64,000 bases of DNA from IMG/VR virus record IMGVR_UViG_3300031227_000013; one strand, given 5' to 3'. The DNA comes from a virus. Position 1 is the stretch's first letter. Each line of letters starts with the position of its first letter. The notes beneath the pieces are model-generated. The model was not told the DNA's origin. It saw nothing but the letters and a program-made list of their open reading frames with translations, and made no database searches. This document shows positions 1-64,000 of the stretch, one piece after another. The translations under genes were made by a program, and so were the position numbers.

Positions 1-361
1 TATATTTATCTAGAAGATCTGTTCTTTCTTTATCGTATTCTCCGGACATATATCTACCTTTAAAAGGGCTTTCATTGGATAATCCCTTGACGTAATTCAT
101 CTTACGGGTATTCTCCAGAGCGCCTCCGGCCTTATATCCTCCGTAGGCTGACCCGCCTGTGAGAACTATTTGAGCAAGTGCTGCCAGAAGGGGATGCTTT
201 ATTTTCCCAGCCATTTTAAGTCCGGCTACAGATCCTCCGACACCTCCGGCAATGGCTCCGACATCTGAATAATTCTTACCTTTTCTTGTAAACTCCTGCT
301 GCTCCGGATCGATCTCCGACAGCTTATTCATGTACGCTTGATAATATGCTAGTTTGTTCAT
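1..361 (-). CDS. Partial ORF (runs off the window start), Gly/Ala-rich, begins MNKLAYYQAYMNKLS; shares its N-terminal tag with the ORFs at 1140 and 1662
   Basis: Manual translation from ATG 361 is open to base 1: MNKLAYYQAYMNKLSEIDPEQQEFTRKGKNYSDVGAIAGGVGGSVAG...; not in the ORF track because it has no stop in the window. Confidence 0.8.
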   Translation of the reverse strand, partial: MNKLAYYQAYMNKLSEIDPEQQEFTRKGKNYSDVGAIAGGVGGSVAGLKMAGKIKHPLLAALAQIVLTGGSAYGGYKAGGALENTRKMNYVKGLSNESPFKGRYMSGEYDKERTDLLDKY

Positions 362-1077
362 TATGTCACCTTTCGTGCTATTTTATGTCTCTTCACGAAG
401 AATGCAGACTCGCCTCTGGATTTAAGGAGCTTACCCATATCTTCGAAACTAATATAACATTCACTATCCATACCCCAGCCCTTACCCCAGCTGTTGTGCA
501 GTGTGAATCGTTCCTTCTTAATATTAACTGCGTTACAGAGTATACAATGTCCGCCTAATCTGTCTCCGGTGACTTTGATGTATCCTTCGCTGTTGGGGCT
601 GTACATTCCCTTATACCACGGTACTCCCAATACAGCAGGTCCGTTGTATCCTACTCCGAGCATCAGGTCTTCCAGCCCGAATCCCCATCTATAGCTTTCC
701 ATCCATCCCAGCTTGTGTGCTATCTTGACACCTGCCAGAACACTGGAGCCTTCGTAGACAGGAGAGGCTCCGGGATAACTTCCTCCGGGCCATCTGTCTA
801 TCTTCTGCGCTTCCCAGTATATCTGTTCCTTAGCATACTTATGAGTAAGCCCCTGTACTTCCGCGGGACGGGCTGCTAATTCATGCGCTATTCCATGACC
901 CACACAACTCCCCTCATTTTTCTGATCCAGCCATGCCCTGCATCTCCATGTATAGGAGCGGGGTTTCTTCGCTGTCAGGATATCTGTTATAGGGAACTGT
1001 TTACTTCTTTCATCAAACTTCTCTATACGGTCCAGTCTTATATCTTCGGTAGTACCTTCTTTAAGTTTTATCGACAT
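361..1077 (-). CDS. Papain-like (C1 family) cysteine peptidase
   Basis: DQKNEGSCVGHG (Gln/Cys), GGHCILC (His) and HNSWG (Asn) motifs. Confidence 0.85.
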   Translation of the reverse strand: MSIKLKEGTTEDIRLDRIEKFDERSKQFPITDILTAKKPRSYTWRCRAWLDQKNEGSCVGHGIAHELAARPAEVQGLTHKYAKEQIYWEAQKIDRWPGGSYPGASPVYEGSSVLAGVKIAHKLGWMESYRWGFGLEDLMLGVGYNGPAVLGVPWYKGMYSPNSEGYIKVTGDRLGGHCILCNAVNIKKERFTLHNSWGKGWGMDSECYISFEDMGKLLKSRGESAFFVKRHKIARKVT

Positions 1078-1094
1078 TATATTTTCCTATAGTT

Positions 1095-1118
1095 AAAAGA
1101 AGGGGTGTAACCCCTTCT
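1095..1118 (-). terminator. Intrinsic terminator
   Basis: AGAAGGGG-TGTAA-CCCCTTCT hairpin followed by a T run on the minus strand. Confidence 0.7.
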
Positions 1119-1139
1119 ATAAATCTTACTACTTTACTA

Positions 1140-1649
1140 TTACTCTTCTTCTGTTTCGACTTCCTGCTCTGGTATTGGAGTATCGTTGAGAGCATCCGGA
1201 TACATCTTTAATAGTTTTTGAAGGGCTGAATAGACTATCTCTTCCCCTTCGTGCGGATCGACTCCCAGAGACTTATAAAACTCGTGCGCATTGTCGTCGT
1301 CCAGATTCTCCTGTGTGGCCATAAAGTCCAATATCATTTTGATATCATCAGGCCCCGGGTCTCCCAGCGTACTCTCCTCTTTAGCATCGTCTTCCATGTC
1401 TTCGAGTCTATTGTAGTAATCAGGTATCTCGTCTAGATGATCCTGTGAGATCTCTTCTGCTACATCGGGTGTATCTGTATGTTCCAGCTCTACAGCCCGA
1501 CCCTTCTGAGTCTGCTCTTCTATCTTCTCCGGATCTACCTGCTTCTCCTGTGCTATATCCTGTGTATCCTTACCGTCGGCTTTACCGCCTTCTATAAGTT
1601 CTTTCGCCTTCTTATTCATATATCCTTCGTAGTATGCTATCTTATTCAT
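1140..1649 (-). CDS. Acidic hypothetical protein with MNKIAYYEGYMNKKA N-terminal tag (possible virion internal protein)
   Basis: 169-aa ORF; contains VELEHT...EISQDHLDEIPDYYNRL segment; shared 5' end with the 1662 ORF. Confidence 0.7.
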   Translation of the reverse strand: MNKIAYYEGYMNKKAKELIEGGKADGKDTQDIAQEKQVDPEKIEEQTQKGRAVELEHTDTPDVAEEISQDHLDEIPDYYNRLEDMEDDAKEESTLGDPGPDDIKMILDFMATQENLDDDNAHEFYKSLGVDPHEGEEIVYSALQKLLKMYPDALNDTPIPEQEVETEEE

Positions 1650-1661
1650 TATTTATCCTTT

Positions 1662-2003
1662 TTATTTTAGTAAAGAACCTGCTTCAGCAAGTTTGGCTTT
1701 CTCGGCTTTTCTTGATATTGAAGACATAATATCAGTAGTATCGATAAGCATCTTTCCTACTTCTGTATTCAGCCCCTTCTTCTTCATATCTATGAGTTGT
1801 TTTGCGGCTGCTGAAATATCCTTATGCCCTCTGGGAAGATTAAATGTCTGTTTGGCAGAATCTAAAAATATAGGTATAGCTCCTTTAAAATGTTTATCCT
1901 TACCTTTAACCTTTTGAAGTAATCTTCCCATAGTTTTTAGATACATATCTGTTCTGGAGGCTTCCTTATTCATATATCCTTCGTAGTATGCTATCTTATT
2001 CAT
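1662..2003 (-). CDS. Basic hypothetical protein with MNKIAYYEGYMNKEA N-terminal tag
   Basis: 113-aa ORF; first 13 codons identical in DNA to the 1140 ORF. Confidence 0.7.
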   Translation of the reverse strand: MNKIAYYEGYMNKEASRTDMYLKTMGRLLQKVKGKDKHFKGAIPIFLDSAKQTFNLPRGHKDISAAAKQLIDMKKKGLNTEVGKMLIDTTDIMSSISRKAEKAKLAEAGSLLK

Positions 2004-2020
2004 TTATTTATCCTGTAGTT

Positions 2021-2044
2021 AAAAAAGAGGATAGTTCCTCTTTT
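2021..2044 (-). terminator. Intrinsic terminator closing the family A array (possibly bidirectional)
   Basis: AAAAGAGG-ATAGTT-CCTCTTTT inverted repeat with A/T runs on both sides. Confidence 0.7.
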
Positions 2045-2264
2045 AATATATTACGTAAAACCAGCCCGACTCTTCATCAAATATCAGGGCTACACATCCT
2101 GTATAAGACGATGCTTCTCCACGATTCTTTTTGTCATTAATATATGTAACTTCCATAGGTCTATTTATACAAGCTTCAGGATTATTAGATACATAATCTC
2201 CTACACTTATCTGTCCTTTATGTCTAACATGCTGCCCCATCTCATTATATAATGTACAATGCAT
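2043..2264 (-). CDS. Family A small protein, copy 1
   Basis: LYNEMGQHVRHKGQISVGD...GWFY. Confidence 0.85.
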   Translation of the reverse strand: MHCTLYNEMGQHVRHKGQISVGDYVSNNPEACINRPMEVTYINDKKNRGEASSYTGCVALIFDEESGWFYVIY

Positions 2265-2276
2265 AATAGCTCCTGT

Positions 2277-2501
2277 TTAACATATTACAAAAAACCAGCC
2301 CCGCTCTTTAACGAATGTCAGAGGTATACTGGGTCCTCCCATAGTTGACACCGCTTGTCCAATTCCCTTCTTGTTATTAACATATGCAACTCGCATAGCT
2401 GTTACGAAAAGACCGGGATTATCAGATATTGTATCTCCTACACATATCTGGCCCCTGTGTCTAATAAGTTGTCTCGTCTCATTATATATATTAAATAGCA
2501 T
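2277..2501 (-). CDS. Family A small protein, copy 2
   Basis: IYNETRQLIRHRGQICVGD...RGWFF; start reset to ATG 2501 after an AGGAG RBS. Confidence 0.85.
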   Translation of the reverse strand: MLFNIYNETRQLIRHRGQICVGDTISDNPGLFVTAMRVAYVNNKKGIGQAVSTMGGPSIPLTFVKERGWFFVIC

Positions 2502-2540
2502 AATAGCTCCTGTTATAAACACTATATATATAATATATAG

Positions 2541-2744
2541 TTACTTCTTAGTTTTCCATATCTTATTGACTTCTTTCTCTACAGCATGCTCTTCCAGCCC
2601 CACCTTACTCCAGCCCTTCTTGACTGTCCCTACTTTACTCCATCCCATAATAAAGGAATAGCCTATTGCCACAGACAGTAAGAAGATAGCGAGAGATAGG
2701 ATTATCCACGCTTTAGGGGGAACACTTTTAAAATCTATTTCCAT
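2541..2744 (-). CDS. Small single-pass membrane protein
   Basis: Hydrophobic stretch AWIILSLAIFLLSVAIGYSFIM; short GWSKVG repeat. Confidence 0.6.
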   Translation of the reverse strand: MEIDFKSVPPKAWIILSLAIFLLSVAIGYSFIMGWSKVGTVKKGWSKVGLEEHAVEKEVNKIWKTKK

Positions 2745-2827
2745 TGTATATTTCCTTTTTATATTATATAAATATACCCTTTGTAGTAACTTCTTTCAAA
2801 GATATTATGTTATCCGGGCTGTAAATA

Positions 2828-3043
2828 TTACTCCTGTCCTATATATCTCCAGCCCACTCTTTCTATAAACCTTATAAGATGTACACTGTGATCAGTGTCA
2901 TTCATATATTCAACTCCTCCTCTGTCTCCTGTTATCCGGACAACTTTGAGAGGAACACCGTAACACGTTACTTCATCTCCTACAACTAACTGACCTCTAT
3001 ATCTAATACATTGATTCATTTCATTAAACAGTTGACATGTCAT
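2828..3043 (-). CDS. Family A small protein, copy 3
   Basis: LFNEMNQCIRYRGQLVVGD...VGWRY; ATGA overlap start. Confidence 0.85.
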   Translation of the reverse strand: MTCQLFNEMNQCIRYRGQLVVGDEVTCYGVPLKVVRITGDRGGVEYMNDTDHSVHLIRFIERVGWRYIGQE

Positions 3044-3252
3044 GTCTTCCAGCACCAGCCCTTTCCTTCTATAAAATACATATGAAAGTTATATCCATTA
3101 CGGATATTTTTAATGTTACCTTTATCTTCTTTTAATCGGATAACTTTATAATCACATGTATTGTCTTCCTTAAAACGTATTATATCCCCCAGACAGATCT
3201 GTCCCTTATGTCTAACGGGCTGGTTCATTCTATTATACAGTACATATGTCAT
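3040..3252 (-). CDS. Family A small protein, copy 4
   Basis: LYNRMNQPVRHKGQICLGD...EGKGWCW. Confidence 0.85.
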   Translation of the reverse strand: MTYVLYNRMNQPVRHKGQICLGDIIRFKEDNTCDYKVIRLKEDKGNIKNIRNGYNFHMYFIEGKGWCWKT

Positions 3253-3461
3253 GTTCCATACCCCCAGCCCACTCCTTCTTTAAACTGTATACTATAAGCA
3301 TATTTGGAAAGTATATGTTTAATTTCACCTGTACATACCTTTAATGCGACTACTATGTAGTAATTGTCGGTGCCATCCTCAAAATGCACTAAATCCCCTT
3401 TACTGATCTGACCCTTGTGTTTAACGGGCTGTCCCAGTTCATTATGTATTAAGAACATCAT
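3249..3461 (-). CDS. Family A small protein, copy 5
   Basis: IHNELGQPVKHKGQISKGD...EGVGWGY. Confidence 0.85.
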   Translation of the reverse strand: MMFLIHNELGQPVKHKGQISKGDLVHFEDGTDNYYIVVALKVCTGEIKHILSKYAYSIQFKEGVGWGYGT

Positions 3462-3675
3462 ACTCTACTCCCCAGCCCCAGCCCGTTCCTTCTACAAACT
3501 GTATGAAGTAACAGTAGCTGGAATGCTTTAGTTTAATTTCAGCTATATTATCCTTTAATTGGATAACTCTAAACATACGGGTCCAATCGTCACTGAAATG
3601 CACTAAATCCCCTTTACTCAGTTGTCCTCTATGTTTAATGGGCTGCTTCATTGCATTATACAATACGTATGTCAT
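3442..3675 (-). CDS. Family A small protein, copy 6
   Basis: LYNAMKQPIKHRGQLSKGD...EGTGWGW. Confidence 0.85.
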   Translation of the reverse strand: MTYVLYNAMKQPIKHRGQLSKGDLVHFSDDWTRMFRVIQLKDNIAEIKLKHSSYCYFIQFVEGTGWGWGVEYDVLNT

Positions 3676-3901
3676 ATGACTCCCCCAAGAAGGACCACCA
3701 GCCCCAGCCCTTACCTTCTACAAAGTCTATATCCCATGTATCTTTATAGCGTTCAATTATGCCTATATCATCTTTTAGATTTATAACCTTATATATTATA
3801 TGTCCGCTGCTTATAAAATGTATCTTATCTCCTACACTAACCTGTCCCTTATATTTTATACGCTGTCCCATTTCATTGTACATCAAACTAAGTTTTCTCA
3901 T
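3656..3901 (-). CDS. Family A small protein, copy 7
   Basis: MYNEMGQRIKYKGQVSVGD...EGKGWGW. Confidence 0.85.
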   Translation of the reverse strand: MRKLSLMYNEMGQRIKYKGQVSVGDKIHFISSGHIIYKVINLKDDIGIIERYKDTWDIDFVEGKGWGWWSFLGESYDIRIV

Positions 3902-4119
3902 GTCGTTACCTCCACCCAGCCCGTTCCTTTTATATATCTAATACAGTAGTATACATTTTTATTCCGTGTGTTCTTAATCATACCTATGTTTTTCTTCAGT
4001 TCGATAACTTTATAATCACAGGCGTTGCTACTGGAAGTATAAGATACTATATCTCCTACACTGAGTTGCCCCTTGTAATTAATAGTCTGTCTCATCTCAT
4101 TGTATAGGCTGTATATCAT
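3898..4119 (-). CDS. Family A small protein, copy 8
   Basis: LYNEMRQTINYKGQLSVGD...KGTGW. Confidence 0.85.
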   Translation of the reverse strand: MIYSLYNEMRQTINYKGQLSVGDIVSYTSSSNACDYKVIELKKNIGMIKNTRNKNVYYCIRYIKGTGWVEVTT

Positions 4120-4331
4120 ATTACATACCCCCAGCCCGTTCCTTCTACAAACTTTACATCAAATAAATCCCCGTGCATTATATGTTTAATTGTACCTGTA
4201 TTTCCTTTTAATTTAATAACTTTATAATCACCGAAACTGCTGTTATTAGTGAACCAGACTACATCTCCTACACAGAGCTGTCCTCTATACTTTATAATCT
4301 GTCCTAGTTTATTATGCATTTTAGATATCAT
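4116..4331 (-). CDS. Family A small protein, copy 9
   Basis: MHNKLGQIIKYRGQLCVGD...EGTGWGY. Confidence 0.85.
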   Translation of the reverse strand: MISKMHNKLGQIIKYRGQLCVGDVVWFTNNSSFGDYKVIKLKGNTGTIKHIMHGDLFDVKFVEGTGWGYVI

Positions 4332-4543
4332 CTCGTCACATACCCCCAGCCCACTTTTGTAAAGGATACAGGGAATTCATCCCCGAGCTCTGTATATTTA
4401 ACTATACCTGTATTTTCCTCTAATTTAATAACTTTATATCCCCCAAAGTCGTGGGTTTTAGCGAAATATATTATATCTCCCAGACAGAGTTGTCCCTTAT
4501 ACTTTATAGGTTGTCCCATTTCATTATACATTTTAGTTATCAT
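4328..4543 (-). CDS. Family A small protein, copy 10
   Basis: MYNEMGQPIKYKGQLCLGD...KVGWGY. Confidence 0.85.
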   Translation of the reverse strand: MITKMYNEMGQPIKYKGQLCLGDIIYFAKTHDFGGYKVIKLEENTGIVKYTELGDEFPVSFTKVGWGYVTR

Positions 4544-4779
4544 GCCCTCGATCCTCCTTCTGATTCCCAGCCCCAGCCCACTCCTTCTGTAAACTCTACA
4601 TGGTCGTAGTATCTATACTTATCCCACGCATGTTGAATTGTACAGAAGCTTCCCTTCAGGTCCATAACTATATAATTACTGGCTATGCCCCCATCAGTGA
4701 AGTGTACTATGTCTCCGTTACATAGTTGCCCTTTGTGTATAAGGGGCTGTTTTAATGCATTGTATAGTTTGTATATCAT
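4540..4779 (-). CDS. Family A small protein, copy 11
   Basis: LYNALKQPLIHKGQLCNGD...EGVGWGW. Confidence 0.85.
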   Translation of the reverse strand: MIYKLYNALKQPLIHKGQLCNGDIVHFTDGGIASNYIVMDLKGSFCTIQHAWDKYRYYDHVEFTEGVGWGWESEGGSRA

Positions 4780-4970
4780 GTCAATAACCAGCCCCTTTCT
4801 TCTGTAAACACTATAGGCATTATACCATATGTATATTTAATCCTACCTTCATTTCCCTTTAACTCAATAACAGGGTGCATACCTCCTTCAAGGCTAACTC
4901 TAACCTTATCTCCTTTACATATCTGTCCCTTGTATCTAATGGGCTGTTTTAACGCATTATATATTTTCAT
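4776..4970 (-). CDS. Family A small protein, copy 12
   Basis: IYNALKQPIRYKGQICKGD...ERGWLL. Confidence 0.85.
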   Translation of the reverse strand: MKIYNALKQPIRYKGQICKGDKVRVSLEGGMHPVIELKGNEGRIKYTYGIMPIVFTEERGWLLT

Positions 4971-5164
4971 AAGAACATCCAGCCCCTTTCTTCTGTATAC
5001 CCCAGATTATATATATTGCTATGTAATCTGCTTTGTACTCTAGCTCTATTTCCTTTTATTCTAATAACTTTATAATTAAGACCGCTATCTGTTCCGGCGC
5101 GTATATAATCTCCTAAATCCAGCTGTCCTTTATACATTATACGTTGTCTCATATGATTATACAT
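4967..5164 (-). CDS. Family A small protein, copy 13
   Basis: MYNHMRQRIMYKGQLDLGD...ERGWMF. Confidence 0.85.
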   Translation of the reverse strand: MYNHMRQRIMYKGQLDLGDYIRAGTDSGLNYKVIRIKGNRARVQSRLHSNIYNLGYTEERGWMFL

Positions 5165-5379
5165 TATGCTTCTCCTCCCCAGCCCTGTCCTTCTACATAT
5201 TTTATATCACACGTATTGTGATCCATTATATGTTTAATTGTACCTGTATTATTATTTATGTTAGTTACCTCGTAATCAGGATAGTTCCAGTTTGCAGTAC
5301 CACTTACCTTATCTCCTACACTGACCTGTCCCTTATGTATTATCTGCTGTCTATTTCTATTGTATAGTCTAAAGCTCAT
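5164..5379 (-). CDS. Family A small protein, copy 14
   Basis: LYNRNRQQIIHKGQVSVGD...EGQGW. Confidence 0.85.
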   Translation of the reverse strand: MSFRLYNRNRQQIIHKGQVSVGDKVSGTANWNYPDYEVTNINNNTGTIKHIMDHNTCDIKYVEGQGWGGEA

Positions 5380-5575
5380 ACTGTCACCCAGCCCCTTCTT
5401 TCTATATATATTATAGGGTATATACTAAGCCTGTTAAGAAATTTAAGTCTACCTGTGTTCCCTTTAACTCAATAACTTTATGGGGGCAGCTACAGACGTA
5501 TACTGTATCTCCTACATCTAACTGCCCTTTGTGTTTAACGATCTGTCCTATCTCATTGTATATTCTATACATCAT
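5376..5575 (-). pseudogene. Family A copy 15, frameshifted (1-nt deletion)
   Basis: MMYRIYNEIGQIVKHKGQLDVGD...ELK in one frame and (G)NTGRLKF...IERRGWVTV* in another; span is 200 nt; break at TTAAAGGGAAC near 5460. Confidence 0.75.
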
Positions 5576-5576
5576 A

Positions 5577-5780
5577 TCACCAGACCCAGCCCCTTCCTTT
5601 TATAAACCTTATTCGGCGTACAACAGTACTGTTTAGGGATTTAGCTCTACCTACATATTTCCATATTCTATATACCTCGTAACGATCTTCGCCCCCACGG
5701 TTAAAATGTATCATATCTCCTTCACACAGCTGTCCCTTGTGTATAATGGGCTGTTCCAGTTCATTAAGTATATTACTTAT
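5577..5780 (-). CDS. Family A copy 16, intact frame but no ATG (ATA at the start position)
   Basis: ATA AGT AAT ATA CTT AAT GAA CTG GAA CAG... = (I/M)SNILNELEQPIIHKGQLCEGD...FIKGRGWVW*; 204 nt; missed by the ORF track. Confidence 0.7.
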   Translation of the reverse strand: MSNILNELEQPIIHKGQLCEGDMIHFNRGGEDRYEVYRIWKYVGRAKSLNSTVVRRIRFIKGRGWVW

Positions 5781-5979
5781 AGTAACACCAGCCCTTTCCT
5801 TCTATAAACATTATAGGGTGTTTACTCCCTATATTCAATACAAGAATCCTCCCTGCGTCTTCTCTAATATTCAGTACTTTTAAACTTATACCAGCCGGGC
5901 TGGTATATACTTTATCTCCTACACAGAGCTGTCCCCTATATATAATAGGTTGTTGCATTTCGTTATATAATGTAGTCAT
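5773..5979 (-). CDS. Family A small protein, copy 17
   Basis: LYNEMQQPIIYRGQLCVGD...EGKGWCY. Confidence 0.85.
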   Translation of the reverse strand: MTTLYNEMQQPIIYRGQLCVGDKVYTSPAGISLKVLNIREDAGRILVLNIGSKHPIMFIEGKGWCYYK

Positions 5980-6242
5980 CGTATACCCCAGACCTTTCTT
6001 TCTTTTTTAAGGATAAAATAAGGATAGTAATACGGGACTTGAGCCCCGTGATCCAGCATAAATCCCTGGTCATCTCTGTCTATACATATTTTATAGACTT
6101 TACTTACATGTTGCTTCATACCACCTACAAACATATTGTTCCAGCCCTTCTCGAAGCTCTCGCAGTCTCCTGTAACCAATACAGAGTCTCCTACCTTCAG
6201 TCCGGACGCTTTGTGTCCTTTCAGATATTCTTCTTTACTCAT
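5976..6242 (-). CDS. Hypothetical protein inserted in the array (KOW/SH3-like LKVGDSVLV motif)
   Basis: 88-aa ORF coupled by ATGA overlaps; lacks the family A N-terminal motif. Confidence 0.6.
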   Translation of the reverse strand: MSKEEYLKGHKASGLKVGDSVLVTGDCESFEKGWNNMFVGGMKQHVSKVYKICIDRDDQGFMLDHGAQVPYYYPYFILKKERKVWGIR

Positions 6243-6487
6243 ATTGTATACTCCCTTCTATATTCCCATATCCAGCCCCTTCCTCTTATAAAGAATATAG
6301 GTATTGTGTAGGCTGTGTTATTATACTGCAGATTTGCCTTAATCCCTTTTATACTCTTTATTTTAGCCGGGAGTATATCAGCCCTCCCCACAGACCATCT
6401 TTTTCTATATACAGAGTCACCATTATTCAGCTGCCCTTTATATAGTATGGGCTGTCCATTTATATTATGTAAAACTCCCTGTTCCAT
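6239..6487 (-). CDS. Family A small protein, copy 18
   Basis: LHNINGQPILYKGQLNNGD...RGRGWIW. Confidence 0.85.
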   Translation of the reverse strand: MEQGVLHNINGQPILYKGQLNNGDSVYRKRWSVGRADILPAKIKSIKGIKANLQYNNTAYTIPIFFIRGRGWIWEYRREYTI

Positions 6488-6518
6488 TAGTAGTCTCCTT
6501 TACTGTTGTATAGTAGTA

Positions 6519-6716
6519 TCAATAGGATGTTTGTATATACCAGCCCAACCCTTTTTTATATATTATAGGGTTTTTATCGGGACCTACATCCAGTATGATT
6601 AATGTACCTGTATCTCCCTTTAATGAGATAACTGTAAAGGTTATATTCCCCCACAGGGTAACACTCACTTCATCCCCTACACTTAACTGCCCTTTGTGTT
6701 TAACGGGCTGTCCCAT
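6519..6716 (-). CDS. Family A small protein, copy 19 (frame stays open upstream to another ATA-AGT)
   Basis: MGQPVKHKGQLSVGD...KGLGWY; upstream in-frame ATA AGT GAA TAC ATA TTA CAT AAC AAG. Confidence 0.8.
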   Translation of the reverse strand: MGQPVKHKGQLSVGDEVSVTLWGNITFTVISLKGDTGTLIILDVGPDKNPIIYKKGLGWYIQTSY

Positions 6717-6739
6717 CTTGTTATGTAATATGTATTCAC

Positions 6740-6964
6740 TTATAATTCGTGTATTAATAGCCAGCCCATCCCTTTTTCATGCTTTATAGTATATACCACG
6801 AAACTTAATTTATGTTCGACTATACCTCTATCTCCTTGCAGCCCAACGACTTCGAAAAAGAAATCCCTTCCAGGAGTTAAACTTACCATATCTCCCAGAC
6901 TAAGCTGTCCCTTATATACAATAGGCTGTTCCATCCCATTGTATAACATATGTCGTGTCCTCAT
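6740..6964 (-). CDS. Family A small protein, copy 20
   Basis: LYNGMEQPIVYKGQLSLGD...KGMGWL. Confidence 0.85.
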   Translation of the reverse strand: MRTRHMLYNGMEQPIVYKGQLSLGDMVSLTPGRDFFFEVVGLQGDRGIVEHKLSFVVYTIKHEKGMGWLLIHEL

Positions 6965-7176
6965 ACAGACACCCAGACCCAGCCCGTTCCTTCTTTAAAC
7001 TTTATTGTATGTACATCCCTATCCCAGGCATGTGTAATCTTACCTGTGTCTTCCTCTAGTTCTATTACTAAGTAATGGAAAGATCTAGTGGGATGAAGTA
7101 ATACTGTATCCGCTCTACTGAGCTGCCCCTTATATTTAATGGGCTGCTCTAACTTATTATATAATACCCTACTCAT
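6961..7176 (-). CDS. Family A small protein, copy 21
   Basis: LYNKLEQPIKYKGQLSRAD...EGTGWVW. Confidence 0.85.
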   Translation of the reverse strand: MSRVLYNKLEQPIKYKGQLSRADTVLLHPTRSFHYLVIELEEDTGKITHAWDRDVHTIKFKEGTGWVWVSV

Positions 7177-7177
7177 A

Positions 7178-7384
7178 CTAATATACCCAGCCCTTCCCTT
7201 TTATATATTTTATATTATATGTATTTGACGGGTTATGGTTGAATATAAGTTTACCTGTATCCCCTTCTACTTCTAACACTTCAAGATCAGTGCTATGGCA
7301 TCTTACTTCATCTCCTTTACAGAGCTGTCCCCTATACTTTATAACCTGCCCTAACTTATTAAACAACATATATTCTCTTCTCAT
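7178..7384 (-). CDS. Family A small protein, copy 22
   Basis: LFNKLGQVIKYRGQLCKGD...KGKGWVY; ATGA overlap start. Confidence 0.85.
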   Translation of the reverse strand: MRREYMLFNKLGQVIKYRGQLCKGDEVRCHSTDLEVLEVEGDTGKLIFNHNPSNTYNIKYIKGKGWVY

Positions 7385-7593
7385 ATCGACCTCCAAAACC
7401 AACCATGCCCTTTTCTATACCTTATAGTATAGTTTAAAGGGCGATAAAGATTTTTAATTTTAGCTGTATCTCCTTCCAGCTCAACGACTTTGTAAGAAAC
7501 AGTACTGGTAGATCTAAGGTATATCTTATCCCCTTTATTTAACTGCCCCCTGTGTTTAATGGGCTGTCCTATTAGATTAAATAACGGATGCAT
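7381..7593 (-). CDS. Family A small protein, copy 23
   Basis: LFNLIGQPIKHRGQLNKGD...KGHGWFW. Confidence 0.85.
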   Translation of the reverse strand: MHPLFNLIGQPIKHRGQLNKGDKIYLRSTSTVSYKVVELEGDTAKIKNLYRPLNYTIRYRKGHGWFWRSI

Positions 7594-7793
7594 CACCAGC
7601 GCCAACCATTTCCTTTTGTATACATCACAACATATATACTACCTGTACGAACTTTTTTAATCCTAGCGATGTTCCCTGCTATTTTAAGCACTGTGTAGAT
7701 GTTCCTACCATTCGGGTAGGCCCTTACTTTGTCCCTTACATTAAGCTGTCCCTTATGTTTAATCTGCTGTCCCATTTCATTGTATAATCTCAT
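7593..7793 (-). CDS. Family A small protein, copy 24
   Basis: LYNEMGQQIKHKGQLNVRD...KGNGWRW. Confidence 0.85.
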   Translation of the reverse strand: MRLYNEMGQQIKHKGQLNVRDKVRAYPNGRNIYTVLKIAGNIARIKKVRTGSIYVVMYTKGNGWRW

Positions 7794-7794
7794 A

Positions 7795-8016
7795 CTACCA
7801 GCACCAGCCCTTCCCGTCTACGTATAGTGTAAAATACTTACTACCTGTTTTGGGCTTTATCATTACACCTCGTTTGTTTCTTAGTTTTTTAATAACAGCT
7901 CTATTATTTACATCGTAGACGTGTAGACGTATTTGATCCCCTATGTTTAGCTGTCCTTTATGTCTAAGGGGCTGTCCATTTATATTATGTAATATAGTAC
8001 CTCCAAAAGCAGCCAT
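7795..8016 (-). CDS. Family A small protein, copy 25
   Basis: LHNINGQPLRHKGQLNIGD...DGKGWCW. Confidence 0.85.
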   Translation of the reverse strand: MAAFGGTILHNINGQPLRHKGQLNIGDQIRLHVYDVNNRAVIKKLRNKRGVMIKPKTGSKYFTLYVDGKGWCW

Positions 8017-8035
8017 ATTTATTCTCCTTTCCTGA

Positions 8036-8058
8036 ATTTTCTACCATGGTAGACTTTT
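8036..8058. repeat. 23-bp motif ATTTTCTACCATGGTAGACTTTT with palindromic core, copy 1 of 4
   Basis: Exact copies at 11835-11857 and 42704-42726; inverted 21-bp copy at 37353-37373. Confidence 0.85.
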
Positions 8059-8284
8059 CATATGTTAGTACTTACTATCCAGCCTTCGTCTTCAAAGTGT
8101 ATCTCGTGCTCACGCTTTGTGATAGAAGTCTGAACTATACCTATGCTACCCTCCAGATGAATTACCTTCATTACATACCATCTCTCCATAAAAACACTTT
8201 GTATATATATATATCATCACCAGCTAACAGCTGTCCTTTATGTGTGATAGGTTGTTTCATCGTATTATGTGCCATATATCGCAT
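8058..8284 (-). pseudogene. Family A copy 26, frameshifted in an (AT)n tract
   Basis: MRYMAHNTMKQPITHKGQLLAGDDIYI then shifted frame ...ERWYVMKVIHLEGSIG...EDEGWIV*; 227 nt = 225+2; TA tract at 8202-8214. Confidence 0.75.
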
Positions 8285-8486
8285 GTATTAACCAGCCCCT
8301 TCCTTCTTTAAACTGTATCGGGTACATGTAAGGCTTTTTAATGTTATGTTCAGCTGTGCCTGTACTTCCCCTTACTTTAACAACTGTGTAATAGAAAACT
8401 GACTTGGGAACAGTCCTTACTATATCTCCTTTACTGAGTTGTCCCTTATACTTTATGCGCTGTCCCATTTCATTAAATAATCTCAT
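8265..8486 (-). CDS. Family A small protein, copy 27
   Basis: LFNEMGQRIKYKGQLSKGD...EGRGWL. Confidence 0.85.
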   Translation of the reverse strand: MRLFNEMGQRIKYKGQLSKGDIVRTVPKSVFYYTVVKVRGSTGTAEHNIKKPYMYPIQFKEGRGWLIHAIYGT

Positions 8487-8487
8487 A

Positions 8488-8688
8488 CTACCACACCCAG
8501 CCCCTTCCTTTTTTAAACGCTATAGGAAATACACCCATAGAATATTTAACAGAACCTATATCTCCGTTTAGTTCGATAACTTTGAGACAAGCCCTACCAT
8601 AGCTGGTATCACTTATCATATCCCCTTTATTTAATTGACCTTTATGTATAATGGGCTGTCCTAATTTATTATATATAAAATGTCTCAT
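8488..8688 (-). CDS. Family A small protein, copy 28
   Basis: IYNKLGQPIIHKGQLNKGD...KGRGWVW. Confidence 0.85.
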   Translation of the reverse strand: MRHFIYNKLGQPIIHKGQLNKGDMISDTSYGRACLKVIELNGDIGSVKYSMGVFPIAFKKGRGWVW

Positions 8689-8689
8689 A

Positions 8690-8890
8690 CTACCACACCC
8701 AGCCCCTTCCTTTTATAAACTGTATCGGGTACCTGCTATACTCTCGGCAGCTCTCCACCCTACCTTCGGTTCCTTTTAATTTGACAACTATGTAGTAGTT
8801 AGTTCTCAGAGGACCGGTCTTTACTGTATCTCCCAGACAGAGCTGTCCCTTATGTATTATGTGCTGTCCCATTTCATTAAATAATCTCAT
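8690..8890 (-). CDS. Family A small protein, copy 29
   Basis: LFNEMGQHIIHKGQLCLGD...KGRGWVW. Confidence 0.85.
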   Translation of the reverse strand: MRLFNEMGQHIIHKGQLCLGDTVKTGPLRTNYYIVVKLKGTEGRVESCREYSRYPIQFIKGRGWVW

Positions 8891-9096
8891 GCTAACAAGA
8901 ACCAACCCTTCCCTTTTTTAAACTCTATAATATATGTAAGCCTACCATTATGATGTGAGTATCCAACTCTGCCCATATCTCCCTTTAGTTCGATAACTTT
9001 AAAATAAGTAACACTGCATATTACAGTATCTCCTTTACTAACCTGTCCCTTATGTTTTATATGCTGTCCCATTTCATTCTTCAGAATAAATCTCAT
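8887..9096 (-). CDS. Family A small protein, copy 30
   Basis: LKNEMGQHIKHKGQVSKGD...KGKGWF. Confidence 0.85.
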   Translation of the reverse strand: MRFILKNEMGQHIKHKGQVSKGDTVICSVTYFKVIELKGDMGRVGYSHHNGRLTYIIEFKKGKGWFLLA

Positions 9097-9097
9097 A

Positions 9098-9307
9098 TTA
9101 TCTCACCCAAAACATCCAGCCCTTTTCTTTTGTAAACGATATATGATATGTACAGCCTAGATTACTCATAACCACACCTACAGCTTTACCTAGTTTAATT
9201 ACCTTATAGGGGCGGTCGGAGTAAAGGATAGATACCTTATCATTTATACAGAGCTGTCCCTTGTGTATAAGGGGCTGTCCTAGCTTATTATATAGTTTAT
9301 GTGTCAT
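9098..9307 (-). CDS. Family A small protein, copy 31
   Basis: LYNKLGQPLIHKGQLCIND...EKGWMFW. Confidence 0.85.
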   Translation of the reverse strand: MTHKLYNKLGQPLIHKGQLCINDKVSILYSDRPYKVIKLGKAVGVVMSNLGCTYHISFTKEKGWMFWVR

Positions 9308-9531
9308 ATATTTAAAATACGCTCCGCGTACCAACCGTTTATTTTCGTAAAAAGAATTTCAAATTTCATAATCCTCGGCCCCGCTAAACTTATAATGCCT
9401 TTCTTACCTTTAAGTTCTATTACTTTAAAATCAGGATTGGGCCATCCGGAAGAACAGCTTACCATATCCCCTTTACTAAGCTGTCCCATATGTCTAACGG
9501 GCTGCTGCATTGTATTATATAATATCTGCAT
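9304..9531 (-). CDS. Family A small protein, copy 32
   Basis: LYNTMQQPVRHMGQLSKGD...INGWY. Confidence 0.85.
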   Translation of the reverse strand: MQILYNTMQQPVRHMGQLSKGDMVSCSSGWPNPDFKVIELKGKKGIISLAGPRIMKFEILFTKINGWYAERILNI

Positions 9532-9544
9532 TCATCCCTCCTAG

Positions 9545-9736
9545 TTAAGTCGTTGTACTTTCAATTTCAGCCTTATATTCTCTTTCTTCATCCAGAGTGT
9601 TTGACTCCCTGTATTGAGACATTACCCACTCCTCAATATCCGCTTCTGATATCTCAACTCTATCCTCCTTCATAAAGCCATAGCCATTCTCATTCTTAAC
9701 TTTACGACTACTATATATCGATACTATGTGTATCAT
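9545..9736 (-). CDS. Hypothetical protein
   Basis: 63-aa co-oriented ORF with ATGA overlap. Confidence 0.5.
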   Translation of the reverse strand: MIHIVSIYSSRKVKNENGYGFMKEDRVEISEADIEEWVMSQYRESNTLDEEREYKAEIESTTT

Positions 9737-9921
9737 TCGTCCTCCAAAGTTGCCAGTTCACCCAGAGCCAGCAGAGTGCTGACTAACTTCCAGTGGACTT
9801 CTTTACAATGACGTTCAAAGCATACATCCCTGAAAACACAGATGTTCTCAAGGAACAAGTAGCAGGCTAAGACTCTTCTCCTGCATACAGGTAGCTCAAA
9901 TATTAATTTATACAGCTTCAT
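9733..9921 (-). CDS. Hypothetical protein
   Basis: 62-aa co-oriented ORF with RBS. Confidence 0.45.
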   Translation of the reverse strand: MKLYKLIFELPVCRRRVLACYLFLENICVFRDVCFERHCKEVHWKLVSTLLALGELATLEDE

Positions 9922-9952
9922 TTTCCCTCCTTAAACCTTTCTTTTGTTGATT

Positions 9953-10324
9953 TCATTCTTCTGGGTAAAAGTCGTCACAGTTAATTTCTTCGGATAGCTT
10001 ATCTGTACTATCAACGCCATCCCAGTGACCCATAGCACACCAAAGCTCCGGGAAAGGCTGATCGAAACTGGGTGATATATATTTTAACCACGCACATTTA
10101 TCACAGCTTTTCTTTTCTTCTTCCTTATACGAATCCATTCTGAGGTTAAACAACTCCTCATCCAACTTACCAATATGTTTAGTCTTTTTTAAGAGTTCGT
10201 TTTCATACTTACATATTGTGCTCCATAGTCTTTCATACTGCATTAAATAACATACAAAATACCCTGTGAATAAACATGCCGCACAGCTCGCTATATAGAA
10301 AAATGTTACTCCGTCCATTGCCAT
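9953..10324 (-). CDS. Membrane-anchored protein with coiled coil and C-terminal Cys motif
   Basis: N-terminal hydrophobic helix; CDKC...C...C at the C-terminus. Confidence 0.6.
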   Translation of the reverse strand: MAMDGVTFFYIASCAACLFTGYFVCYLMQYERLWSTICKYENELLKKTKHIGKLDEELFNLRMDSYKEEEKKSCDKCAWLKYISPSFDQPFPELWCAMGHWDGVDSTDKLSEEINCDDFYPEE

Positions 10325-10348
10325 ACTCCTTTGTTAGTTTCTATTTCA

Positions 10349-10558
10349 TTAGTTCCACACCCAGCCCTTCCCGTCTATAAACTTTATATAAGTTATATCA
10401 TCATCATCTAGGCCTCGAATCTCACCTTCGTCTCCATCTAAGTCAAACACCTCAAAATCAGGGTCTGACCATCCGGAAGAACAACTTACTTCATCTCCTA
10501 TACTCAGCTGCCCCTTATACATTATAGGTTGCTGCATTTTATTATATATGTTATTCAT
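10349..10558 (-). CDS. Family A small protein, copy 33
   Basis: IYNKMQQPIMYKGQLSIGD...DGKGWVW. Confidence 0.85.
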   Translation of the reverse strand: MNNIYNKMQQPIMYKGQLSIGDEVSCSSGWSDPDFEVFDLDGDEGEIRGLDDDDITYIKFIDGKGWVWN

Positions 10559-10776
10559 TATACGGAGGCTGGATTAAGTAGCCAGCCCTTCCCTTTTATA
10601 AACTTTATAAGATATACATAATTCTGAGTTCTTGCTTTTCCTGTATTTTCTTCAATATATGTTATATTCAGGACATTTCTTGATCTCAATGTTACACGAT
10701 CTCCTATACTAAGTTGTCCTTTATGCTTTATCTTCTGATCCATCTTATTATATAAATTATATGTATATGCTGCCAT
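10558..10776 (-). CDS. Family A small protein, copy 34
   Basis: LYNKMDQKIKHKGQLSIGD...KGKGWLLNPASV. Confidence 0.85.
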   Translation of the reverse strand: MAAYTYNLYNKMDQKIKHKGQLSIGDRVTLRSRNVLNITYIEENTGKARTQNYVYLIKFIKGKGWLLNPASV

Positions 10777-11028
10777 TTAATTAGCCTCCTCCTCTACTAA
10801 AATATCCTCCAAATAATCTTTGACTCCCCAGCACCAGCCCTTTCCTTCTATAAACCATATAGGGATCTTACTTGTTCCGGTAGTCATAACTCCGGTATTT
10901 CCGTTGAGGTTAGTAATAGTTCTTTCTATCCGTACCAGCCCTTCAGCATATCGATATACAATATCTCTTAAAACCAACTGCCCCCTATACATTATAGGTT
11001 GCTGCATTTTATTATATATGTTATTCAT
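10777..11028 (-). CDS. Family A small protein, copy 35
   Basis: IYNKMQQPIMYRGQLVLRD...EGKGWCW. Confidence 0.85.
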   Translation of the reverse strand: MNNIYNKMQQPIMYRGQLVLRDIVYRYAEGLVRIERTITNLNGNTGVMTTGTSKIPIWFIEGKGWCWGVKDYLEDILVEEEAN

Positions 11029-11243
11029 TATATGGAACTGGGGTTAAGTAACCAGCCCGTTCCTTCTATAAACTTTATAGAGTATGAATGCCAATCGGAG
11101 CTTACTGTCCCGTTATTCCCTTCAATACGTAGTACATTCAGCTCAGTTTCTTTTACCATTATATTATCTCCTACACTAAGCTGTCCTCTATGCTTTATAT
11201 CCTGCTTCATTTTATTAAATAAGGTGTATGTGTACCCTGCCAT
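11028..11243 (-). CDS. Family A small protein, copy 36
   Basis: LFNKMKQDIKHRGQLSVGD...EGTGWLLNPSSI. Confidence 0.85.
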   Translation of the reverse strand: MAGYTYTLFNKMKQDIKHRGQLSVGDNIMVKETELNVLRIEGNNGTVSSDWHSYSIKFIEGTGWLLNPSSI

Positions 11244-11307
11244 TTAATTAGTCTCCTTCTGTGCTTGTAGTTATAATAAAGAGAGGGCTGCTAACCCTCT
11301 CTCTCCA

Positions 11308-11802
11308 TCATTCATTACATATTATTATTATTCCTATAGCCCCGCAGAAAAGCATTACTAAAGTGCCCCATCCGAATATCGCGAACAGCGCATTAAACGG
11401 ATATACACTTATTCCTTCGGGAACTAATACGCTTTTCTCCCCCTTGGAATACATTATACTCCCCCTTAATTTTAGCAACACGCTGCTTTTTGTCAGCATA
11501 TTCGCATCTTTAGGCATCTTCTTAAGCTCCTCTTTGGCCGCTAATATATTCGTGTACCAGAACTGAATATCCTCAGAAGGGTCCTCAAATGTTATAGAGG
11601 TATACCCGTTGGTAAGTTCATTGTCTTTAAGATATTTAAGGGCTATCTCCAGCTCCTGTACAGCTAAAGGTACTGTGGTAGCGTCTGAGGCTCTTTTTAG
11701 ATGTCCTTCACAAGCTATCTTAAAATTAGCGGATTTTGTCGTTCTTATAACAACCCATAATAGAAACGGAGCTATTAACATCAGACACAATACTACTTTC
11801 AT
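11308..11802 (-). CDS. Two-TM membrane protein
   Basis: Hydrophobic helices at both termini of a 164-aa ORF. Confidence 0.65.
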   Translation of the reverse strand: MKVVLCLMLIAPFLLWVVIRTTKSANFKIACEGHLKRASDATTVPLAVQELEIALKYLKDNELTNGYTSITFEDPSEDIQFWYTNILAAKEELKKMPKDANMLTKSSVLLKLRGSIMYSKGEKSVLVPEGISVYPFNALFAIFGWGTLVMLFCGAIGIIIICNE

Positions 11803-11834
11803 ACTTACTCTCCTAGTTTGTTTGGGTTTACTCC

Positions 11835-11857
11835 ATTTTCTACCATGGTAGACTTTT
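11835..11857. repeat. 23-bp palindromic-core motif, copy 2 of 4
   Basis: ATTTTCTACCATGGTAGACTTTT, intergenic. Confidence 0.85.
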
Positions 11858-11867
11858 TACTTCTAGA

Positions 11868-12143
11868 CTATGCAACTTCTTTAACAAGACATTCCAGTAC
11901 TCCGGGAGCACAACTGCATCCCCCTGTATGACACTCTGTTACTATGTACTCTTCACCATCTTCAGATTTTTCAATATCATAATGAAGGAGTTCATCATCA
12001 AGAGTATCTTCTTCAATACCGTTCCAACAGGATATCATTTCTTCGGGGCATTCTAGAAATTTCCAGTCAATATTTTGATCCGCAACATCTCCACGATCTA
12101 CGGCACGTAATATTTTGTTTACGAATTCTTTGTTTTTCTGCAT
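11868..12143 (-). CDS. Acidic hypothetical protein
   Basis: 91-aa ORF, C-terminal CHTGGCSC. Confidence 0.55.
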   Translation of the reverse strand: MQKNKEFVNKILRAVDRGDVADQNIDWKFLECPEEMISCWNGIEEDTLDDELLHYDIEKSEDGEEYIVTECHTGGCSCAPGVLECLVKEVA

Positions 12144-12159
12144 GATATGTTCCTTTAGT

Positions 12160-13398
12160 TTAGTTTGTTTTTAGAAAACCTAATGTCGTCATGTTCGCAT
12201 GACGCATTCCTTCGTAATTCTGATCCATTATAGTACAGCTGTTATCCGGAGCTAATACTTTGTTCAGCTTAGTTCCGTGTCTCGCTTTATTATTCAGAGT
12301 TATAAATACTAATCCGTCTTTCTCCGTATTATCAACCAACTTATTTATAGCGTCCCATCTCCTTTGTATTAAAGGTCCGTTATAGTCTAAGTGGCTGACT
12401 CTGAACTTGTTATGTATTTCTCCATCAAGAATAAGCTTATCGACATCTCCCTTTAAAAGAGGCATATCCATTCCCATATTCTTCTTAATTAAATGTTGTA
12501 GTATACGATACTGCATCTGATACAACTCAACACCTAAGCTATTTTCTATATCTATATTAAAGGCTTTCGATATACGTAGCAGTTCTCTGCCGTTTCCCGG
12601 AAGCGATAGGAAGTTGAAATCATTTCCCACATATTTACCGATAATATCAAACATCATCTCTGTCACATTCTCTTTACCGGGAGTAGAATACCTGTCATTA
12701 TCCTCGAGGAGAGTATTATATTTCTTGTTACTCCCACGGGAAGCTTTAAGGTCTATATAACATTTCCATGGACAGCCTTGTCCATTAACTACATGATTAT
12801 ATACGTCTTTAGTGAAAACAGTTTTACATTCATTACATATAATATCTGACAAAAAAACCCTATAGTTACCATACTTGTTCTTTGACGTTATACGTTTACA
12901 AATGGAATAATCATAATTAGTACCATTTATTTTTAAACCTTTCCTAATAATACTAAGTATTTTTGGCTTTCCCTCATTATCATAGCATACATGTGGACAA
13001 CCCTGCCCTTGTAAATGATTATCGGGTTTTTGTTTAAAAATATTTTCACATTCATTACATATTATTAAAATCTTTTTATGAATGCCTTTATATTTAGCTT
13101 TAGAATAACTATAATTATTACCATGTACTTTGAAACACCTGTTACGAAATTCTTCTTCAGTAAACCTAGTGCTCTTTGCCCAGCATCTTTTAGGACATCC
13201 ACCTGCAGAATTCATCAAATGGTTTTTAGGAGATAGTAGGAATTCTGTATGGCATTTATTACATATTATAAGTATTTTGGTAATCCTGTTTATATAAACC
13301 ATTCTTGAATAATTAAACTTATTGCCGTGTTTTTTTATAAAATCAGCTGTTGCCTGTTCTTGTGTTTTAGGCTTTGGACCTTTTCTCTTTTTAACCAT
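12160..13398 (-). CDS. Protein with three homing-endonuclease-type zinc-ribbon repeats (DUF723-like) fused to a putative SAM-methyltransferase-like C-terminal domain
   Basis: Repeats HGNKFNYS...ICNKC...GCP, HGNNYSYS...ICNEC...GCP and NGTNYDYS...ICNEC...GCP; C-terminal FLSLPGNG, GVE, HLDYNG. Confidence 0.55.
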   Translation of the reverse strand: MVKKRKGPKPKTQEQATADFIKKHGNKFNYSRMVYINRITKILIICNKCHTEFLLSPKNHLMNSAGGCPKRCWAKSTRFTEEEFRNRCFKVHGNNYSYSKAKYKGIHKKILIICNECENIFKQKPDNHLQGQGCPHVCYDNEGKPKILSIIRKGLKINGTNYDYSICKRITSKNKYGNYRVFLSDIICNECKTVFTKDVYNHVVNGQGCPWKCYIDLKASRGSNKKYNTLLEDNDRYSTPGKENVTEMMFDIIGKYVGNDFNFLSLPGNGRELLRISKAFNIDIENSLGVELYQMQYRILQHLIKKNMGMDMPLLKGDVDKLILDGEIHNKFRVSHLDYNGPLIQRRWDAINKLVDNTEKDGLVFITLNNKARHGTKLNKVLAPDNSCTIMDQNYEGMRHANMTTLGFLKTN

Positions 13399-13414
13399 AA
13401 TTTTCCTTCATAAT

Positions 13415-13443
13415 AAAAGGGAGTGTACTTGTTGTACACTCCC
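13415..13443 (-). terminator. Intrinsic terminator
   Basis: GGGAGTGTAC-TTGTT-GTACACTCCC followed by TTTT on the minus strand. Confidence 0.75.
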
Positions 13444-13455
13444 AGCCCTTTTAAA

Positions 13456-14286
13456 CTATATATCCAATCCCCGCTCTTTCAGGGGCTCCAGCCCCAGTAA
13501 AGGCCTCAGATCGGAAGCCCATCTTATTTTTTTGTCCTTCCCGTACTTAGCATACAATTCTTTAATCCTGTCTTCATCCTTTTCAGTCAGCAATTCATTC
13601 ATCCTGTCCATATATGTAGCATCATTGTCCGTGTTGCGTTTTATACGGACTTCGGGATGACGTATTACCCCTATCCATATGTCTCTTGATGTTATGTTAC
13701 GGACATCTCTGACAACTGCTTCGATATTATTGTCGAGCATTGGAATCGTAGACACACTTGTATGAAATCCAGCTCCTGTCATATAGGTAAGACACGCTAT
13801 CCGTTCTTCATATTCAGGTGCTCCGGGTTCCCAGAAGTCCAGAATACTCTGGTCCTTAGAACCTATTGTAACTCTGATCTCGATATTTTTTTGATAGTCC
13901 CTCAGCCTATCAATTACTTTACGGGTACACCCAAGATTAGGCTTAGTCACCAGAAGAATCTTAGCTACAGCCTTACGCTCCATTATCTTCTTAATCACCT
14001 CAATACTGTAATCAATAGTGTTCTCTGTTATATCGTGAGTGTTAGGGAACATTATTGTTGCTGGCTTACCTATAAGTTTTATTTTTCCCGGGGCCAGTTC
14101 TGATAATATACTGGACATTTTACGGGGTGTCGGTATATACTTATTTTTACTATTTATCTGTTTTAACTGTAATTTACGACAACTTGCATAACAATATCTG
14201 CAACCATATTCGCATCCATTGAATGCTCCCATGTTAATATGACTCCACATATTAGCTCCAGCAGGTGTTCGTTTTACTTTTTCCAA
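13456..14286 (-). CDS. Radical SAM protein (spore photoproduct lyase-like)
   Basis: GCEYGCRYCYA (CxxxCxxC); LLVTKP and STIP motifs. Confidence 0.75.
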   Translation of the reverse strand: MEKVKRTPAGANMWSHINMGAFNGCEYGCRYCYASCRKLQLKQINSKNKYIPTPRKMSSILSELAPGKIKLIGKPATIMFPNTHDITENTIDYSIEVIKKIMERKAVAKILLVTKPNLGCTRKVIDRLRDYQKNIEIRVTIGSKDQSILDFWEPGAPEYEERIACLTYMTGAGFHTSVSTIPMLDNNIEAVVRDVRNITSRDIWIGVIRHPEVRIKRNTDNDATYMDRMNELLTEKDEDRIKELYAKYGKDKKIRWASDLRPLLGLEPLKERGLDI

Positions 14287-14330
14287 AATGTAATACTCCT
14301 GTTAAATTTAGTTTCTATGATGAATCTGCT

Positions 14331-14573
14331 CTATCCAGAACTCTGACTGTCCCATTCCCAACCTCTATCTTTATTAAAGTATATTTTATATTTTGTAGGA
14401 TTTGTGATTCTACCGGTGTAACATATTACACCGATCCTGCCCTTAAGCTCTATTACCTTAAAATCCGGAGTTCCTCCGGGGCAACAGCTCACCTCATCCC
14501 CCATAGTCAGCTGTCCTTTATATTTAATGTATTGTCCCTTATAATTATGTAAAGAATTTAAACTCTTACTCAT
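14331..14573 (-). CDS. Family A small protein, copy 37
   Basis: LHNYKGQYIKYKGQLTMGD...DRGWEW. Confidence 0.85.
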   Translation of the reverse strand: MSKSLNSLHNYKGQYIKYKGQLTMGDEVSCCPGGTPDFKVIELKGRIGVICYTGRITNPTKYKIYFNKDRGWEWDSQSSG

Positions 14574-14584
14574 ATCTCCTCCCT

Positions 14585-14830
14585 TTATTCATACGAATAA
14601 CCTTCGTGATCCGTCCAGCGCCAGCCCTCTTCTTTTGTAAATGTAATATCATTCACATCGGTAGCGTCTACTTTGTTTTCCACTGTTCCCTTATTCTTAT
14701 TAATAGATCTTATAATCCCATGAAACATCGTAGACGGAGGAGGTGAATAATATATCTCATCCCCCACACTTATCTGACCCCTGTGTCTAAGGGGCTGTCC
14801 CAGCATATTGTATAACCGTTTTTTAGACAT
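14585..14830 (-). CDS. Family A small protein, copy 38
   Basis: LYNMLGQPLRHRGQISVGD...EEGWRW. Confidence 0.85.
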   Translation of the reverse strand: MSKKRLYNMLGQPLRHRGQISVGDEIYYSPPPSTMFHGIIRSINKNKGTVENKVDATDVNDITFTKEEGWRWTDHEGYSYE

Positions 14831-14844
14831 AATACCCCTTTCTA

Positions 14845-15234
14845 TTAAATAACTCTGAATACATTATTTAGTATCCACCATATCTTCTTACCTGTATAAG
14901 CCATCCAGCCCGTTCCCTCAATATACTTTAGACTATACGTATTAGCATTTCGTATTGCTATTCCTTTACTACCTTTTATACTGAATACGAACACCGTATA
15001 GTCATAGGGGGAGTAACCATATCTTACCTCATCCCCTTTAACCAGTTGCCCTTTATACTTTATAACTTGTCCTTTTTCATTAAATATATTACACATTCTC
15101 GCGTTAAAGACGTTAGTTATAGAATCCCGAACAAACTCCTCAACCACTAAAGCCAAAACACTTACACTGAATATAAGTGCAGGTAATATATAAAGACCTG
15201 TTCTAAGTAATAGAATTCGTTCTTCCAGACACAT
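14845..15234 (-). CDS. Family A copy 39, with N-terminal transmembrane extension
   Basis: LYILPALIFSVSVLALVV precedes IFNEKGQVIKYKGQLVKGD...EGTGW. Confidence 0.75.
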   Translation of the reverse strand: MCLEERILLLRTGLYILPALIFSVSVLALVVEEFVRDSITNVFNARMCNIFNEKGQVIKYKGQLVKGDEVRYGYSPYDYTVFVFSIKGSKGIAIRNANTYSLKYIEGTGWMAYTGKKIWWILNNVFRVI

Positions 15235-15269
15235 TGGGATTCCCCCCTTTCTCTTAATTTAATATATGA

Positions 15270-15467
15270 CTATTGAAATTCGAAACGCCGGGGACATTTA
15301 CCCGATCTGTTCATCCTTCTGCTTATACATCTTCCACAGAATATTCTCTTACGCACCAGACGTTTAAAGGCTTCTTCCGTCAAGCTGTTACTCACCCGTA
15401 TATTTCTATAACATTTATCGCAGTGTATTTGTACCCCTGAAAATTTTCTTGCTAACATCTTAAACAC
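15270..15467 (-). CDS. Small basic CxxC...CxxC zinc-finger-like protein
   Basis: HCDKC and FCGRC motifs. Confidence 0.55.
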   Translation of the reverse strand: MFKMLARKFSGVQIHCDKCYRNIRVSNSLTEEAFKRLVRKRIFCGRCISRRMNRSGKCPRRFEFQ

Positions 15468-16061
15468 TCACCTTTCTGTATCCTGTATATAGTATTCTCT
15501 TGTACCCCTCAGCTGTTCTGCATTATAAAACTCTCCCGACTGTCTATTGTAGAATGTATTGAGTATCTCAGGAGTAAAGCGGTATGTCTCCGGAGTAGTG
15601 TGGTATGTGGCAGGGATATTCATAGCAGCCATCATCTGATCTTGAGCGTGCTGTAAATACCACGCCAGACCATCTTTATACACCCAGCCCTTCCCGTCTA
15701 TAAACTCCAGATCACGCTTAATTCCTAGGAAGTTTTCCACTATCGTACAGTTATCTTTACATTCAATAACTATATACCTATCAATATCTTCTGAATTAAA
15801 ATATATAGTATCTCCTTTATTTAACTGTCCCTTATGTATAATTGGCTGCTTCATTTCATTATATACTTTCGTATATGTATAGTTCACAACGCTTACACAA
15901 TTAGTCTCCTCCGGCGTACTATTAGAAACACACTCTATGTGTCCCTGCTGATTTCCCAGAATTATAAAATTAATAATGCACCTCCATAATACTACTACTG
16001 AAGAAATCAAGATCAGAGCAGTTATTATAACTATTAATATATCTATTATCATTATATACAT
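15468..16061 (-). CDS. Family A copy 40, with N-terminal transmembrane helix and C-terminal extension
   Basis: Strongly hydrophobic N-terminus; internal VYNEMKQPIIHKGQLNKGD...DGKGWVY. Confidence 0.8.
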   Translation of the reverse strand: MYIMIIDILIVIITALILISSVVVLWRCIINFIILGNQQGHIECVSNSTPEETNCVSVVNYTYTKVYNEMKQPIIHKGQLNKGDTIYFNSEDIDRYIVIECKDNCTIVENFLGIKRDLEFIDGKGWVYKDGLAWYLQHAQDQMMAAMNIPATYHTTPETYRFTPEILNTFYNRQSGEFYNAEQLRGTREYYIQDTER

Positions 16062-16073
16062 TATAACTCCTTA

Positions 16074-16352
16074 TTAAAATCTAAATGTGACTGTGTCTAT
16101 GTTCATTGTTGTTCCATTAAGAGTCAGGCTCGGTGCACTCCAGTAACGGGAACCTGTATTCCTCCAGCCTTTCCCTTCTATAAATGTTATATCACGTTTA
16201 AACCCTACGAAGCTTTTTATTACTCCAGAGCCATCTTTACATTCGGTAACCTTATAAGGGGCACCTCCTGCCTCTATGTATACTATATCTCCTTTACATA
16301 TCTGCCCCTTGTGTTTAATGGGCTGCTTCATTTCATTATATATTATACTCAT
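16074..16352 (-). CDS. Family A small protein, copy 41
   Basis: IYNEMKQPIKHKGQICKGD...EGKGW. Confidence 0.85.
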   Translation of the reverse strand: MSIIYNEMKQPIKHKGQICKGDIVYIEAGGAPYKVTECKDGSGVIKSFVGFKRDITFIEGKGWRNTGSRYWSAPSLTLNGTTMNIDTVTFRF

Positions 16353-16355
16353 TAG

Positions 16356-16574
16356 CTATCTCCGTTTAGTCCACGTCCAGCCATAATCTTTTACGAACTT
16401 TATATCATACACTATACCTTTAGGACTTATGACTTCACCTATGTCCCCCTTAAGGAGACGTATTCTTCTTTTACATGACATATGTCTACCTTTGTAAACT
16501 ACATCTCCTTTACATAGTTGCCCTTTATGCACTATCCTCTGCTTATTTTCATTATACAGATCTCCAGTACTCAT
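16356..16574 (-). CDS. Family A small protein, copy 42
   Basis: LYNENKQRIVHKGQLCKGD...DYGWTW. Confidence 0.85.
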   Translation of the reverse strand: MSTGDLYNENKQRIVHKGQLCKGDVVYKGRHMSCKRRIRLLKGDIGEVISPKGIVYDIKFVKDYGWTWTKRR

Positions 16575-16849
16575 TAGTCCTCCTCCGAAGAAGACGACTC
16601 AGAAGAGGAAGAGGACATATCATAGTAAAAACTATAAGTAAGTTCCCAAACCCATCCGGACGTATCGAAAAAGTTCAAGACATATTCGGAACCTCCTCTA
16701 TCTCTACCGTTTCCATAAGCGCCGTTCAATCCATATACAACTATACTATTCCGTCGACGTATATCTGTGTCCAGGTATGCCATATCATCCACACTTAGCT
16801 GTCCTTTATACCTTATTTTCTTACCCAGTCTATTATATAAATTATTCAT
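16574..16849 (-). CDS. Family A small protein, copy 43 (Ser/Glu-rich tail)
   Basis: LYNRLGKKIRYKGQLSVDD...SGWVW; ends MSSSSSESSSSEED. Confidence 0.8.
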   Translation of the reverse strand: MNNLYNRLGKKIRYKGQLSVDDMAYLDTDIRRRNSIVVYGLNGAYGNGRDRGGSEYVLNFFDTSGWVWELTYSFYYDMSSSSSESSSSEED

Positions 16850-16885
16850 ACTTTCCTTTGTTTATAACAGTTAAAATTATATGTA

Positions 16886-17233
16886 TCATCTTCTCCCCCA
16901 TGTAGCCTGAACTTGCGGAGGAGGTGTATATCTGCGAGTTCCTGCTGACGCTTCATCGTCAGCAAGCCAGTAGGAACCATATGTGGCATCATATGTGCCA
17001 AACTCTCTTATTTCTTCATAAGGTGATAGAGTGGACCACTCCCAGCCATTATTTTTATCAAAGCTGAGATTATATATTTTTGTGTCCCTTTTAGCCCGCC
17101 CTAGCTTACCTATAACTTTTGTAACCATCAGAGGGAAACTGCTTGCCTCTTTATATACCGCATCTCCCACAGTCAGCTGCCCCCTATACTTTATAGGCTG
17201 CCTTAATCTATTATATAATTTTCCAGTATCCAT
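16886..17233 (-). CDS. Family A small protein, copy 44 (C-terminal extension)
   Basis: LYNRLRQPIKYRGQLTVGD...NGWEW. Confidence 0.85.
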   Translation of the reverse strand: MDTGKLYNRLRQPIKYRGQLTVGDAVYKEASSFPLMVTKVIGKLGRAKRDTKIYNLSFDKNNGWEWSTLSPYEEIREFGTYDATYGSYWLADDEASAGTRRYTPPPQVQATWGRR

Positions 17234-17246
17234 ATATTATCCTTTA

Positions 17247-17477
17247 TTAGTGACACGCTATTACCCAGCCCGTTCCTTCTATAAACCGTATATCATGTTC
17301 ACCGTAGTCCTCATCGATATCCCTTACAGTACCTTGATTCTCCTGCATCTTCTGTACGTCGAACTCACAGGGATCTCCTGTACCGCAACCAGTACATAAT
17401 ACCTCGTCCTTCTCATTCAATTGCCCTTTATACTTTATGGGCTGATGCATTCTGTTACTTAAAAGATAATTAGACAT
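17247..17477 (-). CDS. Family A small protein, copy 45
   Basis: LSNRMHQPIKYKGQLNEKD...EGTGWV. Confidence 0.85.
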   Translation of the reverse strand: MSNYLLSNRMHQPIKYKGQLNEKDEVLCTGCGTGDPCEFDVQKMQENQGTVRDIDEDYGEHDIRFIEGTGWVIACH

Positions 17478-17679
17478 TGTTGTAAGGACACCCCCCTTTA
17501 AATACCCAGCCCTCTCCTTTTCTAAATATTATAGGGTAGTGGAACATATTACCTGTATCTCCCTTTATTGTTACCTTATTAAAATGACACGCATGCTCTT
17601 CACACCTACAATTTACTTTATCCCCTGTGTTCAACTGCCCCTTGTGTTTAAGTAGTTGATTCAGATTATTTCTTAGCAT
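17470..17679 (-). CDS. Family A small protein, copy 46 (first in transcription order)
   Basis: LRNNLNQLLKHKGQLNTGD...GEGWVF. Confidence 0.8.
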   Translation of the reverse strand: MLRNNLNQLLKHKGQLNTGDKVNCRCEEHACHFNKVTIKGDTGNMFHYPIIFRKGEGWVFKGGCPYNNV

Positions 17680-17748
17680 ATAAAGCTCCTATGTTTATAG
17701 TTTACTGTAAACTATAAACTAAAAATATTTATAGTTATTGTCTACAGT

Positions 17749-17787
17749 TATTATGCCAATAAAAAGAGTTTTATTAAGTAGCTAAAA
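17749..17787 (-). promoter_or_regulatory. Bipartite promoter-like motif upstream of the family A array
   Basis: Minus strand TAGCTA-CTTAA-N15-TGGCA-TAATA. Confidence 0.7.
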
Positions 17788-18016
17788 GAAGAGACATTTA
17801 CCCTCTCTCTCCTTCCCCACTCGCACTAAGCCCCGTGAGGGACCCTGCTTTTCTCCTTGGCCAAAAGGAGACGGGCTGAGTTTAACTTCACACCTCGTAG
17901 GTGCGGATCCCCGGTACAACAGTGTCTTTCGACATGGAAAGAGTTTTTTACCCATACCCACTAAGTATAGAACCTCGGGATGATCAGTCCGTTGGGTAGA
18001 GATGCTATTCTCTACT
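17788..18016 (-). ncRNA. Candidate ~225-nt structured RNA
   Basis: Lies between a promoter motif (18026-18050) and a terminator-like end; hairpins GTAGAGA/TCTCTAC, TGTC-GAAA-GACA, CACCT/AGGTG and TCTCCTT/AAGGAGA; long-range GGGATCC/GGGTCCC pairing. Confidence 0.45.
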
Positions 18017-18018
18017 AA

Positions 18019-18053
18019 TATATACTGCCAAAAAAACAGCATTAATTAAGTAG
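18019..18053 (-). promoter_or_regulatory. Bipartite promoter-like motif
   Basis: CTTAA-N15-TGGCA-GTATA. Confidence 0.7.
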
Positions 18054-18440
18054 TTTTTTTAGAGATAGTCCTTCCTTCCTCATGTGTTTTGCCTGCCAGG
18101 GATATTCTTTACCTCTGGGGACTACCCCTTTTTGACGCCATTCACATTTAAACTTTATGCATGCATAAGGGCGTCTTTTTTTATACTCAGTACAAATCCC
18201 CCTGACTTTATCGTACTTCAGGCATGTAAAATGGAACGACATCTTATCGCAATTATCTATCGAACGACATCCGACTTTTCTAAAATTTTTCTCCATAAAG
18301 TCAAGATCCTTGTGAATAGCATCCTCCCTAGCATGTTCTGCTTCCCAGTCAGGTTCTTGAGAGGCTGTGCTTATTAGGCTAATACAAAATCTATAACAAC
18401 ACCAGCCCCTACACTCTTTACATACATCTTTTTTATTCAT
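18042..18440 (-). CDS. YkgJ-like cysteine-cluster protein
   Basis: CKECRGWCC...C...C.EY...RPYAC..F.C; start reset to ATG 18440. Confidence 0.65.
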   Translation of the reverse strand: MNKKDVCKECRGWCCYRFCISLISTASQEPDWEAEHAREDAIHKDLDFMEKNFRKVGCRSIDNCDKMSFHFTCLKYDKVRGICTEYKKRRPYACIKFKCEWRQKGVVPRGKEYPWQAKHMRKEGLSLKKLLN

Positions 18441-18621
18441 CGGGCACCTTCTTAATAATACTGGGAATGGCATAACCTACCACTACCATAGCCAGTACGA
18501 TGTTAAACCAACTTCCCTCATAGTTGAAGTTGATTACATCATACTTCATGCAGATGATATTTCCAGCCACTAGAAACCCAGCTAGAAATATCATCAAACT
18601 TGCAATTATTTTATACCACAT
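18433..18621 (-). CDS. Small two-TM membrane protein
   Basis: Two hydrophobic segments in 62 aa. Confidence 0.55.
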   Translation of the reverse strand: MWYKIIASLMIFLAGFLVAGNIICMKYDVINFNYEGSWFNIVLAMVVVGYAIPSIIKKVPDE

Positions 18622-18781
18622 CCGCTACCTGTAGCTTAGCCAGTTGTTTCTTACTCTCTCCAGGTCTTATCTGGAGGACAGAGATTTTCTCTGCCATGGA
18701 TAGCGCTTTCCACTCTGCTAACCGAGCTTCCGCCTCTGTCTTACGGACAGCTTTTGCTGCTGTTCCTTTTCTTGCACTCAT
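18611..18781 (-). CDS. Small basic protein (56 aa, below the ORF-track cutoff)
   Basis: MSARKGTAAKAVRKTEAEARLAEWKALSMAEKISVLQIRPGESKKQLAKL...; AAGGAG RBS, directly downstream of a promoter motif. Confidence 0.6.
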   Translation of the reverse strand: MSARKGTAAKAVRKTEAEARLAEWKALSMAEKISVLQIRPGESKKQLAKLQVADVV

Positions 18782-18818
18782 TCCCTATCTCCTTATGTTA
18801 GGGGTTATTTGTTTCTAG

Positions 18819-18859
18819 TATATAATGCCAACAAAAGGAGTTTTATTAAGTAGCTAAAA
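18819..18859 (-). promoter_or_regulatory. Bipartite promoter-like motif
   Basis: TAGCTA-CTTAA-N15-TGGCA-TTATA. Confidence 0.7.
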
Positions 18860-19006
18860 GAAAGCCCAATACCGGGCTTTCTAATCAGCTAAGCCTGTAG
18901 AGCTCAGCTGTTGCGCCCCTATTTTTTATATTCGGTGAAAAAATAGGGAATAACACCATCTCTATACAGAGGGCCTTCTTCCATGACATAAAGGGATCCT
19001 CATCAG
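18856..19006 (-). ncRNA. Candidate ~150-nt small RNA ending in an intrinsic terminator
   Basis: Starts after a promoter motif; stems CCCTATTTTTT/AAAAAATAGGG and CAGCTGAGC/GCTTAGCTG; terminator AGAAAGCCC-GGTATT-GGGCTTTCT-TTT. Confidence 0.5.
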
Positions 19007-19048
19007 TATATAATGCCAATAAAATGGATTTAATTAAGTAGCTAAAAA
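19007..19048 (-). promoter_or_regulatory. Bipartite promoter-like motif
   Basis: TAGCTA-CTTAA-N15-TGGCA-TTATA. Confidence 0.7.
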
Positions 19049-19070
19049 AGAGTGTCGTACGACACTCTTT
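19043..19070 (-). terminator. Intrinsic terminator after NAMPT
   Basis: AAAGAGTGTC-GTAC-GACACTCTTT plus T run. Confidence 0.8.
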
Positions 19071-19076
19071 AATATA

Positions 19077-20444
19077 TTATAACTTGGCATTCTCTCTGAC
19101 TTCATCGAAAGACATATCCCGCTTCAACTCCCCGTTCTCAAATACTACTTCGAGAAGATCTTCTCCTGAAGTCTGTTGTGAAACGGTGCGGAAAGTCTTG
19201 CCTTCCTTGATAAGCTTAAGTTTCCCGCGCTTACTGACTTTACTTTTGTCAACGGGATCCTTCCAGATATCATGCCAAATACCTTTACGGCGTTGTGCCG
19301 AAGACTTGAAAGCGAACCGCTGTGTATCACGATTAACCTTCTGTAACAGCCCTCCTCCCATACCGAAAACGATACAGTCGGAACTCCACCCATATGACTT
19401 TAGAGTATCCAGGATATGATTGATTCCTTCTTTATCAATCCCATCCCCCCAGAGAACTCCAATATTCGGATGTAGTGCTTTGTAGCCCTTACTGTTCTTA
19501 TAGCTACCAAACTTCTCTGCTAGAAGCTCAACAACTTTAAGGCTAGTACGTACAGGCTCCCCGGAATCCGGGCGAAAAACTACTTTACATTTACCTGTCA
19601 TTATCTTATTACCATATGCCTTGTGTGTATTCTCTATGAACTTTATGTAGTCGTATGAATCAATAACCACACTGAGTATACCTTCAGGATACTTATCAAG
19701 CAAACTTCCCATCATTTCCATCTCTCCGGCTTCCCCGAGAGCGGTCATTATACTGTGCTCAGTAGCTGGAACAGAATAAGCACATACAGGAGCGTTGTAA
19801 TACTCCATAGCAAACTCCAGAGCTTGTATAGTATCTGTGCCCTGGAAGTTTACAAGATGTCCTGCTCCTCCGGATCCTGCACTCTCCACACTGGATACTC
19901 CTCTGAACCCGAAATCATGCAGCATGAAATCAAGACGCTCCATGTTCTCTGAGGTGTTATTCAGATAGTTCTTCATCATCTTCTTACATTCCCGACTCAA
20001 CGTAGCTACTGTAGACGCGTACCACAAGTGCGTCAGCACAGTCTCAATGTATCCAGTTAACCACGGTGATTCGGTGTCAGTGTTCTGAACAGACATCATA
20101 ATATTATCTATGCTTATGGGTGTCCCCTCAGGAACGGCTTTTATGCGTACAGGTAACATGCCTTGATGCTTATCCAGCATGTTCTCCCATCCCTCTCTGT
20201 TGAAAGCTCCGGGACCTAGATGTGTATCTATTACAGCTTGTGCCTGCTGTATCTTACCAGCAGTCAGAACACTCCCTGTGAAGTATTCTTTAAGCAGATA
20301 CTGCAGCCCGAAGAATACAGTATTATTGAATGTCGCACCCTTTCTTGCTTCCATGTAACTGTATACATACTCGGTGCCTTCAGGCAGCATGGAAAAATGC
20401 CCCATTTTATATGAATCTGAAAGTAAACATATGTTATTTTTCAT
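19077..20444 (-). CDS. nadV: Nicotinamide phosphoribosyltransferase (NAMPT)
   Basis: SDSYK, LHDFGFRG, PATEHS, VIDSYD, RPDSG, WGDGI and FGMGGGLLQ motifs; start reset to MKNNICLL at 20444. Confidence 0.95.
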   Translation of the reverse strand: MKNNICLLSDSYKMGHFSMLPEGTEYVYSYMEARKGATFNNTVFFGLQYLLKEYFTGSVLTAGKIQQAQAVIDTHLGPGAFNREGWENMLDKHQGMLPVRIKAVPEGTPISIDNIMMSVQNTDTESPWLTGYIETVLTHLWYASTVATLSRECKKMMKNYLNNTSENMERLDFMLHDFGFRGVSSVESAGSGGAGHLVNFQGTDTIQALEFAMEYYNAPVCAYSVPATEHSIMTALGEAGEMEMMGSLLDKYPEGILSVVIDSYDYIKFIENTHKAYGNKIMTGKCKVVFRPDSGEPVRTSLKVVELLAEKFGSYKNSKGYKALHPNIGVLWGDGIDKEGINHILDTLKSYGWSSDCIVFGMGGGLLQKVNRDTQRFAFKSSAQRRKGIWHDIWKDPVDKSKVSKRGKLKLIKEGKTFRTVSQQTSGEDLLEVVFENGELKRDMSFDEVRENAKL

Positions 20445-20446
20445 TT

Positions 20447-21424
20447 TTATTTTCCCTCTGAAAATTGATTGTTGCCTAATGAAGATGTTTTTAGTCTTCC
20501 TATAACCCATCCGTTATGAGTATATTTAGGTAATTCCAATAGTGAAATCCTTTTAGAACTATCTTTTTCATTATTCATCCATACAGTATTTTTCATCTTT
20601 TTAGATATTTTATCTTTCTGAGACTGTGAAAAAATCTTTCTACCTTTAGTGCCTCCTTTTGCCCAACCCTCTTTTAAATATTCAGATAATTGACTAGAGT
20701 TTATTCTTGTTTGTCTATTATTTTTAGTAATGACTATACATCCTTTTACAGTACCTAAATTTTTTGTATTTATTCTCCCTCTCACCCATCCATCTTCTAA
20801 ATAATTAGTAAGTCGCACACCTTTAGCCATTTTATCAATCCCGTCCTTATTTATCCAAACGGTATTTTTACCCCCCTCTGATATTTTCTGTTTCACCTCA
20901 AGTCCATGAATATGTCCTTTATTTCCAAGCCCTATTTTATCTCTGGTAATTTGGCTATGGGTTTTCCTATGTAAAATAATTCTACCTTTAACCCAGCCCT
21001 TCTCGACATATTTATCCATTTCTTCTTGAACAATACGCCTACAAGTATCCCCTCTCTTTACCCATATCTTTTTTTTGTTTGTCTCAGAAATTTTTAATTT
21101 CCACTCATCATTCTCCTTAAGCATTTTTATATACCTGTCTCGAGCGTATTTATATATATGTGAGTTTGGTCTATCCCCTAAAGACATGCAAAAGCTATTA
21201 AAAGCATATATCAGTTTAAAATTTCCCCTATGTATTTTAACTAATATCCAATGGGCTAGAAAATGTTCTCTTGCTGTGAGTAGAACCAGATTATTTATAT
21301 CATTGGTTCCATTCATACATTTAGGTATAATATGATGACGCTCATAATAGATATCATCATCTATACTTCTGTTAGACTGCTGTGCTTTAGAAATTAAATT
21401 GTTGTATAGTCCTACGTTGTTCAC
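20447..21424 (-). mobile_element. Free-standing HNH homing endonuclease with NUMOD-type repeats
   Basis: YYERHHIIPKCMNG...NLVLLTAREHFLAH; repeated WVN/GWVRGR modules; sits between the two NAD genes; GGAGG RBS with GTG start. Confidence 0.85.
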
Positions 21425-21435
21425 TTAGTACCTCC

Positions 21436-21468
21436 GTGTGTTAGCTTATATCATATAAGCTAACACAC
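21436..21468. promoter_or_regulatory. Perfect 15-bp hairpin abutting the HNH ribosome-binding site
   Basis: GTGTGTTAGCTTATA-TCA-TATAAGCTAACACAC; no T tail after the stem in either direction. Confidence 0.6.
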
Positions 21469-21485
21469 AAAAGATACAATTACAA

Positions 21486-22394
21486 CTATACTATAGAATC
21501 TCCCTCCATTATTAATAATCCCATCCCCAATAGTTTTTCCATTAGCGGACGGTGTACCTCATTGATTTCCTCTACTTTGATATGTGTCATATCAAACCAC
21601 TTCAGCCCGCATATATCATCCATCGGTTTAGGAGAGCCGAATACATACTTGGCTTTAAAGAATGTCGTTACGATATTGTCCTGTTCACCCTTATATCTCC
21701 AATCATCGATAGGCAAGCTGCAGATATATTCCATATCTCCAACTTCCAATCCTGTCTCCTCCAACACCTCTCTGCGGGCATCTACGTCAAAAGACGTCTT
21801 ACCGTCCGCGAAACCCCCTACGAAGCGCCACGTGTCCTCTCCGGGCTTCTGTGCAAGAAGTACCTCATTATCCCTGATTATAGCGATATCCACTGTAGGA
21901 ATACATCTGGGGTATTGATGGTATGCTCTCCATATGACACCCATTCTGAATTCCTGAGAAGAAACTACCTTAGAACTTACCTTCTCCCGCTCCTGAGAAC
22001 CGGAGATATATATCTCAGGCTCCAGCTCTACTACAGGGAAATAACCTGAATAATGCTTAATGAAAGCATCTCTGCCTCCATACAGGGTTACGTTTTCCGC
22101 GGGACTCTTGAGTTTGTTGATCTCTCTGTCCAGGGTTGTAGACCATACTTCGTCGTTACGCATGTCCTGTATATACCCTACAATGATCTCCGGAAATGTC
22201 TGGAGTATCATCTGCTTACGGGCTTCGTAATCTAGAGGGTTGTTCTTTGTCCCGACACATACAGACAGCCCTAGAAATATAATAACCTTATTGTGCTCGT
22301 TCCGGACACTTTGAATTAACTGCTTGTGTCCCTCGTGCAGTTCGGCTACCTGAAACCTACCGACTATTACTCCTACGTTTACTTTTGTTTTCAT
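21486..22394 (-). CDS. nadM: Bifunctional NMN adenylyltransferase / Nudix (ADP-ribose) hydrolase
   Basis: GRFQVAELHEGH (HxGH), NPL, ISGS; Nudix box GGFADG...ARREVLEETG. Confidence 0.92.
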   Translation of the reverse strand: MKTKVNVGVIVGRFQVAELHEGHKQLIQSVRNEHNKVIIFLGLSVCVGTKNNPLDYEARKQMILQTFPEIIVGYIQDMRNDEVWSTTLDREINKLKSPAENVTLYGGRDAFIKHYSGYFPVVELEPEIYISGSQEREKVSSKVVSSQEFRMGVIWRAYHQYPRCIPTVDIAIIRDNEVLLAQKPGEDTWRFVGGFADGKTSFDVDARREVLEETGLEVGDMEYICSLPIDDWRYKGEQDNIVTTFFKAKYVFGSPKPMDDICGLKWFDMTHIKVEEINEVHRPLMEKLLGMGLLIMEGDSIV

Positions 22395-22407
22395 TAATTC
22401 TCCATTG

Positions 22408-22629
22408 TTAAGTCCAGCTAAACGCTTTACCAATCATATCGTTGAGTTGATTTTCAAAATAAGTACCCACATACCTTTCATCACCGCCGTAATTCGGGAC
22501 TTCAAATAGTAAATACATATCGTTACACCTATAACAAACCGCACCTCCATCTTGAAAAGTGTTAAAGTAGCAATGCTCCCCATTCTTTAAGTTCTCTATT
22601 TTTTCAGAGGCTTGTTTTTGTGTTTTCAT
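22408..22629 (-). CDS. Hypothetical protein
   Basis: 73-aa co-oriented ORF. Confidence 0.55.
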   Translation of the reverse strand: MKTQKQASEKIENLKNGEHCYFNTFQDGGAVCYRCNDMYLLFEVPNYGGDERYVGTYFENQLNDMIGKAFSWT

Positions 22630-22811
22630 TTCTTTTCACCGTGTAACGTTTCTCTAATCTCTGTGGCTTTATTGTAGTCCTCTTCAGAATCTTCTCCACA
22701 TAATCTATCACGAATCACTTCAATAGCCATCATCATCTGTACCTTATTGATATATGACTGAGTGCCGAGTTCCTTCTTAAATGAATCAAGTAAATCAGAT
22801 ATTGTTTTCAT
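22626..22811 (-). CDS. Hypothetical protein
   Basis: 61-aa ORF with ATGA overlap. Confidence 0.5.
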   Translation of the reverse strand: MKTISDLLDSFKKELGTQSYINKVQMMMAIEVIRDRLCGEDSEEDYNKATEIRETLHGEKK

Positions 22812-23328
22812 TTCCCTCTCTTATATATACATTACATTCTCTGAGCATTTCCAGAGCAATAGTACAATCCTCTTTCCAACGCTCCGGTATTTCATTTTCA
22901 ACCGTAATAACTTCAACGATTCCAGCCTGAATAATAGCTCTGGCACAATCACAGCACGGTGGTAGACTATTGATGTAAATCTTACACCCTTTTAGTGTCA
23001 TCTCTGCATTATAAATAGCATTACGCTCAGCATGCTCAGTCCACTTATACTTCAATGGACGCTCATACCTCTTCGACATTATATCTGCCAAATGTTGCTT
23101 TACTGCAACTGTATCGACAGAACCATTCTTTTTTTTATGTAGCTTACAGAGCTGTATGTAGGCATCGTTGTCAACCTTATCAATAGCTCCGCGAGGAAAA
23201 CCATTGAAGCCGACACTTCGGACCTTGTTGTCCTGACTGACAATAACAGCCCCAACTTTGGTACTTAAGTCTTTCGACTTCTGTGCGATACAATCACACA
23301 TATTAATAAAAAGATGATCCCACTTCAT
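22795..23328 (-). CDS. dCMP deaminase
   Basis: TKVGAVIV, GFNGFPRG, HAERNA and PCCDC zinc motifs; start reset to MKWDHL at 23328. Confidence 0.9.
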   Translation of the reverse strand: MKWDHLFINMCDCIAQKSKDLSTKVGAVIVSQDNKVRSVGFNGFPRGAIDKVDNDAYIQLCKLHKKKNGSVDTVAVKQHLADIMSKRYERPLKYKWTEHAERNAIYNAEMTLKGCKIYINSLPPCCDCARAIIQAGIVEVITVENEIPERWKEDCTIALEMLRECNVYIREGNENNI

Positions 23329-23568
23329 ACTGTAATTCCTTTCTGTTAAATAAAATATGTTTATAATAGTAATGGTTATTGTTAGCTTTGGTTGGAAGCT
23401 TTTTTCACCCATAGCGTCTTGGTCAGTGATCTGATTATTTTTCTCATGATATCAGGAAACATATCAATCCTCTGTACTATAATCTCTTTTGACCATCTTC
23501 CAACTGCAAGTACCCAGAACAGTACCATCGGTAACATCTTTCGCCTCCTGCCTATTACAAACAAAAAA

Positions 23569-23677
23569 TGGCGAGTAGTGGCGGGATTTATTACCCGCGA
23601 TTCAGTGCCTCTGTTGTCAACCATCAGCAGACACCTTCCCTCCTTCTCAAGAGGAGCCTTTCTTGCATACACTACTC
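23569..23677 (-). tRNA. Non-canonical tRNA-Ser(UGA)-like gene, 109 nt, encoded CCA
   Basis: 8-bp acceptor GAGTAGTG/CACTACTC + G + CCA; anticodon arm CTCCT-CTTGAGA-AGGAG; ~40-nt variable region; T arm GCGGG-TAATAAAT-CCCGC; very short D region. Confidence 0.65.
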
Positions 23678-23683
23678 ATAAAA

Positions 23684-23771
23684 TGGACGGTGCAGGACTT
23701 GTCCGTTAGAACCTGGACTCACCTGCATTCTCCGGTTTAGAGGACCGGTGCTATTATCAGCCAGACCGTCC
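23684..23771 (-). tRNA. tRNA-Arg(UCU)-like gene with an 18-nt insertion in the T loop
   Basis: Acceptor GGACGGT/ACCGTCC + A; anticodon arm CCGGT-CCTCTAA-ACCGG; T stem GCAGG/CCTGC encloses 25 nt including a GTCC/GGAC hairpin. Confidence 0.6.
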
Positions 23772-23781
23772 AAAAACTATA

Positions 23782-24342
23782 CTACTTCCTCGATTTTATT
23801 TTAACCTTGAATTTCGATGGGGTATTATCCGGCCTACACCAGCCCCCTGAACCATCAGGGACTACAGGGAATGGGAAGGTGGTTACTTTATGTTCCGTAT
23901 ATATCGGAGTAACACTCCCGTCACTCTGTACAAAGAGTACCCAGGTTCCATCTGTATTCTTAGAGGAGAATAAGCCATTCGGCTCCGCCTGTTCTATCAC
24001 AGCATCGGCAAGGTGTCTTCCACTATATTTTTGAAGCGGATTTGTCAGGCTTGTATCAACCGGTATCCCATATCCAATCGATACGCCATGAAACTTAGTC
24101 ATGCCTGTGATCGATTCGATGATGGTGTAGGTTGTATACGCCTTGGTTGTCACTACCTCGTAAATCTGGGTATAGACATCCCGTGGAATACTGTGGTCGA
24201 AGAACGGCAACGGGTGCACCTTTCCATACTGCCCCTGCTGCTTGTTAACCAGCTCCTGATCTTTAGCATCACTGCTTTTGTCGTCACACCCAGTTAGAAA
24301 GATAACCTGGATGATGAGTATTAACGCTATAAAACGTTTCAT
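23782..24342 (-). CDS. Lipoprotein
   Basis: Signal peptide with lipobox FLTG-C. Confidence 0.75.
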   Translation of the reverse strand: MKRFIALILIIQVIFLTGCDDKSSDAKDQELVNKQQGQYGKVHPLPFFDHSIPRDVYTQIYEVVTTKAYTTYTIIESITGMTKFHGVSIGYGIPVDTSLTNPLQKYSGRHLADAVIEQAEPNGLFSSKNTDGTWVLFVQSDGSVTPIYTEHKVTTFPFPVVPDGSGGWCRPDNTPSKFKVKIKSRK

Positions 24343-24354
24343 AACTTTACTCCC

Positions 24355-24711
24355 TTATTCGTGATAGTTAATTATTTTTTGAACTTCTGACGGAATGTCT
24401 TTTCCATGCATCTTTTCTCGTTCGATCTTTAGTTTTTCGATGATACATACTTGTTGTGATTTTAGTGCTTCTATTAGTTTTTCAGAATCAGTTTTGGCTA
24501 TCTCAATTTCAAGTCTGTTATATTCAGACGCCAACTGCATCATCTGGGCTGTCTTACCCTCCTTGTAAGGCAACGATTCTTTAACTGCTTCGCGTTCCAG
24601 AGAATACACATACCTCTTGAGATACAGTGCTCCGAAGAACGTACCGACCATAACCGCAATAATTAATATAGCGGCTACACATAGACCAACTACTCGTAGA
24701 AAATTTGCCAC
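24355..24711 (-). CDS. Membrane-anchored coiled-coil protein
   Basis: N-terminal TM helix then helical domain. Confidence 0.7.
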   Translation of the reverse strand: MANFLRVVGLCVAAILIIAVMVGTFFGALYLKRYVYSLEREAVKESLPYKEGKTAQMMQLASEYNRLEIEIAKTDSEKLIEALKSQQVCIIEKLKIEREKMHGKDIPSEVQKIINYHE

Positions 24712-24772
24712 TCTGTACTCCTTTGTTATTTTCCTTTTCTTATAAATGGTTACTGCTCTACCTGTCCAAAAT

Positions 24773-25009
24773 CTATTTCTCAGGTATTTCCCAGTTTACT
24801 ACCTTTGCTCTTGGCTTGGGGGTAATTATTTCGCCCTTAATAATAAGAAGTTTATCTTCCCAGTTCTCAGTGTCGCCGTCTCTTCCTTTTACATCTTTCA
24901 CAAACTCCGGTTCACCATACCGACCTTCATCTAGATTTTTCACTAACTCTTGTTCGGTTACTTCCTTAACAAATGTATCTCCTTCTGAAGTACTAACTAC
25001 ATATATCAT
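24773..25009 (-). CDS. Hypothetical protein
   Basis: 78-aa ORF with RBS. Confidence 0.55.
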   Translation of the reverse strand: MIYVVSTSEGDTFVKEVTEQELVKNLDEGRYGEPEFVKDVKGRDGDTENWEDKLLIIKGEIITPKPRAKVVNWEIPEK

Positions 25010-25111
25010 ATATCATATATCCTTTCTGGTTAATGGTTAAGATGGATGGGCAGCACTTACTTATATCTTTTCCGTTAGTTTAACGTTTTTAGAGACCACC
25101 CATCCAAAAAG

Positions 25112-26233
25112 TTATGAACTGTTAAACTCCTCTATGTTTTTTGAGTCATTACTCCTACTTATGAGTACGTTATCTATTCCCAATGTACTGGAAATAAATG
25201 TAATGAAGTCTGACTCATTATTACATCGTAGGAAACAACCTTTATAATAAAGACAATACTCCGACAGATGGTCGAGACATGTTACTACCAATGTCCGGGA
25301 ACCTGCGTTACGAATAACATCATCTTTATTAATAGCATACTCGAGCATAGACACATCGAGTATAGCTCTTCGAAACTCCCCCTGATACTTACCTGTTTGG
25401 TTTGTTTCCAGGGGGTCTGTCAATATATTATGTTTGATATCTTCCTTAGACATAAATCCGTTACCGTGCCTGGTCTGATAGGCTCTGGTTACCAGATATA
25501 TATGAAAGTCGGATGAACCTTGTATAGCGACAGCATTCTTACTTCCCGTGTTTGAACGTGTGACATTCGGGAAAAACCCAAAGTTCTGATCCAGTAGTAA
25601 TCCCTGTGACCCCTCGTAAATAGTAGAAGAATACTCAGGCATCTCGTGGACCAGTTTTATATCATCACATCTTGCTATCTTCTCACAGCTTTCATAGAAT
25701 GCAGTGAGAGAATATGTATCTCTTTTCTTAGTCATGTAATAATGTGCGATGAGACGAATTCTTTTTTTTAGAATCTCCGGATAGAACAAATCCATGAAAG
25801 TTAAGGAATAATGATCCTCTTCTCTCTGGAAAGTCTGCCCTACTCCAACACCACACGAACCATGCTTATTGACCTCTTCTGTTTCTCTGTTACTTCCTAT
25901 ATCATTAGGAGTAGTCACAGGACACTTGGCATCTATATAAATTACAGGCTTCAAACCTTTACTCTTAAGTAATTCATATTCTACCATCAAACCTACAGGC
26001 TCCACTGTACAATACTTAGACCAGTATGTAGGTAATCCCCTGAAAGTACCCGAACCGAAATTAGAGAATACATGTCTAAAATCCCCGGATACAACAGTAT
26101 GCCCAGCTTGGTGACCCCCTGAAAACCTAATGTTGAGGGCTTTAGTGGAAAACCAGGAATGAGCTAAGTAGTCTGTCACCAGACCCTTAGCTTCATCCCC
26201 TGCTCCCAGCCCCACGACGAGGCTACTGATCAC
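25112..26233 (-). CDS. Adenylosuccinate synthetase (PurA)-like protein
   Basis: GLGAGDEAKG, RFSGGHQAGHT, GSCGVG, EGSQGLLLD, TRHGNG and TCLD motifs. Confidence 0.85.
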   Translation of the reverse strand: MISSLVVGLGAGDEAKGLVTDYLAHSWFSTKALNIRFSGGHQAGHTVVSGDFRHVFSNFGSGTFRGLPTYWSKYCTVEPVGLMVEYELLKSKGLKPVIYIDAKCPVTTPNDIGSNRETEEVNKHGSCGVGVGQTFQREEDHYSLTFMDLFYPEILKKRIRLIAHYYMTKKRDTYSLTAFYESCEKIARCDDIKLVHEMPEYSSTIYEGSQGLLLDQNFGFFPNVTRSNTGSKNAVAIQGSSDFHIYLVTRAYQTRHGNGFMSKEDIKHNILTDPLETNQTGKYQGEFRRAILDVSMLEYAINKDDVIRNAGSRTLVVTCLDHLSEYCLYYKGCFLRCNNESDFITFISSTLGIDNVLISRSNDSKNIEEFNSS

Positions 26234-27090
26234 AGGATAATTTCAGGTTCTGCAGTAGGTGCTGCTACAGGCGCTGAAAGAACTTCTTCAGCAACAGCCC
26301 CTTTACTGACAATACCACTTATAATAGAAGAGACATCATCCTTATTCTCCACTATTATTAGATTATCCTGCATCAGCTGTTTCCAGCGGTCTATAACAAT
26401 TTGTCTCGCACCGGAGGTTGTTTCCTTGATATGCAGATGATACACGTTATATGTTTTACGTGCTTCATCCAACAATTCAAGACTTGTGAAGCTTTCACAC
26501 TGCTTCAGCCCCATTATGGTCTTGATACTTCGGCTAGGGATATTGTCTAAGACATGTTCATCCCCGATTGTAAATAGAAACCCCTTCTTCTGGCGTTTCT
26601 CGAAACAGTCAAGAGCAGTATGCTTCGCAGCGAAATACCAAGCGAGCATATAACTCTCCCCATCGTTACCACCACCTCCGCCTTCGAGGTAGATAGTTGT
26701 CAGCCATTTGTCGAGCAGTTCATCACTCGATTCAAATTGACCGACTTGCAGAGGCGCTTGGTCGCACTCGTGATCTCCAATACCCAGAAAGAGTAGTTGA
26801 GGATCCTCGATACCGGACTTTATGATACTATCCATGATATCAGGTAAGCCTTGCTTTACCAGAGCGTGCGGGATAGATCCCATAGACCCTGTTACATCCA
26901 GAGCCAGTATAATGGGTACGCTGTTTGGATGTTCTTGTGAATCCCGAGACTCTCTCAGTTTTATTCCGCCTGGGTCCATTGCATTGTTAATAGACCTGCT
27001 CTGAAATAACTCCTGGGAAGACTTTGTTGTGTATCCCAGAGAAGCTGAGCGAGTCATCCTATTTCTTGTAGAATAACCTCCGCCACCCAT
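26230..27090 (-). CDS. vWA domain protein
   Basis: MIDAS DVTGSMG; GIGD, EGGGGG, FTIGDE. Confidence 0.85.
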   Translation of the reverse strand: MGGGGYSTRNRMTRSASLGYTTKSSQELFQSRSINNAMDPGGIKLRESRDSQEHPNSVPIILALDVTGSMGSIPHALVKQGLPDIMDSIIKSGIEDPQLLFLGIGDHECDQAPLQVGQFESSDELLDKWLTTIYLEGGGGGNDGESYMLAWYFAAKHTALDCFEKRQKKGFLFTIGDEHVLDNIPSRSIKTIMGLKQCESFTSLELLDEARKTYNVYHLHIKETTSGARQIVIDRWKQLMQDNLIIVENKDDVSSIISGIVSKGAVAEEVLSAPVAAPTAEPEIIL

Positions 27091-27461
27091 TACTGACTCC
27101 CTCCAAACAGACTATTATATCTATCCTGAGCAATTCCGAGTTTGATCTCATCATTTCTGATTTTTACGCCTAACTCTATATCTTTAGCGCAAAACTCTGA
27201 AGAATCAAAGTCACTGGCAAGCACAAGACTCTGAGCTGTTGTAGGAGACAGATCCATCATGTTCTCCCGCTCCCTTTTCATTTTTCGTATGTTTATTTCG
27301 AGATCTTCAATAGTTCTCTTGTAGATTGTCTGAGTATCTTCGCTAATACTCTCAGCCCGATCTGCCCTTATTTGTTTATTATTCCTTTTTAAGGACTGTA
27401 TGAAAGCTCCCTCTGTCAGTGCTGCTCCTGTATCAGGTACTACGATTATTTCTTCTGGCAT
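27090..27461 (-). CDS. Helical hypothetical protein coupled to the vWA gene
   Basis: 123-aa ORF, 1-nt start/stop overlap. Confidence 0.7.
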   Translation of the reverse strand: MPEEIIVVPDTGAALTEGAFIQSLKRNNKQIRADRAESISEDTQTIYKRTIEDLEINIRKMKRERENMMDLSPTTAQSLVLASDFDSSEFCAKDIELGVKIRNDEIKLGIAQDRYNSLFGGSQ

Positions 27462-27494
27462 GTTACTTTCTCCTTGTTTGTTAAGGTTAATGTT

Positions 27495-27830
27495 TTATCT
27501 AGAATCCATTAAATATCGAAAACGATCTCTTTTAGAAGCAGTTTCAGGATCGTTTTCCGATATCATCCGGTGCCCCTGTGACAATCTTATTCCCCAACTC
27601 CCCATTTTTCCCGGAGGATCTGCGGAAGGTATTCCACCGTGTTTCCAGCAATATGAAACAGGGGTTTCCATATCATATGTCTTCTGGAAGGATTTGTTTT
27701 TCTTTAAGCACTCCATACAGAGTCTGCCCGTATATTTGTACTTAAGATAATTTGGGATGTGTTTATTACATTCCCCACAATACACCTCCCCTGGAATTTC
27801 CAGCTCAGTTACAGGCGAAATATTCTTCAT
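27495..27830 (-). CDS. Small Cys-rich hypothetical protein
   Basis: CGEC...CMEC...CWKH. Confidence 0.5.
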   Translation of the reverse strand: MKNISPVTELEIPGEVYCGECNKHIPNYLKYKYTGRLCMECLKKNKSFQKTYDMETPVSYCWKHGGIPSADPPGKMGSWGIRLSQGHRMISENDPETASKRDRFRYLMDSR

Positions 27831-27981
27831 CTAACCGCCCGTTGAGTACTAATCTCTCTATTTTGCTTTCACAACAGACCTCAGGTATTATCTGTAAAGG
27901 ACCTCTTTCGTCCTCTCTGCGTAACTTTGCTTCTTCCGGACTCACCATCAATTGTGTCGCCCATTCCATAATCTTCTCCTC

Positions 27982-28278
27982 TTAATTAATTTGATTTTTA
28001 ACTTCTGTGATAAATATTAATGAAAACTCTCTGTTAGTCAGGTGGAACCAACTGAATATATCATCCTTCAGAAACATAACAGCAACACAGCCCTTCTTGG
28101 GTCTACATGCTAATCGTTCTGAAGGATGATATCCGATAGCATACTTTCTTAAAGTATGCTTTTTGTTTATTAAGTTACTTTCCCTGCAGACACATCCGAA
28201 CATAGCCCGGACATCGCACCGTCTCCAACGAAGCCAGTGAAAACTATCAGCAGGTATCAAGCTTAGCGATTCTGTCAT
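27982..28278 (-). CDS. Hypothetical protein
   Basis: 98-aa co-oriented ORF. Confidence 0.5.
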   Translation of the reverse strand: MTESLSLIPADSFHWLRWRRCDVRAMFGCVCRESNLINKKHTLRKYAIGYHPSERLACRPKKGCVAVMFLKDDIFSWFHLTNREFSLIFITEVKNQIN

Positions 28279-28744
28279 ACATCACTTCCAAATCTTGATT
28301 TAGATTACCGCTGTATATCAACCTGCAGTATCTGAAATTTAAACCAATATCGTTACCCCTCTTAAAGAGGTCATCCACAATAGAAGGCTTTTTTGTCAGG
28401 ATAATTATTTCATCCCCTGAGAAACACCTGCCTATTATATTTGTCTCGATAAAGGGACTGAACAAATCCCTGAATTTTTCATTGACGTTAAGATATCCCC
28501 AAGTTGTATTAAGGATAGATACATCGAAGAAATCCATTAAAATGAGTTGATAGCCAAAGAAGTCTCCCCCTTCGGCTAGTTTATATTCAAACCCGTTCCG
28601 GGTAAGGATTCCGAAGGCTTTGTCCTGACATAGATTATCTATAAGATCCTTACAAACTTCGCACTCCACTATTAAGTTCCTCCACTTTATTTGAGTAGAA
28701 AATACACACATCGAGGCAGCTTTCCCGACATATACGATTCTCAA
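28247..28744 (-). CDS. Hypothetical protein (true start probably downstream)
   Basis: 165-aa ORF overlapping the end of the radical SAM gene. Confidence 0.45.
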   Translation of the reverse strand: MRIVYVGKAASMCVFSTQIKWRNLIVECEVCKDLIDNLCQDKAFGILTRNGFEYKLAEGGDFFGYQLILMDFFDVSILNTTWGYLNVNEKFRDLFSPFIETNIIGRCFSGDEIIILTKKPSIVDDLFKRGNDIGLNFRYCRLIYSGNLNQDLEVMYDRIAKLDTC

Positions 28745-29648
28745 TTGTTCTGTTTGCTTTAACCCATTCCAGACGCTCCCTGCGTATCTGGGTCATTGTC
28801 TTACCCTGAACAGTGCCTATGGGTTCAGCCCCTTCCCGCATAGCAATAATGCATGGGAAGTGATAGTTACCGGCAATCGCCATATCGTCCAGAGCTAACC
28901 AGCATCTGTCACAATCAGTATCCTTTATTCCCCTGACATTGTTATTATTACAATAATTTTCTACCCTATACTTGAGGATAGGGTAGTCTGTAATATTAAC
29001 TCCAGTGTCTAATAGAAGATTTTTTATATCTTCTTTAGAATTCCACTGTGCTGAGGATACTATTCTTATATCCTTAACTCCCAGAGAAGCCGCGAACTTG
29101 ATAATATCAAGAAGCTCTCCTAGATTATCCTCTGTCATTACCACCCCTACTGTTACATAGGTATGCTCCGACAGGAATTTGATATTCTCCTTTACGATAT
29201 CCCACGAGCCTTGTACACCTCCGGACATCATATCCCCCGTAGAAGCACAGCATGCATCCAGGGATATAGAGAAATCATTGACTCCGGCATTCAGCAGCTC
29301 TTCATATAGGGCTGTTTCTGCAGAACCGTTCGTTGAGATTGCTATCCTCCCCACTCCTCTAGCCCGAGTGTGTCTTACAAGCTTAGGAAGATACTCAACC
29401 ATAGTAGGTTCTCCACCGGAGAAACGAATATTCTTAAGTCGGTGAGAAGACCATAAGTCAACAACATGCTTGGCTTCCTCATCAGTCAATTCTCCCTTGG
29501 TGTATCCATTTGATCCCCTACAGTACGGACAGGAGAAATTACATTTGTCCGTTAACAAAAGCTCACATCTCCAGAGCGGGCTGTCTAAAGAAACATTTGC
29601 AGCCCTTCTATCCTCCAGAGTATAAAACCCAATCTCCTCCAGTTTCAT
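28650..29648 (-). CDS. Radical SAM protein (MoaA/NifB-like N-terminus)
   Basis: CNFSCPYC, FSGGEPT, ISTNG, ISLD; C-terminal Cys cluster. Confidence 0.9.
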   Translation of the reverse strand: MKLEEIGFYTLEDRRAANVSLDSPLWRCELLLTDKCNFSCPYCRGSNGYTKGELTDEEAKHVVDLWSSHRLKNIRFSGGEPTMVEYLPKLVRHTRARGVGRIAISTNGSAETALYEELLNAGVNDFSISLDACCASTGDMMSGGVQGSWDIVKENIKFLSEHTYVTVGVVMTEDNLGELLDIIKFAASLGVKDIRIVSSAQWNSKEDIKNLLLDTGVNITDYPILKYRVENYCNNNNVRGIKDTDCDRCWLALDDMAIAGNYHFPCIIAMREGAEPIGTVQGKTMTQIRRERLEWVKANRTIENRICRESCLDVCIFYSNKVEELNSGVRSL

Positions 29649-30115
29649 ACTTCTCCTTTTTGATTTAAATAATATTCAAATATTAATAATTTATCTCTTA
29701 ATCGATTTGCTTTTAGTTGCATAACTTTTGGTGTTCTATTTGAACGACAGTTTGTCAATATACAAGTATCACAAATATCACTATTAACATTGGAGCAATT
29801 ATTATTAATAAACTGCTCCATGAACTTATCTAGACAGGTACGGCAAGTATATTCCTCTGTCTGTATCCATGACCCCTTGTTATTTATCCAATCAAATGGC
29901 TTATCGCTTGCTTCCCAGCTGTATGCTATGTCCCCTGTTTGACCACACTTATTACAGGTCATATAATACGTGTGGTCAGATTCATCTAATATTCTCCATT
30001 CAATTTTTGGTGGTTTCATTACCCCTATTTTCATACCCCCCCCCTCCTTTTTAAAGATTAAAGTAAAATAAATACCGCTGGATTCCCAGACGCATTTGGA
30101 CTGCACGACCTTCAT
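29645..30115 (-). CDS. Cys-rich hypothetical protein (start uncertain)
   Basis: CNKC, CRTC, CDTC motifs. Confidence 0.45.
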   Translation of the reverse strand: MKVVQSKCVWESSGIYFTLIFKKEGGGMKIGVMKPPKIEWRILDESDHTYYMTCNKCGQTGDIAYSWEASDKPFDWINNKGSWIQTEEYTCRTCLDKFMEQFINNNCSNVNSDICDTCILTNCRSNRTPKVMQLKANRLRDKLLIFEYYLNQKGEV

Positions 30116-30280
30116 ATTCAGTGGGTTCCTATAGCGCCATAACTGAATAGATCCGGTATTTAAAGATTGAACGGCTTTACCCAGAGACCGAAAACTCCGT
30201 GACGCTACTTAGTCGACCTTTCGCGACATCCCGATTTAAGCATCGTTGAGAGGCTTAGGAGGTTAAAACCCTACGTTAGT

Positions 30281-30317
30281 TATTATGCCAATAAACAGCC
30301 TTTAATTAAGCTAAAAA
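30281..30317 (-). promoter_or_regulatory. Bipartite promoter-like motif directly after a terminator
   Basis: TAG-CTTAA-N15-TGGCA-TAATA; terminator GAGAGAC/GTCTCTC at 30318-30337. Confidence 0.7.
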
Positions 30318-30444
30318 GAGAGACGAGAGGTCTCTCTTTCCGGACCCCCGTTCGAAGGCCCTAAACACTAACAATTCAACTTTTCCGCTGTTCTCACATA
30401 CGGCTAGTATTCCCAGCGGAAAGGAACCTAACCTAGAAAACAAC

Positions 30445-30654
30445 CTAGGCTGTTTTCTGAATCTTCTTCATATCGGGAACACTTCTGGTCCCGACATTTA
30501 CGATAGCCCAGTAGTTCGGAAATCTCCGAACAAGCTTACGGACTTTACGTAATTTATTCTTCACTCGTTGGTTGCGGGAATTATATCCCATGTGAGAAGC
30601 CTTGCGCTTCTCTCTCCCTATCTTACGTGAGGAACCACCACTACTACCTGGCAT
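30445..30654 (-). CDS. Small, highly basic protein
   Basis: 69 aa, Lys/Arg-rich; AAGGAG RBS. Confidence 0.6.
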   Translation of the reverse strand: MPGSSGGSSRKIGREKRKASHMGYNSRNQRVKNKLRKVRKLVRRFPNYWAIVNVGTRSVPDMKKIQKTA

Positions 30655-30838
30655 AAGTCTCCTTGGTTAAGGGGTTTCTGTAATTTCAGGCTCATCAACA
30701 GCCCGTCTATGCTCCAGCTCCTTATCTATAAGATAAAGACGCTCTTTACTTTTTTCGATAACATCTGCGGAATACTTAACTCTCAATCCCATAAGTTCCG
30801 CTACCGGCATTGCTTTTAAACTATTCATACTTGTTTCA

Positions 30839-32017
30839 CTACCCCTCCTGACTAGTACTAAGTTCTTTGTCTTTAAACTTAAGAATCTTTAACAGATTCT
30901 TAGCGAATATCTTCAGACCTTTCAGAGCTGTATAATTATCTACATAATCTCTGAACGATGAAGCCCTTCCGTCATACATCTCAAACATCAGAGCAGGACA
31001 TGTCATGCTTTTAACTATCATAGCGTATTCTTTACGCCCCAGCTTATTATTAAGATCTTCCTGTATGTACAACGTGTCATTATTTATCCTTAACAAGTAC
31101 TCGTCGTACACTTTCTTAAGAGGATTAAACAAGGGCATGAACTCAGGAAAATAAGAAAGAAATTCCTGTTCCTCCCCTAGAATAATCAACTGCAGGATAC
31201 ATCTCATACTGGCTCCCCCATGGTCTTTCATATGGGCTATTGCCACATGTGCTGGATTCTTGACTTTAAGCCGGGCGAAATTACCCTGCTCTCTCTTGTT
31301 GTAATTGACGACTACAAAACCTTCCTCTGTAGCTTCCATATCTTTATGCATCTGCAGTAACTCTTCAATGTTATCGAAGTTGTATAACTTGGGAAGCTTG
31401 ACAGTCGGTATATTAAGTCTACCATATTCTGACTGTATTTCCCTGTATTCAGACTCCTCGAAAGAAGATGCATCCCGCATGCCTAATAGATATAGTGTGT
31501 CTTCTTCGTACACCCGAACTACTTTGTTGTCCAGAGAAACCAGTTCGAATATATAGATGTATTCTTTGTTAAATCTATCGTAATACTTTGTATCCCTCAG
31601 AGTTCTTTCAAACAGGCTCTTAAAGGTTATATCATTAAACATCACCTGTCCTCTGCCTTCAATGCTGGAACGAGTCGACATATACCATCTGTCATGTCTA
31701 TGGAATAACGATATTATAGACCCATCTATCTTCTCCTGAGCTACAGCCCCGTTAAAATTAAAGCTGTCTGTTATCTCCAGCATCTCACCCTTATTAAAGA
31801 ATCTCCGGAATGCCATAGACACCAGATCCCATGTATCCTGTTCCAGTATCAGAGACCGGCACTCCTGTACTATAGTATTTGATTTAACGGAATTTATTTG
31901 AGAATAATTTAATATTATCATATCTTCATAGAGACCGAACTTAATCCCCAACTCCTCTTTTAACTCCTCCGGCGTTTTACCGCTACGAAGGTACTTCTGT
32001 ACTTCCAGTTCTTTCAT
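30839..32017 (-). CDS. rnlA: RNA ligase 1 (T4 RnlA-like)
   Basis: CRSLIL, AFRRFFN, motif I EKIDGS, FELVS, EGFVV, LKVKN. Confidence 0.88.
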   Translation of the reverse strand: MKELEVQKYLRSGKTPEELKEELGIKFGLYEDMIILNYSQINSVKSNTIVQECRSLILEQDTWDLVSMAFRRFFNKGEMLEITDSFNFNGAVAQEKIDGSIISLFHRHDRWYMSTRSSIEGRGQVMFNDITFKSLFERTLRDTKYYDRFNKEYIYIFELVSLDNKVVRVYEEDTLYLLGMRDASSFEESEYREIQSEYGRLNIPTVKLPKLYNFDNIEELLQMHKDMEATEEGFVVVNYNKREQGNFARLKVKNPAHVAIAHMKDHGGASMRCILQLIILGEEQEFLSYFPEFMPLFNPLKKVYDEYLLRINNDTLYIQEDLNNKLGRKEYAMIVKSMTCPALMFEMYDGRASSFRDYVDNYTALKGLKIFAKNLLKILKFKDKELSTSQEG

Positions 32018-33174
32018 ACCTTATCCTCCTTAACTGCCACTGTATGTATTTTACATATATACGTCTGTTAAAATTAGATAATAGACACTCATTACATTCG
32101 ACCCCGGTACCACAATATTTAATGGTACACCCTATATCACGAGCCCTGTAAATTATATCTCCTACATCTGTATCTTCAAAAACCTCTAGTAGAAAATTAT
32201 GTATATCACGGAGGGATCCATCTGTAATTTTACACCCTTGGAACTCGTTCATAGTATATCCTCCTTTTCTGCCAGAGCATCCACTTTGTTAACTTACGTC
32301 TATTTCGTACATTAAATAAACAGTCTGCGCATGGAATGCAGTTGGGACAGTTCCTTATTGTACAGACCGTATGAACTAAGGACATTACCCCTTGGATACG
32401 ACCCTCTGATAAACTAAGGATAGCCTGCTTATAAGCTGGTTCAGATATCGCACATCCCTGAAACTCATTCATACCTTATCCTCCTTAATTGCCACTGTAT
32501 GTATTTTTTTAGAACAGATTTATTGGGTGTAAAAAATAGACATTTCGAACAGGCACAGCCCGGACAATTTGATGATGTACAGCCCTTATTTGTTATGTTA
32601 ACAAAAAAGTAATCATACTGTGAAATGTTATTTATACTTCTTAATAAATAGGAGCGTACATCCTTATAAGCTCCTTTAGATATTTTTAATCCCTGAAACT
32701 CATTCATTCTTTATCCTCCTCATCTGCCATTGAATCCACTTCTTAAATATATGTATATGATATGTATCGAGTAAACAACCTTTACAATTACTAGCGATAC
32801 ACGAATTCTGGATACATCCTACCCCCCTAAAATATTCAAGAGCTTCTTCTGATATATTACTAATATCTCTATGATTAATTGCTTCCAATATTCTCTTAAA
32901 ACTACATTCACTTATTATTAGTCCCTGAAACTCACTCATTCTTTATCCTCCTTATCTGCCACGCTATCCATTTTTTTAAAGCGGAATCATTACTTACAAA
33001 AAATAGACATTCAGAACAGGGACAACCTGGGCAATTTGGTAGTGTACAGCCCATCCTTGATAATGTAGCTGAAATGAATGTGTCCTTTGAAGCGTGATTC
33101 ATATGTTCTGATAAATAGGAGCTTACATCTTCATAAGCTCCTTTAGATATTATTAGTCCCTGAAACTCACTCAT
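31983..33174 (-). repeat. Tandem array of five Cys-rich paralogs (family B)
   Basis: ORFs 31983-32252, 32230-32472, 32465-32707, 32700-32939 and 32932-33174 all read M(N/S)EFQG...GC...C..C..CL(F/L)...K(W/Y)xxWQxRRIx(Y/N)E. Confidence 0.9.
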
Positions 33175-34207
33175 TATGTTTCAGCAGATATTTGTTATTG
33201 ATAACTTTAAAAGAAATAATATGTCCGTCTACCGGAAGCAATGCTTTGAATACAACTCCTTCGGGAGACGTCCCATTGTATCCTTTAACAGATGTCACCC
33301 ATGCATGCAGTTCATCAAACGCTTCGAAACGATCAAATACATACTCATCATCTATTATAGGTACATGCTGTATCTCTTCACCAGGCATCTGATTAAGTTT
33401 ATCCATTATCTCCAGACGCTCCTGCTTACATAGATAAGCATACTTGTCTATGTCAAAGATATCATATACAAACATATTATGTCCCTTAAGTTTACATCGG
33501 TTACTCTGTATTCCTTCTCCGCAGAGTTCCGCCTGTACCATAAGGTTCCTGTTAAGCTTACACATCCGTTCTTCCATATCCAGTCTACGTGCTACTTCCC
33601 AGAATGTGTTACCTTCTGTTTCTTTAAGCTCACGAGTACGGGAACATACTCCGAACTCACCATCCCTGCAATATAGAGAAAGACTCGACCCGTCCATCTT
33701 TAGTGTGCGCTCCCAGCCCACTCCTTTCATAGTATCAAAATACTCCAAAAAATTCTGAATACGAGGTTGCTCAGAGTTATGTAACCAGCTCGGAAAACTT
33801 CCTTTTACTTCTCCGGATAACTGTGCTGATAAAGGTGGCTCATATAACTTAACCCCTAGAAGTTCCGTCGCATCAAATCCCACACCATATCCACGCAATT
33901 CCTCAAAATCCTCCAGAGGAAGTAATAACCCCTGTGAGATTTGTTTACGGAGAGCTATGGTTCTTAGTCTGAACCCACCTACCCCATTCATTTCTCTGTA
34001 ACAGCCCTTCCTTAAAAATTCATATCGGGGCTCTTCAGGCAAAAAAGAATCAATTTCCATAAACACTCCATATTCAGAAGCTTTAAGATCTCCCTTCTTA
34101 ATAACACACTGCCATGCTTTACCCTTAAGCGTAGCCATTTCAATAAAATCAGCCCCCGCGATAGGCTTTACTTCTTCGACCTGTACAATACTAGCTAGTG
34201 TCCTCAT
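33167..34207 (-). CDS. RNA ligase, Rnl2-related (DRB0094 family)
   Basis: MRTLASI N-terminus, EIDSFLP, motif I LKMDGSS, QAELCG, EGVVFK, FKVINNKYL. Confidence 0.88.
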   Translation of the reverse strand: MRTLASIVQVEEVKPIAGADFIEMATLKGKAWQCVIKKGDLKASEYGVFMEIDSFLPEEPRYEFLRKGCYREMNGVGGFRLRTIALRKQISQGLLLPLEDFEELRGYGVGFDATELLGVKLYEPPLSAQLSGEVKGSFPSWLHNSEQPRIQNFLEYFDTMKGVGWERTLKMDGSSLSLYCRDGEFGVCSRTRELKETEGNTFWEVARRLDMEERMCKLNRNLMVQAELCGEGIQSNRCKLKGHNMFVYDIFDIDKYAYLCKQERLEIMDKLNQMPGEEIQHVPIIDDEYVFDRFEAFDELHAWVTSVKGYNGTSPEGVVFKALLPVDGHIISFKVINNKYLLKHNE

Positions 34208-34229
34208 AATATTCCTTTATAGTTAAATT

Positions 34230-34255
34230 AAAAAAAGAGGAGTAAACTCCTCTTT
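34230..34255 (-). terminator. Intrinsic terminator
   Basis: AAAGAGGAG-TAAA-CTCCTCTTT with T run. Confidence 0.75.
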
Positions 34256-34510
34256 AATGTTGTATAAGCCTCTAATTAGATTAAGAGGCTGATTTTACTG
34301 TTAGGCCTGTTCTGCAGGTTTAGAAAACCAAGATTTTACAATCCCGACACCACTGAATACACAGAAAACAACCCCTACGAGGGCGTAGACGCTCAAAATT
34401 ACCACTTCGAGTATAGCTTTTGTCTTCATCATAGTACTTCCCCTGTTCGTATATTTCACATATTCCTTTTCCGGATGAAAAAGAACACACGAGATATACT
34501 TTATCTCTAA

Positions 34511-34542
34511 TATATAGTGACAAAAAAAGGGCAAAAATTAAG
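34511..34542 (-). promoter_or_regulatory. Variant of the bipartite promoter motif, directly after a terminator
   Basis: CTTAA-N15-TGTCA-CTATA with the same spacing; terminator CTCTCTCC/GGGAGAGAG-TTTT at ~34544-34579. Confidence 0.55.
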
Positions 34543-34629
34543 CAAAAAAAACTCTCTCCCTGGAGGACAAGGAGAGAGAAACAACAAAGGAAAGTAACAA
34601 TTAAGTTACCTCGTTCTTATCATAATGTG

Positions 34630-35733
34630 TTACTGTGCATTAGCAAACCTCTGACTATATGGAAGTCTGTTCGGGTCTGTAAACTGTATTTGATCTTTAG
34701 GTATCAGATTCTGTACACCTGTAGGCCACGAAGCGTTACCCCATCCTCCCTGTGTTTGATCTACATTAGACATACGTGGGCCTATCCCTGTCATGGAACC
34801 TTGGGGCTGGAAAGGAGGCTTAGGAGGTATGAAAATATTATTTGTGGATGCCTGAGGGAACATCGGATTAGGTCTATTCATCATTCCACCCATACCGAAG
34901 CTGGAAGCTGTAGGTGTCTGCCAGTCACCGTGCCCCTGTAGTGCCCCATATAGCTGAGAAGAGGACATCGCAGGAGAAGCTTTATCTAAAGCCTCACTCC
35001 TATTATGCATATACCCTGCATAAGCTCTGTCTTCAGGTCTCGGGTACATTCTATTTGCCCGTGTAGGATTAGACTGATTCATAGCATAATTACGGACATG
35101 TCCTTTAGCTATTAGTTGTCTCTGCTTTGCCCAGGCATCCTGCATCTGTTTATATTTATCCTGCTCCTGTGTTTGTTTAAGTTGGGTCTTATCGAGCTGC
35201 GCCTGTCCCATCCCTGTGCCTATACCTGCGTCATTAGTAGGACGCATTTTTGCGATATCTTCTTTTATTTTAGATTCATTACTACTATATTCAGGAGCAG
35301 TGGGAGACTCCTGTTTATCTCTTAAGCCAGAATGAGATTGATCCATAGAACCCAGACCGGGAGTGTCTTTCTGCCAAGGATTAACCAGCCCGTATGCGGC
35401 TTTGGATGGGTCCTTAGGTGGTTTTTTACGTTTATTTACAGTTACAGGATTAGGGCTTGTATCTTTAACAGGATCTGTACGAGGGCTATATCTTTCAGGT
35501 TTATCACCTACAAAAGACTGAACATTGTGTTTAGATGAAGGGGTGCCTCCTGTAGAAGTAGTACGTCTACCTTCCGTCTGTATACCCGGACGACTGTATC
35601 TACTTCCTCTAAGGTGTCTGGATATATTACTTCTAGAGGGCTTAACTCTTTTTGTTGTTCTTGCTCCGCTGTTAAAACTACTTAAAGATTTACCCAAAGC
35701 TGTCTTTTCTAAATATTTTAATAAATAACTCAT
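34630..35733 (-). CDS. Low-complexity, probably disordered protein with N-terminal LEKTA motif
   Basis: 367 aa, Pro/Gly/Gln/Ser-rich; starts MSYLLKYLEKTA. Confidence 0.7.
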   Translation of the reverse strand: MSYLLKYLEKTALGKSLSSFNSGARTTKRVKPSRSNISRHLRGSRYSRPGIQTEGRRTTSTGGTPSSKHNVQSFVGDKPERYSPRTDPVKDTSPNPVTVNKRKKPPKDPSKAAYGLVNPWQKDTPGLGSMDQSHSGLRDKQESPTAPEYSSNESKIKEDIAKMRPTNDAGIGTGMGQAQLDKTQLKQTQEQDKYKQMQDAWAKQRQLIAKGHVRNYAMNQSNPTRANRMYPRPEDRAYAGYMHNRSEALDKASPAMSSSQLYGALQGHGDWQTPTASSFGMGGMMNRPNPMFPQASTNNIFIPPKPPFQPQGSMTGIGPRMSNVDQTQGGWGNASWPTGVQNLIPKDQIQFTDPNRLPYSQRFANAQ

Positions 35734-35741
35734 TTTATCTC

Positions 35742-36767
35742 CTATATAACTCTACTAGCTTTTCTAGCGGACCAAAGTGCTTGTTTATATTTATTCTGAC
35801 TATTAAAATCAATATCCTGTACTCTATCGGAATATCTTTTCCCTAATGTTTTACCTGCTACTCCAAATTCAAGGGCTATTATAGGGGCTACATATTTCAA
35901 TTTATCCATTTCAGTAACTGTTTTTCCATATTTGCTTTTTATACCCTTCTGTACAATTTTATTAACTTTAGCTAAAGATTTACCCGGAGCCACCCAGGCT
36001 GCTCCCATAGCCGGGGCCATATTTACAGTATTAAAAAGATCAGCCGCTTTTCTACCAGTCTCACCTACTGTGGCATCCAGACCTCCCTTAACATTTTTGT
36101 AAATCGGAGCTACCTTACCTATTGTGTTTTTATATAGGGGCCTACTTTGCCTAGCTAACTGTGCTGTATGGGCCTTGTTACTGCTTTCTATTGTCTTTAA
36201 TAAAGATTTAGCTACTCTATTACTTTTACCGGTAGTAAACTTAATAGCTTCCCCTGCTGCTATAACAGCTTCGTTACCCTTCTGAAGACCTGCTAAATCC
36301 GTCATGTATTTAGCATAGTCATCCATCTTACCAGACTTCTTAGCAATAACTGCCATCTCCTTAAGCTTGGGTATTCTAGCTGCCAGGATACCTTTTCTCA
36401 ACTTAGTTGCCCTTCTAAGAATAGGCACTGCCTGTGCGACTTTACCTGCCTTTAGTAATCTGGAAGCATGTGCTGCTAATTTAGTAGCTTTACCCAGAGA
36501 CTTAAGTGCCCAGCCCGACCCAGTGGCTGTACCTACTAGATCTATAGCCGTCCAGCCCACATCTCTCCAAGCTTGTTTACTATTACCCTGAGAGAAATTA
36601 CGAATAGCTGACTTACCACTTTTATATGCGTCGTACGCACTCCAGAGCATCATTGCGGTAAATGCGGCAGCTGTCGCTGAAGCTATTATAGCTTCTTTAT
36701 CTATAGAGGCTTCTTTATCTATACCTTCGGAAAGAGTAGTATATAAATATGTTTTTTGAGTAGGCAT
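35742..36767 (-). CDS. Basic, Ala-rich protein with IDKEA x2 motif and a hydrophobic helix
   Basis: 341 aa; EGIDKEASIDKEAII followed by a TM-like segment. Confidence 0.7.
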   Translation of the reverse strand: MPTQKTYLYTTLSEGIDKEASIDKEAIIASATAAAFTAMMLWSAYDAYKSGKSAIRNFSQGNSKQAWRDVGWTAIDLVGTATGSGWALKSLGKATKLAAHASRLLKAGKVAQAVPILRRATKLRKGILAARIPKLKEMAVIAKKSGKMDDYAKYMTDLAGLQKGNEAVIAAGEAIKFTTGKSNRVAKSLLKTIESSNKAHTAQLARQSRPLYKNTIGKVAPIYKNVKGGLDATVGETGRKAADLFNTVNMAPAMGAAWVAPGKSLAKVNKIVQKGIKSKYGKTVTEMDKLKYVAPIIALEFGVAGKTLGKRYSDRVQDIDFNSQNKYKQALWSARKASRVI

Positions 36768-36778
36768 TCTGAATATAT

Positions 36779-37339
36779 CTAGGCCACTTGTTTATCAGCT
36801 AAAAGTTTCAAAATTTTATCCTTATTATCTTTATGTGTCAGAGGATTATCTCTCAAAGCTCCATATAAAGAACCAGCTGTTCCTCCTGCCACTCCACCAG
36901 CTACTGCGCCAACACCACCATGTAAAGCCCCACTTAATAAAGCAGCAATGAGCTTAGTTTTTAAATCTTGGTTAGTTAAAGCTTCGTAGTCCCAGCCCTG
37001 TTTAGCGCCATGCCCGAAGCCTAATCCGCCCCCTGCTAATGCGCCTATACCTGCTCCTTTAGCTCCTTCTGTAACTCCTCCTCTTAAAGACCTATATAAA
37101 AGTCCAGGATCTACTAATCTACTCGCACCATAAGCTGCACTTCCAGCAGTATTACCAGCAGCTTTTCCAGCTGACCCAATAACTCCTGCCGCTGTAGAAC
37201 CTACAGAACCTATGTCTGAAGCAATTTGCCTATAAGCATCTCCACGCTCTGATATTTCCTCATCAAAACTTCTAGCTCGTTTTTCCATACGCCATAAAAT
37301 TGCTTCTTTTAATGCTTTAGTACTCATTTTTAACTCCAT
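36779..37339 (-). CDS. Glycine-zipper protein with MEKRA motif
   Basis: Repeated GxxxG/AxxxG helices. Confidence 0.7.
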   Translation of the reverse strand: MELKMSTKALKEAILWRMEKRARSFDEEISERGDAYRQIASDIGSVGSTAAGVIGSAGKAAGNTAGSAAYGASRLVDPGLLYRSLRGGVTEGAKGAGIGALAGGGLGFGHGAKQGWDYEALTNQDLKTKLIAALLSGALHGGVGAVAGGVAGGTAGSLYGALRDNPLTHKDNKDKILKLLADKQVA

Positions 37340-37352
37340 TGTTTATTATTTA

Positions 37353-37373
37353 AAAAGTCTACCATGGTAGAAA
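37353..37373. repeat. Palindromic-core motif, copy 3 of 4 (inverted)
   Basis: AAAAGTCTACCATGGTAGAAA, upstream of the 36779 ORF. Confidence 0.8.
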
Positions 37374-37447
37374 GTGTGGTAGAAAAATTCTATATACTTT
37401 AATATAGCTAAAAAAACAGCTAAATACAATAAAGGAAAGAGCTGTTT

Positions 37448-37663
37448 TTATTTAATAGATTTAGATTCTTTTCTTTTTCTCCAATCCATCCATATATTAT
37501 ACATTTTAAAATTATGGGAAGAGTAAAGACACTCACAACATTCCATTGAATTGCATTTAAGTGATTCATATACATTGCGTATTTCATTACATCTATTTAT
37601 ATATCCCCTACGAATATAATCATCTCTTAGAAAGGGGATATATAAATCCTGGAATGTATCCAT
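37448..37663 (-). CDS. Distant family B member
   Basis: MDTFQDL...C...CNSMECCECLY...MYNIWMDW. Confidence 0.6.
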   Translation of the reverse strand: MDTFQDLYIPFLRDDYIRRGYINRCNEIRNVYESLKCNSMECCECLYSSHNFKMYNIWMDWRKRKESKSIK

Positions 37664-37896
37664 TATCTTTCATCCTTCATAATTTCCTTATATATATCAT
37701 ACCAGACTTTATCTCCCTGAGGAGACGTATCCCACATAAAATAATTCTGAAGAAAACTAGATAAGAAAACCATCTTAGTTTTTAAAAGACCAGTCTCATA
37801 ATTTTCCAACCAGTTACCTTCTTTATAATATCTGTGTTCCCTTAACCATTTTACTAATTCTTTTTTACCATACTTAATTACCTTAACCTTCTTCAT
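37663..37896 (-). CDS. Hypothetical protein
   Basis: 77-aa ORF; F.WD.SPQG..VW motif. Confidence 0.55.
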   Translation of the reverse strand: MKKVKVIKYGKKELVKWLREHRYYKEGNWLENYETGLLKTKMVFLSSFLQNYFMWDTSPQGDKVWYDIYKEIMKDER

Positions 37897-38107
37897 TATT
37901 CATCCTTTCCTGCCAGCCCTTCCATTTTTTATACATTTTTGTATTATGTTTTGAATATAAACAATTATCACAATTAACAATAACCACAGATACAGAGCAG
38001 AGAGTGCTGTTAGGTTCTCCAGTACAATATCCGGTACCCCCGAATAATTCTTTATCCCAGACAGGTATAACCAGCCCCTGAAACTTTTCCTCTTTTAATT
38101 TATTCAT
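37883..38107 (-). CDS. Distant family B member
   Basis: KFQGLVI...C...C...CDNCLY...MYKKWKGWQER. Confidence 0.6.
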   Translation of the reverse strand: MNKLKEEKFQGLVIPVWDKELFGGTGYCTGEPNSTLCSVSVVIVNCDNCLYSKHNTKMYKKWKGWQERMNNEEG

Positions 38108-38189
38108 TTAACTCCTTAAAATAAAATTATATTAGCTTGCTTTTCTTACGTACGGATATATATTATACAAACAACAAAAGGAGAACACT

Positions 38190-38717
38190 ATGGACACACC
38201 CATAGGACTGGTACCTCTGGTACTGACAATGAAGAACGGAACAAAGTTAACCGTTAACGAGAGCGAGGAATTACGAATCAATGATTCCGAACCCACCCCC
38301 GAAGAAATTATAGAATTTCTTAAGGACTTCGCCAAGGACAGTGCCTCTTCCGAGCCTGTACAGCCTTCAGAAGAACAGACAAAAGCTATTCAGGATCTGA
38401 TATGCTCAGAGAAAGAGATGGCTGATAAATATGATGTGCCTTCGTATGCATATGCGGAAGACCCTTTTATCATAGTACATCCTAAAGGCTACGCTTCCTT
38501 TACTATCCGCGCATCCAGAATACAGGAGCTTAACGGGTCTTACAGTGATGTACCTGCTAGAATATGGGTACAGGATCTGCATAAGAAGAAAGAAAGTGCC
38601 ATACTAGTTATTGAAGATGACGAACACGCCCGTATAGTTAAATTACTTACAGGTTTTATATCTGTCGTAGACGTTAAACCTCTTGACTTTATTCCTAAAG
38701 AAATAGTAACTGCCTAG
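38190..38717 (+). CDS. Hypothetical protein; the only convincing plus-strand gene
   Basis: 175 aa, AAGGAG RBS, occupies a gap between minus-strand genes, followed by a terminator. Confidence 0.75.
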   Translation: MDTPIGLVPLVLTMKNGTKLTVNESEELRINDSEPTPEEIIEFLKDFAKDSASSEPVQPSEEQTKAIQDLICSEKEMADKYDVPSYAYAEDPFIIVHPKGYASFTIRASRIQELNGSYSDVPARIWVQDLHKKKESAILVIEDDEHARIVKLLTGFISVVDVKPLDFIPKEIVTA

Positions 38718-38723
38718 TAGTTT

Positions 38724-38753
38724 AAAAGAGGGGGCATGTCCCCCTCTTTTTTT
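38724..38753. terminator. Bidirectional intrinsic terminator between convergent genes
   Basis: AAAAGAGGGGG-CATGT-CCCCCTCTTTT. Confidence 0.8.
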
Positions 38754-38906
38754 ATTTCTCTAATAACTCTTTCGGAATCTCCGCCGTCAAGTCCCCCTCT
38801 TCAACACTTTTCTCAGCCCTTCTCAACGCATTCATCAGCATCCGCTGATCACGCATCTCAGACTCAATAATACGATCTATTATTTCCCGCTCACTCATAT
38901 TTCTCC

Positions 38907-39326
38907 TTATGTAACAGCTATATCGTTATCGTTAAAATGTCTGTCCTGCTTAAGATAGTCCTCCATAACATAGTTAGGACAATCATCCACCACATCCGTT
39001 ATGTCAAGTTTATTATTATTGAACTCCTGATTGTATATCAAAACAGCTTTCATAAGTATAAAACAATCAGAGGGATTTATAATAAATCCATATTTATGCT
39101 CAAGTTCACTCTCACTCTTAGCTACGTATATTGTCATACAATTGTAATCATCATACGATATATATTCATCCGGATCATGTTCCCATACAAAATTAACAGT
39201 CCGTGTCCCTATATCTATACGTCTACGCGGGAAATCTCTAAACCTGTTCTGTCTGGAAGTATATATTGTACAGTTATTCTTACTCCACTTCTCAAAAGAT
39301 ATATGATAGTAGTTTTTAAGCTTCAC
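38907..39326 (-). CDS. Family C hypothetical protein
   Basis: Shares YxSxxK start and YNxxFNNNKLxxTDV end with ORFs 40466 and 40831. Confidence 0.6.
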   Translation of the reverse strand: MKLKNYYHISFEKWSKNNCTIYTSRQNRFRDFPRRRIDIGTRTVNFVWEHDPDEYISYDDYNCMTIYVAKSESELEHKYGFIINPSDCFILMKAVLIYNQEFNNNKLDITDVVDDCPNYVMEDYLKQDRHFNDNDIAVT

Positions 39327-39347
39327 TCAGTTTTTCTCCTCATAATT

Positions 39348-39378
39348 AAAGGAAGGGGGAATTTATCCCCCCTTCCTT
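39348..39378 (-). terminator. Intrinsic terminator
   Basis: AAAGGAAGGGGGA-ATTTA-TCCCCCTTCCTTT. Confidence 0.7.
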
Positions 39379-39687
39379 TTACAACTCCTGCATAATAGTA
39401 ACCAGAGCCTCTTCTTCTTCCTTTAAAATAAGTGCCTGATGTTTGATATTCATAACATCTTTTATCTGAGAAGCAAGATTCCCTCTAAGTTCAAGGGTGG
39501 AATGTCCTTTACAGTGTATACTTAAATGACTATTCCAATTTCCTCCGATAATCTTAATAGTAACTTTTCCACAGGAAGCTCTGTTCCCACCATATCCCCA
39601 CTGTTTATATTCCATGGAGTCCAATATCTGCTTTGTTAATATTTTCTTTTGTTCATCTGTCATAATTCCATTCGCTCCTTTAACCAT
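39379..39687 (-). CDS. Hypothetical protein
   Basis: 102-aa ORF; likely start MTDEQKK. Confidence 0.55.
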   Translation of the reverse strand: MVKGANGIMTDEQKKILTKQILDSMEYKQWGYGGNRASCGKVTIKIIGGNWNSHLSIHCKGHSTLELRGNLASQIKDVMNIKHQALILKEEEEALVTIMQEL

Positions 39688-40432
39688 TTAGGTATTTTGA
39701 TTATTTTATTTTCTTCGTCGAGAACACAGGGAGACTTAGGGAACCATTTCTTCCCGCAGAATCCAGTCTCGATATACCACGCTTTAGTCGTGGCTGATAC
39801 TATCTGTTGATAAGCTACCTTTACCGGAGTACGATAATTATCCGCGTCTTTATCCGATAACTGCTCTATCTTCTTAGTAACACACTCCTCAGCGAGTTCT
39901 TCCCAGGACACTGGTCTGTACCCGTGAACATCTGTTCCGACGTTCAGAGCCATCCCGGGGTGTCTAAACGGGCTGTTGTGTGTATGTCCATGGAAATGCC
40001 AGCCACCTCTGTTACTACCGCGCCAGCTATACATGGGGTAATGACACAATGCTACTCCCTGTCCTTTTACATTGATGTCCTTTATACCGGCATATACCTC
40101 TGTAAATGAGCTATACACATCCTGAGACATCTTATCATGGTTACCCAGAATAAGAATCTTCTTACCATTCACAGCCTGTATAAAACGGGAATGATTCTTC
40201 CAGGCAAAATCGCCCAGAATATATACCATATCTTTCCTACCTACAACATCATTCCAATTATCTACCAATGCTGCGTCCATCTCGTTTGTACGCCTTTCTT
40301 TAATCTCATCACTTGCCCACCAGCCCTTCCCGTCTACATCGCCTTCCTGCAGCCATGGTCTATGACAGTGGATAAGTATACTTGGATGTGAGAAATGCGT
40401 TACGTGTCCGACGTAAAATAGATATCGGACAT
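39660..40432 (-). CDS. Calcineurin-like metallophosphoesterase, first motif interrupted by a 5-nt insert (bypass, pseudogene or error)
   Basis: MSDIYFTSDT + TAACG + HFSH...; downstream LGDF, ILGNHD, LCHYP and HGHTH motifs intact; 773-5 = 768 nt in frame. Confidence 0.8.
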
Positions 40433-40465
40433 ATGGCATCACCCCCTTTTCTTATGTTTGTCTGG

Positions 40466-40834
40466 TTACCGCCTTAATGAAAAATCATTGTCCCAGACAT
40501 CAGTCATTTTTAATTTATTATTAGAATAATAATTATTAAACTCGAATACAACTTTCTTTATATATTTAAAATCTTTCTCTTTTATTATCATAAGTTTATC
40601 ACCCCTTGTTAATTGCTCGTCTGCTAACATAGGAATAACTAATTTATATTCATTAGGGGCCTTTCTAATATGTAATTTACTCTCTACCGATCCCATTATG
40701 ATTATAGTCTTCCCACATATCTCCCATATAAAAGGATTGGGATGCAACGGTGAATTAAGTGGATATGTCCGTTCGTCCAGACGCACTATAACTCCGTCAG
40801 GTATCTTTTTATAAGACATGTATATGTAATTCAT
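40466..40834 (-). CDS. Family C hypothetical protein
   Basis: MNYIYMSY...FNNYYSNNKLKMTDVWDND. Confidence 0.65.
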   Translation of the reverse strand: MNYIYMSYKKIPDGVIVRLDERTYPLNSPLHPNPFIWEICGKTIIIMGSVESKLHIRKAPNEYKLVIPMLADEQLTRGDKLMIIKEKDFKYIKKVVFEFNNYYSNNKLKMTDVWDNDFSLRR

Positions 40835-41241
40835 GTTGTCTCCTCGGGCTGTACTGTAAAATTGTAGTGTTTAAATACATTCTCTAGCTTATTATCGTTA
40901 TTCCAGACATCCTCATTTAGTACCTTATTATTAGAATGTTTATTATTATATGCTGTCACCACATTCTTAACAAATGGAAAACATACTTTAGATACCAAAA
41001 CTGAATTACCAAAACCCCTATCTAAACGCCGAGGTACCTGTATAAGATACCTATTACTAACCATACTGTACTTTACACGAAAATGTCTATCAGCCTCATA
41101 CAGTTTTATATTCCAATCGCCGCATGCATAATAGAAATGAGTATTAGTTGTGGAATTAGGAAACATTCTGGGGGATTTCTCATCCACACGGATCATCACT
41201 CCTCCGGAAACATTATAATAAGACATGTATAAGTAATTCAT
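40831..41241 (-). CDS. Family C hypothetical protein
   Basis: MNYLYMSY...YNNKHSNNKVLNEDVWNND. Confidence 0.65.
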   Translation of the reverse strand: MNYLYMSYYNVSGGVMIRVDEKSPRMFPNSTTNTHFYYACGDWNIKLYEADRHFRVKYSMVSNRYLIQVPRRLDRGFGNSVLVSKVCFPFVKNVVTAYNNKHSNNKVLNEDVWNNDNKLENVFKHYNFTVQPEETT

Positions 41242-41384
41242 AAATATCTCAATAATCTAACTACCACCCAGGCCACCTTTGTCAGCTCTTTAATAGCAAA
41301 CGTAATTTCTTTCCATAATTCAGATTTTGTCAGCTCTTTAAAGGTGAACGTAATTTCTTCCCATATTACTTTTAATTTTTTCAT
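41238..41384 (-). CDS. 48-aa peptide with an internal 16-aa repeat
   Basis: MKKLKVIWEEITFTFKELTKSELWKEITFAIKELTKVAWVVVRLLRYL; AAGG RBS, ATGA overlap. Confidence 0.5.
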   Translation of the reverse strand: MKKLKVIWEEITFTFKELTKSELWKEITFAIKELTKVAWVVVRLLRYL

Positions 41385-41420
41385 TCAACCTTCCTTTTAA
41401 TAGTTATATCTATAAAATAC

Positions 41421-41453
41421 AAAACCCCCGGAGTTAATAGCTTCCGGGGGTTT
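41421..41453 (-). terminator. Intrinsic terminator
   Basis: AAACCCCCGGA...TCCGGGGGTTT with T run. Confidence 0.75.
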
Positions 41454-41465
41454 AAACAAATACTA

Positions 41466-42410
41466 TCAGCCTGTATTTACAGTGGCCTGCCCTGCATGCG
41501 GAATACGATATTCATTATTCAGCACGTACATCATACAATCATTCAGGTCACCCAACCTACCTTCCCGTTTTACCGCTTCAATACAGCAGTTACAGTCGTG
41601 ATCGACTTTAAGCTGGTGCGGATTTAATCCGGTAACAACATTGAACCTGTCATACATAGCGTTCCATATAAGCGATCCGTCCATTTCTTTGATACCTAAG
41701 GCACGGGCATATGCCGCACTATGCTTCACTATCATAGAATGTATTTCAGACTTAGTCCTGTGCATCTTCACTCTTGCTTTCAGAGGAGGACTCATACTGA
41801 AAAGTACCCGTTGTTCTTCCAGCCCTGTATTTATAGCCATCAGGTCTTCATTCTCCTTAAGAACAGCTTTTACAAACCCCAGTATCAAACCCTGTAGTTC
41901 CTCAATATGCTCTACAGCAGTTTTATTAGCTTTAACAGTTTCAGAAGGTACTGAAGGTTCCGGAGCTACTACATTGTCCTGGAAGTCCAGTTGGGGCTGG
42001 ATCATTTCTTTACTTTCCTCTTTAGCGGCGTCGGCAATATCCGTATCCACCAGCATACCTAATTTACTACTGTAATGAGTGAACCGTTTCAGTAATACTC
42101 TATCAGCCTCATCCAACCATACTGATCGCAGTCTGTCCTTACGATTATTCATAACTCTTGTCCATATCATTTCAATAATATCCAAAGGCAGGATACCTGT
42201 TCTTACACATTCTTTTCCACCTTCATATCTAACAAAGACAGACACAGATACAACATCCCGCCTAAGTCTTCTCTTCATAACACTGGGAGCAAAATAAGGC
42301 GATCCCACATCTCTGTTTAACTCTTCTGATATTATGTATTTAACTTTTTTGTACGTGAATGTATACACGGACATTCCAAAAATTTTACATTTCCTGACTT
42401 TGTACTTCAT
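41466..42410 (-). CDS. Putative antirepressor-like DNA-binding protein (ORF6C-like C-terminus)
   Basis: Central coiled coil; C-terminal IWNAMYDRFNVVTG...IEAVKREGRL pattern. Confidence 0.45.
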   Translation of the reverse strand: MKYKVRKCKIFGMSVYTFTYKKVKYIISEELNRDVGSPYFAPSVMKRRLRRDVVSVSVFVRYEGGKECVRTGILPLDIIEMIWTRVMNNRKDRLRSVWLDEADRVLLKRFTHYSSKLGMLVDTDIADAAKEESKEMIQPQLDFQDNVVAPEPSVPSETVKANKTAVEHIEELQGLILGFVKAVLKENEDLMAINTGLEEQRVLFSMSPPLKARVKMHRTKSEIHSMIVKHSAAYARALGIKEMDGSLIWNAMYDRFNVVTGLNPHQLKVDHDCNCCIEAVKREGRLGDLNDCMMYVLNNEYRIPHAGQATVNTG

Positions 42411-42437
42411 ACTCGATTTCCTTTGTAAGTTGTTTTT

Positions 42438-42665
42438 TTATTCCCCCGAAGAGGATGAAAGACCGGCCTTCTGTATAGTGCCCATGGACAACCCGGTTAA
42501 TTTCTCCATGAAACATTCCTCGCAGTAAAGTTCCCCCTTCTTTGTCTTTACCGCATTTTCATATTCAGACAGCTTATTGGTTACAGCTATTCTTGAATAC
42601 CCCTCCCTGCCGCATTGCTTACAGCAGGGACCTGATATAACTATCTCTGTTTTTGTATCAGCCAT
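42438..42665 (-). CDS. Small zinc-finger-like protein
   Basis: CKQC...CEEC. Confidence 0.55.
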   Translation of the reverse strand: MADTKTEIVISGPCCKQCGREGYSRIAVTNKLSEYENAVKTKKGELYCEECFMEKLTGLSMGTIQKAGLSSSSGE

Positions 42666-42688
42666 GTTACGCTATGCGCTCCACATAT

Positions 42689-42976
42689 TTAATTATCTAC
42701 TACATTTTCTACCATGGTAGACTTTTCAGTTTCCAGTATCTGGATAGATCTTTGTACTCTATCCCGGGACATTCTCAGTGAAATAACTGATTTAATAAGA
42801 TGCTCCATATCAATACTGTCTACTGAACTGTATTTTTCGAGCAGAGGATCTATAAAATGCTCTGTCTCCAATACTATGTCCGGTCCGGGATCTGTAATAT
42901 CCCCCAGATTACCGAACAGTCTTTTTTGATTCTTCATATTCTTTACCAGCAGGACGTCCTGAACCACGCATACCAT
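42689..42976 (-). CDS. Hypothetical protein (contains copy 4 of the 23-bp palindromic motif at 42704-42726)
   Basis: 95-aa ORF; the motif encodes EKSTMVEN. Confidence 0.5.
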   Translation of the reverse strand: MVCVVQDVLLVKNMKNQKRLFGNLGDITDPGPDIVLETEHFIDPLLEKYSSVDSIDMEHLIKSVISLRMSRDRVQRSIQILETEKSTMVENVVDN

Positions 42977-43048
42977 CCCGACTTCCTTTAGGTTTAGTAG
43001 AACTTCCTACTGTTCGTTCGTCTCTTTTTACATCTTTACAACTCATTA

Positions 43049-43261
43049 TTATTCTCCAAAGTATTCCATTAGATCTCCAACTGTCTGCATATCCGCAAGA
43101 TCATGAAAACCATATTCATTACCAGACATTCTGGCTACATCTTTAAATATTGCTAACCAATCTTCATCCGATATTTTCAGAGCATCCAGATTTCTATCCA
43201 GAGTTATATTCTCCGGATCTATAGGGGATGCATCTACCAACGCTTGATGAACGCCATTCAT
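43049..43261 (-). CDS. Acyl-carrier-protein-like small acidic protein
   Basis: ITLDRNLDALKISDEDW...MQTVGDLMEY matches the ACP helix pattern. Confidence 0.5.
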   Translation of the reverse strand: MNGVHQALVDASPIDPENITLDRNLDALKISDEDWLAIFKDVARMSGNEYGFHDLADMQTVGDLMEYFGE

Positions 43262-43485
43262 TTTAAATCCCTTTAATGTAAATAACTTCTGTTACCAGCT
43301 AAAACAAGCGTTTTCCCTTTTCGGGAAAAGCTCAGTAAAAGAAGTTGTTTTTATTGATTTGACTGTAATACTATTATAATACCCATTTTTCTTAACATAT
43401 TTTCGTCCTGTATTCATAAGCGTACTCCTAGTTAAGTTATTGTTAAATGGTGGAGACTCTAATTAGTCCCCATTATAAAAATAAT

Positions 43486-43935
43486 TTACTTCTTTCTTAT
43501 CACACTTTCAAATATTGGAAAGGTAGTAACTTCTTTTAGCAGTGTTTCGTCGTACAGCATAACAAGACTATTCAATGCTTCGTGAACAACCTTCTCCCAC
43601 TTACTATTATCCACTTTACCTTCTTTTACACACTCTTCACAGAACGTATAAAACTTGTTTATTAAATGTATTTCCACAGCTTCGTGGACTGCTTCATATC
43701 TTATTCGTGTATCTGATATTTCTCTAGGCCATTCCGGAGACAGATAGATTAAAATTTTCTGACTGTCCTCGTAGATAATACTTCCCGCCAGATGTGTACT
43801 ATCCAGATCCGGCGGTTTTTCAAAAGCGAATGTTATAGGAGCATTTCTTATCCCCAATAAACTCAGAACCTTTTCGCACTCCTCTACAAATAGTCTGAAA
43901 TCATCCTCTTTTAGATAATACTTTTTATACTTCAA
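43486..43935 (-). CDS. Putative zincin-like protein
   Basis: YEAVHEAVEIHL (HExxE-type) after a beta-rich segment. Confidence 0.45.
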   Translation of the reverse strand: MKYKKYYLKEDDFRLFVEECEKVLSLLGIRNAPITFAFEKPPDLDSTHLAGSIIYEDSQKILIYLSPEWPREISDTRIRYEAVHEAVEIHLINKFYTFCEECVKEGKVDNSKWEKVVHEALNSLVMLYDETLLKEVTTFPIFESVIRKK

Positions 43936-44008
43936 GTTCTTCCTTTCTTTTAGTTTGTTCCTCTATAGAGTATTAAAAAAACCCCGTGTCGCTCCGGGGT
44001 TTACATTG

Positions 44009-44350
44009 TTAGTCTACACTAGGCCAATGAAGGCCTAACGTATTTTTTGCGCGCTCTTTAGAAGCAGCGCGCTTCTGAATTTTCTCAAAAGAGGCTACTC
44101 TACAAACAGAGCAGCAGGGTTGTCTAAACCCTGCGAGAGACATTTTTACTGCCTCACGATGAGAAGGTGCTTCTGCATGCCCACAGGCATACAGATATGT
44201 CCCGTCGTCTTGTACAACGACAGCTTCTGCCTCGGAGAAACGGTCTCTCCAGGCCAGGTACTTCTGACTGGGGAATGTCTTCCCCATCAATTCTTCTGCT
44301 GCAGATACTAGATCCGCTTTTTCCTCTTGTGTCATATAATTTCCTTTCAC
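44009..44350 (-). CDS. Hypothetical protein with CGH...CSVC motif
   Basis: 113-aa ORF followed by a terminator at 43975-44001. Confidence 0.55.
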   Translation of the reverse strand: MKGNYMTQEEKADLVSAAEELMGKTFPSQKYLAWRDRFSEAEAVVVQDDGTYLYACGHAEAPSHREAVKMSLAGFRQPCCSVCRVASFEKIQKRAASKERAKNTLGLHWPSVD

Positions 44351-44486
44351 TTTTTACGGAAATCCAGAGCGACCAGGATTCCCATTATTATAATTATAAT
44401 GCCTACCACGCCGGACGCGATAAACATTATTAACTTTAGGAGATTCACCATGTTATACAAAGTCCCCTCGAATTAATATCCATTAA

Positions 44487-44519
44487 TATATAATGCCAAA
44501 AAAACAGCACTAATTAAGC
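44487..44519 (-). promoter_or_regulatory. Bipartite promoter-like motif
   Basis: CTTAA-N15-TGGCA-TTATA; a further partial copy at 44675-44707; each precedes a short hydrophobic ORF. Confidence 0.7.
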
Positions 44520-44702
44520 ACCTAAAAAAGAAACCCTAAGGCTTCCTTTTAACTCTGCCGAGCCAACAAACGGCCTCAGCAAAGATTTTAATGCATACTA
44601 TCGGTATCACTACCGACGAAGATGCCGCTATTATAATCAGGAAATCCAACATATTAACCTCCTTTGCGGGTTAATATATTATGCCAAAAAAATGGATTTT
44701 TT

Positions 44703-45050
44703 TTAAAACGTAAGCAAGTCCACTATGTGGTGTTCCGTAAGATATTCGTCCAGCATAAAATCAGGACAGTTATCTATTTTTTCCGCAGCCATCTTAATAA
44801 GGGCTTCCAGCCGACGGTATCGAGATGGCTTATTAACTGTACTGCTAACCATATTTAATACCTTATCAGTTGAATAATAAGATATACTGAATTCATCACT
44901 TCTTAAATGCAGAGCTGCGTACAACCCGAAGGATTTATCAGAAATAAAAAACCCGTCAACTCCATCTAAACTATATCTTTTAAGAACCTGTTGATGAAAC
45001 TGTCTGTCCTTCAGTATGTTCTCATAATCATCATTTGAAATAAAAACCAT
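44703..45050 (-). CDS. Hypothetical protein, weakly related to family C
   Basis: DNCPDFMLDEYL resembles DDCPNYVMEDYL in ORF 38907. Confidence 0.55.
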   Translation of the reverse strand: MVFISNDDYENILKDRQFHQQVLKRYSLDGVDGFFISDKSFGLYAALHLRSDEFSISYYSTDKVLNMVSSTVNKPSRYRRLEALIKMAAEKIDNCPDFMLDEYLTEHHIVDLLTF

Positions 45051-45187
45051 ATTTATCCTCTCGATTCATGACGTGTGTATGGACTTTTCCTGTTCTTCTT
45101 ACGTATAACAGGGAGTGTTCCATATCGACTCTTTTTTCTGAATATCTTATTTAATAATTTTTTCATTCCATCTCTCCTTTAAATGTA

Positions 45188-45229
45188 AAAAGGGTCCGGA
45201 AGAACCACCATCGAAATTCTTCCGGACCC
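45188..45229 (-). terminator. Strong intrinsic terminator (13-bp stem)
   Basis: GGGTCCGGAAGAA-N12-TTCTTCCGGACCC-TTTT. Confidence 0.8.
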
Positions 45230-45290
45230 GCCTGAAAGGAAGGAGTCAGCTCAAGCTCCAGCAGCATACTCCCCTAGATTAATTCTTATT

Positions 45291-45659
45291 TTATGCGCCT
45301 GCTAAACAATCTCTTACAGCACTTAGCGCTTGTATCGCATCATTCATTTTTTCCACTAACGAAGGATCAGTCCTCTGCCCCTCATCAAATACTTCCACAG
45401 GAGGTGTAACTACCGCTTCCGAAATACCCCCGCTTTTAGGGATTGTGTATCCGGCTACTGCATAAATATCTTCGTACACAGTTGTAGCCTTGGATAATAT
45501 TATTCCTTCTCTCTTAATTAATTCTTCGATCTTTTTCCGAGGTACTAATACCCCGTCTACTGTTTCTATTTTGAAAGGGACAATATCTTTTTCTTTTTTA
45601 AGTCCCATCTTTTTTAATTCTTCGTAAATACTATTCGAAACAAAAAATGCTTCGTCCAT
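45291..45659 (-). CDS. Hypothetical protein
   Basis: 122-aa ORF with AGGAG RBS. Confidence 0.6.
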   Translation of the reverse strand: MDEAFFVSNSIYEELKKMGLKKEKDIVPFKIETVDGVLVPRKKIEELIKREGIILSKATTVYEDIYAVAGYTIPKSGGISEAVVTPPVEVFDEGQRTDPSLVEKMNDAIQALSAVRDCLAGA

Positions 45660-45679
45660 AAACCCTCCTGGGTTTTAAG

Positions 45680-45994
45680 TTAAACTTCACCCTCTTTTGC
45701 TAAGTAAGCTGCAGTACTGGAATCAGAATCCATAGCATGTCCGGGTGTTTCATCCTCTATTGTTTCCTCGTCGGATGATGCTTCTAATTCTTCTGTTATA
45801 ATTCTTCTTATACACTCGTACATATCTGCCAGCCATATGTTGGATTCGAGGGAACTGTCTATATTTACCAATGCTTCAGGAGCCACTTCAGGATCCATAT
45901 TATCAACATCAATCCCCAGTTCTCTCAGCCTCTCCACCATTGTATCTTCCAGACATTCAAGTATACAATTAAGATTAAACAATTCTCCTGTCAT
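45680..45994 (-). CDS. Acidic hypothetical protein
   Basis: 104-aa ORF. Confidence 0.6.
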   Translation of the reverse strand: MTGELFNLNCILECLEDTMVERLRELGIDVDNMDPEVAPEALVNIDSSLESNIWLADMYECIRRIITEELEASSDEETIEDETPGHAMDSDSSTAAYLAKEGEV

Positions 45995-45999
45995 AATAG

Positions 46000-46035
46000 A
46001 AAAAATGGATCCCTCTAAAGGGAGGAGAGGGATCC
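46000..46035 (-). terminator. Intrinsic terminator closing the ubiquitin-like operon
   Basis: GGATCCCTCT-N9-AGAGGGATCC followed by ATTTTTT on the minus strand, 7 nt after the Ubl stop. Confidence 0.8.
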
Positions 46036-46042
46036 AGTTATA

Positions 46043-46456
46043 CTAGTTGTTTCCCTTGATCTGTTTGACCAAGAAAATATTTGCACCGTCAACAACTGCT
46101 GTGTCTTCGGATACGGTACTACCATTCATCTTAATCTCAAAGCCTTCGGCGTCGAGATCTGCAAGTTCCAGTACGGCCTCAATGGTCGTGCCAGATTCAA
46201 CAGCTAATTCCGAGAGTGTTCCAGGAACTTTACCAACTGTTACTACGCATTGATTTCCTTTGATCTGCTTGACCAGGAAAATATTTGCGCCGTCAGGAGC
46301 ATCGTCTGTCAAAGATGCGGTACTGCCGTTGACTTTAATTTCGAAACCCTCTGCATCGAGGTTTCCTGCTGCCAGGGCATCTGCAACTGTAGCGCCATTT
46401 TCGACGGCTACTTCTGAAAGTGTTCCTGGTACTTTTCCTACTGTGATTTGTTTCAT
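46043..46456 (-). CDS. Tandem two-copy ubiquitin-like (beta-grasp) protein, each unit ending LVKQIKG-N
   Basis: Two ~68-aa repeats (TVGKVPGTLSE.AVE.G.T...L....L.AEGFEIK.NG...DGANIFLVKQIKGN); ThiS/MoaD/Ub-type GaTv..aL and vNG patterns. Confidence 0.85.
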   Translation of the reverse strand: MKQITVGKVPGTLSEVAVENGATVADALAAGNLDAEGFEIKVNGSTASLTDDAPDGANIFLVKQIKGNQCVVTVGKVPGTLSELAVESGTTIEAVLELADLDAEGFEIKMNGSTVSEDTAVVDGANIFLVKQIKGNN

Positions 46457-46470
46457 TACTTATTCCTTTG

Positions 46471-47160
46471 TTATAACTTAAAGGTTTGTGTTATAGACAT
46501 ATATGGCCGCATGCCGTATATGATTTCGTTCTCGATTGGGTCTCCATTATTATGCTTCAGCATCTGCCAAACAGCTATTGTGGATATATTAACTGCTGTA
46601 GCAATTACTGAAACAGAAGAGCCACAGAGAGATTCTTCCGCCGTATCATCATCATATAGAGTAGCCTCCCACTTCTCTGCCTGATTAAGCATTGTCGGAA
46701 CGAAAGAATAAATTCTTCCGTTATCATCCCCCATTCTTGTTTCTACTATTAAATTAACACCGAACTTCATCTTTAGAAATTCAGTGAAAATTTCCTTACG
46801 TGAAGACATTGTATCTGTCAGGAGAAATACAATATTCCCCGGGACATATCCGCAACCCGTCTCCACTTTTTCATTGACAGCTTCTATTTCAATTTCCGTC
46901 AATTGTTTTATGAGCTCTTTAAGAGCGTCAACTTTGTACTTCCCTACATCAGACAGTCGGAACATTTGATTAGGAATATTGTGTTCTTCCACCTTATCAT
47001 AATCGAACACACGTATCTTTTTCACTCCCATCTTAGCGAGTAAATAAGCTACGTGTGAACCTGTTGCTCCAGCCCCTATTATGTCAACCTTCTTTGTAAA
47101 CAAATTAGGTTTAAAAACAGATAGCTGTCTATTATAGGAGATACTGGCAGGTATACCCAT
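46471..47160 (-). CDS. E1-like / ThiF-family adenylating enzyme
   Basis: IIGAGATGS, DYDKVEEHNIPNQ, GKYKVDA and LLTD motifs; no CxxC zinc pairs; single Cys in EESLCG. Confidence 0.92.
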   Translation of the reverse strand: MGIPASISYNRQLSVFKPNLFTKKVDIIGAGATGSHVAYLLAKMGVKKIRVFDYDKVEEHNIPNQMFRLSDVGKYKVDALKELIKQLTEIEIEAVNEKVETGCGYVPGNIVFLLTDTMSSRKEIFTEFLKMKFGVNLIVETRMGDDNGRIYSFVPTMLNQAEKWEATLYDDDTAEESLCGSSVSVIATAVNISTIAVWQMLKHNNGDPIENEIIYGMRPYMSITQTFKL

Positions 47161-48306
47161 CAGTCAATTTCCTGAAAGGAATACTTACCGACCTTCTTAT
47201 TTTTAGGAGGACGACCTGGTTTTCTCTTTTTACCTACTTTTTTTAAAGGAGTAGCTCCTTCAACTCCATCGTCCACATTATCCAATGGGTATGTCTTATG
47301 AACATTGTTTCCTCCTACAGGTCTTCCCTGATAGCCATTATTTCCATAGCCATTAGGTGAACCACCATATCCATGCTCGGAACCATGTCCTTGAAAACCA
47401 ATCCCACTCTGGTTCATACCCTGGTGATACCCAGCGGCGTTTTTTAGGCCACCATACACCATCTTGGTAACCTTTTCCTCGATCTGTCCTTTCCAGTATT
47501 CTACCTTAGGATCATCATCTTCATTTACCTGAATACTCCATGGGGCATCCTTGAGAGCAAGCCCTATATCATACTGAAAAATAGCGAACCCATATTCGCC
47601 TTTATTGTTTCCGATACATCTTATAAAGAATCTGTTTAGAGCTCCTTCGGAACCCTTAAGATTATCAGAAAATACTTCCATCTGTGTGTTATCCTGGCCG
47701 GACGGACCAACTCCGCCGCTTATGTGTGACATTCTGTTACTTAATAACCTACTAATGTAGGCGGGTATCCAGTTTCCTGATACCTCTCTATGTCTCCATA
47801 GAGATCAGACTATCGCTCGGCCCTCAGCATTACCTGTAGGGTTCTTCTCGCTTAGTCGTTGACCGTCCTTTAAATATCTTAAAGGTTCGGCAGGATTACC
47901 CTCGGCTTTACCGTTAGGGCTTCCCCCTCAATCAGAGAAGATTTTTCTAGTGACTGTTACCAGTCACGGGGCACTCACCTACTGCTTACGCAGCGTCACA
48001 TATTTTATGCCCCCAAAGGCGAATATTATTAGCTTCATCGGTTGTCATATCTCCGGAAGTTATAAGTTCCCCCATTAATTCAGCCAGTCCATCAGGAGTT
48101 ATTTCGGTTGTTCCACCGTTAACATCCTGTTGGGGAAGAGGTAATATATTATAAACTAAAAATACATTATCCTCTTCTTTACGTACAAGACCTAACCATC
48201 CTATTTCATCATCGCAGTTATTAATTATAATGTCCATGTCTTTTTTGACCTCAGGTAGTAATACTACCGAGGGCATTCCTTCATTTAACCATTCGACTGT
48301 AGGCAT
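47160..48306 (-). CDS. JAB/JAMM metallopeptidase, 289 aa after splicing: join(48306..48007, 47729..47160)
   Basis: Exon 1 ends DEIGWLG...LWGH; exon 2 starts SHISGGVGPSGQD; joined they give E...HSHx7SxxD exactly. Confidence 0.9.
47730..48006 (-). ncRNA. Group I self-splicing intron (277 nt, no ORF) inside the JAB gene
   Basis: 5' exon ends in U, intron ends in G; P1 U.G pair possible; P3 TCTTCTC/GAGAAGA; P7 GACTA/TAGTC; P9 TCTCTATG-GAGA-CATAGAGA; GNRA-capped peripheral stems; removal restores frame and catalytic motif. Confidence 0.9.
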
Positions 48307-49796
48307 TACATTATGTCCTTATCTTTATCGTCACGGTCTTTCCAAGCAACAACCGTTCCGTCCTCTTTGACCAAAGGCCATCTGTTTACATACTTACCAG
48401 CGGCATCGTCAACATTAACGTTTTCGAGGTAGAGTATACACAGAGCTGCTATGGCACTGTAGTTATGAGCTGCTCTGATCTGAGGGAGCGATTCCACCAG
48501 ATCTCCCAGACAGGGTTTACCATCAGGAAATACATGCGGAGCATGCATCCCTCTGGAGTTATATCCCGTAATCTGCTGAGTAGTATTTAACATTAGTATT
48601 TCTTTATTAACATCTGTAGGAACTTCAATACGAAAAGCTCCGACCTCGTGGTTAAGTTTCGTACGTGGGTCAATAACATATACTGTATCTGTTATTATAT
48701 GTACCCCGTCCTTAACAATCCGTACTCCTCTGACATGCTTCTGGGAATACAGGTCACGAATCATTTTGTTAGCTCTTTCATCAAAATTATTCGATGTACC
48801 TGCTTCAACCATCTGCATCTTTGCAGTACGATCTCTTAATTTAAGCGTCAAATGTCCCTGATGCTTTTCAATCTCTTTTGAAAGTTTATCAATTGTGTCC
48901 TGCAGCCCTTTATACTCGACTGAAAGAACATCCTCAACAAACTTTATCAGCCTTTCCCGATCTTTCTTCTCACGGGTCTTGGCGATATCAGCGACTTCTG
49001 ACTTGAGTTGCTCCGTTCCCAGTTGCTCTTTGAATAGCTCCAAAGATTTTCTGAAAATGGTGATTGCTGAAATGGAAGGCTTCTGAACCGCATCCCATAG
49101 AAAATAGAGATGATTCGGTTTAACATATTCCATTATTGCAACACCTGTCTTAGGATCATTAATTCCCACCCCACTGTCTGTAAGAGGGAACATAGGATCT
49201 TCACAGCCTACTTTCTTTCCGAATAGACTTGATGGAGGAATTAACTTACCATCAGCTCCGCCTATCAGACTATCTGCTTTAGGAGAAGACCATACTCTAA
49301 TATTCAGGTCATGCTCACAGTCCTCAGGAAGTTCAATATCCCCGTTAGGAACTGTAACAGATACATTCGTATATACATCCTGTAACACTTCTTCAACAAC
49401 TTTTATGAAGTCTTCACGACCACGTCCATCCCACTTATCGGGAGATGATTGTACTGTGATACTTCCAGATCCCGCACTTACTACCTCGGCCTCATTAGGG
49501 GCTGGAGGTGCAACGGGCGGTATATCTTCCAGAGGATCAGGAACTACTTCTTCAGCCGTTACTTCTACTTGTGGAGTATCATTATTGGTTCTTTCCCGGA
49601 AAGTTGTTCTTAGAAAAGAAATACCTTCAAACATTGTTCGTTCATCATTAAACTCTATATTCTGTCCCATTACCGGATGTACTTCTACCCGAGGTATCAG
49701 AAATCCGTCCACATCATTGATGTTGAATGTAGGTGAGCTACCAGCCCAGCCCAATTCAGTTAGTTTGTCTAGTTGTTCTCGTGTTACGAAATACAT
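48306..49796 (-). CDS. E2-like (UBC fold) protein with large N-terminal region and coiled coil
   Basis: C-terminal HAPHVFPDGKPCLG matches the E2 HPx(V/I)xxxGxxCL signature; TAATG-coupled to JAB. Confidence 0.8.
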   Translation of the reverse strand: MYFVTREQLDKLTELGWAGSSPTFNINDVDGFLIPRVEVHPVMGQNIEFNDERTMFEGISFLRTTFRERTNNDTPQVEVTAEEVVPDPLEDIPPVAPPAPNEAEVVSAGSGSITVQSSPDKWDGRGREDFIKVVEEVLQDVYTNVSVTVPNGDIELPEDCEHDLNIRVWSSPKADSLIGGADGKLIPPSSLFGKKVGCEDPMFPLTDSGVGINDPKTGVAIMEYVKPNHLYFLWDAVQKPSISAITIFRKSLELFKEQLGTEQLKSEVADIAKTREKKDRERLIKFVEDVLSVEYKGLQDTIDKLSKEIEKHQGHLTLKLRDRTAKMQMVEAGTSNNFDERANKMIRDLYSQKHVRGVRIVKDGVHIITDTVYVIDPRTKLNHEVGAFRIEVPTDVNKEILMLNTTQQITGYNSRGMHAPHVFPDGKPCLGDLVESLPQIRAAHNYSAIAALCILYLENVNVDDAAGKYVNRWPLVKEDGTVVAWKDRDDKDKDIM

Positions 49797-49958
49797 TTAT
49801 CCCTTTCTATGTTAAAATTAATTTCGTTTTATATAGATAAAGCAGATAAGGGTGGCAGGCCGTCTGGGCAAAACCCTGTTTCATGACCACCATTTTGTAT
49901 AAAAATACTCGGCCTCATATCCGCTAAAAACAATGATAGTTATATCATCTTAGTAATC

Positions 49959-49988
49959 TATTATGCCACAAAAACGCGATAAATTAAG
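49959..49988 (-). promoter_or_regulatory. Bipartite promoter-like motif upstream of the ubiquitin-like operon
   Basis: CTTAA-N15-TGGCA-TAATA, ~165 nt before the E2 start. Confidence 0.7.
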
Positions 49989-50439
49989 TTCGAAGATACT
50001 GCTCGTCACAAGTTATCGCAACAGCTAGGGCTGAATATATATCCGACTTAAATCCTTTAAGTTTACCTTTAGGTCGTTTTCCCGGAATTAGGTCAGGTTC
50101 GAATCGATCGAGTAGCTCCTGACGTATTCCACAGTCTTTAGCGGCTCCTGTGCCGCAGATATACTTTTTCTCGTCGACACGCTTTATTCTGTAGTGTGTT
50201 CCTTTAAAAGCCTGCATACATTTTCCTATAAAGAAACAGGTTTCAAAAGTCTCTTTTCCGACTCGGGCTCCATACGAACATATGGTCTCTATCGCCATTA
50301 CATCAGCCTGTCCACCTTCTACAATACCCAGCATTCTCTCATTACTTATTTTACCGAATGCATAAATTTCCTCTGTCTCATTATTATACGTAACATACCC
50401 AGATTCCGTAGTTCCGGGGTCTACTCCTAATATTATCAT
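49984..50439 (-). CDS. ruvC: RuvC-like Holliday junction resolvase
   Basis: ILGVDPG, AIET and SDIYSALAVA catalytic pattern. Confidence 0.8.
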   Translation of the reverse strand: MIILGVDPGTTESGYVTYNNETEEIYAFGKISNERMLGIVEGGQADVMAIETICSYGARVGKETFETCFFIGKCMQAFKGTHYRIKRVDEKKYICGTGAAKDCGIRQELLDRFEPDLIPGKRPKGKLKGFKSDIYSALAVAITCDEQYLRT

Positions 50440-51107
50440 GTCATTACCTTTCTTCCGGGAATATACACCTCTTCATCACTTGTTCTTCCCAGTATGTTTT
50501 TTAGTATTTCATCCATCATTACCGTATTCTGTTCCGCCACTGTATACGGACCCATCTTACAATCATACTCTTCCCCCAGCCGGTCTTCGTAATTAGTATT
50601 CAGAGGACACCGATATCCGGAAGACGCTTTCTTACTTACAAGCTTGCATATGTCCTTAAGAGGCCCTTTAAAACTAGCTAGAGTTTCTCCAAAAGATCTA
50701 CGTACAGATTCGTAGTCAGATATAGCCAGGCAGGGCTTGTAGTTCATGTACTCTTTCAGCCCGACCCAACTATTACCGGCTATCAGCTTTCTGTTCCACC
50801 AGTCATTATTGTATACTATGTAGGATATGTTATTCTCCTGCATAAGCCCGACCAGTTTATTTTCTACTACTTCGGGCAGGACAGCCTCTGCATAATAACT
50901 GTTGATAGATATTCCGGTATACTGCATGTTGCCCCTTACATTACCTCCCAGAACATATTCGTTATACAGAACTCCTTTAAGCATATAAGCTACCTGAACA
51001 ATAGCGGCGTCTGCTTTTACTGAATCAGACGCCATGTTCAATACTATATAATTATCAGGATCCTGTACCCCTGCCTTCTCTTTAAGAAACTCCCTGATAA
51101 TACCCAT
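50436..51107 (-). CDS. Possibly degenerate DnaQ-like 3'-5' exonuclease fold
   Basis: Pattern IVQVAY...YTGIS...VYN resembles DEDDh exonucleases but the first acidic residues are missing. Confidence 0.35.
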   Translation of the reverse strand: MGIIREFLKEKAGVQDPDNYIVLNMASDSVKADAAIVQVAYMLKGVLYNEYVLGGNVRGNMQYTGISINSYYAEAVLPEVVENKLVGLMQENNISYIVYNNDWWNRKLIAGNSWVGLKEYMNYKPCLAISDYESVRRSFGETLASFKGPLKDICKLVSKKASSGYRCPLNTNYEDRLGEEYDCKMGPYTVAEQNTVMMDEILKNILGRTSDEEVYIPGRKVMT

Positions 51108-51630
51108 AGCTCTCCTTACGCATAATAAACCGTTCCTTCACTTCGTGTTCGACACCCCAGTCCTTACGCTTCATCAAACTTATAAGCTCCTTCTGCAGAC
51201 CTGCTATTTCCTCAGCTCCGGGATAATTGCTATCCTTCGCGGGATACAGCTCCACCATCAGTAGACAATCGTCACGGGCTACCCGGTCTATTTCCCCCAT
51301 GGTATATGCTATCTCCCATGTGTCGAGAAACATCAGGACGTAATTAGCAAGTATTATGTTCACTGTCGACATACCTGTCGGGAATGCTTCCTTACCCAGA
51401 ACAAGTTTTTCCCCTACATCCCCTGCCATATCGTATCCGGAGATATTATGAAACCCCTGTTCCATCAGGTAGTTCGAGTTGCGTCCATTACCGCATCCAA
51501 TATCCATCACGACCTCTTCCGCCCAGGTTTCTCCTCTCTTTAGGAGATCGATCTTCTTCACCAGATAGGGGGTAGGATCTTCCCTGGAACATCTTACGCA
51601 CCATCTGTCATTCATATATTTTCGACTCAT
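51082..51630 (-). CDS. Class I SAM-dependent methyltransferase
   Basis: MDIGCGNGRN, GYD, ILANYVLMF; start reset to MSRKY at 51630. Confidence 0.85.
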   Translation of the reverse strand: MSRKYMNDRWCVRCSREDPTPYLVKKIDLLKRGETWAEEVVMDIGCGNGRNSNYLMEQGFHNISGYDMAGDVGEKLVLGKEAFPTGMSTVNIILANYVLMFLDTWEIAYTMGEIDRVARDDCLLMVELYPAKDSNYPGAEEIAGLQKELISLMKRKDWGVEHEVKERFIMRKESYGYYQGVS

Positions 51631-51631
51631 A

Positions 51632-52249
51632 TTATCCTCTATTATTATAAAACTCAGCTTCCATACAATCGTATATATACTTACCGAGTTCAGGCAGTAC
51701 ACAATTCCTCAGTACCTGCCTCTTATTCTTAATTTTATATTCCGATAGGTCGAAACCATACTTATCCTGTAGGTCAGGTATCTGTGCTTTCCTTATATTA
51801 TCCTTAGCAAAAGACTTATCCCCAATAGAAAAGTTACACCAGAACAGGTGTCTCTGCAGAACCTTATCCGGTTCGATCAGGGGAGTATAATAAGGTTTCA
51901 CATTCTCCACAACCCACGGACAATTAGCATTATACTTCAGAAATAGTATCTCCTCGTATAACTGCATATCTGGATATTTAGGTTCCGTACCTCTATACCG
52001 TACACATATATTCTGCCGGAAAGACGAATGACTCTGACACGGGGGACTGCTCCATATGAAATCATATTCTTTATAATGCAGTCTCAAATACTCATGTGCG
52101 TCCCCTATAACTATTGTGTCCTCAGGAAACTGTGTATGATAAAAACCAGCTATGTCTTCATTCATCTCTACAGCTGTCACCTCAACACCTTCGCCCCACA
52201 ACTTCCTATTTCCTCCAATTCCAGAATAATTATTCAATATTTTTATCAT
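51632..52249 (-). CDS. Short C5 DNA cytosine methyltransferase
   Basis: Motif I YSGIGG, motif IV SPPCQ, motif VI ENV. Confidence 0.85.
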   Translation of the reverse strand: MIKILNNYSGIGGNRKLWGEGVEVTAVEMNEDIAGFYHTQFPEDTIVIGDAHEYLRLHYKEYDFIWSSPPCQSHSSFRQNICVRYRGTEPKYPDMQLYEEILFLKYNANCPWVVENVKPYYTPLIEPDKVLQRHLFWCNFSIGDKSFAKDNIRKAQIPDLQDKYGFDLSEYKIKNKRQVLRNCVLPELGKYIYDCMEAEFYNNRG

Positions 52250-52263
52250 TATATATCTCTTAT

Positions 52264-52863
52264 TTAAGTTATCAATTTTCCATACTGGTTAGCCAACGCA
52301 TCCGCTACACCTTGAAAAGTCTTGCTTCTCAGCTTAGCCCTTTCCGGTGACGGAGGTAGGTAATGCAGTCTCTGCTGTTTATTTTTAGGCAGTTTCTCCA
52401 TCTCCTCTTTGACTATATTAGTAGGGACCAGTTTAGGTAGACCTTTCAACCATAGACAGGTAGCCTTACTTTCCGGATGTCCGAACTGCCATGGCTGGAT
52501 AATCTGATCCGGCTTACGGTAGTGTGTAGACATTATTCCAATAGGATTTTCAATAACTGTTAAGGGACAGTTGACATTAGTAAATTTCATAAAGAAATCT
52601 ATACCTTGTTGCTGTCGTCCATCCGCTCTCTTTTGTTTAAACCATGCCGCACCGCTGCATGCTAGATGAGTGCAGGGAGGAAAAGCGAGAATCACATCCC
52701 ACTCCTCTTTAAGTAAAGGTGTCACATCCTGTTGAAAATGCCAATCAGGATTTCCTCCTTCACTACACTCTATTATATCGCATGAATATGCTTCATGCCC
52801 CAGCTTGCGAAACGCTTGTGTAACAACTTGGCTTTCCTCACATGCTACCAATATCTTACCCAT
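52264..52863 (-). CDS. Short C5 DNA cytosine methyltransferase (phage type)
   Basis: LVACEES, FPPCTHL, IENP; C-terminal RSKTFQGVADALANQ. Confidence 0.85.
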   Translation of the reverse strand: MGKILVACEESQVVTQAFRKLGHEAYSCDIIECSEGGNPDWHFQQDVTPLLKEEWDVILAFPPCTHLACSGAAWFKQKRADGRQQQGIDFFMKFTNVNCPLTVIENPIGIMSTHYRKPDQIIQPWQFGHPESKATCLWLKGLPKLVPTNIVKEEMEKLPKNKQQRLHYLPPSPERAKLRSKTFQGVADALANQYGKLIT

Positions 52864-52879
52864 TTCATATATCTCTTAT

Positions 52880-53365
52880 TTAATAATTTACATTCATCAC
52901 ATTATCTGTAACAATTATCGTACCGGTATCTTCCCATTCTTCACCGCGCCATTCAACTTCTCCGTTAAGCACATACCCCCAGCGTTTTATAAACTTATCA
53001 ATTATGTACTGCATCCACTCTGTATAATCATAGAACTTTTCTGCATAGTTCCATTCTATACCATCTTCTTCCTCAGTAGGCACCCAGCTACACCACAGCC
53101 CCGGTTGTGTTCCTCCCGGGTTATTATTCTCCAGAACAGATTCAAGCTGCTCACCAGCTAATCCACCTGTTCCTATAAAAAACTCACCATCCACACCCAG
53201 CCCCAAATTAACAGCTGTCCGGAGAGGGTCCTTCAACTTTCTAAGTTGCTTGACATCTCTTTTCATATGCCGTATATCAGAGAAGGCATGTAAATAAGCG
53301 TTATGCTCTGGTCTTAATTTCTTATCCAGATTAAACATTCCTCTGAAATCTGTTGTATAACCCAT
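52880..53365 (-). CDS. Conserved-looking phage hypothetical protein
   Basis: MGYTTDFRG...QPGLWCSW...EKFYDY.EW...LNGEVEWRGE. Confidence 0.7.
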   Translation of the reverse strand: MGYTTDFRGMFNLDKKLRPEHNAYLHAFSDIRHMKRDVKQLRKLKDPLRTAVNLGLGVDGEFFIGTGGLAGEQLESVLENNNPGGTQPGLWCSWVPTEEEDGIEWNYAEKFYDYTEWMQYIIDKFIKRWGYVLNGEVEWRGEEWEDTGTIIVTDNVMNVNY

Positions 53366-53565
53366 CTTAATTTTCCTTTATAGTTATGCTACCACACATC
53401 GGAATATCTCTTCCGAGCTCGGTATCATATATTTTTACATTGTCTAAAACTTTATCTATTTCTTCTTCAACAGCCCGCATCACCTCCCACTCCGATACGG
53501 CTGTTCCATCTGTACTGTCTATATCTATTTCAGCTGTAAGTATCATAAATGCCCCGCTATCCCTG

Positions 53566-54222
53566 TTAATGTTTCATATATATCACATGCTTGAAATCAC
53601 TATCCCAGCATCTTCGGCATGCTCCGCAGTCAGTATGATTCATTGTAGCAGGACATATTATTGTCTTAGGATATATCGATATATCCGATGCCACAGAAGA
53701 GGAAGACGCACCCTTTCTGGTAACAAACTCCATCACATTATCCAGAGGAGCATCATTCACCATCGCAGTACTCAGCCTGATATTCAGATTGTCAGGTATT
53801 TCCTTATCCGCAAATGTAAAGTACACTGTATTGTGCTCCAGTGTAGGAAGCCAAAAATGTATATCCTTACAGTTATTACATACCTCCAGAATCCTTTCCA
53901 GATGTGCCTTGTCCTGCAGGTCCCCGCTATCATGAAATCTGAAATAGGGTACTTTAGCACAGTAGTGCGTTATAAGGAACGACATAGCATCCACCCATTC
54001 AGGATACCTGATTGCCGCTAATCGACGCGAGAGGGCGTTCTGAACGTTCTTAAAACGATATCTGCCTTTACACGCATAACAACTATAACATACGGATTCT
54101 TTTACTTTCCGTAGATATTTTCCAGTAGGGCAATGTGATGTGGGTAGATTATAACTATAACCCGGCATCTTGGAAGGATTCCCCAGCCCCCCTGTAATCT
54201 CTTTCGCCTGTCTTATATTCAT
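53566..54222 (-). CDS. GP88-like protein (radical-SAM-related)
   Basis: SKMPG.SYNLP, CYSCYA, FRFHDSGD, WLPT. Confidence 0.75.
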   Translation of the reverse strand: MNIRQAKEITGGLGNPSKMPGYSYNLPTSHCPTGKYLRKVKESVCYSCYACKGRYRFKNVQNALSRRLAAIRYPEWVDAMSFLITHYCAKVPYFRFHDSGDLQDKAHLERILEVCNNCKDIHFWLPTLEHNTVYFTFADKEIPDNLNIRLSTAMVNDAPLDNVMEFVTRKGASSSSVASDISIYPKTIICPATMNHTDCGACRRCWDSDFKHVIYMKH

Positions 54223-54251
54223 TATTTGTTACCTTATATGTTTATTATATA

Positions 54252-55031
54252 CTATCGATTTAAAGATCCGGATATGTGGAATATAAAATTATCATCCTCA
54301 TAATCCAGTTTTTCCGCACTTCCTTTATATTCGTATACCTCGAACAGACTGTCCAGATCCATATACGGGATTCCTTTACCTGTGACCCAATTGAAGTTCA
54401 CAAGCCACCTATCATCTTCGAGCTTGGTAAAACAATCTTCAAAACAGTTCTCAAAGTTTCTCTGGAGTGAATCCTCCGGTTTAAAATTGGAACTGGATTT
54501 AAGTATGTTTATCAGATCTCCTGAAGGTCTTGGAAAATATACTTCTTTCTCGTATGCTGAAAGGTAAAAAGACGGAGGTACTACCCTATCTGTCGCTATC
54601 TTATTCTCTGACTCCACCATCAGTCTCAATACACGAAGGATGTTTATATCTCCGGATCTTACGTCACTCAGCTGATAAGGAAGACTGCCATACTCCACGT
54701 TCTTTATAAGCCCCGCGGGATAAGCATCCTCACCGACATATAGATCAGCAGGCATAACAACTCTCTTTCTACTGTTCTGTTTGTTAACAGCCCGCAGAAG
54801 GTCAGTACTGAATATAATCTTCTTAGTCTTATCTATACGCTGGGTAGTTCCGGCTATCTTACGGGCCATCACTGTTCCTTTATATAAGAACGTCACATAT
54901 ACGAAGACCATGTTCAGTCTGTAGAAGCTATCGTTAAGAGGAGCTACCCCTTTCCATGTTATAAGACATGAGTCGGGGTTGTTCTCAAAATATTCCGCTA
55001 CACTTCCTATAATATCCTCAGTCTTCATCAA
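54252..55031 (-). CDS. Hypothetical protein
   Basis: 259-aa co-oriented ORF. Confidence 0.65.
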   Translation of the reverse strand: MMKTEDIIGSVAEYFENNPDSCLITWKGVAPLNDSFYRLNMVFVYVTFLYKGTVMARKIAGTTQRIDKTKKIIFSTDLLRAVNKQNSRKRVVMPADLYVGEDAYPAGLIKNVEYGSLPYQLSDVRSGDINILRVLRLMVESENKIATDRVVPPSFYLSAYEKEVYFPRPSGDLINILKSSSNFKPEDSLQRNFENCFEDCFTKLEDDRWLVNFNWVTGKGIPYMDLDSLFEVYEYKGSAEKLDYEDDNFIFHISGSLNR

Positions 55032-55305
55032 TAGTCTCCTTCAGCTCAGTCTTCATATAATCAGTTATTATCATATACTCACCCATTTTTTTCTTCAGGC
55101 AATGTTGGCATATATCAGCTTCCACTCTATGACCGTCTCCGAATACAGAATTACAACCACATATAAAATTTATATGCAGAAAGTCCTGTAGCTCCATACT
55201 GTCCTCAATATCGTTATGCATATATGCTTTTTGACATATATCGCATATGACACCTCTCGGTACATTCTTCTGCACCTGTGTAAATACACAATCGCTAATT
55301 ATCAT
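55018..55305 (-). CDS. Small zinc-binding hypothetical protein
   Basis: CDIC...FGDG...DICQHC; start reset to MIISD. Confidence 0.6.
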   Translation of the reverse strand: MIISDCVFTQVQKNVPRGVICDICQKAYMHNDIEDSMELQDFLHINFICGCNSVFGDGHRVEADICQHCLKKKMGEYMIITDYMKTELKETIDED

Positions 55306-55855
55306 CTTTATCCACCTTTCCGTAATTAAATAATGCACCTTCTTTAAATACCGGAGGTAATATATTATATGTGTTAAGATGATCCAGGTACGCATCCCTT
55401 AATTCTTTAGGCATAGTTCTTAGTACCAGAGATAGCTGAACAGCTTCCTCCATCTTAGCAGGGTTTATTTCCGGAGCATCCGTCGTCAGACGCATACTGT
55501 GCCAATAGAAATCCATCATACATATAAAGAATTTATATAGAAATTCCGAAGCATCCATCGGGTGCATTCTATTAAACAGAAATTCCAGTTGAGGAAGTCC
55601 GTCATCTGCCCATGTCTTATCCGACAACACTGCTGATTTCATAAAATACGCCAAATCTCTAGACATCTGTCGGGCTGCGTCGTGATCTTTATTTTCTCCC
55701 TCATTCATATCCTTGAATATTTTAAACGCAGAACTCAAAACTCCCCGCATGCCTTGTGTTATATCTGCAGCAGGAGCATAGAAGGCTATATTACCTTTGT
55801 CCTTAGGACGTACACGCATGTACGACGTCTCCGACTTCTTTTTCTTTTTCGCCAT
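55295..55855 (-). CDS. Hypothetical protein
   Basis: 186-aa ORF with basic N-terminus. Confidence 0.65.
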   Translation of the reverse strand: MAKKKKKSETSYMRVRPKDKGNIAFYAPAADITQGMRGVLSSAFKIFKDMNEGENKDHDAARQMSRDLAYFMKSAVLSDKTWADDGLPQLEFLFNRMHPMDASEFLYKFFICMMDFYWHSMRLTTDAPEINPAKMEEAVQLSLVLRTMPKELRDAYLDHLNTYNILPPVFKEGALFNYGKVDKDDN

Positions 55856-56786
55856 TATTTACTACCTTTCTTTTTTCAAACAAATCCTTAGCTTCTAACC
55901 AGCGATCTGTTTCAATACATTGATTACATGTTTCATTGCCCGGCTTCATAACCCCAGGATGCCCTTCCGCACAGTTCCCTAGAATATAGGTTACCTTGTG
56001 TAAAGCTCCGGGGCACTCATCCAGCCCATTTAAACAATCTACACATTCTATATTACAATCCCCATGTCTTATATGATATAAAGTATTGTTATGCTTCTTC
56101 TGAGAATTAGATACACTGAAGGCTACCATTTTAGCAGCCCCCTTATTCTTCACAAGATTACATGTGAACCGTGTGTTGTACGCTTCACCTGCATCAAACT
56201 GAGCATATTTAGGATACCCTATCTCACGAAGCATATACTTTATAAACTTGTTAGACATCTTCTGTATTACAGACATTCCGGCAGGTATACCTGCCGTTAC
56301 AAAAACTGTAAGTTCCTTACCTCTATACATCCCATAGAATTCTGTACTTCCTAATACCTCCACAGGTACCCACACCGGTATATTTGTATCCATCCATACT
56401 GGAATAACCTTATCGCTCCTGATATATTCCATATTTCCTGATATACGAACAGCCATCTGAAATAAAGATTTCGGATTAACTTCCCGCATCAGAAAAGATC
56501 TATACAGAGAATTATATATCGTTGTGAATTTATTAAGAGGGTAATTAAGAGTGTGGCACATGCACTTAGATATTTTCTCACATGTGCCTGGAGTAACTAT
56601 ACGATCAAACTTATCCCTATTCATAAGTAAGTCTGAATATACACTTAAGCGTATTTTAGACAGCTTAGAAAGAGAAAAAGAGGGGGCTTCCACCAATAAG
56701 GGTATAGTACCTTTTTCCGGGTGAAAGCGGGGGGAACTTACTTCGTCAAATATATGTAGATTCTTTTCATCAGAATTCAAACGCAT
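55803..56786 (-). CDS. Hypothetical protein with C-terminal Cys/His cluster
   Basis: 327 aa; C..C..C...C..H...C..GH...C..C. Confidence 0.65.
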   Translation of the reverse strand: MRLNSDEKNLHIFDEVSSPRFHPEKGTIPLLVEAPSFSLSKLSKIRLSVYSDLLMNRDKFDRIVTPGTCEKISKCMCHTLNYPLNKFTTIYNSLYRSFLMREVNPKSLFQMAVRISGNMEYIRSDKVIPVWMDTNIPVWVPVEVLGSTEFYGMYRGKELTVFVTAGIPAGMSVIQKMSNKFIKYMLREIGYPKYAQFDAGEAYNTRFTCNLVKNKGAAKMVAFSVSNSQKKHNNTLYHIRHGDCNIECVDCLNGLDECPGALHKVTYILGNCAEGHPGVMKPGNETCNQCIETDRWLEAKDLFEKRKVVNNGEKEKEVGDVVHACTS

Positions 56787-57204
56787 CGTCTTTAATTTTT
56801 ACAGTCAACCTTTTTATAATTTTCTTTTCAAATTTTTCTACATATTTCTCGTCTTCCTTCTTATCAGGAACACTGTTATAATCATAATCTTTCTTATGAC
56901 CATCTATCTCATTGTATATCTCACTATCATCAAAATCAGAACATGTTTCATCATCTAGAAATTTATAAACATCATCTCCGAACGAAACAGGATCCTTATA
57001 TCCGGAAGTCCCATACAACTCCACAGAAGTCATATGTCTTTCCATATCGTTATTAACAGCTATTGTATCCATATTCACAGACCCTTTACGTTTAGCTTTA
57101 TGTTTTTTACGACACAGTCTACAAACCCGCTCTGCGGGAGAACTGCTTGAAAACAGTTCTCCGCAATCTTTGTATAAACACCTTCTCAGAGCGGTTCGCG
57201 ACAT
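56770..57204 (-). CDS. Zinc-ribbon protein with acidic tail
   Basis: CLYKDC...CRLC. Confidence 0.6.
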   Translation of the reverse strand: MSRTALRRCLYKDCGELFSSSSPAERVCRLCRKKHKAKRKGSVNMDTIAVNNDMERHMTSVELYGTSGYKDPVSFGDDVYKFLDDETCSDFDDSEIYNEIDGHKKDYDYNSVPDKKEDEKYVEKFEKKIIKRLTVKIKDDAFEF

Positions 57205-57216
57205 CTTCGTATTCCT

Positions 57217-57972
57217 TTAAGCTATTCCGGTAGCCTGTTTATGCAGAGCCCTTAGAGACGGAAGAACTTCCTCCGATACTTCCCTAAGACTAAACACAAT
57301 ATCCAGAGCTTTCGAATATTTCTCCTCGTTGCCAGCTATTTCATTTAAATCAGTCATGTCCTTAGCCGCCAGAGGTATTGTGTTTTTAATAATTTCAAGG
57401 GTCGCGGTTATCTTTTTACAATTATTAGTATAACTGCGTCTCGCTTCCGAATGTTCTTCAGTTCCTTCTGTAGGGGCTGTATTTCCACCACCATCTTCCG
57501 GAGGATTCAGTCTATTCATATACTCACTGAGTTCCTGTTCCAGTTCTGAAGGTCTGATACTTTCCTCGGCGATCTTATTTTCGAAATCAATACGATCCTC
57601 TTTATCTTTAACCGAGATAAGTTTATTGATAATACCCCAACCGATATGTTTCTTATCCATAGCAGAATCAAGTTCCTTACGACTGTATTCCTTAGCAAAC
57701 TGTGCATACCGGTATAAACGTTTAACATTCATATCCGGAAGTTCCAGCTGTTCAGCAAAATTTTCAATCGTCTTTTCCCCGTATACTGCAGCTTCTTTAA
57801 TGAGATTAGTTTCATATCCCATTTCCCAACATACTCTGAGAGTCGATTTAGAAATACCTTCAATATTAGTTTTGAAGTACTCCACCATTTCATCCCAGCC
57901 TTTAAATGAGCCTTTAGATTTATCATCGCCCGGCTCTACTACTGCAGCTTCTTGTTTCTTTTCTTCTGACAT
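57217..57972 (-). CDS. DUF1016 (YhcG) N-terminal-like DNA-binding protein
   Basis: CWEMG...YGEKTIENFAEQL...LYRYAQFAKEY...IGWG...L.SV.D...R. Confidence 0.6.
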   Translation of the reverse strand: MSEEKKQEAAVVEPGDDKSKGSFKGWDEMVEYFKTNIEGISKSTLRVCWEMGYETNLIKEAAVYGEKTIENFAEQLELPDMNVKRLYRYAQFAKEYSRKELDSAMDKKHIGWGIINKLISVKDKEDRIDFENKIAEESIRPSELEQELSEYMNRLNPPEDGGGNTAPTEGTEEHSEARRSYTNNCKKITATLEIIKNTIPLAAKDMTDLNEIAGNEEKYSKALDIVFSLREVSEEVLPSLRALHKQATGIA

Positions 57973-57982
57973 ATTACTTTCC

Positions 57983-58477
57983 TTAATTTAATTCGTTCTC
58001 TTTTACAAATACACCCAAATTCAAAATATACAAATCTTTTCCTGAATTTCCTGGATAAATAATTCTAGGTTTCTTCAGAATCTCCTCACAGCCCCTTGTG
58101 AAGTTATGAAAAATATGATCCCCACAAAACTTAAGAGGAAAGATAATACCTACTTCCTCATTAGTTTTTAACAGAGACATCATTTCCTTCCACAAGGGTG
58201 TAATAGATATTCCCTTATATAGATTATAAATATACAGATTCGGATACTTATTAATAAATAATTTATTAATAAAAGGATCCCCGGATCTATGCTTTACTTC
58301 TTCCAGCTTGTCTTCAACCCTGTCGTCCTTCCAGATATCAATCAGTGAAACATCTTTAAGTATACTTCCGAAATACTTAGCAAGTATCTTTTTCCGATAT
58401 GCACTGACCGATACACTCTTTTTGGATTCCATAGCTGAAGCAAACCCCTGCATGAAATTATCAGGTTTGAGTCCCAT
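57983..58477 (-). CDS. Hypothetical protein
   Basis: Co-oriented ORF; start reset to MGLKPD. Confidence 0.55.
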   Translation of the reverse strand: MGLKPDNFMQGFASAMESKKSVSVSAYRKKILAKYFGSILKDVSLIDIWKDDRVEDKLEEVKHRSGDPFINKLFINKYPNLYIYNLYKGISITPLWKEMMSLLKTNEEVGIIFPLKFCGDHIFHNFTRGCEEILKKPRIIYPGNSGKDLYILNLGVFVKENELN

Positions 58478-59576
58478 CGCCGAATACCTTCCATGTTCTG
58501 AAGCCTGCCGCCTTCTGCAGATCATGCATGTATTCTTTGTCTTCGAACAGAGTCTGTCCCAGTTCCGTATCAGATACCCGGACTTTCCCTAACCGCTGAG
58601 AAGAATACTTATTAGCATTACATGTGACATCACTGGCTTTCGCCACTCTACCTGATACTTGTTTATCTACCAATAGACGGGCTGTAGCCGCATGCCAGTC
58701 CCATACTGTATTCTGTATAGGATTTCCATCTTCGTCCTCTTCATCGAAATCCCACAGAACAGGAACACTTATTTTCCTGTTAGCCGGACCCATCCCACAC
58801 TTCTCAGCTTTCATACCTATAAGGTTACCTTCTCTGGATACCAGATCGATAGCCTTTATCTTATTCATATAGATATACTGAGCCGCATGGAAGTCCTGAG
58901 ATGAACCACCTGACTTAGTCTTAACCTTAGCTGGACCCGTTGAATCTATCTTGTCTTTAAGATGATTCGTGAACGCCAGTATAATGGGCTGATTAATCAG
59001 CTCACTGGATAACGCCTTGTAGTAGTTTGACCAAAGGAGGGCCGCCTCAGGAAAACTCCTTTCGGCAAATCCTGCTTTACGGATATCGTTCTGAATATCC
59101 TCCGTAGTACTACCTGCCAGACTATCCACACATATTACGAAAGGCAAATCCTTTTCAGGACAATTCTTTTTATAATATGCCAAGGCTCCTGATACTGCTA
59201 ATTGAGCTTCCTGGACTGTAGAAACAGTGTCTATGCGTATACGGTCTCTATTCTTAGACCCTATAATAGAATTCAGAAAATGAAGATTAAGTTTATTCTC
59301 CGTTTCTATTAAGTGGGCTACTCCTCCGGCTTCTATAGCCAGACGCATCGCAAAAAATCCGAATGCGCTTTTACTACTTGCCTGAGGTCCCGCAAGACCC
59401 ATTATTTTTCCTAACGACATTATATTCGAATGAAACAAATACTGCAGGGCGAAGGAGGGGAGTTCCAGGCCTACCTGGTTCTCCTCCTCCTGTGTCCCCA
59501 CAAGTACTCTGTCATCTCCGAATTTAGCGCGTCCCTCATCAAGGAATCCTTGAAAAAAAGCACTAACTTCGACCAT
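58461..59576 (-). CDS. recA: RecA/UvsX-like recombinase
   Basis: Walker A GPQASSKS, IETEN, Walker B ICVDSLAG, FTNHL, SGG...FHA. Confidence 0.85.
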   Translation of the reverse strand: MVEVSAFFQGFLDEGRAKFGDDRVLVGTQEEENQVGLELPSFALQYLFHSNIMSLGKIMGLAGPQASSKSAFGFFAMRLAIEAGGVAHLIETENKLNLHFLNSIIGSKNRDRIRIDTVSTVQEAQLAVSGALAYYKKNCPEKDLPFVICVDSLAGSTTEDIQNDIRKAGFAERSFPEAALLWSNYYKALSSELINQPIILAFTNHLKDKIDSTGPAKVKTKSGGSSQDFHAAQYIYMNKIKAIDLVSREGNLIGMKAEKCGMGPANRKISVPVLWDFDEEDEDGNPIQNTVWDWHAATARLLVDKQVSGRVAKASDVTCNANKYSSQRLGKVRVSDTELGQTLFEDKEYMHDLQKAAGFRTWKVFGDGTQT

Positions 59577-59586
59577 GATATACCTC

Positions 59587-60846
59587 CTAACCGTTAGCTC
59601 TCGCGAGAGCCGCTTCCTTCTCGGCTATCAGAGATTTCATTATAGGATTTTCATCAAGCGCTGTAGGCTTGACATCCTCGTTATTTGCGGTACCATCATT
59701 AACAACTACCGGAGCAGCGTCTATCTCTGACGGACTTATAATATTAAGTGCAGGTGTTTCAACCGGCACAGCCAGAGGTTCCTGAGGCGTCGCAATAGGC
59801 GTTACCGGAGGTGCCGGAGGCTTTACAACAGGCTTCGCATCAGCAACTGATGAAGAACCTATACTATCAGCAATAGGTCCGGTTGTTCCAGGCACATTAA
59901 CTGTAGCAGGTTTACCATCAAAAGCTCCTTTTACATGTTCCGGAATGAACTGTGCATATTCAGGATCAGACCTGAATGCATAATCCACAGAAGCACTGTC
60001 AAACGATTCACACAGTCTGGCAATCTGCCATGCCGCTGATTCAACTCTCAACAGGTTATCCCACGGTACGAATGTTTCTTTGACATATTTATCTGCCAGT
60101 TTAACAGGTTCCCCTGCTCTTACAGTATACCGCTTACGGCTCTCAGCATTCAGGAAAGAATCCACTAAAACAGTTCTTCCTGTCTCAGGAGTCGTAATAT
60201 CACCCATCTCTGAATTAAGTGCTGATAAGGGCTGTGACTTATCTAATATCTGGATAAGTTTATTTTCCATATCCATAGTAGCAGATCTCTGAAACGCCAT
60301 GATAATAGGAGCAATCTGAATAACAGCCCCTGTATTTTTATCTGTACACGCTTCCCCGTCCAGCTTAATAAGCACACCCTGCGCCATCATTACACACAGC
60401 GGTAAACTTGCCTGACCGCCCCACTTTAGCCATTCAGCCCACTCAGGCCTGGCTTTACTTCCTTCTTCCTTTACAAAAGTACCCAGCTTGTTGTAGAATA
60501 TTTTAGAAGGGCTGTCTTTGTCAGGGAAGTCAGTTGTATCTGTTACAAACTGAAATTTTCTGGATCCCAGAAAACTTACATACTCAACCGCGTGGAATGC
60601 ATCTGAAATACCTTCCATAGGATCACCGTCTACCGGAACTACCTGCGGAATAAATTCCCCGTCTGTATCGACAGCACAGAACAATTTTATTTCCGTTAGT
60701 TTACCAGCGGTACTACTTTTAGGAGAATAGACCCTGTGTGGGTGCTGTGAAAGCACCGTGAAATTACCAAAGGCTTCTCTTCCTCCTCCTGCATCTTTTC
60801 TTGCATAACTCATTATTTGTTTCCTTATTGTTGTGGGGGATCCCAC
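59587..60846 (-). CDS. Hypothetical protein, possibly single-stranded DNA-binding
   Basis: Lies between polymerase and recombinase; Pro/Ala-rich flexible C-terminus. Confidence 0.4.
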   Translation of the reverse strand: MGSPTTIRKQIMSYARKDAGGGREAFGNFTVLSQHPHRVYSPKSSTAGKLTEIKLFCAVDTDGEFIPQVVPVDGDPMEGISDAFHAVEYVSFLGSRKFQFVTDTTDFPDKDSPSKIFYNKLGTFVKEEGSKARPEWAEWLKWGGQASLPLCVMMAQGVLIKLDGEACTDKNTGAVIQIAPIIMAFQRSATMDMENKLIQILDKSQPLSALNSEMGDITTPETGRTVLVDSFLNAESRKRYTVRAGEPVKLADKYVKETFVPWDNLLRVESAAWQIARLCESFDSASVDYAFRSDPEYAQFIPEHVKGAFDGKPATVNVPGTTGPIADSIGSSSVADAKPVVKPPAPPVTPIATPQEPLAVPVETPALNIISPSEIDAAPVVVNDGTANNEDVKPTALDENPIMKSLIAEKEAALARANG

Positions 60847-62594
60847 TTAAGTAGAAATCCCTGTTCATTATGTATCGGTTCCGCCTCTTTGTACCAACGG
60901 TCCATCAAAACCGATTCTGTTCTTATCGCGACGTCCGGAATTACCTTAGTCATTCCTTTAATCATTAACTCTTCTACATGCCCTACCTCTTCAGACATTT
61001 GTTGTGGGTTGGTTATTTTTATTTCGTTGATTGTCTCATCATGGATAAATGCAACTGTTCGTATACGTTCTTTAAACATTAACCACAGTGCTTCTTTAGC
61101 TCCGTCACTGGCTAAACTCTGGAAAGAATTATTACAACTCTCTGTGTATGAACACATTCCACGAATTCTACCGGTTAGTGTTTTACTAATATATTTACCG
61201 GGATACTCGAGCTGTTGTTCAGGACAAAGATGTTCTTTCATTTCCGGAAACGCTTTCAACCACATATTCCTCATATGCTCCGCCTCCATATACGAGACAG
61301 TTAATCCAAATCCTTTAGCATACTGAACAAATGTTTTAGCAGATAGGCCTCCTGGAAATCCAAAATTCGGAATCTTAGATTTCTGACGTTCTGATTTTGT
61401 TATTTTATCCTCATCTTTAGAGAATATAAATGAACCTAGATATTTATGACAATCTATACCTTCATTTATTTTATCTGCCAATACACTCTTTCCCTGCTTA
61501 ATCAAAGTATCCTGTGCTAAAGCACATAATTCTACCTGAGAGTAATCACTAGCATTAAACCAATGCCCCTCTGTCGGAATAAAGATTCCTCTAAGTCCTT
61601 CAGCCTTTGGAAGGTTTTGGCAGTTAGGCTTTGAGCTGGATGTGCGACCAGTTACAACACAGCTATTAAACCGTGTATGTACCCTACCGTCCTTTCCAAT
61701 AACATCTTCGCCAAGATAAGTCTTAATCATCTTATTGAGATGTGCCTGCTTTGAATAGGCATCCAGAAAGGGATCCGTAATATCCAGCCCGTCCAGTACT
61801 TCCTGACCAGTCTTTATTTTATTAGTCTTAACAGTACGGGGCAATTTAATATTATACTTAAATTCCAAATCCTCCATATACTGCTGCATAACCAATTGAT
61901 TGCCCTTCTGTCCCGGAATGAAGCCATTATCCTCCATTATAAGAAGACAGTCATATAGTGCAGTCTGAAACTTTGTTTCCAAACGACTTCGTTCAGACTC
62001 ATCAACTCTCAGCCCCAATCGGCTTATATAGTCAAGAGCGATAGCACCTTTAACCTGTACATCCTCTGTAGCCTGATATTCAAGCTTCATAGCTATATCA
62101 TATGTATGTACCGGATCATCAGCCGCGTATTCAAGATGGGCTGTGCTGGGGTCTTCACTCCTGCTGAATGTAAGACGTATGTCCTCATTCTTATCTATCT
62201 CTCTATTCAGAACATGCTTACATACATATTTCAGAGATCGCTTTGTCAGATAGCCTTGTCGTTCAATCTGCATCAGAACAAATCTAAGCATCGTGTCGAC
62301 TATTCTTCCTTCATCCACAGCTTTTATCAGAAACTCGGGATATCCTAACACAGCCATATCAAATGCCGCGTTATGAAATATGAATCTTCCTTTAGGATTC
62401 CACGTATTCAGTTCATTCAGATATCCTGGGATATCAGGCCACTCTACCAGATGCACTATATTCCCATCGTATACCTGCATCAGAACTACATTGGGGATTG
62501 TATGATCGACGATAAGTTCTGTCTCGGTATCTATGGCTATGTCCGGAGCACAATGTACACTTTCTCCGGGGCACCACAATACATATTTAGCCAT
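60825..62594 (-). CDS. polA: Family A DNA polymerase with 3'-5' exonuclease
   Basis: Exo IAIDTET and HNAAFD; motif A DYSQVEL, motif B RQKSKIPNFG, motif C IHDE. Confidence 0.93.
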   Translation of the reverse strand: MAKYVLWCPGESVHCAPDIAIDTETELIVDHTIPNVVLMQVYDGNIVHLVEWPDIPGYLNELNTWNPKGRFIFHNAAFDMAVLGYPEFLIKAVDEGRIVDTMLRFVLMQIERQGYLTKRSLKYVCKHVLNREIDKNEDIRLTFSRSEDPSTAHLEYAADDPVHTYDIAMKLEYQATEDVQVKGAIALDYISRLGLRVDESERSRLETKFQTALYDCLLIMEDNGFIPGQKGNQLVMQQYMEDLEFKYNIKLPRTVKTNKIKTGQEVLDGLDITDPFLDAYSKQAHLNKMIKTYLGEDVIGKDGRVHTRFNSCVVTGRTSSSKPNCQNLPKAEGLRGIFIPTEGHWFNASDYSQVELCALAQDTLIKQGKSVLADKINEGIDCHKYLGSFIFSKDEDKITKSERQKSKIPNFGFPGGLSAKTFVQYAKGFGLTVSYMEAEHMRNMWLKAFPEMKEHLCPEQQLEYPGKYISKTLTGRIRGMCSYTESCNNSFQSLASDGAKEALWLMFKERIRTVAFIHDETINEIKITNPQQMSEEVGHVEELMIKGMTKVIPDVAIRTESVLMDRWYKEAEPIHNEQGFLLKWDPPQQ

Positions 62595-62899
62595 TATCTA
62601 CTCCTTTTTAAATTCTCCACACCATTCGGTACTCTCTGTTTCAAGCCATAGACCTATTAAATTACTCTGCGCTATGGGAGGGGGGTATCTTTTACACTTT
62701 CCCCATCTCAGTTGTATATTAGCATATTCTTTTTCAAACCAGAATATACATTCAGAACACTCTTCTCTATTCATCTTCAGCCCGCCCCTCCTTTTTATCT
62801 GAATCCATCTTTTCTTTAATTTTTCCAGTCGTGTAATCCATCAGAAGGTTAAACCCCTTCTTACATAGATCAGCTGCACTGTCTATCAACTGTTGTATA

Positions 62900-63142
62900 C
62901 TACTTACTGTCTTGTCCATTGTTTATTCCTTTTGTTATTTCACCACATCGTGTACATACATCATGCACATATATTTTATCTTGAGAGCGTTCTATTTCAT
63001 TAGGAGTCTCCCATACTATGTTCTTGATATCTTTTGAATCTAGATTATCAGGCCATATACTATGATATCTAGGTTCGAAATTATGACAATCTCCTCCTTG
63101 ATATATACATTCAGTCATTTCAACCACCTTTAACTTTCTCAA
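62900..63142 (-). CDS. Small hypothetical protein
   Basis: 80 aa; C-terminal CTRCG. Confidence 0.55.
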   Translation of the reverse strand: MRKLKVVEMTECIYQGGDCHNFEPRYHSIWPDNLDSKDIKNIVWETPNEIERSQDKIYVHDVCTRCGEITKGINNGQDSK

Positions 63143-64000
63143 TTATAAGTTCCCACAGTTCATCAACTGTGTAATCTGCGGGGTCTCCTTTAGATAATTG
63201 TACTAAATAGAAACCTTTATCGAATAGCCCTTCCCTGTACTTCTCGTAGAATTCCAACGCCTCTTCCGCCGCATCTGCATCCAGCAAAAGTACTCCGGCA
63301 TTACCTCCCAGAGAATGCTTAATAATCTGAGCCTGCCGGGTGGAAGGAGATTTACCCAGGCAGCTAATAGCCTTCGCTCCTATCCTGTGTACATCGGTTA
63401 TACCTTCAACTATGATTGTCCACAGTTCCCTGCGATTCATGTCTCTGTTGTATATAACCTGACTTTTAAGAGACCCTTCGGGAAAGTAATACTTGCGAAC
63501 TCCCTGCCTCTGCTGATCCTTTGTTGGCTCCCAACACAGACGAGCCTGCCAAAAGGCCATTTCCCCGTTATAATATACAGGGTAGATAATCTTAGGCCCG
63601 TTGTACGGATACTCTTCCAGAACCTCACAGCAATGTACGTCCCAGCTGTTATACAGAATATCCAGATCAAACTTTCTACCTGTAAGGTATTCTTTGACCT
63701 GCCCCGGAGCTTCCGGAGAGTTTACCGGAATACAATTATCCGGAAATTTAAACGCGGCTACTTTCTTCTTCTTATAATTTGCCGGTAGTATCTCTGCTTT
63801 ATAATCATCAAAATTTATTTCCTTTCCTATCTGTTGTTTAAGTTCATAGTTAGAACATCTTTCATTATGACAGTAGAACAGACTGTTGGTCTTTACTTTG
63901 AAATCACCCCTCTGAACCTTTTTAAATGCCCAGTGGCTGATAAACAGTCTGTGTTTCCTATCACCGCAGGACGGGCAGTTTACCTTATACTCTTCCCCGT
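63120..64000 (-). CDS. dnaG: DNA primase (DnaG-like), 5'-truncated by the window edge
   Basis: Manual translation extends the 63120-63560 ORF to the edge: zinc domain CPSCGD...CHNERC, then TOPRIM IVEGITD and LLDAD. Confidence 0.85.
   Translation of the reverse strand, partial: GEEYKVNCPSCGDRKHRLFISHWAFKKVQRGDFKVKTNSLFYCHNERCSNYELKQQIGKEINFDDYKAEILPANYKKKKVAAFKFPDNCIPVNSPEAPGQVKEYLTGRKFDLDILYNSWDVHCCEVLEEYPYNGPKIIYPVYYNGEMAFWQARLCWEPTKDQQRQGVRKYYFPEGSLKSQVIYNRDMNRRELWTIIVEGITDVHRIGAKAISCLGKSPSTRQAQIIKHSLGGNAGVLLLDADAAEEALEFYEKYREGLFDKGFYLVQLSKGDPADYTVDELWELIIEKVKGG

What the first reader, a model, noticed from the sequence alone, without database searches (positions are those of the whole stretch)
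2043..17679. Forty-six-copy tandem array of a ~70-aa protein with conserved ends and a highly variable middle
SEEN: 46 co-oriented paralogs over 15.6 kb share an N-terminal YNxxxQxIx(H/Y)KGQLxxGDxV and a C-terminal FxxGxGW(x)W. The central ~30 aa differ greatly between neighbours. Most are coupled by overlapping start and stop codons, and a promoter motif sits at the head of the array (17754-17778). I do not recognise the family; the GDxV...YxVxxLxGxxGxV pattern suggests an SH3/KOW-like beta-barrel. INFERENCE: this looks like a diversified library on one scaffold, such as host-protein binders, anti-defence decoys or toxin-immunity-like proteins, maintained by recombination between the conserved ends.
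Basis: partly seen in the sequence, partly recalled or inferred. Interest (0 to 1): 0.85.

Follow-up and report, generated by a model that had tools for sequence, protein, structure and literature searches.

The report
Phage array of 46 small-barrel paralogs
An uncultured 185-kb phage devotes about 8% of its genome to 46 back-to-back, very different versions of one uncatalogued 70-residue beta-barrel protein; this is a real and unusually large example of the gene arrays already noted in big phages, and what it does is untested.

Summary
A family HMM finds 46 co-oriented copies at 2043-17679 (minus strand). Of these, 42 are intact, 2 are frameshifted and 2 have ATA where the start ATG normally lies. 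Three more copies lie elsewhere in the complete 185,256-bp phage genome. Four independent metagenome assemblies carry the same array at 99.94-100% identity, so it is not an assembly artefact.

The family has no Pfam, PHROG, NCBIfam or PDB sequence match. In 1.84 billion representative proteins it occurs only in this phage and a few related uncultured phages, which also carry tandem runs. AlphaFold2 gives a confident six-strand SH3/Tudor/KOW-like barrel (pLDDT 92). Its best PDB matches reach only Z 5-6, which shows the fold class and nothing more.

Copies are old (mean 35%, maximum 55% identity). The buried strand positions, a polar N-terminal loop and the C-terminal GW are conserved; exposed faces and two loops vary. 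Mosaic copies and one strain-specific junction patch point to occasional exchange at the conserved ends.

My best reading, at about 0.4, is a repertoire of intracellular binding proteins expressed before the late genes. Function is untested. Large tandem arrays are already reported in phages G and 121Q, and this scan found similar arrays on other DNA, so this is a new member of a known kind.

The parts
17754..17778 (-). Promoter-like motif CTTAAT-N17-CATAAT with a TGn extended -10, at the head of the array
   Evidence: Seven exact minus-strand copies in the window against a chance expectation of 4.3 for up to 1 mismatch on both strands. About 11 true copies (12 raw pattern matches) genome-wide, all on the coding strand and intergenic; one lies directly upstream of the dispersed family pair at genome 165886.
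14331..17679 (-). Block 1: 10 family copies (17470-17679, 17247-17477, 16886-17233, 16574-16849, 16356-16574, 16074-16352, 15468-16061, 14845-15234, 14585-14830, 14331-14573) plus an unrelated 65-aa CxxC ORF at 15270-15467
   Evidence: HMM hits and ORFs. This block holds the atypical copies. Two have an N-terminal hydrophobic segment; in the 197-aa copy residues 2-36 model as a confident helix. Several have C-terminal tails, one of them Ser/acid-rich.
13456..14286 (-). Unrelated 276-aa radical SAM protein inside the array
   Evidence: PF04055 at E 6e-9, 36.7 bits, above the cut-off; phrog_13321.
13419..13443 (-). Intrinsic-terminator-like hairpin (10-bp stem, 6 GC pairs, T run) ending the first transcription unit
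11273..13398 (-). Unrelated insertion: 412-aa treble-clef/DUF723 endonuclease-like gene (12160-13398), 91-aa ORF (11868-12143), palindrome TCTACCATGGTAGA (11839-11852), 164-aa membrane ORF (11308-11802) and a terminator-like hairpin (11273-11305)
   Evidence: phrog_681/559 endonuclease; PF14311; DUF723 in the precomputed hits; palindrome and hairpin coordinates.
10349..11243 (-). Block 2: 4 copies forming a duplicated two-gene unit (11028-11243 + 10777-11028, and 10558-10776 + 10349-10558)
   Evidence: 76.6% nt identity over 304 nt at an offset of about 468 nt. A 47-nt exact repeat at 10516-10562 and 10986-11032. The downstream members have unrelated middles.
9545..10324 (-). Three unrelated small ORFs (123 aa with an N-terminal hydrophobic segment, 62 aa, 63 aa)
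   Evidence: ORFs; no Pfam match.
8058..9531 (-). Block 3: 7 copies (9304-9531, 9098-9307, 8887-9096, 8690-8890, 8488-8688, 8265-8486, and the frameshifted copy 8058-8287)
   Evidence: Strain L022 differs from the window only by a 26-nt patch at 8471-8496, exactly at a gene junction.
8040..8053 (.). 14-bp perfect palindrome TCTACCATGGTAGA, about 25 nt upstream of the next copy's start
   Evidence: Eleven copies genome-wide, mostly in intergenic or gene-proximal positions.
6239..8016 (-). Block 4: 8 copies (7795-8016, 7593-7793, 7381-7593, 7178-7369, 6961-7176, 6740-6949, 6519-6776 with ATA at the usual start, 6239-6487)
5976..6242 (-). Unrelated 88-aa ORF, not a family member
   Evidence: hhalign against the family profile gives 2.9% probability; no Pfam or PHROG match.
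2828..5979 (-). Block 5: 15 tightly packed copies (5773-5979, 5577-5801 with ATA at the start, frameshifted 5376-5599, 5164-5379, 4967-5164, 4776-4970, 4540-4779, 4328-4543, 4116-4331, 3898-4119, 3656-3901, 3442-3675, 3249-3461, 3040-3252, 2828-3055)
   Evidence: Most junctions here overlap by 1 or 4 nt.
2541..2744 (-). Unrelated 67-aa ORF with a hydrophobic segment
   Evidence: no Pfam match.
2043..2522 (-). Block 6: the last 2 copies (2277-2501/2522 and 2043-2264)
   Evidence: They are sister copies in the tree (support 0.97).
2021..2044 (-). Terminator-like hairpin with a T run right after the last copy. It is followed by a different upstream motif (TTAACTAYAGGA) shared with the next gene but one in the head module
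   Evidence: Sequence read; coordinates; the second motif occurs at window 2022 and 1096.

Best explanation
This is a lineage-specific multigene family with 49 copies in the genome, 46 of them in one 15.6-kb co-oriented array. Each copy encodes a single-domain protein of about 70 residues with an SH3/Tudor/KOW-like beta-barrel.

Shown here: the array arose by old tandem duplications of one-gene and two-gene units, and the copies have diverged to about 35% identity. The protein is under purifying selection for the barrel core, for a long polar loop between strands 1 and 2 (N5, Q9, K14-G15-Q16, D21) and for the C-terminal G-W. The exposed strand faces and two loops vary in sequence, length and charge. 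The genes are packed for translational coupling, and the purine-rich codons of the conserved C-terminal E/K-G-x-G-W sit just upstream of the next start. Transcription signals (a promoter-like motif, two palindromes, terminator-like hairpins) divide the array into several units and set it apart from the head genes downstream. Four copies are decaying, which fits birth-and-death turnover. Mosaic copies show occasional exchange with breakpoints in the conserved ends.

Inferred: the conserved loop plus the Trp form one shared site that contacts a common partner or ligand, and the adjacent variable loops and faces give each copy its own specificity. On this reading the array is a repertoire of intracellular binding proteins, made before the late genes, that act on variable host factors (host takeover or counter-defence).

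Confidence that this is a real, selected, expressed-type gene family born by tandem duplication is about 0.9. Confidence in the binder-repertoire function is about 0.4.
For: Family and copy number.

Reproducibility in four other assemblies.

Restriction to this phage lineage: 65 hits in 1.84e9 representatives, of which most (38 exact, plus 5 near-identical strain variants) are this phage's own, 16 are true relatives and 7 are repeat-protein noise. Only own-lineage hits appear in the 5.8e9-protein set.

Relatives also occur in tandem runs: L009, L010, L019 and L024.

Fold: pLDDT 91.9, six strands. Neighbours are SH3-like barrels at Z 4-5.9.

Selection on the protein: six invariant columns at 35% mean identity, and alternating conserved hydrophobic positions through the 'variable' middle. 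In the N-terminal segment pN is 0.27 against pS 0.64. Forty-two ORFs are kept open.

Variable surfaces: entropy above 3 bits and indels at columns 26-32 and 47-53; domain net charge from -10 to +12.

Coupling signals: junction gaps; GGAGG/GGGG-type sequence from the G-x-G-W codons within 22 nt of the next ATG; reduced pS in the C-terminal segment (0.42 against 0.64-0.70). Gly63 is GGC in 38 of 44 copies against 11% genome-wide; GGC is the only Gly codon that avoids making ATG, GTG or TTG with the following TGG (the explanation is my inference).

Non-late placement: a promoter-like motif shared with the NAMPT-proximal region, the Ubl operon and the dispersed family pair; a terminator and a different motif before the head genes.

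Mosaicism: and the junction patch in strain L022.
Against: There is no direct evidence of expression, of binding or of any partner. No copy matches any known anti-defence, toxin, immunity or host-takeover family.

Positive selection could not be shown. Synonymous sites are near saturation, and the few low-dS pairs give omega of 0.6-1.5 with a selection bias in how they were picked.

The population sampled is nearly clonal, so there is no polymorphism test.

The timing class of the promoter motif is inferred from the genes it precedes and was not measured. The phage has its own multisubunit RNA polymerase, so reading the promoter motif as sigma-70-type may be wrong.

Two copies carry membrane anchors and some carry Ser/Thr-rich tails, which fits a purely cytoplasmic binder model less well.
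Confidence: 0.42

Rival explanations
1. The copies are nucleic-acid-binding or RNA-polymerase-associated small barrels, acting as specific transcription factors or chromatin-like DNA/RNA binders. This is what was proposed for the ~35-copy zinc-ribbon expansion of Bacillus phage G.
For: Most domains are basic (median pI 9.4). The nearest folds include KOW (Spt5/NusG), Tudor (including the UvrD C-terminal domain bound to the RNAP lobe), EF-P/eIF5A domain I and a PWWP-ssDNA complex. Two dispersed copies sit between the phage's RNAP beta-beta' gene and its beta' C-terminal gene, under the same promoter motif. For the phage G precedent see PMC7824862.
Against: Charge ranges down to -10 (pI 4.1), so several copies are unlikely to bind nucleic acid. 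No KOW, Tudor or S1 profile is matched. Structural Z values below 6 show only a common small-barrel arrangement. Two copies are membrane-anchored.
Confidence: 0.2
2. The copies are virion-associated or surface-displayed modules (decoration, adhesin-like or packaged proteins), possibly O-glycosylated on Ser/Thr-rich tails.
For: One dispersed copy (129 aa, Thr/Ser/Asn-rich tail) lies between two GT2 glycosyltransferase genes. Several array copies and relatives carry Ser- or Thr-rich tails. The array abuts the head module, and in relatives the N-extended members lie next to leader-tagged head-type proteins.
Against: Typical copies have no tail, no signal peptide and none of the MNK(I/L)AYY leader carried by the neighbouring head-module proteins. 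A terminator and a different upstream motif separate the array from the head genes. The array shares its promoter motif with metabolic and accessory operons.
Confidence: 0.12
3. The array is largely functionless expansion: tandem duplicates that filled spare headful capacity (the ratchet idea of Hua et al. 2017) and now drift, with only weak or selfish maintenance.
For: Four of 46 copies are already broken. The family has no relatives outside one narrow phage lineage. Divergence is star-like with no clear orthologues in related phages. Hua et al. interpret the phage G and 121Q arrays as genome expansion by duplication (PMC5646251).
Against: Forty-two ORFs of about 70 codons remain open in AT-rich DNA. 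Six columns are invariant across copies whose synonymous sites are near saturation, and pN is well below pS in the N-terminal segment. Start codons, SD-like sequences and overlaps are retained. Some clades mix copies of different phages, so diversity has been kept over a long time.
Confidence: 0.12
4. The array is a poly-immunity or antitoxin-like set: each copy neutralises a different toxin or exclusion factor, as in bacterial tandem immunity-gene arrays.
For: The architecture resembles known tandem arrays of diversified small immunity proteins (SUKH/Imm loci, PMC3113570, listed and not read further).
Against: No toxin gene or toxin domain was found in or beside the array. There is no match to immunity families. 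The conserved polar loop shared by all copies is not what is expected of proteins that each fit a different toxin.
Confidence: 0.06
5. The copies are precursors of ribosomally made, radical-SAM-modified peptides, with a conserved leader and a variable core, as in multi-precursor RiPP systems.
For: A radical SAM gene lies inside the array. In two related contigs an NrdG-like radical SAM gene directly precedes family copies.
Against: The products fold as confident barrels, and the buried positions are conserved through the 'variable' part. Both ends are conserved, which does not match a leader/core layout. The radical SAM genes of the window and of the relatives belong to different types, and the relatives' type is absent from this genome.
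Confidence: 0.03

Closest known systems
Tandem arrays of more than 30 similar genes in jumbo phages G and 121Q (Hua et al. 2017, mBio, PMC5646251)
   Same: A large tailed phage carries one co-oriented run of dozens of paralogous small genes, interpreted as the product of tandem duplication. Function is unknown there too.
   Different: The protein family is different: tblastn of a copy against 50,697 phage records gives no match. Hua et al. describe their copies as 'very similar', whereas these are old (mean 35%, maximum 55% identity). This genome is smaller (185 kb) and uncultured.
The ~35-copy lineage-specific expansion of a zinc ribbon in Bacillus phage G (Iyer et al. 2021, Viruses, PMC7824862)
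   Same: A lineage-specific expansion of one tiny single-domain protein in a large phage. Those authors suggest specific transcription factors or structural DNA binders, which is also a live rival here.
   Different: The fold here is an SH3-like barrel with no metal-binding Cys pattern, not a zinc ribbon. There are more copies here (46 + 3). The family shows a conserved polar loop plus variable faces, and mosaic exchange between copies.
SH3-like small beta-barrels: eIF5A/EF-P domain I, HEX-1, SAWADEE/Tudor, KOW
   Same: The predicted topology and size match. The best superpositions are Z 5.0-5.9, rmsd 2.2-3.1 A over 50-66 residues. The 'GD-x-V' entry into strand 2 is typical of KOW/Tudor-like barrels (my own knowledge).
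   Different: No sequence-profile match to any of these families. Z below 6 is within the range the tool calls a common arrangement. The long conserved polar loop and the terminal G-W are specific to this family.
Multigene families of large eukaryotic DNA viruses (for example African swine fever virus MGF110/360/505) and poxvirus gene 'accordions' (from my own knowledge; no paper read here)
   Same: These are tandem paralog families in a large DNA virus, thought to tune host interaction and shaped by duplication, loss and recombination.
   Different: The hosts, folds and gene sizes are unrelated. Poxvirus accordions are recent, near-identical and copy-number-variable, whereas this array is old and was stable across five assemblies.
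Other giant small-paralog arrays found by this scan in jumbo phages (earlier findings e1-225236 and e1-5641439)
   Same: The same architecture: 32 to about 48 diverged, translationally coupled copies of an uncatalogued small protein, read as host-interaction repertoires.
   Different: Those are different families on other DNA. Those notes are unchecked by me apart from the cited paper.

Membership tests
Large tandem paralog arrays / lineage-specific expansions of jumbo phages (phage G, 121Q) | Dozens (30 or more) of co-oriented paralogous genes in one run in a large tailed-phage genome | tested here: met
   46 copies in 15.6 kb of a complete 185-kb phage record with direct terminal repeats. 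The definition is taken from PMC5646251.
Large tandem paralog arrays / lineage-specific expansions of jumbo phages (phage G, 121Q) | Homology to the arrayed families of phage G or 121Q | tested here: not met
   tblastn of a copy and megablast of the 16-kb region against 50,697 phage records give no match. The likeness is in architecture and does not extend to family.
SH3-like small beta-barrel fold (eIF5A/EF-P domain I, Tudor, KOW, SH3) | Five to six strands forming a small closed barrel that superposes on solved members | tested here: inconclusive
   The model has pLDDT 91.9 and six strands. Best matches are Z 5.0-5.9 over 50-66 residues. Foldseek finds no match at E <= 1e-3. Z below 8 may mean only a common arrangement.
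Pfam KOW / SH3_3 / GW / Tudor-type domain families | Profile match at or near the curated threshold | tested here: not met
   Each of 41 members was scanned. No family recurs, and the best single hit is KOW4_SPT5 at E 0.054, 13.8 bits against a cut-off of 27. A PDB profile search gives nothing at E <= 10. An SH3_3 amidase (P0066) appears only at E 8e-4, through three summed repeats.
Diversity-generating retroelement variable proteins | A reverse transcriptase with a template/variable repeat pair | tested here: not met
   No RVT_1 match in the complete genome, while the control genomes matched. The diversity lies between old paralogs and there is no VR/TR pair.
Capsid-targeted (leader-tagged) internal proteins, T4 IP-like | A shared N-terminal targeting leader, as on the adjacent MNK(I/L)AYY... 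proteins | tested here: not met
   Family N-termini are x-L-Y-N-x-M-x-Q and lack the leader seen at 2-361, 1140-1649 and 1662-2003.
RiPP precursor families with a radical SAM maturase | A conserved leader, a variable unstructured core, and a maturase linked in all loci | tested here: not met
   The domain is folded and both ends are conserved. The radical SAM genes differ in type between this phage and its relatives and are not consistently linked.
Poly-immunity loci (SUKH/Imm-type) | Adjacency to a polymorphic toxin, and membership of an immunity family | tested here: inconclusive
   No toxin domain in the ORFs scanned in or next to the array, and no immunity-family match. The rest of the genome was not searched for toxins.

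The most novel reading that the evidence does not exclude
The array is a virus-encoded recognition repertoire built on cassette exchange. Every copy keeps the same effector or anchor site (the invariant loop plus Trp). Recombination within the conserved ends reassorts the variable middles within the array and with related phages, so the phage carries and renews a panel of specificities against variable host factors such as defence systems. That would make it a phage counterpart of the multigene families of large eukaryotic viruses, or of cassette-based variation systems.
Probability: 0.15. Interest if true: 0.85.

Novelty: new member of a known kind. Interest (0 to 1): 0.58.

Why it matters
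Large phages repeatedly turn out to hold long runs of diverged copies of one tiny protein (phage G, 121Q, and other arrays seen in this scan), and none has an assigned function. This case is one of the largest, with 46 + 3 copies taking about 8% of the genome. It is also unusually tractable: the domain is small, is predicted with high confidence, has a sharply defined invariant loop beside hypervariable loops, and shows mosaic exchange at the conserved ends. If the copies prove to be specific binders of host factors, the family would offer a natural library on a 70-residue scaffold and a model for how phages diversify recognition without a retroelement. If they prove to be nucleic-acid or RNA-polymerase factors, it would show a new way for a phage with its own polymerase to organise transcription. 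If they are inert, it would support the idea that duplication is used to fill capsid capacity.

Tried and rejected
Assembly artefact: rejected, because four other assemblies are 99.94-100% identical with the same order.

Polyprotein or recoded stops: rejected. Neighbouring genes lie in different frames with 1- or 4-nt overlaps, and all three stop codons are used.

DGR: rejected, because the genome has no reverse transcriptase.

Known families: none. Pfam, PHROGs, NCBIfam and PDB sequences were tested with single members and with all 41 members. The PADLOC library was not run.

Structure libraries: Foldseek against the PDB and BFVD gave nothing at E <= 1e-3. The ESM Atlas feature search gave only unnamed viral clusters at chance-level scores, with KilR at 0.81. 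The 'atlas' fold library was not on the machine.

The 88-aa ORF at 5976-6242 as a distant member: rejected (hhalign probability 2.9%).

Wider relatives. A second profile that included the distant members found nothing new. IMG/VR scans with a copy, with P0062 and with the relatives' radical SAM gene found nothing. The metagenome scan found one contig, identical to L010. Four more distant phages that share the DNA polymerase have no family member in the records held.

dN/dS by region: uninformative. Mean pS is 0.64, and the low-pS pairs were picked from 946.

Population pN/pS: impossible, because there are only 1-3 SNPs per 14-20 kb.

Folding the 197-aa membrane-anchored copy without an alignment gave a poor model apart from the N-terminal helix.

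The 240-nt non-coding stretch at 17780-18020 as a structured RNA: not supported (z -1.4), and there is no Rfam family there.

I guessed that the ORF at the end of L019 is an NrdD N-terminus. Pfam did not support this, so I make no such claim.

Full report
**Observation**

The window is the minus strand of positions 82901-146900 of a single-contig virus record of 185,256 bp. The record has direct terminal repeats, and CheckV rates it 100% complete.

I built an HMM from 40 motif-bearing frames and ran it on every stop-to-stop frame of the genome. It finds 46 family units between 2043 and 17679, all on the minus strand. Full-length copies score E 1e-13 to 1e-29.
- 42 units are intact.
- Two are split by a frameshift (8058-8287 and 5376-5599).
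- Two encode the full domain but carry ATA where the start ATG normally lies (5577-5801 and 6519-6776).
- Three more copies lie elsewhere in the genome, at 21657-22043, 165886-166206 and 166222-166686.

The array is not continuous. Ten unrelated ORFs interrupt it in five places:
- a CxxC mini-ORF (15270-15467);
- a 3-kb block with a radical SAM protein, a treble-clef/DUF723 endonuclease-like protein, a 91-aa ORF and a 164-aa membrane ORF;
- three small ORFs at 9545-10324;
- an 88-aa ORF at 5976-6242;
- a 67-aa hydrophobic ORF at 2541-2744.

**Not an artefact**

Contigs from four other assemblies cover the array at 99.94-100% identity with identical gene order: L007 from ERZ27315523 (185,140 bp), L008, L022 from ERZ27316532 (185,120 bp) and L023. 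The two frameshifted copies are broken in those assemblies too.

**The family**

- No member matches Pfam, PHROGs or NCBIfam. When all 41 aligned members are scanned one by one, no family recurs.
- The profile matches no PDB sequence at E <= 10.
- A copy finds nothing by tblastn in 50,697 phage records, and the 16-kb region finds nothing by megablast.
- A profile search that reads all 1.84 billion representative proteins returns 65 hits. By exact look-up, most are this phage's own copies or near-identical strain variants. Sixteen are true relatives. The rest are long repeat proteins hit through summed short stretches (cadherin-like, SH3_3 and similar).
- The true relatives all come from short uncultured contigs of the same ENA assembly series, one Logan run and one JGI contig. 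They also occur in tandem: four copies on a 584-bp contig (L009), three or more in L010/L024, and seven in 2.1 kb of L019.
- A phage sharing 60% DNA-polymerase identity comes from IMG metagenome 3300031227, which is an Ace Lake (Antarctica) sample. Four more distant polymerase relatives have no family member in the records held.

**Fold and conservation**

With the 41 paralogs as alignment, AlphaFold2 gives a six-strand all-beta model with mean pLDDT 91.9 and pTM 0.79. Foldseek finds nothing at E <= 1e-3 in the PDB or BFVD. The exhaustive VIA-align search and the second look both rank SH3-like small barrels first: HEX-1, eIF5A and EF-P domain I, SAWADEE, Tudor and KOW, at Z 4-5.9, rmsd 2.2-3.1 A over 50-66 residues. 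By the tool's own calibration this establishes a fold class and does not show homology.

Column statistics over the 44 full-length units show what 'conserved ends, variable middle' means in detail.
- N5, G15, Q16, D21, G63 and W64 are invariant, and Q9 is present in 43 of 44.
- Within the 'variable' part, every second strand position stays hydrophobic or Gly (Y33, V35, L38, G40, G43, I45, Y54, I56, F58).
- The alternate positions and two loops (columns 26-32 and 47-53) exceed 3 bits of entropy and carry indels.

This is the signature of a folded barrel with a conserved core and free surfaces.

The most conserved stretch (columns 5-21) is mostly non-regular in the model. It lies between strands 1 and 2, where the RT loop lies in SH3 domains (the comparison is from my own knowledge). 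I infer that it forms one exposed site together with the terminal Trp, flanked by the hypervariable loop. I could not check this on coordinates. Domain net charge runs from -10 to +12, with a median pI of 9.4.

**Age and mode of evolution**

- Pairwise identity averages 35% and never exceeds 55%. Neighbours are slightly more alike than distant copies (39% at rank distance 1, 33% at 30; Mantel-type p = 0.001).
- A two-gene unit was duplicated: 11028+10777 and 10558+10349, 76.6% identity over 304 nt.
- Synonymous differences are near saturation (mean pS 0.64). pN is 0.27 in the N-terminal segment and 0.57 in the middle. So purifying selection on the conserved segment is clear, but positive selection in the middle cannot be tested. 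The few low-pS pairs give omega of 0.6-1.5 and were picked from 946.
- In a tree that includes the relatives, some supported clades mix copies from different phages, and the N-terminally extended relatives form their own clade. No clear one-to-one orthologues appear. The diversity is therefore old.

**Recombination**

Similarity in the three segments is nearly uncorrelated across pairs (r = 0.10 for N against middle, 0.29 for C against middle).
- The pair 10777/10349 has the highest N-segment identity of all 946 pairs (86%). It shares 37 exact aligned nucleotides, or 47 when the junction is included. Its middles are as unlike as random pairs (36%, rank 688).
- 8690/8488 shows the same pattern at the C-terminal end (91% against 36%).
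- Exact runs of at least 20 nt occur in 18 pairs, against 4.3 +/- 2.0 (maximum 12) in a null that keeps per-column conservation. The longest run exceeds all 200 null sets.
- Strain L022 is identical to the window over 17.7 kb except for a 26-nt patch at 8471-8496. The patch holds 14 differences including a 6-nt insertion, sits exactly at a gene junction and rewrites both the end of one copy and the start of the next. No donor of 16 nt or more exists in this genome.

Exchange with breakpoints in the conserved ends therefore happens. It is rare, and it did not change copy number in the five assemblies seen.

**Expression signals**

- The motif at 17754-17778 reads CTTAAT, a 17-nt spacer, then CATAAT preceded by TGn.
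- It has 7 exact minus-strand copies in the window and about 11 true copies in the genome, all on the coding strand. One lies directly upstream of the dispersed family pair, which sits between the phage's RNA polymerase genes.
- Other copies precede accessory operons. None precedes the head-module genes seen here. Those genes follow a terminator-like hairpin at 2021-2044 and share a different motif.
- Inside the array there is a strong terminator at 13419-13443 and a terminator-like hairpin at 11273-11305.
- There are also two copies of a 14-bp palindrome that occurs 11 times in the genome.

The array is therefore several transcription units of a non-late type. Timing is inferred and was not measured.

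**Junctions and codon bias**

- 27 of 44 family-family junctions overlap or are within 1 nt.
- The purine-rich codons of the conserved E/K-G-x-G-W lie within about 20 nt of the next ATG.
- Synonymous divergence is lower in that segment (pS 0.42).
- Gly63 uses GGC in 38 of 44 copies, although GGC is the rarest Gly codon in the genome (11%). GGC is the only Gly codon that does not create ATG, GTG or TTG with the following TGG, just downstream of an SD-like sequence. I propose that this explains the bias.

**Reading**

Shown: a real, selected, lineage-restricted multigene family of small barrels, produced by old tandem duplication with birth-and-death turnover and occasional mosaic exchange, and organised for coupled translation in non-late units.

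Inferred: a repertoire of binding proteins with one common site and copy-specific surfaces, acting inside the infected cell on variable host factors (about 0.4).

Rivals:
- Nucleic-acid or RNA-polymerase factors. This fits the basic bias, the fold neighbours, the pair between the polymerase genes and the phage G precedent in PMC7824862. Acidic and membrane-anchored copies count against it.
- Virion or glycosylated surface modules. One copy with a Ser/Thr tail lies between two glycosyltransferases, and tails occur on other members. The missing leader, the shared promoter class and the terminator count against it.
- Near-neutral genome filler, after the duplication idea of PMC5646251. Against it: 42 ORFs are kept open, and six columns stay invariant while synonymous sites are near saturation.
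- Poly-immunity.
- RiPP precursors.

The last two have little support.

**Comparison with what is known**

Hua et al. report tandem arrays of more than 30 genes in phages G and 121Q. Iyer et al. describe a ~35-copy zinc-ribbon expansion in phage G. Earlier notes of this scan list similar arrays in other jumbo phages. So the kind is known, and this is a new and large member with a new family. It adds a confident fold, a sharply bipartite conservation pattern and evidence for exchange at the conserved ends.

Complex prediction and the atlas fold library were unavailable, so oligomerisation is untested.

Noticed in passing
window 25112-26233 (-): A 373-aa protein matches phrog_1211, annotated '2-aminooxy adenylosuccinate synthetase' (PurZ-type), at E 3e-51. 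The phage may replace adenine with 2-aminoadenine in its DNA.
   Followed up: no
window 8040-8053, 11839-11852, 37358-37371, 42708-42721, and 7 more places in the genome: A perfect 14-bp palindrome TCTACCATGGTAGA, usually within AAAAG...AAAAT, occurs 11 times in the genome, mostly 20-45 nt upstream of a start codon. It could be an operator, a second promoter class or a processing site.
   Followed up: partly
window 17754-17778, 18026-18050, 18826-18850, 19014-19038, 30286-30310, 44494-44518, 49964-49988: The promoter-like motif (T-run)-agCTACTTAATtaa-N-TTGGCAtTATA has about 11 true copies genome-wide, all on one strand. Four lie within 1.3 kb just upstream of the array, and two of these bound short stretches with no convincing ORF.
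   Followed up: partly
window 17780-18020 (-): A GC-richer 240-nt stretch between two promoter motifs; its 86-aa 'ORF' looks non-coding. The fold z-score is only -1.4 and there is no Rfam family, so a structured RNA is not supported.
   Followed up: yes
L017:1211-7207 and L017:11012-13300 (genome 159210-165206 and 169011-171299): The phage encodes a multisubunit-type RNA polymerase. One gene is a 1998-aa beta-beta' fusion carrying a LAGLIDADG endonuclease insert. The other is a 762-aa beta' C-terminal part with a Hint fragment. Two family copies lie between them.
   Followed up: partly
window 2-361, 1140-1649, 1662-2003 (-): Three otherwise unrelated proteins just downstream of the array begin MNK(I/L)AYY(E/Q)GYMNK. 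One is DUF5661-like. The same leader occurs on head-module-type proteins in related contigs.
   Followed up: no
window 12160-13398 (-): A 412-aa treble-clef/DUF723 endonuclease-like gene lies directly after a strong terminator and inside the array. It looks like a mobile insertion.
   Followed up: no
column 63 of the family alignment (Gly before the invariant Trp), all copies: The Gly codon is GGC in 38 of 44 copies against 11% genome-wide. GGC is the only Gly codon that avoids creating ATG, GTG or TTG with the next codon TGG, downstream of an SD-like sequence.
   Followed up: partly
L022:7735-7785, against window 8471-8496: One strain differs from the window by a 26-nt multi-substitution patch with a 6-nt insertion, exactly at a gene junction, in an otherwise identical 17.7 kb. 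No donor is present in this genome.
   Followed up: yes
window 47786-48040 (-): A group I intron (Rfam RF00028, 58.9 bits, E 2e-12).
   Followed up: no
L010:444-929 and L020:2594-3094: In two related contigs an NrdG-like radical SAM activase (Fer4_12 + Radical_SAM; the two are 51% identical) heads the run of family copies. No homologue is found in this genome.
   Followed up: partly
L018:6961-8805 (genome 20960-22804): The dispersed 129-aa family copy with a Thr/Ser/Asn-rich tail is flanked on both sides by GT2 glycosyltransferase genes.
   Followed up: partly

Follow-up and report, generated by a model that had tools for sequence, protein, structure and literature searches.

To our knowledge, work on the conjugation of ubiquitin-like (Ubl) proteins in prokaryotes has until now described it as a means by which hosts attack phages: in type II CBASS, in Bil and probably in Bub. 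The Bil system (BilABCD) combines in one operon a Ubl of more than one beta-grasp unit, an E2, a JAB deubiquitinase and an E1, and dispenses with a dedicated E3; its tag is a fusion of two domains with a terminal Gly, overhangs being present in only 12 homologues (Hor et al., bioRxiv 10.1101/2023.09.04.556158). In archaeal SAMP/UbaA/JAMM1 and in Bub (BubABCD), the tag is small and ThiS-like, the E1 is minimal and the peptidase is of JAMM type; sampylation has no E2. The type 6d operon (PMC1779556) and the PRTRC cassettes (Prok-E2_D, PRTRC ThiF) are carried by mobile elements and hold a Ubl, a JAB, a small E1 and an E2-like protein without the classical HPN histidine.

The cassette considered here shares these features in part. 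It lies in a stretch of 64,000 nucleotides (the window) of IMG/VR record IMGVR_UViG_3300031227_000013, a complete phage genome (185,256 bp, terminal repeats, 100% complete). Its neighbours are phage genes, and its surroundings, with replication and recombination genes, form an early/replication region; the phage itself owns the cassette, as the original prediction had it. Four tightly packed minus-strand genes, for an E2-like protein, a JAB, an E1 and a di-Ubl, are flanked by a promoter-like motif and a strong terminator. All four ORFs were found at the predicted positions, the JAB in two pieces, and the 1-nt overlaps read TAATG (E2/JAB) and TGATG (JAB/E1). The features, all on the minus strand, are as follows.

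49964..49988, minus: promoter-like motif CTTAAT-N14-TGGCA(TAAT), ~170 nt upstream of the E2-like start
48306..49796, minus: E2-like protein, 496 aa (ORF; domain layout predicted by model)
48007..48306, minus: putative JAB/JAMM peptidase exon 1, residues 1-100, ending ...LWGH (ORF; alignment with residues 1-100 of intron-less homologues)
47730..48006, minus: group I self-splicing intron, 277 nt, without an ORF (Rfam RF00028)
47160..47729, minus: putative JAB/JAMM peptidase exon 2, residues 101-289 (SHx7SxxD motif; MPN-fold model of a homologue)
46471..47160, minus: minimal E1, ThiF/MoeB-type adenylation domain, 229 aa (Pfam ThiF; GAGATG; D53-x-D55; conserved Cys179)
46043..46456, minus: di-Ubl precursor, 137 aa (Pfam ThiS, SAMP2)
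46000..46036, minus: intrinsic terminator (folding energy, T6 tract)
45291..45659, minus: small protein, 122 aa, two genes downstream of the cassette (BLASTP and family HMM against the E2-like N-terminal domain)

The repeated motif CTTAA-N15-TGGCA, predicted to bound the operon, does recur: the window has seven perfect matches, each on the coding strand and with similarity extending beyond the core; with one mismatch allowed there were 15 matches versus 4.3 +/- 2.3 in shuffles (0 of 100 shuffles reached 15). The motif would act as a promoter. The terminator hairpin (arms TGGATCCCTC and GAGGGATCCA, then T6; -19.1 kcal/mol, z = -3.96) has a GC-rich stem of 10-11 bp and a loop of 9-11 nt; it had been placed 7 nt after the Ubl stop, but the stem begins 6 nt past it. 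The small downstream protein matches residues 2-59 of the E2-like protein (BLASTP E 1e-5), and the E2-like family HMM finds both it and the matching gene of relative L005 at E about 1e-3 to 2e-4; it shares the E2-like N-terminal domain, and we tentatively link it to the cassette.

Interruption of the JAB gene is explained by the intron. Excision of 47730-48006 joins ...LWGH to SHISGG... and yields a JAB of 289 aa; the insertion point is inside the HxH motif, between the codons of two zinc-binding His, and breaks the family HMM at position 115/116. The marks of a group I intron are all present: an RF00028 score of 58.9 bits (gathering score 50) with P3-P9 aligned, a preceding U, a terminal G and a restored frame; the predicted fold is stable as well (MFE -96.8 kcal/mol, z = -5.5). 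Among 106 loci, this one alone has a split JAB. The spliced product has the HSHx7SxxD expected of it, its WGHSHx7SxxD stretch matching intron-less homologues column by column; the zinc site, of the form E...HxHx7Sx2D, reads WGHSHISGGVGPSGQD, and E35, H102, S103, H104, S112 and D115 are invariant in 81 sequences. Downstream of SHx7SxxD, exon 2 continues into a Gly/Tyr/Asn-rich tail and a final basic KKRKPGRPPKNKK stretch. As a stand-in for the spliced protein we took the model of its closest intron-less homologue, P0011 (pLDDT 84), which gives an MPN fold: of 238 Foldseek matches at E <= 0.001, those to Rpn11 (4.5e-8), PfJAMM1 (1.1e-7), CSN5 and AMSH span E 4.5e-8 to 1e-6 with probability 1.0, and Citrobacter BubCD is, with PfJAMM1, among the best. 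The Pfam Prok-JAB/JAB cut-off of 25 was not reached (best 18.6 bits, in homologue L006; no match for the window's exons). Predicted fold and motif support assignment of the gene product to JAMM/MPN+ peptidases.

On its sequence, the E1 is a member of the ThiF/MoeB/UBA superfamily with its Rossmann-type nucleotide-binding site (Pfam ThiF PF00899, 73.3 bits, 2.2e-20, cut-off 28.1); it also matches PADLOC E1-E2 models, down to 1e-15. The predicted motifs GAGATG (residue 29) and DYDKVEEHN (residue 53, with D53-x-D55) were found; the single Cys was not, there being two (103 and 179), but only Cys179 is conserved (27 of 27 cassette E1s, homologues from cultured phages included). It is the candidate for the crossover-loop catalytic Cys that a thioester-forming E1 requires. 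Among solved structures, MccB (1.7e-9) and PaaA (3.3e-8) are closest, then UBA5; UBA1, Cap2 and BubCD match also. The 229 residues include no ubiquitin-fold domain for E2 recruitment. The N-terminal peptide-clamp domain that marks MccB-type enzymes, which adenylate a peptide at its C-terminal Asn, is missing. Homologues in cultured phages are annotated ‘thiamine biosynthesis protein’, a label that is probably misleading.

The E2-like protein was modelled as an N-terminal alpha/beta domain (1-66), a disordered linker, a second domain (112-240), long helices (242-334) and a C-terminal domain (336-476). The model of the last supports a UBC fold (alpha1, four-strand meander, active-site loop, alpha2-alpha4), in agreement with the original prediction. 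The predicted E2 motif is present as HAPHVFPDGKPCLG at residue 418; in the active-site stretch A419-P420-H421...G426..C429-L-G, the motif P-H-V-x3-G-x2-C-L lines up with the active site of E2s, and C429 stands eight residues past the place of (H)P(N). Across the family (n = 92) conservation is nearly complete: His421 92/92, C429 91/92, P420 91/92, G426 90/92. An HPN triad with Asn is absent; the triad is A-P-H, with His421 in the Asn place in all 92 members and Ala for the first His in 80. None of the 92 matches UQ_con or Prok-E2_A to E at E <= 0.01, and a PDB profile search with the protein gave coiled-coil matches only; among named folds in the ESM Atlas, Prok-E2_D comes closest, at TM 0.48 a structural lead only.

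The Ubl gene encodes two head-to-tail units (1-68 and 69-136; 67% identical) plus one extra Asn. Matches to Pfam ThiS (27.9 bits, cut-off 22.5) and SAMP2 (26.6 bits) support a ThiS/MoaD-type beta-grasp protein; a triple-unit relative matches ThiS in three stretches (55.8 bits). For both the E1 and the Ubl, the HMM searches that had been proposed thus gave matches above cut-off. The predicted ending IKG-N occurs twice (residues 65 and 133), and the C-terminal Gly-Gly of ThiS/MoaD proteins is not found in either unit. Relatives have one, two or three units. Nearly all of ~95 full-length units from E2- or JAB-anchored loci end in (K/D/V)G-N; the next position is free to vary (Q, M, V, S, T, A, K, C, I, L, E), and roughly half of the single-unit genes stop directly after the Asn. 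Since a minority of relatives have G-A-stop for G-N, Gly is the invariant position of the tail.

The survey of gene order in phages and bacteria that had been proposed found the same cassette at about 100 further loci. Most are on IMG/VR phage contigs (5-217 kb), and some are on true bacterial chromosomes. In 80 phage loci found via the JAB alone, all four genes were present in 43, E1 with JAB in 78 and an E2-like gene in 50; E2-anchored loci gave the same linkage pattern. The E2-like family and the JAB family each have thousands of members, and alignments of E2-like, JAB and E1 proteins showed the expected catalytic residues kept across the cassette family. Both the E2-like and the JAB proteins go unrecognised by the models of Pfam, NCBIfam, PADLOC and PHROG; we found no paper describing the family, and the searchable literature presents such kits as bacterial anti-phage defences only. 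A Bil or CBASS locus strayed into a phage is an improbable source: the cassette falls in a separate, large, mostly phage-borne family, and therefore phage carriage is the rule for it. In predicted fold and motif, each of the four proteins agrees with the original prediction.

Comparison with the systems above places the cassette most likely as a further variant of Ubl conjugation outside Bil, CBASS and Bub. Unlike Bil, it is phage-encoded, its E1 is a bare 229-aa adenylation domain, its E2 is fused to ~335 extra residues, and the conserved Gly of its Ubl is followed by Asn. Each unit, moreover, has its own K-G-N tail in place of one fused tag, and therefore the units resemble a cleavable precursor. 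No model among those searched links it to Bil, with the proviso that PADLOC v2.0.0 (2023) may hold no Bil models. Membership in PRTRC/type 6d was rejected (PRTRC_ThiF, TIGR03736: 51.8 bits, far under the cut-off of 144.75; Prok-E2_D: 0/92); a ParB and an alpha-helical partner gene are both missing, and the conserved His stands eight residues before the Cys rather than after it as in type 6d (Iyer, Burroughs and Aravind 2006, PMC1779556). Set beside the SAMP and Bub pathways, the cassette differs in that conserved Cys are kept in both E1 and E2, encoded by separate genes. Eukaryotic polyubiquitin (UBB, UBC, yeast UBI4) offers a parallel: head-to-tail units without spacers, each with a conjugation tail, an extra residue capping the last, variable copy number (1-3 in cassette relatives) and a deubiquitinase needed to free monomers. 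However, the cassette units are only 67% identical, their tails read K-G-N rather than R-G-G, Asn follows every unit and not the last alone, and processing would fall to a JAMM peptidase of the same operon.

We put at about two in three the probability that this is a phage-owned Ubl conjugation system with a polyubiquitin-style precursor and no separate E3. Transcription would start at the phage-specific promoter-like motif and stop at the terminator; the JAB mRNA would splice itself, restoring the HxH zinc site. JAB would then treat the di-Ubl as deubiquitinases treat polyubiquitin: a cut behind each Lys-Gly would remove the Asn cap and free two tags of ~67 aa. The new C-terminus would be adenylated by E1 with ATP, loaded onto Cys179 and handed to Cys429 of the E2-like domain, where His421 would occupy the place of the HPN asparagine of classical E2s. 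The E2-like protein may choose the targets through its N-terminal domains and coiled coil, and the lysines of these targets would be tagged directly; tag removal could be a second role of JAB. Counting against conjugation are the tail K-G-N instead of G-G and an E1 without the ubiquitin-fold domain to recruit E2. An Asn kept even as the last Ubl residue is odd for a mere cap.

One could instead suppose that the modifier ends in Asn and follows non-classical chemistry: release would occur after the Asn, or no cut at all (GN-stop), and E1 would act on the C-terminal Asn, either as in MccB/microcin C7 (succinimide or nucleotidylated end) or making an Asn-terminated tag still passed to E2 and target. 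The near-universal G-N, the free choice of the next residue and the genes stopping at Asn show the pattern of a P1 residue, and MccB and PaaA precede UBA5 among the E1's solved relatives. However, the MccB match covers the generic Rossmann part only (E1 15-95 against MccB 111-193), the 14 residues before it leave no room for the peptide clamp, MccB needs neither an E2 nor the conserved E1 Cys, and G-A-stop relatives point to Gly as the fixed position. Characterised JAMM peptidases, too, cut directly past the terminal Gly. We consider this reading unlikely.

Less probable still is counter-defence, in which JAB strips Bil- or CBASS-type conjugates of the host, or Ubl and E1 soak up host enzymes, with little or no tagging by the phage. 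Host Ubl systems do attack phages (Hor et al., bioRxiv 10.1101/2023.09.04.556158; Chambers et al., PMC10557695), and an early/replication location would suit such a role; but a decoy or lone deubiquitinase needs neither the E1 Cys, nor the E2 Cys and His, nor a processed poly-Ubl, and dozens of phage loci retain all of these together; bacterial chromosomes also hold the cassette.

A sulfur carrier of ThiS/MoaD type, with an E1-made thiocarboxylate for cofactor, tRNA or DNA thiolation and a JAB that only unmasks it (as in CysO/Mec+ or QbsE/QbsD), has in its favour ThiS and ThiF as best sequence models and known JAB-E1-Ubl sulfur systems (Iyer et al. 2006, PMC1779556), but appears highly improbable given an E2-like protein with near-invariant Cys and invariant His in 50 of the 80 JAB-anchored loci, a K-G-N rather than G-G tail, multi-unit precursors senseless for a stoichiometric carrier, and a search of the complete phage genome for the ThiG, MoaE, rhodanese and PP-loop thiolase families that found none of them (controls positive), a result that extends the earlier observation that no sulfur-cofactor genes lie nearby.

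Returning to conjugation, we lean slightly towards a broader proposal: that large phages widely own an undescribed, E3-independent Ubl family with a polyubiquitin-style precursor, a strictly conserved Lys-Gly-Asn tail and an E2 with its own targeting domains, which would serve during infection to tag proteins of host or phage as a viral mirror of Bil-type defence, with a deubiquitinase that is here intron-gated. If true, bacterial viruses, too, would use protein tagging, much as many eukaryotic viruses manipulate ubiquitination; the cassette recurs in about a hundred of the viral contigs sampled. The cassette would also be a compact four-protein test case for a polyubiquitin-type precursor outside eukaryotes, and a way to ask how a 229-aa E1 without a ubiquitin-fold domain passes its tag to an E2, how an E2 picks targets without an E3, and what the Gly-Asn tail means chemically.

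Folds, motifs and conserved linkage support the proposed reading of these four genes as a ubiquitin-like (Ubl) conjugation operon; conjugation itself is predicted. ORF calling recovered all four minus-strand genes of the set, which we refer to as the cassette:

48306-49796 (-), E2-like protein, 496 aa
47160-48306 (-), JAB/JAMM peptidase (JAB), split by an intron
46471-47160 (-), minimal E1
46043-46456 (-), Ubl

The 1-nt overlaps were confirmed as TAATG (E2-like/JAB) and TGATG (JAB/E1). The CTTAA-N15-TGGCA motif, described in the original prediction as repeated, was present in the window in seven exact copies, each on the coding strand:

17754-17778 (-), promoter-like motif
18026-18050 (-), promoter-like motif
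18826-18850 (-), promoter-like motif
19014-19038 (-), promoter-like motif
30286-30310 (-), promoter-like motif
44494-44518 (-), promoter-like motif
49964-49988 (-), promoter-like motif

Similarity among the copies extends to CTTAAT...TTTTnTTGGCA and then TAATA or TATATA; allowing one mismatch gave 15 matches vs 4.3 +/- 2.3 expected. The motif in its phage-specific form, CTTAAT-N14-TGGCA, was seen only on the coding strand and may set one temporal class of transcription units. A terminator does follow the Ubl stop, as a GC-rich hairpin of 10-11 bp and six T (-19.1 kcal/mol, z = -3.96); the spacer, however, is 6 nt and not 7 nt as claimed.

The window corresponds to bases 82,901-146,900, reverse strand, of a 185,256-bp IMG/VR virus record with direct terminal repeats and a completeness rating of 100%. 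This is a large tailed phage; almost all window genes are on the minus strand, and they include genes for DNA polymerase, UvsX-like recombinase, Rnl1-type RNA ligase, HNH endonuclease, RuvC-like resolvase, NAMPT (19077-20510, E 1.4e-156) and a PurZ-like adenylosuccinate synthetase (25112-26233 (-), PHROG 1211, E 2.9e-51). The PurZ-like gene suggests that the phage DNA may contain 2-aminoadenine (Z-base). Among 50,697 phage records there was no match either to positions 45000-51000 (megablast) or to the E2-like protein (tblastn).

The JAB gene is broken exactly at the sole group I intron of the whole window (Rfam RF00028, 58.9 bits with a gathering score of 50). Removal of 47730-48006 restores a 289-aa JAB reading ...LWGH followed by SHISGGVGPSGQD, so that the HSHx7SxxD motif appears upon splicing as foreseen. 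The intron (277 nt, folding z = -5.5) is preceded by U and has a terminal G; the spliced protein was aligned without gaps over the junction to four uninterrupted homologues from other contigs. Among 106 loci with the JAB family, the split was unique to the window copy, with the break at a single profile position; a blastn search of phage records with the intron yielded one match, 42 nt long and at chance level. The intron separates the codons of the two zinc-binding His residues. An active JAB is impossible without splicing; should uncapping of the tag require JAB, the entire pathway would be splicing-dependent.

No Pfam model passed its cut-off on JAB, its exons had no usable match in Pfam, PADLOC, PHROGs or NCBIfam, and its alignment profile run against PDB sequences produced coiled-coil or chance matches only. 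E35, H102, S103, H104, S112 and D115 are invariant in the alignment of 81 JAB sequences. For the closest homologue lacking the intron, the AF2 model (pLDDT 84) matched Rpn11, SAMP2-bound Pyrococcus JAMM1, CSN5, AMSH, BRCC36 and Citrobacter BubCD (E 4.5e-8 to 1e-6). The C-terminal tail of JAB (47160-47300 (-)) consists of a Gly/Tyr/Asn-rich low-complexity stretch and, after it, KKRKPGRPPKNKK, similar to an AT-hook (GRP with basic flanks); the JAB homologue of one relative (L006) has KKKGRPKGSKN, and the tail motif is absent from the other relatives.

The Ubl protein scored above the cut-off of Pfam ThiS and just short of that of SAMP2. It is double, as had been predicted: two units arranged head to tail share 67% identity, both have IKG-N at their end, and one extra Asn closes the protein. 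In close relatives the number of units is two or three (three ThiS stretches, 55.8 bits, in the three-unit protein of a relative on a 185-kb contig), a layout matching that of polyubiquitin precursors. A homologue search with one unit returned the window's own protein alone. A Ubl-pattern scan of IMG/VR contributed just two loci, with a bias towards GN tails; the C-terminal statistics were therefore drawn from loci anchored on E2-like or JAB proteins, which carry no bias as to the Ubl end. In these loci the ending (K/D/V)-G-N is found on nearly every unit. Roughly half of the genes with a single unit have the stop right after Asn, the rest continuing with one to three variable residues or another unit; in a small subgroup (L065, L085, L093, L097, L106) G-N is replaced by G-A-stop.

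We favor the interpretation that JAB cuts after Gly, Asn being a conserved one-residue cap or the P1' residue. Gly is the constant position in the G-A subgroup, which fits Asn as a cap, and to our knowledge every characterized JAMM enzyme cuts after Gly. One could argue, with less probability, that Asn is the end of the mature tag, given the genes ending exactly in GN and the variable residue following an invariant Asn in others.

A third Ubl-like domain was observed outside the window (G000:183,774-184,484 (+) in the whole phage record, or L117:1264-1974); a LAGLIDADG endonuclease gene lies immediately upstream of it. The domain shares 42% identity with unit 2 of the operon Ubl (BLASTP E 3e-13) and has KYGAF in place of IKGN. 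The 236-aa protein that contains it is rich in Ser/Thr/Lys at its N-terminus and in Cys at its C-terminal tail; it may be an adaptor with a Ubl domain, a precursor in the form of a fusion, or a mimic of a target.

The E2-like protein was not recognized by Pfam, PADLOC, PHROGs or NCBIfam; Pfam on all 92 family members gave coiled-coil noise only, the alignment profile had only coiled-coil or chance matches in PDB sequences, and a pattern search of IMG/VR from the single protein found nothing. The AF2 model, with the 92-sequence alignment as input, reached pLDDT 90 and has the following parts:

residues 1-66, small alpha/beta domain
between residues 66 and 112, disordered linker
residues 112-240, second domain
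about 90 residues, long helix
residues 336-476, C-terminal domain, with alpha, beta-meander, loop and three helices in succession

E2 enzymes made up almost all of the top 50 Foldseek matches of the C-terminal domain in PDB, which points to a UBC fold, though these matches are weak (E 7e-3 to 0.5). In the ESM Atlas the first named structural neighbor was a Prok-E2_D cluster (TM 0.48, a lead); the nearest unnamed clusters are 50-100% viral. The loop A419-P420-H421-V-F-P-D-G426-K-P-C429-L-G is in register with the classical H-P-N-I-x3-G-x2-C-L, and in the 92 sequences His421 is invariant, with Cys429 and Pro420 kept in 91 and Gly426 in 90. Each line of evidence is moderate; together, the structure matches and the loop register make the E2 assignment likely, in agreement with the UBC fold predicted for this C-terminus. 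The N-terminal domain of about 60 residues is also seen in a 122-aa protein encoded two genes downstream of the operon (45291-45659 (-), BLASTP E 1e-5) and in the product of a gene at the same position in a relative (L005, 5964-6359).

The E1 (229 aa, 73 bits to Pfam ThiF) is an adenylation domain alone; its nearest solved relatives, all through the Rossmann part, are MccB, PaaA, UBA5, UBA1, Cap2, Uba4, ThiF and BubCD. It has two Cys rather than the one initially reported. Cys179, in the segment S-L-C-G-S-S, is kept in all 27 cassette E1s collected, cultured-phage homologues included; its surroundings, we presume, resemble the catalytic-Cys segment of UBA5. A role like that of MccB, the microcin C7 enzyme, is weakened, as this E1 has no room for the MccB peptide clamp and the E2 would be left unexplained. 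A purely decoy or deconjugating counter-defence would not account for the retention of all E1 and E2 catalytic residues. A sulfur-carrier role is unlikely: an E2-like protein was detected in most loci and its Cys and His are conserved, multi-unit precursors are ill-suited to it, and the complete phage genome, positive controls having worked, lacks the ThiG and MoaE genes that the original prediction had noted as missing nearby, as well as rhodanese and PP-loop thiolase families.

The cassette shares its gene content with Bil and with the operon types 6d/6e described by Iyer et al. 2006 (PMC1779556). However, no curated model linked it to them, though the PADLOC release used (v2.0.0, 2023) may contain none for Bil. 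PRTRC_ThiF scored 51.8 bits on E1, below its cut-off of 144.75, and Prok-E2_D matched none of 92 E2-like members. The conserved His follows Cys in 6d (PMC1779556) but precedes it here, and in the cassette Ubl a cap follows the Gly. Bub pathways rely on Ser oxyesters and on a fused peptidase-E1 that has no catalytic Cys (PMC11601596), whereas both E1 and E2 Cys are conserved here. Because of these differences, the cassette, as judged from sequence, would be a separate family, with a presumably Ubl-conjugation-like mode of action. No E1/E2/JAB/Ubl cassette encoded by a phage was described in the literature searched, including Iyer 2006, Iyer 2021, a 2026 jumbo-phage review, Hor 2023 and Chambers 2023, with coverage of subscription journals thin enough that absence is not proof.

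The tail rule (K-G-N) and the linkage of the cassette were derived from independent loci. The E2-like profile reached 3289 cluster representatives (E <= 0.001) and the JAB profile 2703 proteins, none with Pfam annotation. The four genes were nearly always adjacent in the 25 loci found by way of the E2-like protein, mostly in the window order. Of 80 IMG/VR loci located by the JAB motif alone, 43 had all four genes, 15 had E1, JAB and Ubl, 13 had E1 and JAB, and 7 had E1, E2-like and JAB, the narrow profiles probably overlooking some partners. Thirteen related loci (L014-L018, L023, L024, L028-L030 and others) have tandem E2-like paralogues, a long copy (550-700 aa) and a short one (about 290-480 aa), which suggests an E2 plus E2-variant pair.

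Viral contigs with the cassette range from 5 to 217 kb. It was also found in apparently genuine bacterial chromosomes: on a Candidatus Uhrbacteria contig (L010) adjoining rpmB and hflX; on a contig of 1.2 Mb (L011); and in an Obscuribacter MAG (L030) beside ClpB-type and NRPS-type genes. A TrmB-family regulator adjoins it in L008 and L011. All 11 matches in species-representative genomes were MAG contigs of scattered taxonomy, some of which may be mis-binned phages.

Minimal-E1 homologues (25-33% identity, conserved Cys retained) were seen in Xanthomonas phage PhiXhv-12, a crAss-like Kolpuevirus (Bacteroides) and Flavobacterium phage FpV4; their annotation as 'thiamine biosynthesis protein' is probably misleading. 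The E2-like and JAB profiles detected no partners beside the ThiF homologues that Xanthomonas jumbo phages and crAss-like phages carry; the crAss-like homologue has a neighbor annotated as metalloprotease, and that of FpV4 a neighbor with a weak JAB profile match (E 3e-4). These cultured phages (L001-L003) are possible experimental models. The original prediction took such loci to be normally host defence; this does not apply to the present family, which is mobile and, among the samples seen, mostly viral.

Follow-up and report, generated by a model that had tools for sequence, protein, structure and literature searches.

We describe a phage gene that encodes two ubiquitin-like (Ubl) units head to tail, in one operon with genes for an E1-like enzyme, a putative JAB/JAMM metalloprotease and an E2-like protein. 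The locus looks like a system for Ubl conjugation whose precursor is of the polyubiquitin type and in which an unusual Asn stands at the position of the last Gly of ubiquitin. The gene is part of a large unannotated phage gene family in which every unit carries a complete tail, proteins hold one to four units and the E2-like/JAB/E1 module is conserved. We infer from this conservation that the protein is cleaved, and it is probably a precursor from which separate Ubls are processed, whichever side of the Asn is cut.

The poly-Ubl gene and the fold of its product

The gene occupies positions 46043..46456 of the window, the 64,000-nucleotide stretch of DNA that was analysed, within a 185-kb phage whose genome is a single virus contig of 185,256 bp. 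These are the coordinates of the initial annotation, amended only as to strand: the gene is read from the minus strand, the plus strand of the interval being full of stops. Its 137-aa product (plus stop) consists of two ThiS/SAMP2-like beta-grasp units of 68 aa each and one trailing Asn. Unit 1 comprises residues 1-68 (46253..46456, minus strand) and unit 2 residues 69-136 (46049..46252, minus strand), as delimited by self-alignment, codon comparison and AlphaFold2 (AF2), which places the strands and helix of unit 1 in residues 2-63. The cap residue N137 (46046-46048, minus strand) sits between unit 2 and the stop codon. The two units align without gaps and are 69% identical (45 of 65 positions, E 3e-30). 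Their shared end is GANIFLVKQIKGN; both finish in LVKQIKGN and the C-terminus of the protein reads IKGN-N, so that the repeats and tails recorded in the initial annotation reappear in full. A two-unit repeat with identical tails is far beyond chance. The proposed processing site is the internal junction motif K66-G67-N68 (46253..46261, minus strand), which lies in a linker of low pLDDT; its terminal counterpart is K134-G135-N136 (46049..46057, minus strand).

Among the curated models, Pfam ThiS alone exceeds its cut-off on the Ubl (27.9 versus 22.5 bits), with Pfam SAMP2 at 26.6 bits (cut-off 27) and NCBIfam SAMP2 at 22.5 bits (cut-off 70). A profile search against the PDB retrieved the SAMP2 structures 5lda_B, 2l32_A and 4hrs_A (E about 1e-5 to 3.5e-6), and SAMP2 proteins are the best sequence relatives of the family among solved structures. 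From an alignment of 50 sequences, AF2 predicted two beta-grasp domains (pLDDT 85-91 each) separated by a linker of low confidence (residues 61-70), with a pTM of 0.47 and no fixed packing between the domains. Because the model shows two independent domains, a low-confidence linker and this pTM, the internal tail would be exposed as it is in linear di-ubiquitin. The beta-grasp fold and the length of the units (the class of ~65-80 aa) agree with membership in the Ubl beta-grasp clan (ThiS/MoaD/SAMP). In place of the C-terminal Gly-Gly or single Gly of that clan, Gly-Asn is found at ~85% of unit ends.

Age of the duplication and selection on the tails

Codon-by-codon comparison of units 1 and 2 gave a pS of 0.70 and a dN of 0.27, synonymous sites being saturated. 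The last 13 codons of the two units differ by 5 synonymous changes and no non-synonymous one (pS 0.60, dN 0). Since synonymous sites are saturated, the duplication is old and the identity of the tails is held by selection at the protein level. Recent duplication or gene conversion as the origin of the identical tails is ruled out by the synonymous divergence.

In the window's clade, the closest relative of a unit in other phages is the one at the same position (first with first, second with second; 53 pairs versus 11), and the two units are long-lived, distinct paralogs. Tail identity is 0.83 within proteins versus 0.51 between proteins, at 45-60% identity of the unit bodies. Such co-variation of tails within a protein is what a single cognate enzyme acting on every tail of a precursor would be expected to produce.

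Copy number and tail conservation in the family

Searching 1.84 billion representatives exhaustively with HMMER (E <= 1e-3) yielded at least 460 clusters of the Ubl family at 50% identity, with length classes of about 68, 138, 206 and 280 aa. The positions of K-G were listed in 164 relatives, and 143 relatives were scored for unit number; 23 of these have one unit, 90 have two, 25 have three and 5 have four. In one-, two-, three- and four-unit relatives alike, each unit ends in x-K-G, almost always followed by N, and the 21 relatives without K-G have R/E/Q/A/T-G-N in place of K-G-N. The residue after Gly is Asn at 141 of 155 internal junctions and in 125 of 143 last units. It is otherwise Ala or Gly, the G-A and G-G tails being confined to minority lineages. 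Across 50 di-Ubls, invariant columns are limited to K66, G67, K134 and G135; across 20 tri-Ubls (27-63% identity), they are limited to K-G-N at the three unit ends and G44. The initial annotation had proposed a polyubiquitin-like precursor with a functional internal IKGN tail, and the proposal is supported by the conservation of that tail across homologs, to about 30% identity, and by the variation in repeat number from 1 to 4.

The units of one protein are mostly 40-80% identical, and in 115 of 137 multi-unit proteins no pair of units reaches 80% identity. Near-identical units occur in 10 of the 137 (for example units 2 and 3 of P0001, the three-unit protein of L003, 96% identity) and point to recent in-phase duplication. 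An orthologous operon whose E1 is 59% identical encodes a 68-aa mono-Ubl with its C-terminus exactly at KGN; a single Ubl unit is apparently enough for such an operon.

A subfamily of at least 16 representatives, referred to here as Ubl-Ubl-X, has a conserved domain of ~140 aa directly after the second KGN. Its members include P0091, P0094-P0097, P0108, P0113, P0114, P0118, P0120, P0122, P0135 and P0149, and one genomic example lies at L021:8001-8873. The X domain had no Pfam or Atlas match. The layout recalls ubiquitin-ribosomal protein fusions, and the second tail of such a fusion would be unable to reach an E1 unless the protein is cleaved.

A tandem repeat of this kind could also be an unprocessed modifier, as in ISG15, FAT10 and the Bil/Bub Ubls, that works through its C-terminal tail alone, the internal KGN being structural, serving binding or having been homogenised. 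Two- and three-domain beta-grasp Ubls are frequent in Bil/Bub systems and are reported to act intact (PMC11601603). The units within a phage protein are usually diverged paralogs, as in ISG15, and the best Foldseek matches of the poly-Ubl model are linear di-ubiquitin and ISG15 (E 6e-8), with ISG15 scoring equally well. However, homogenisation is excluded by the synonymous saturation, and an intact modifier leaves unexplained both the internal tails, which are among the only invariant columns of the family, and the mono-Ubl that serves the same operon. Copy number shifts freely from 1 to 4 within one operon type, in phase with the KGN boundary, AF2 predicts no fixed packing between the domains, and the Ubl-Ubl-X fusions, which keep this junction ahead of an unrelated domain, would have to be cleaved there as well. 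We consider an unprocessed modifier unlikely and favour the processed precursor.

Position of the proposed cut

In four independent profile alignments, the Asn falls where known Ubls have their last Gly. SAMP2 of H. volcanii (...RLIKGG) aligns onto the family consensus ...kkiKGn in this register, and polyubiquitin aligns across its junction, ...LRLRGG/MQIF onto ...kkiKGn/aeit, although weakly, at 7-8 bits per unit. The NCBIfam SAMP2 profile extends one position beyond G135, and the Pfam ThiS profile one position beyond the Gly of P0047. Last units stop exactly at G-N in 52 of 126 cases (41%) and the remainder add 1-4 variable residues. The lineages with G-G or G-A tails use the same two positions, and some of their proteins end exactly at G-G. 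The number of residues ahead of the first strand, compared between unit 1 and the internal units in the alignment of 50 di-Ubls, varied inconsistently from homolog to homolog and gave no guide to the unit boundary.

Since the Asn (Ala or Gly in the minority lineages) is never lost and is followed by nothing or by anything, it is likelier to be the end of the mature unit than a cap. Its place at the last-Gly position in the four alignments, together with the last units that end in G-N, makes a cut after Asn likelier than one between Gly and Asn. The initial annotation had regarded the Gly as masked by the Asn and had placed the JAB cut between the two; neither view fits this register, and the cut probably falls one residue later.

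To our knowledge, all characterised Ubl E1s and JAMM proteases act on a C-terminal Gly, and an Asn at P1 or at the site of adenylation would be unusual. This speaks for a precursor that is cut between Gly and Asn at both sites, giving mature Gly ends, with the Asn as an obligatory P1' residue or as a cap that renders the Ubl inactive before the protease cuts. The Gly is absolutely invariant, the Asn gives way to Ala or Gly in some lineages, the last unit always has at least one residue beyond the Gly, and BilC exposes a C-terminal Gly (10.1101/2023.09.26.559546). Yet a mere cap would need to be conserved at about 85% of more than 300 unit ends, and lineages with G-G tails would need cutting within the Gly pair. 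A residue after the Gly is present in every bona fide member; the one scored protein that ends at G, P0146 of the Ubl-Ubl-X subfamily, looks truncated. Granted processing, a cut after Asn seems to have a little better than an even chance and a cut before it a little worse than even. As an account of the whole gene, release with Gly ends is rather unlikely. The complete reading that we put forward, a viral analogue of the polyubiquitin gene whose units are cut after Asn, is held tentatively, at somewhat less than an even chance.

The E1, JAB and E2-like genes

On the minus strand the order of the operon is E2-like gene, JAB exon 1, group I intron, JAB exon 2, E1, poly-Ubl gene and hairpin. The hairpin (46000..46035, minus strand), read from the sequence, is terminator-like, with a 10-bp stem (GGATCCCTCT/AGAGGGATCC) followed by a T run. 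It begins 7 nt past the Ubl stop, and a hairpin scan lists inner versions of the stem.

The E1-like protein (46471..47160, minus strand) is a ThiF-family adenylating enzyme of 229 aa with a single domain (Pfam ThiF, 73.3 bits), and its Cys178 is invariant in 10 homologs. A profile search against the PDB matched PaaA, MccB, ThiF and UBA5. PaaA and MccB came out on top, with a small lead over ThiF (45 versus 38 bits) that concerns the Rossmann part only. The phage protein starts ~20 aa ahead of the GxGxxG loop and MccB can be aligned only from residue ~109 onward; the N-terminal peptide-clamp domain of the MccB type is absent from the phage E1.

The JAB/JAMM gene is interrupted by a group I intron (47730..48006, minus strand; Rfam RF00028, 58.9 bits, E 2.7e-13) that sits between the codons of the two metal-binding His residues. 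Exon 1 (48007..48306, minus strand; DEIGWLG ... RLWGH) aligns to residues 1-102 of an unsplit homolog, and exon 2 (47160..47729, minus strand), which starts with SHISGGVGPSGQD, aligns to residues 103-190 of the unsplit homolog from locus L003. The splice boundaries were placed from the alignment to JAB homologs and the terminal U and G of the intron. Together, the exon products form one uninterrupted alignment with unsplit homologs, exon 1 ending in WGH and exon 2 starting with SH, and the splicing assumed in the initial annotation is borne out by this alignment and by the Rfam match. The spliced protein has the canonical JAMM motif E...HxH-x7-S-xx-D; the consensus of the homologs is DEIGWLG ... 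WGHSHVxMGxxPSGQD, and the window reads WGH/SHISGGVGPSGQD. Profile scores are low (Pfam Prok-JAB 17.2 bits, cut-off 25; PADLOC JAB, E 1e-4), and the profile search against the PDB gave AMSH-like sst2 only (E 0.25). In the mono-Ubl phage locus L023 (L023:5494-7281), the JAB gene is interrupted at the corresponding point, with ~900 nt between the halves and a LAGLIDADG-type ORF (5908-6645) in the gap. An Rfam scan of the split JAB region in L023 gave no intron at E <= 0.01.

The E2-like protein (48306..49796, minus strand) has 496 aa, of which the C-terminal ~150 aa are UBC/RWD-like as judged from invariant columns, AF2, Foldseek and VIA-align. The pattern P-H-V ... C428-x-G ... N-x2-D-x-A-G ... 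W is invariant in 45 relatives, and the last 151 residues were modelled by AF2 at a pLDDT of 92.6. The top Foldseek rows for this domain are almost all E2 enzymes, but at E >= 0.1. VIA-align gave Z scores of 6-6.5 to UbcH10, E2E1, E2S and UbcH5 over about 107-111 residues, and 7.0 to the RWD domain of Knl1. We term the protein E2-like, short of a proven E2. The assignments of the JAB and the E2-like protein are putative, being based on motifs, weak profile matches and structural Z scores in the middle range.

No Pfam, PHROG or NCBIfam model matched the E2-like family, which comprises at least 134 clusters, mostly on phage contigs of ~50 kb. A word-indexed search with the C-terminal region alone returned only the protein itself, and the relatives came from a profile search. 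Two of them (L021:9029-10189 and L004:6558-7976) carry long C-terminal arrays of CxxC pairs that are zinc-ribbon-like. These arrays might serve as a built-in E3-like or target-binding part.

The module in related phages

The module of E2-like protein, JAB, E1 and Ubl is found in 8 phage loci. The Ubl has one unit in L023, two in the window, L004 and L028 (the last with G-A tails), three in L001 and L003, and four in L020; L021 has the Ubl-Ubl-X fusion. Two short contigs with G-G tails have an E1 gene immediately upstream, and wherever enough sequence is available a ThiF-family gene adjoins the Ubl gene or lies no more than 4 kb away. All contexts of the module are phage-like, with genes for DnaB, primase and SSB, a RuvC-like gene, and HNH or LAGLIDADG genes. 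Around its invariant Cys, the E1 reads xxC-T(E/A)R in G-G loci (L026, L022) versus SxCG(S/T)S in G-N and G-A loci; with two G-G sequences only, this association with tail type is an anecdote.

Related E1 proteins occur in cultured phages, namely PhiXhv (Xanthomonas), Ep032 (Erwinia), FpV4 (Flavobacterium) and the crAss-like Kolpuevirus/cr126_1, where they are annotated as "thiamine biosynthesis protein" (L024, which is Xanthomonas phage PhiXhv-12, 1238-4612; L025, which is FpV4). Upstream of the E1, PhiXhv-12 encodes an 892-aa protein with a RIHPH...SLCLG motif and Cys-rich ends. The Ubl, JAB and E2 profiles had no match in the E1 loci of L024 and L025.

The composition of the module bears on whether the Ubl might be a carrier protein with no role in protein modification, acting in sulfur transfer like ThiS/MoaD or converted in the manner of MccB from Asn to a succinimide or an isoAsn-nucleotide adduct. 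The unit is ThiS/SAMP2-like, the E1 is of the minimal ThiF type with PaaA and MccB as its best solved matches, and a terminal Asn is a hallmark of MccA substrates (PMC11118369). Against this, a JAB and an E2-like protein bearing an invariant Cys are constant parts of the operon, none of the loci examined has a sulfurtransferase or cofactor-biosynthesis gene beside the module, and the E1 lacks the peptide clamp of MccB. A carrier role is highly improbable.

For the processed precursor, we propose the following course of events. Each 68-aa beta-grasp unit bears a flexible tail, L-V-K-(K/Q)-I-K-G-N, in register with LVLRLRGG of ubiquitin and RLIKGG of SAMP2. The JAB/JAMM metalloprotease of the operon, once the group I intron is spliced out, would cut every unit boundary, most likely after Asn, that is, between N68 and Q69 and between N136 and N137. 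Two different mono-Ubls would be released, each with a Gly-Asn end. The single-domain ThiF-type E1 (Cys178) would adenylate the C-terminal carboxylate of the Ubl, which would then pass to Cys428 of the E2-like protein. The long N-terminal region of the latter presumably picks the targets, and the Ubl would finally be attached to host or phage proteins. MccB, an E1-like enzyme, adenylates a C-terminal Asn and also accepts Ala, Gly, Ser and Thr (PMC11118369). A Ubl family with Gly-Asn ends in which the Asn itself is the activated C-terminal residue, adenylated by a minimal E1 related to MccB and PaaA and possibly led through a succinimide, is conceivable though somewhat improbable.

Comparison with known systems

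Like the eukaryotic polyubiquitin genes (UBB/UBC and yeast UBI4), the phage gene encodes beta-grasp units head to tail and free of spacers, with a full tail on each, a variable copy number and a short cap after the last unit. The family profile aligns over the junction of two ubiquitins with KGN on RGG, and linear di-ubiquitin is a best structural match. Unlike those of polyubiquitin, the phage units are diverged rather than identical, so that different modifiers would be released, and the concerted evolution that keeps polyubiquitin units identical is not seen. The tail is Gly-Asn rather than Gly-Gly, sequence similarity to ubiquitin is marginal, the gene is borne by a phage and the presumed processing enzyme is a JAMM metalloprotease of the same operon.

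The archaeal SAMP2/UbaA/JAMM1 system shares with the phage system a unit of ~66-69 aa, a tail of the form ...IKG-x and the partnership of an E1 with a JAMM protease. SAMP2, however, is a single unit with a Gly-Gly end that works without an E2 and also takes part in sulfur transfer, whereas the phage system has tandem units, Gly-Asn tails, an E2-like partner and a phage context.

The four-part set of Ubl, E1, E2 and JAB in one operon is also found in the Bil (BilABCD) and Bub systems. In Bil, the JAB pre-processes the Ubl, and Ubls have 1-3 beta-grasp domains (10.1101/2023.09.26.559546); multi-domain Bil/Bub Ubls are reported as intact proteins that occur as monomers, dimers or Ca-dependent filaments (PMC11601603). 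The E1 of Bil, BilD, has two lobes, with tandem inactive and active adenylation domains and a mobile CYS domain, in contrast to the single ThiF domain of the 229-aa phage E1, and the genes described here lie in phage genomes rather than in bacterial defence islands. No NCBIfam model of Bil/Bub-type systems reaches its cut-off on the module proteins. Of the PADLOC models, only those for CBASS E1-E2 match the E1, over its Rossmann region; the best E value for the JAB is 1e-4, and neither the Ubl nor the E2-like protein has a match. MccB with its substrate MccA, and PaaA, resemble the phage system in the ThiF-family adenylating enzyme, and the tolerance of MccB for N, A or G in its substrate resembles the variation of the phage tails. 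Their substrates, however, are short peptides held by an N-terminal clamp that the phage E1 does not have, they work with neither E2 nor JAB, and the product is a peptidyl-nucleotide rather than a protein conjugate.

Iyer et al. (2006) drew attention to tandem arrays of two or three Ub-like domains in bacterial operons, which they called "reminiscent of poly-ubiquitin" (PMC1779556), and Burroughs et al. (2007) considered the proteolytic release of Ubls from polyproteins to be primarily eukaryotic (PMC1949818). In the literature that we searched, neither phage-encoded poly-Ubl genes nor a Gly-Asn tail on a Ubl are described. Megablast of positions 44000-52000 against GenBank phages gave no match, nor did tblastn of the di-Ubl against 50,697 GenBank phage records, and searches for related loci in IMG/VR and in GTDB genomes gave no relatives. 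A degenerate DNA pattern for LVKKIKGN hit 15 loci in IMG/VR, none of which encodes a family member. No curated model in Pfam, NCBIfam, PADLOC or PHROGs covers the JAB or E2-like proteins above threshold.

Implications for phage biology

If the units are released, phages would possess polyubiquitin-like genes of their own that encode several different modifiers at once, and bacterial viruses would be users of Ubl conjugation, not merely its targets. The Gly-Asn tail poses the question whether an E1/E2 cascade can work on a C-terminal Asn. Should the Asn be the activated residue, a C-terminal succinimide route would be possible, as in microcin C synthesis. The outcome could then be an ordinary thioester and isopeptide, or else an atypical linkage, either beta-linked or a nucleotide adduct, that resists the deconjugating enzymes of the host, and phages would mark host or virion proteins with an Asn-ended Ubl.
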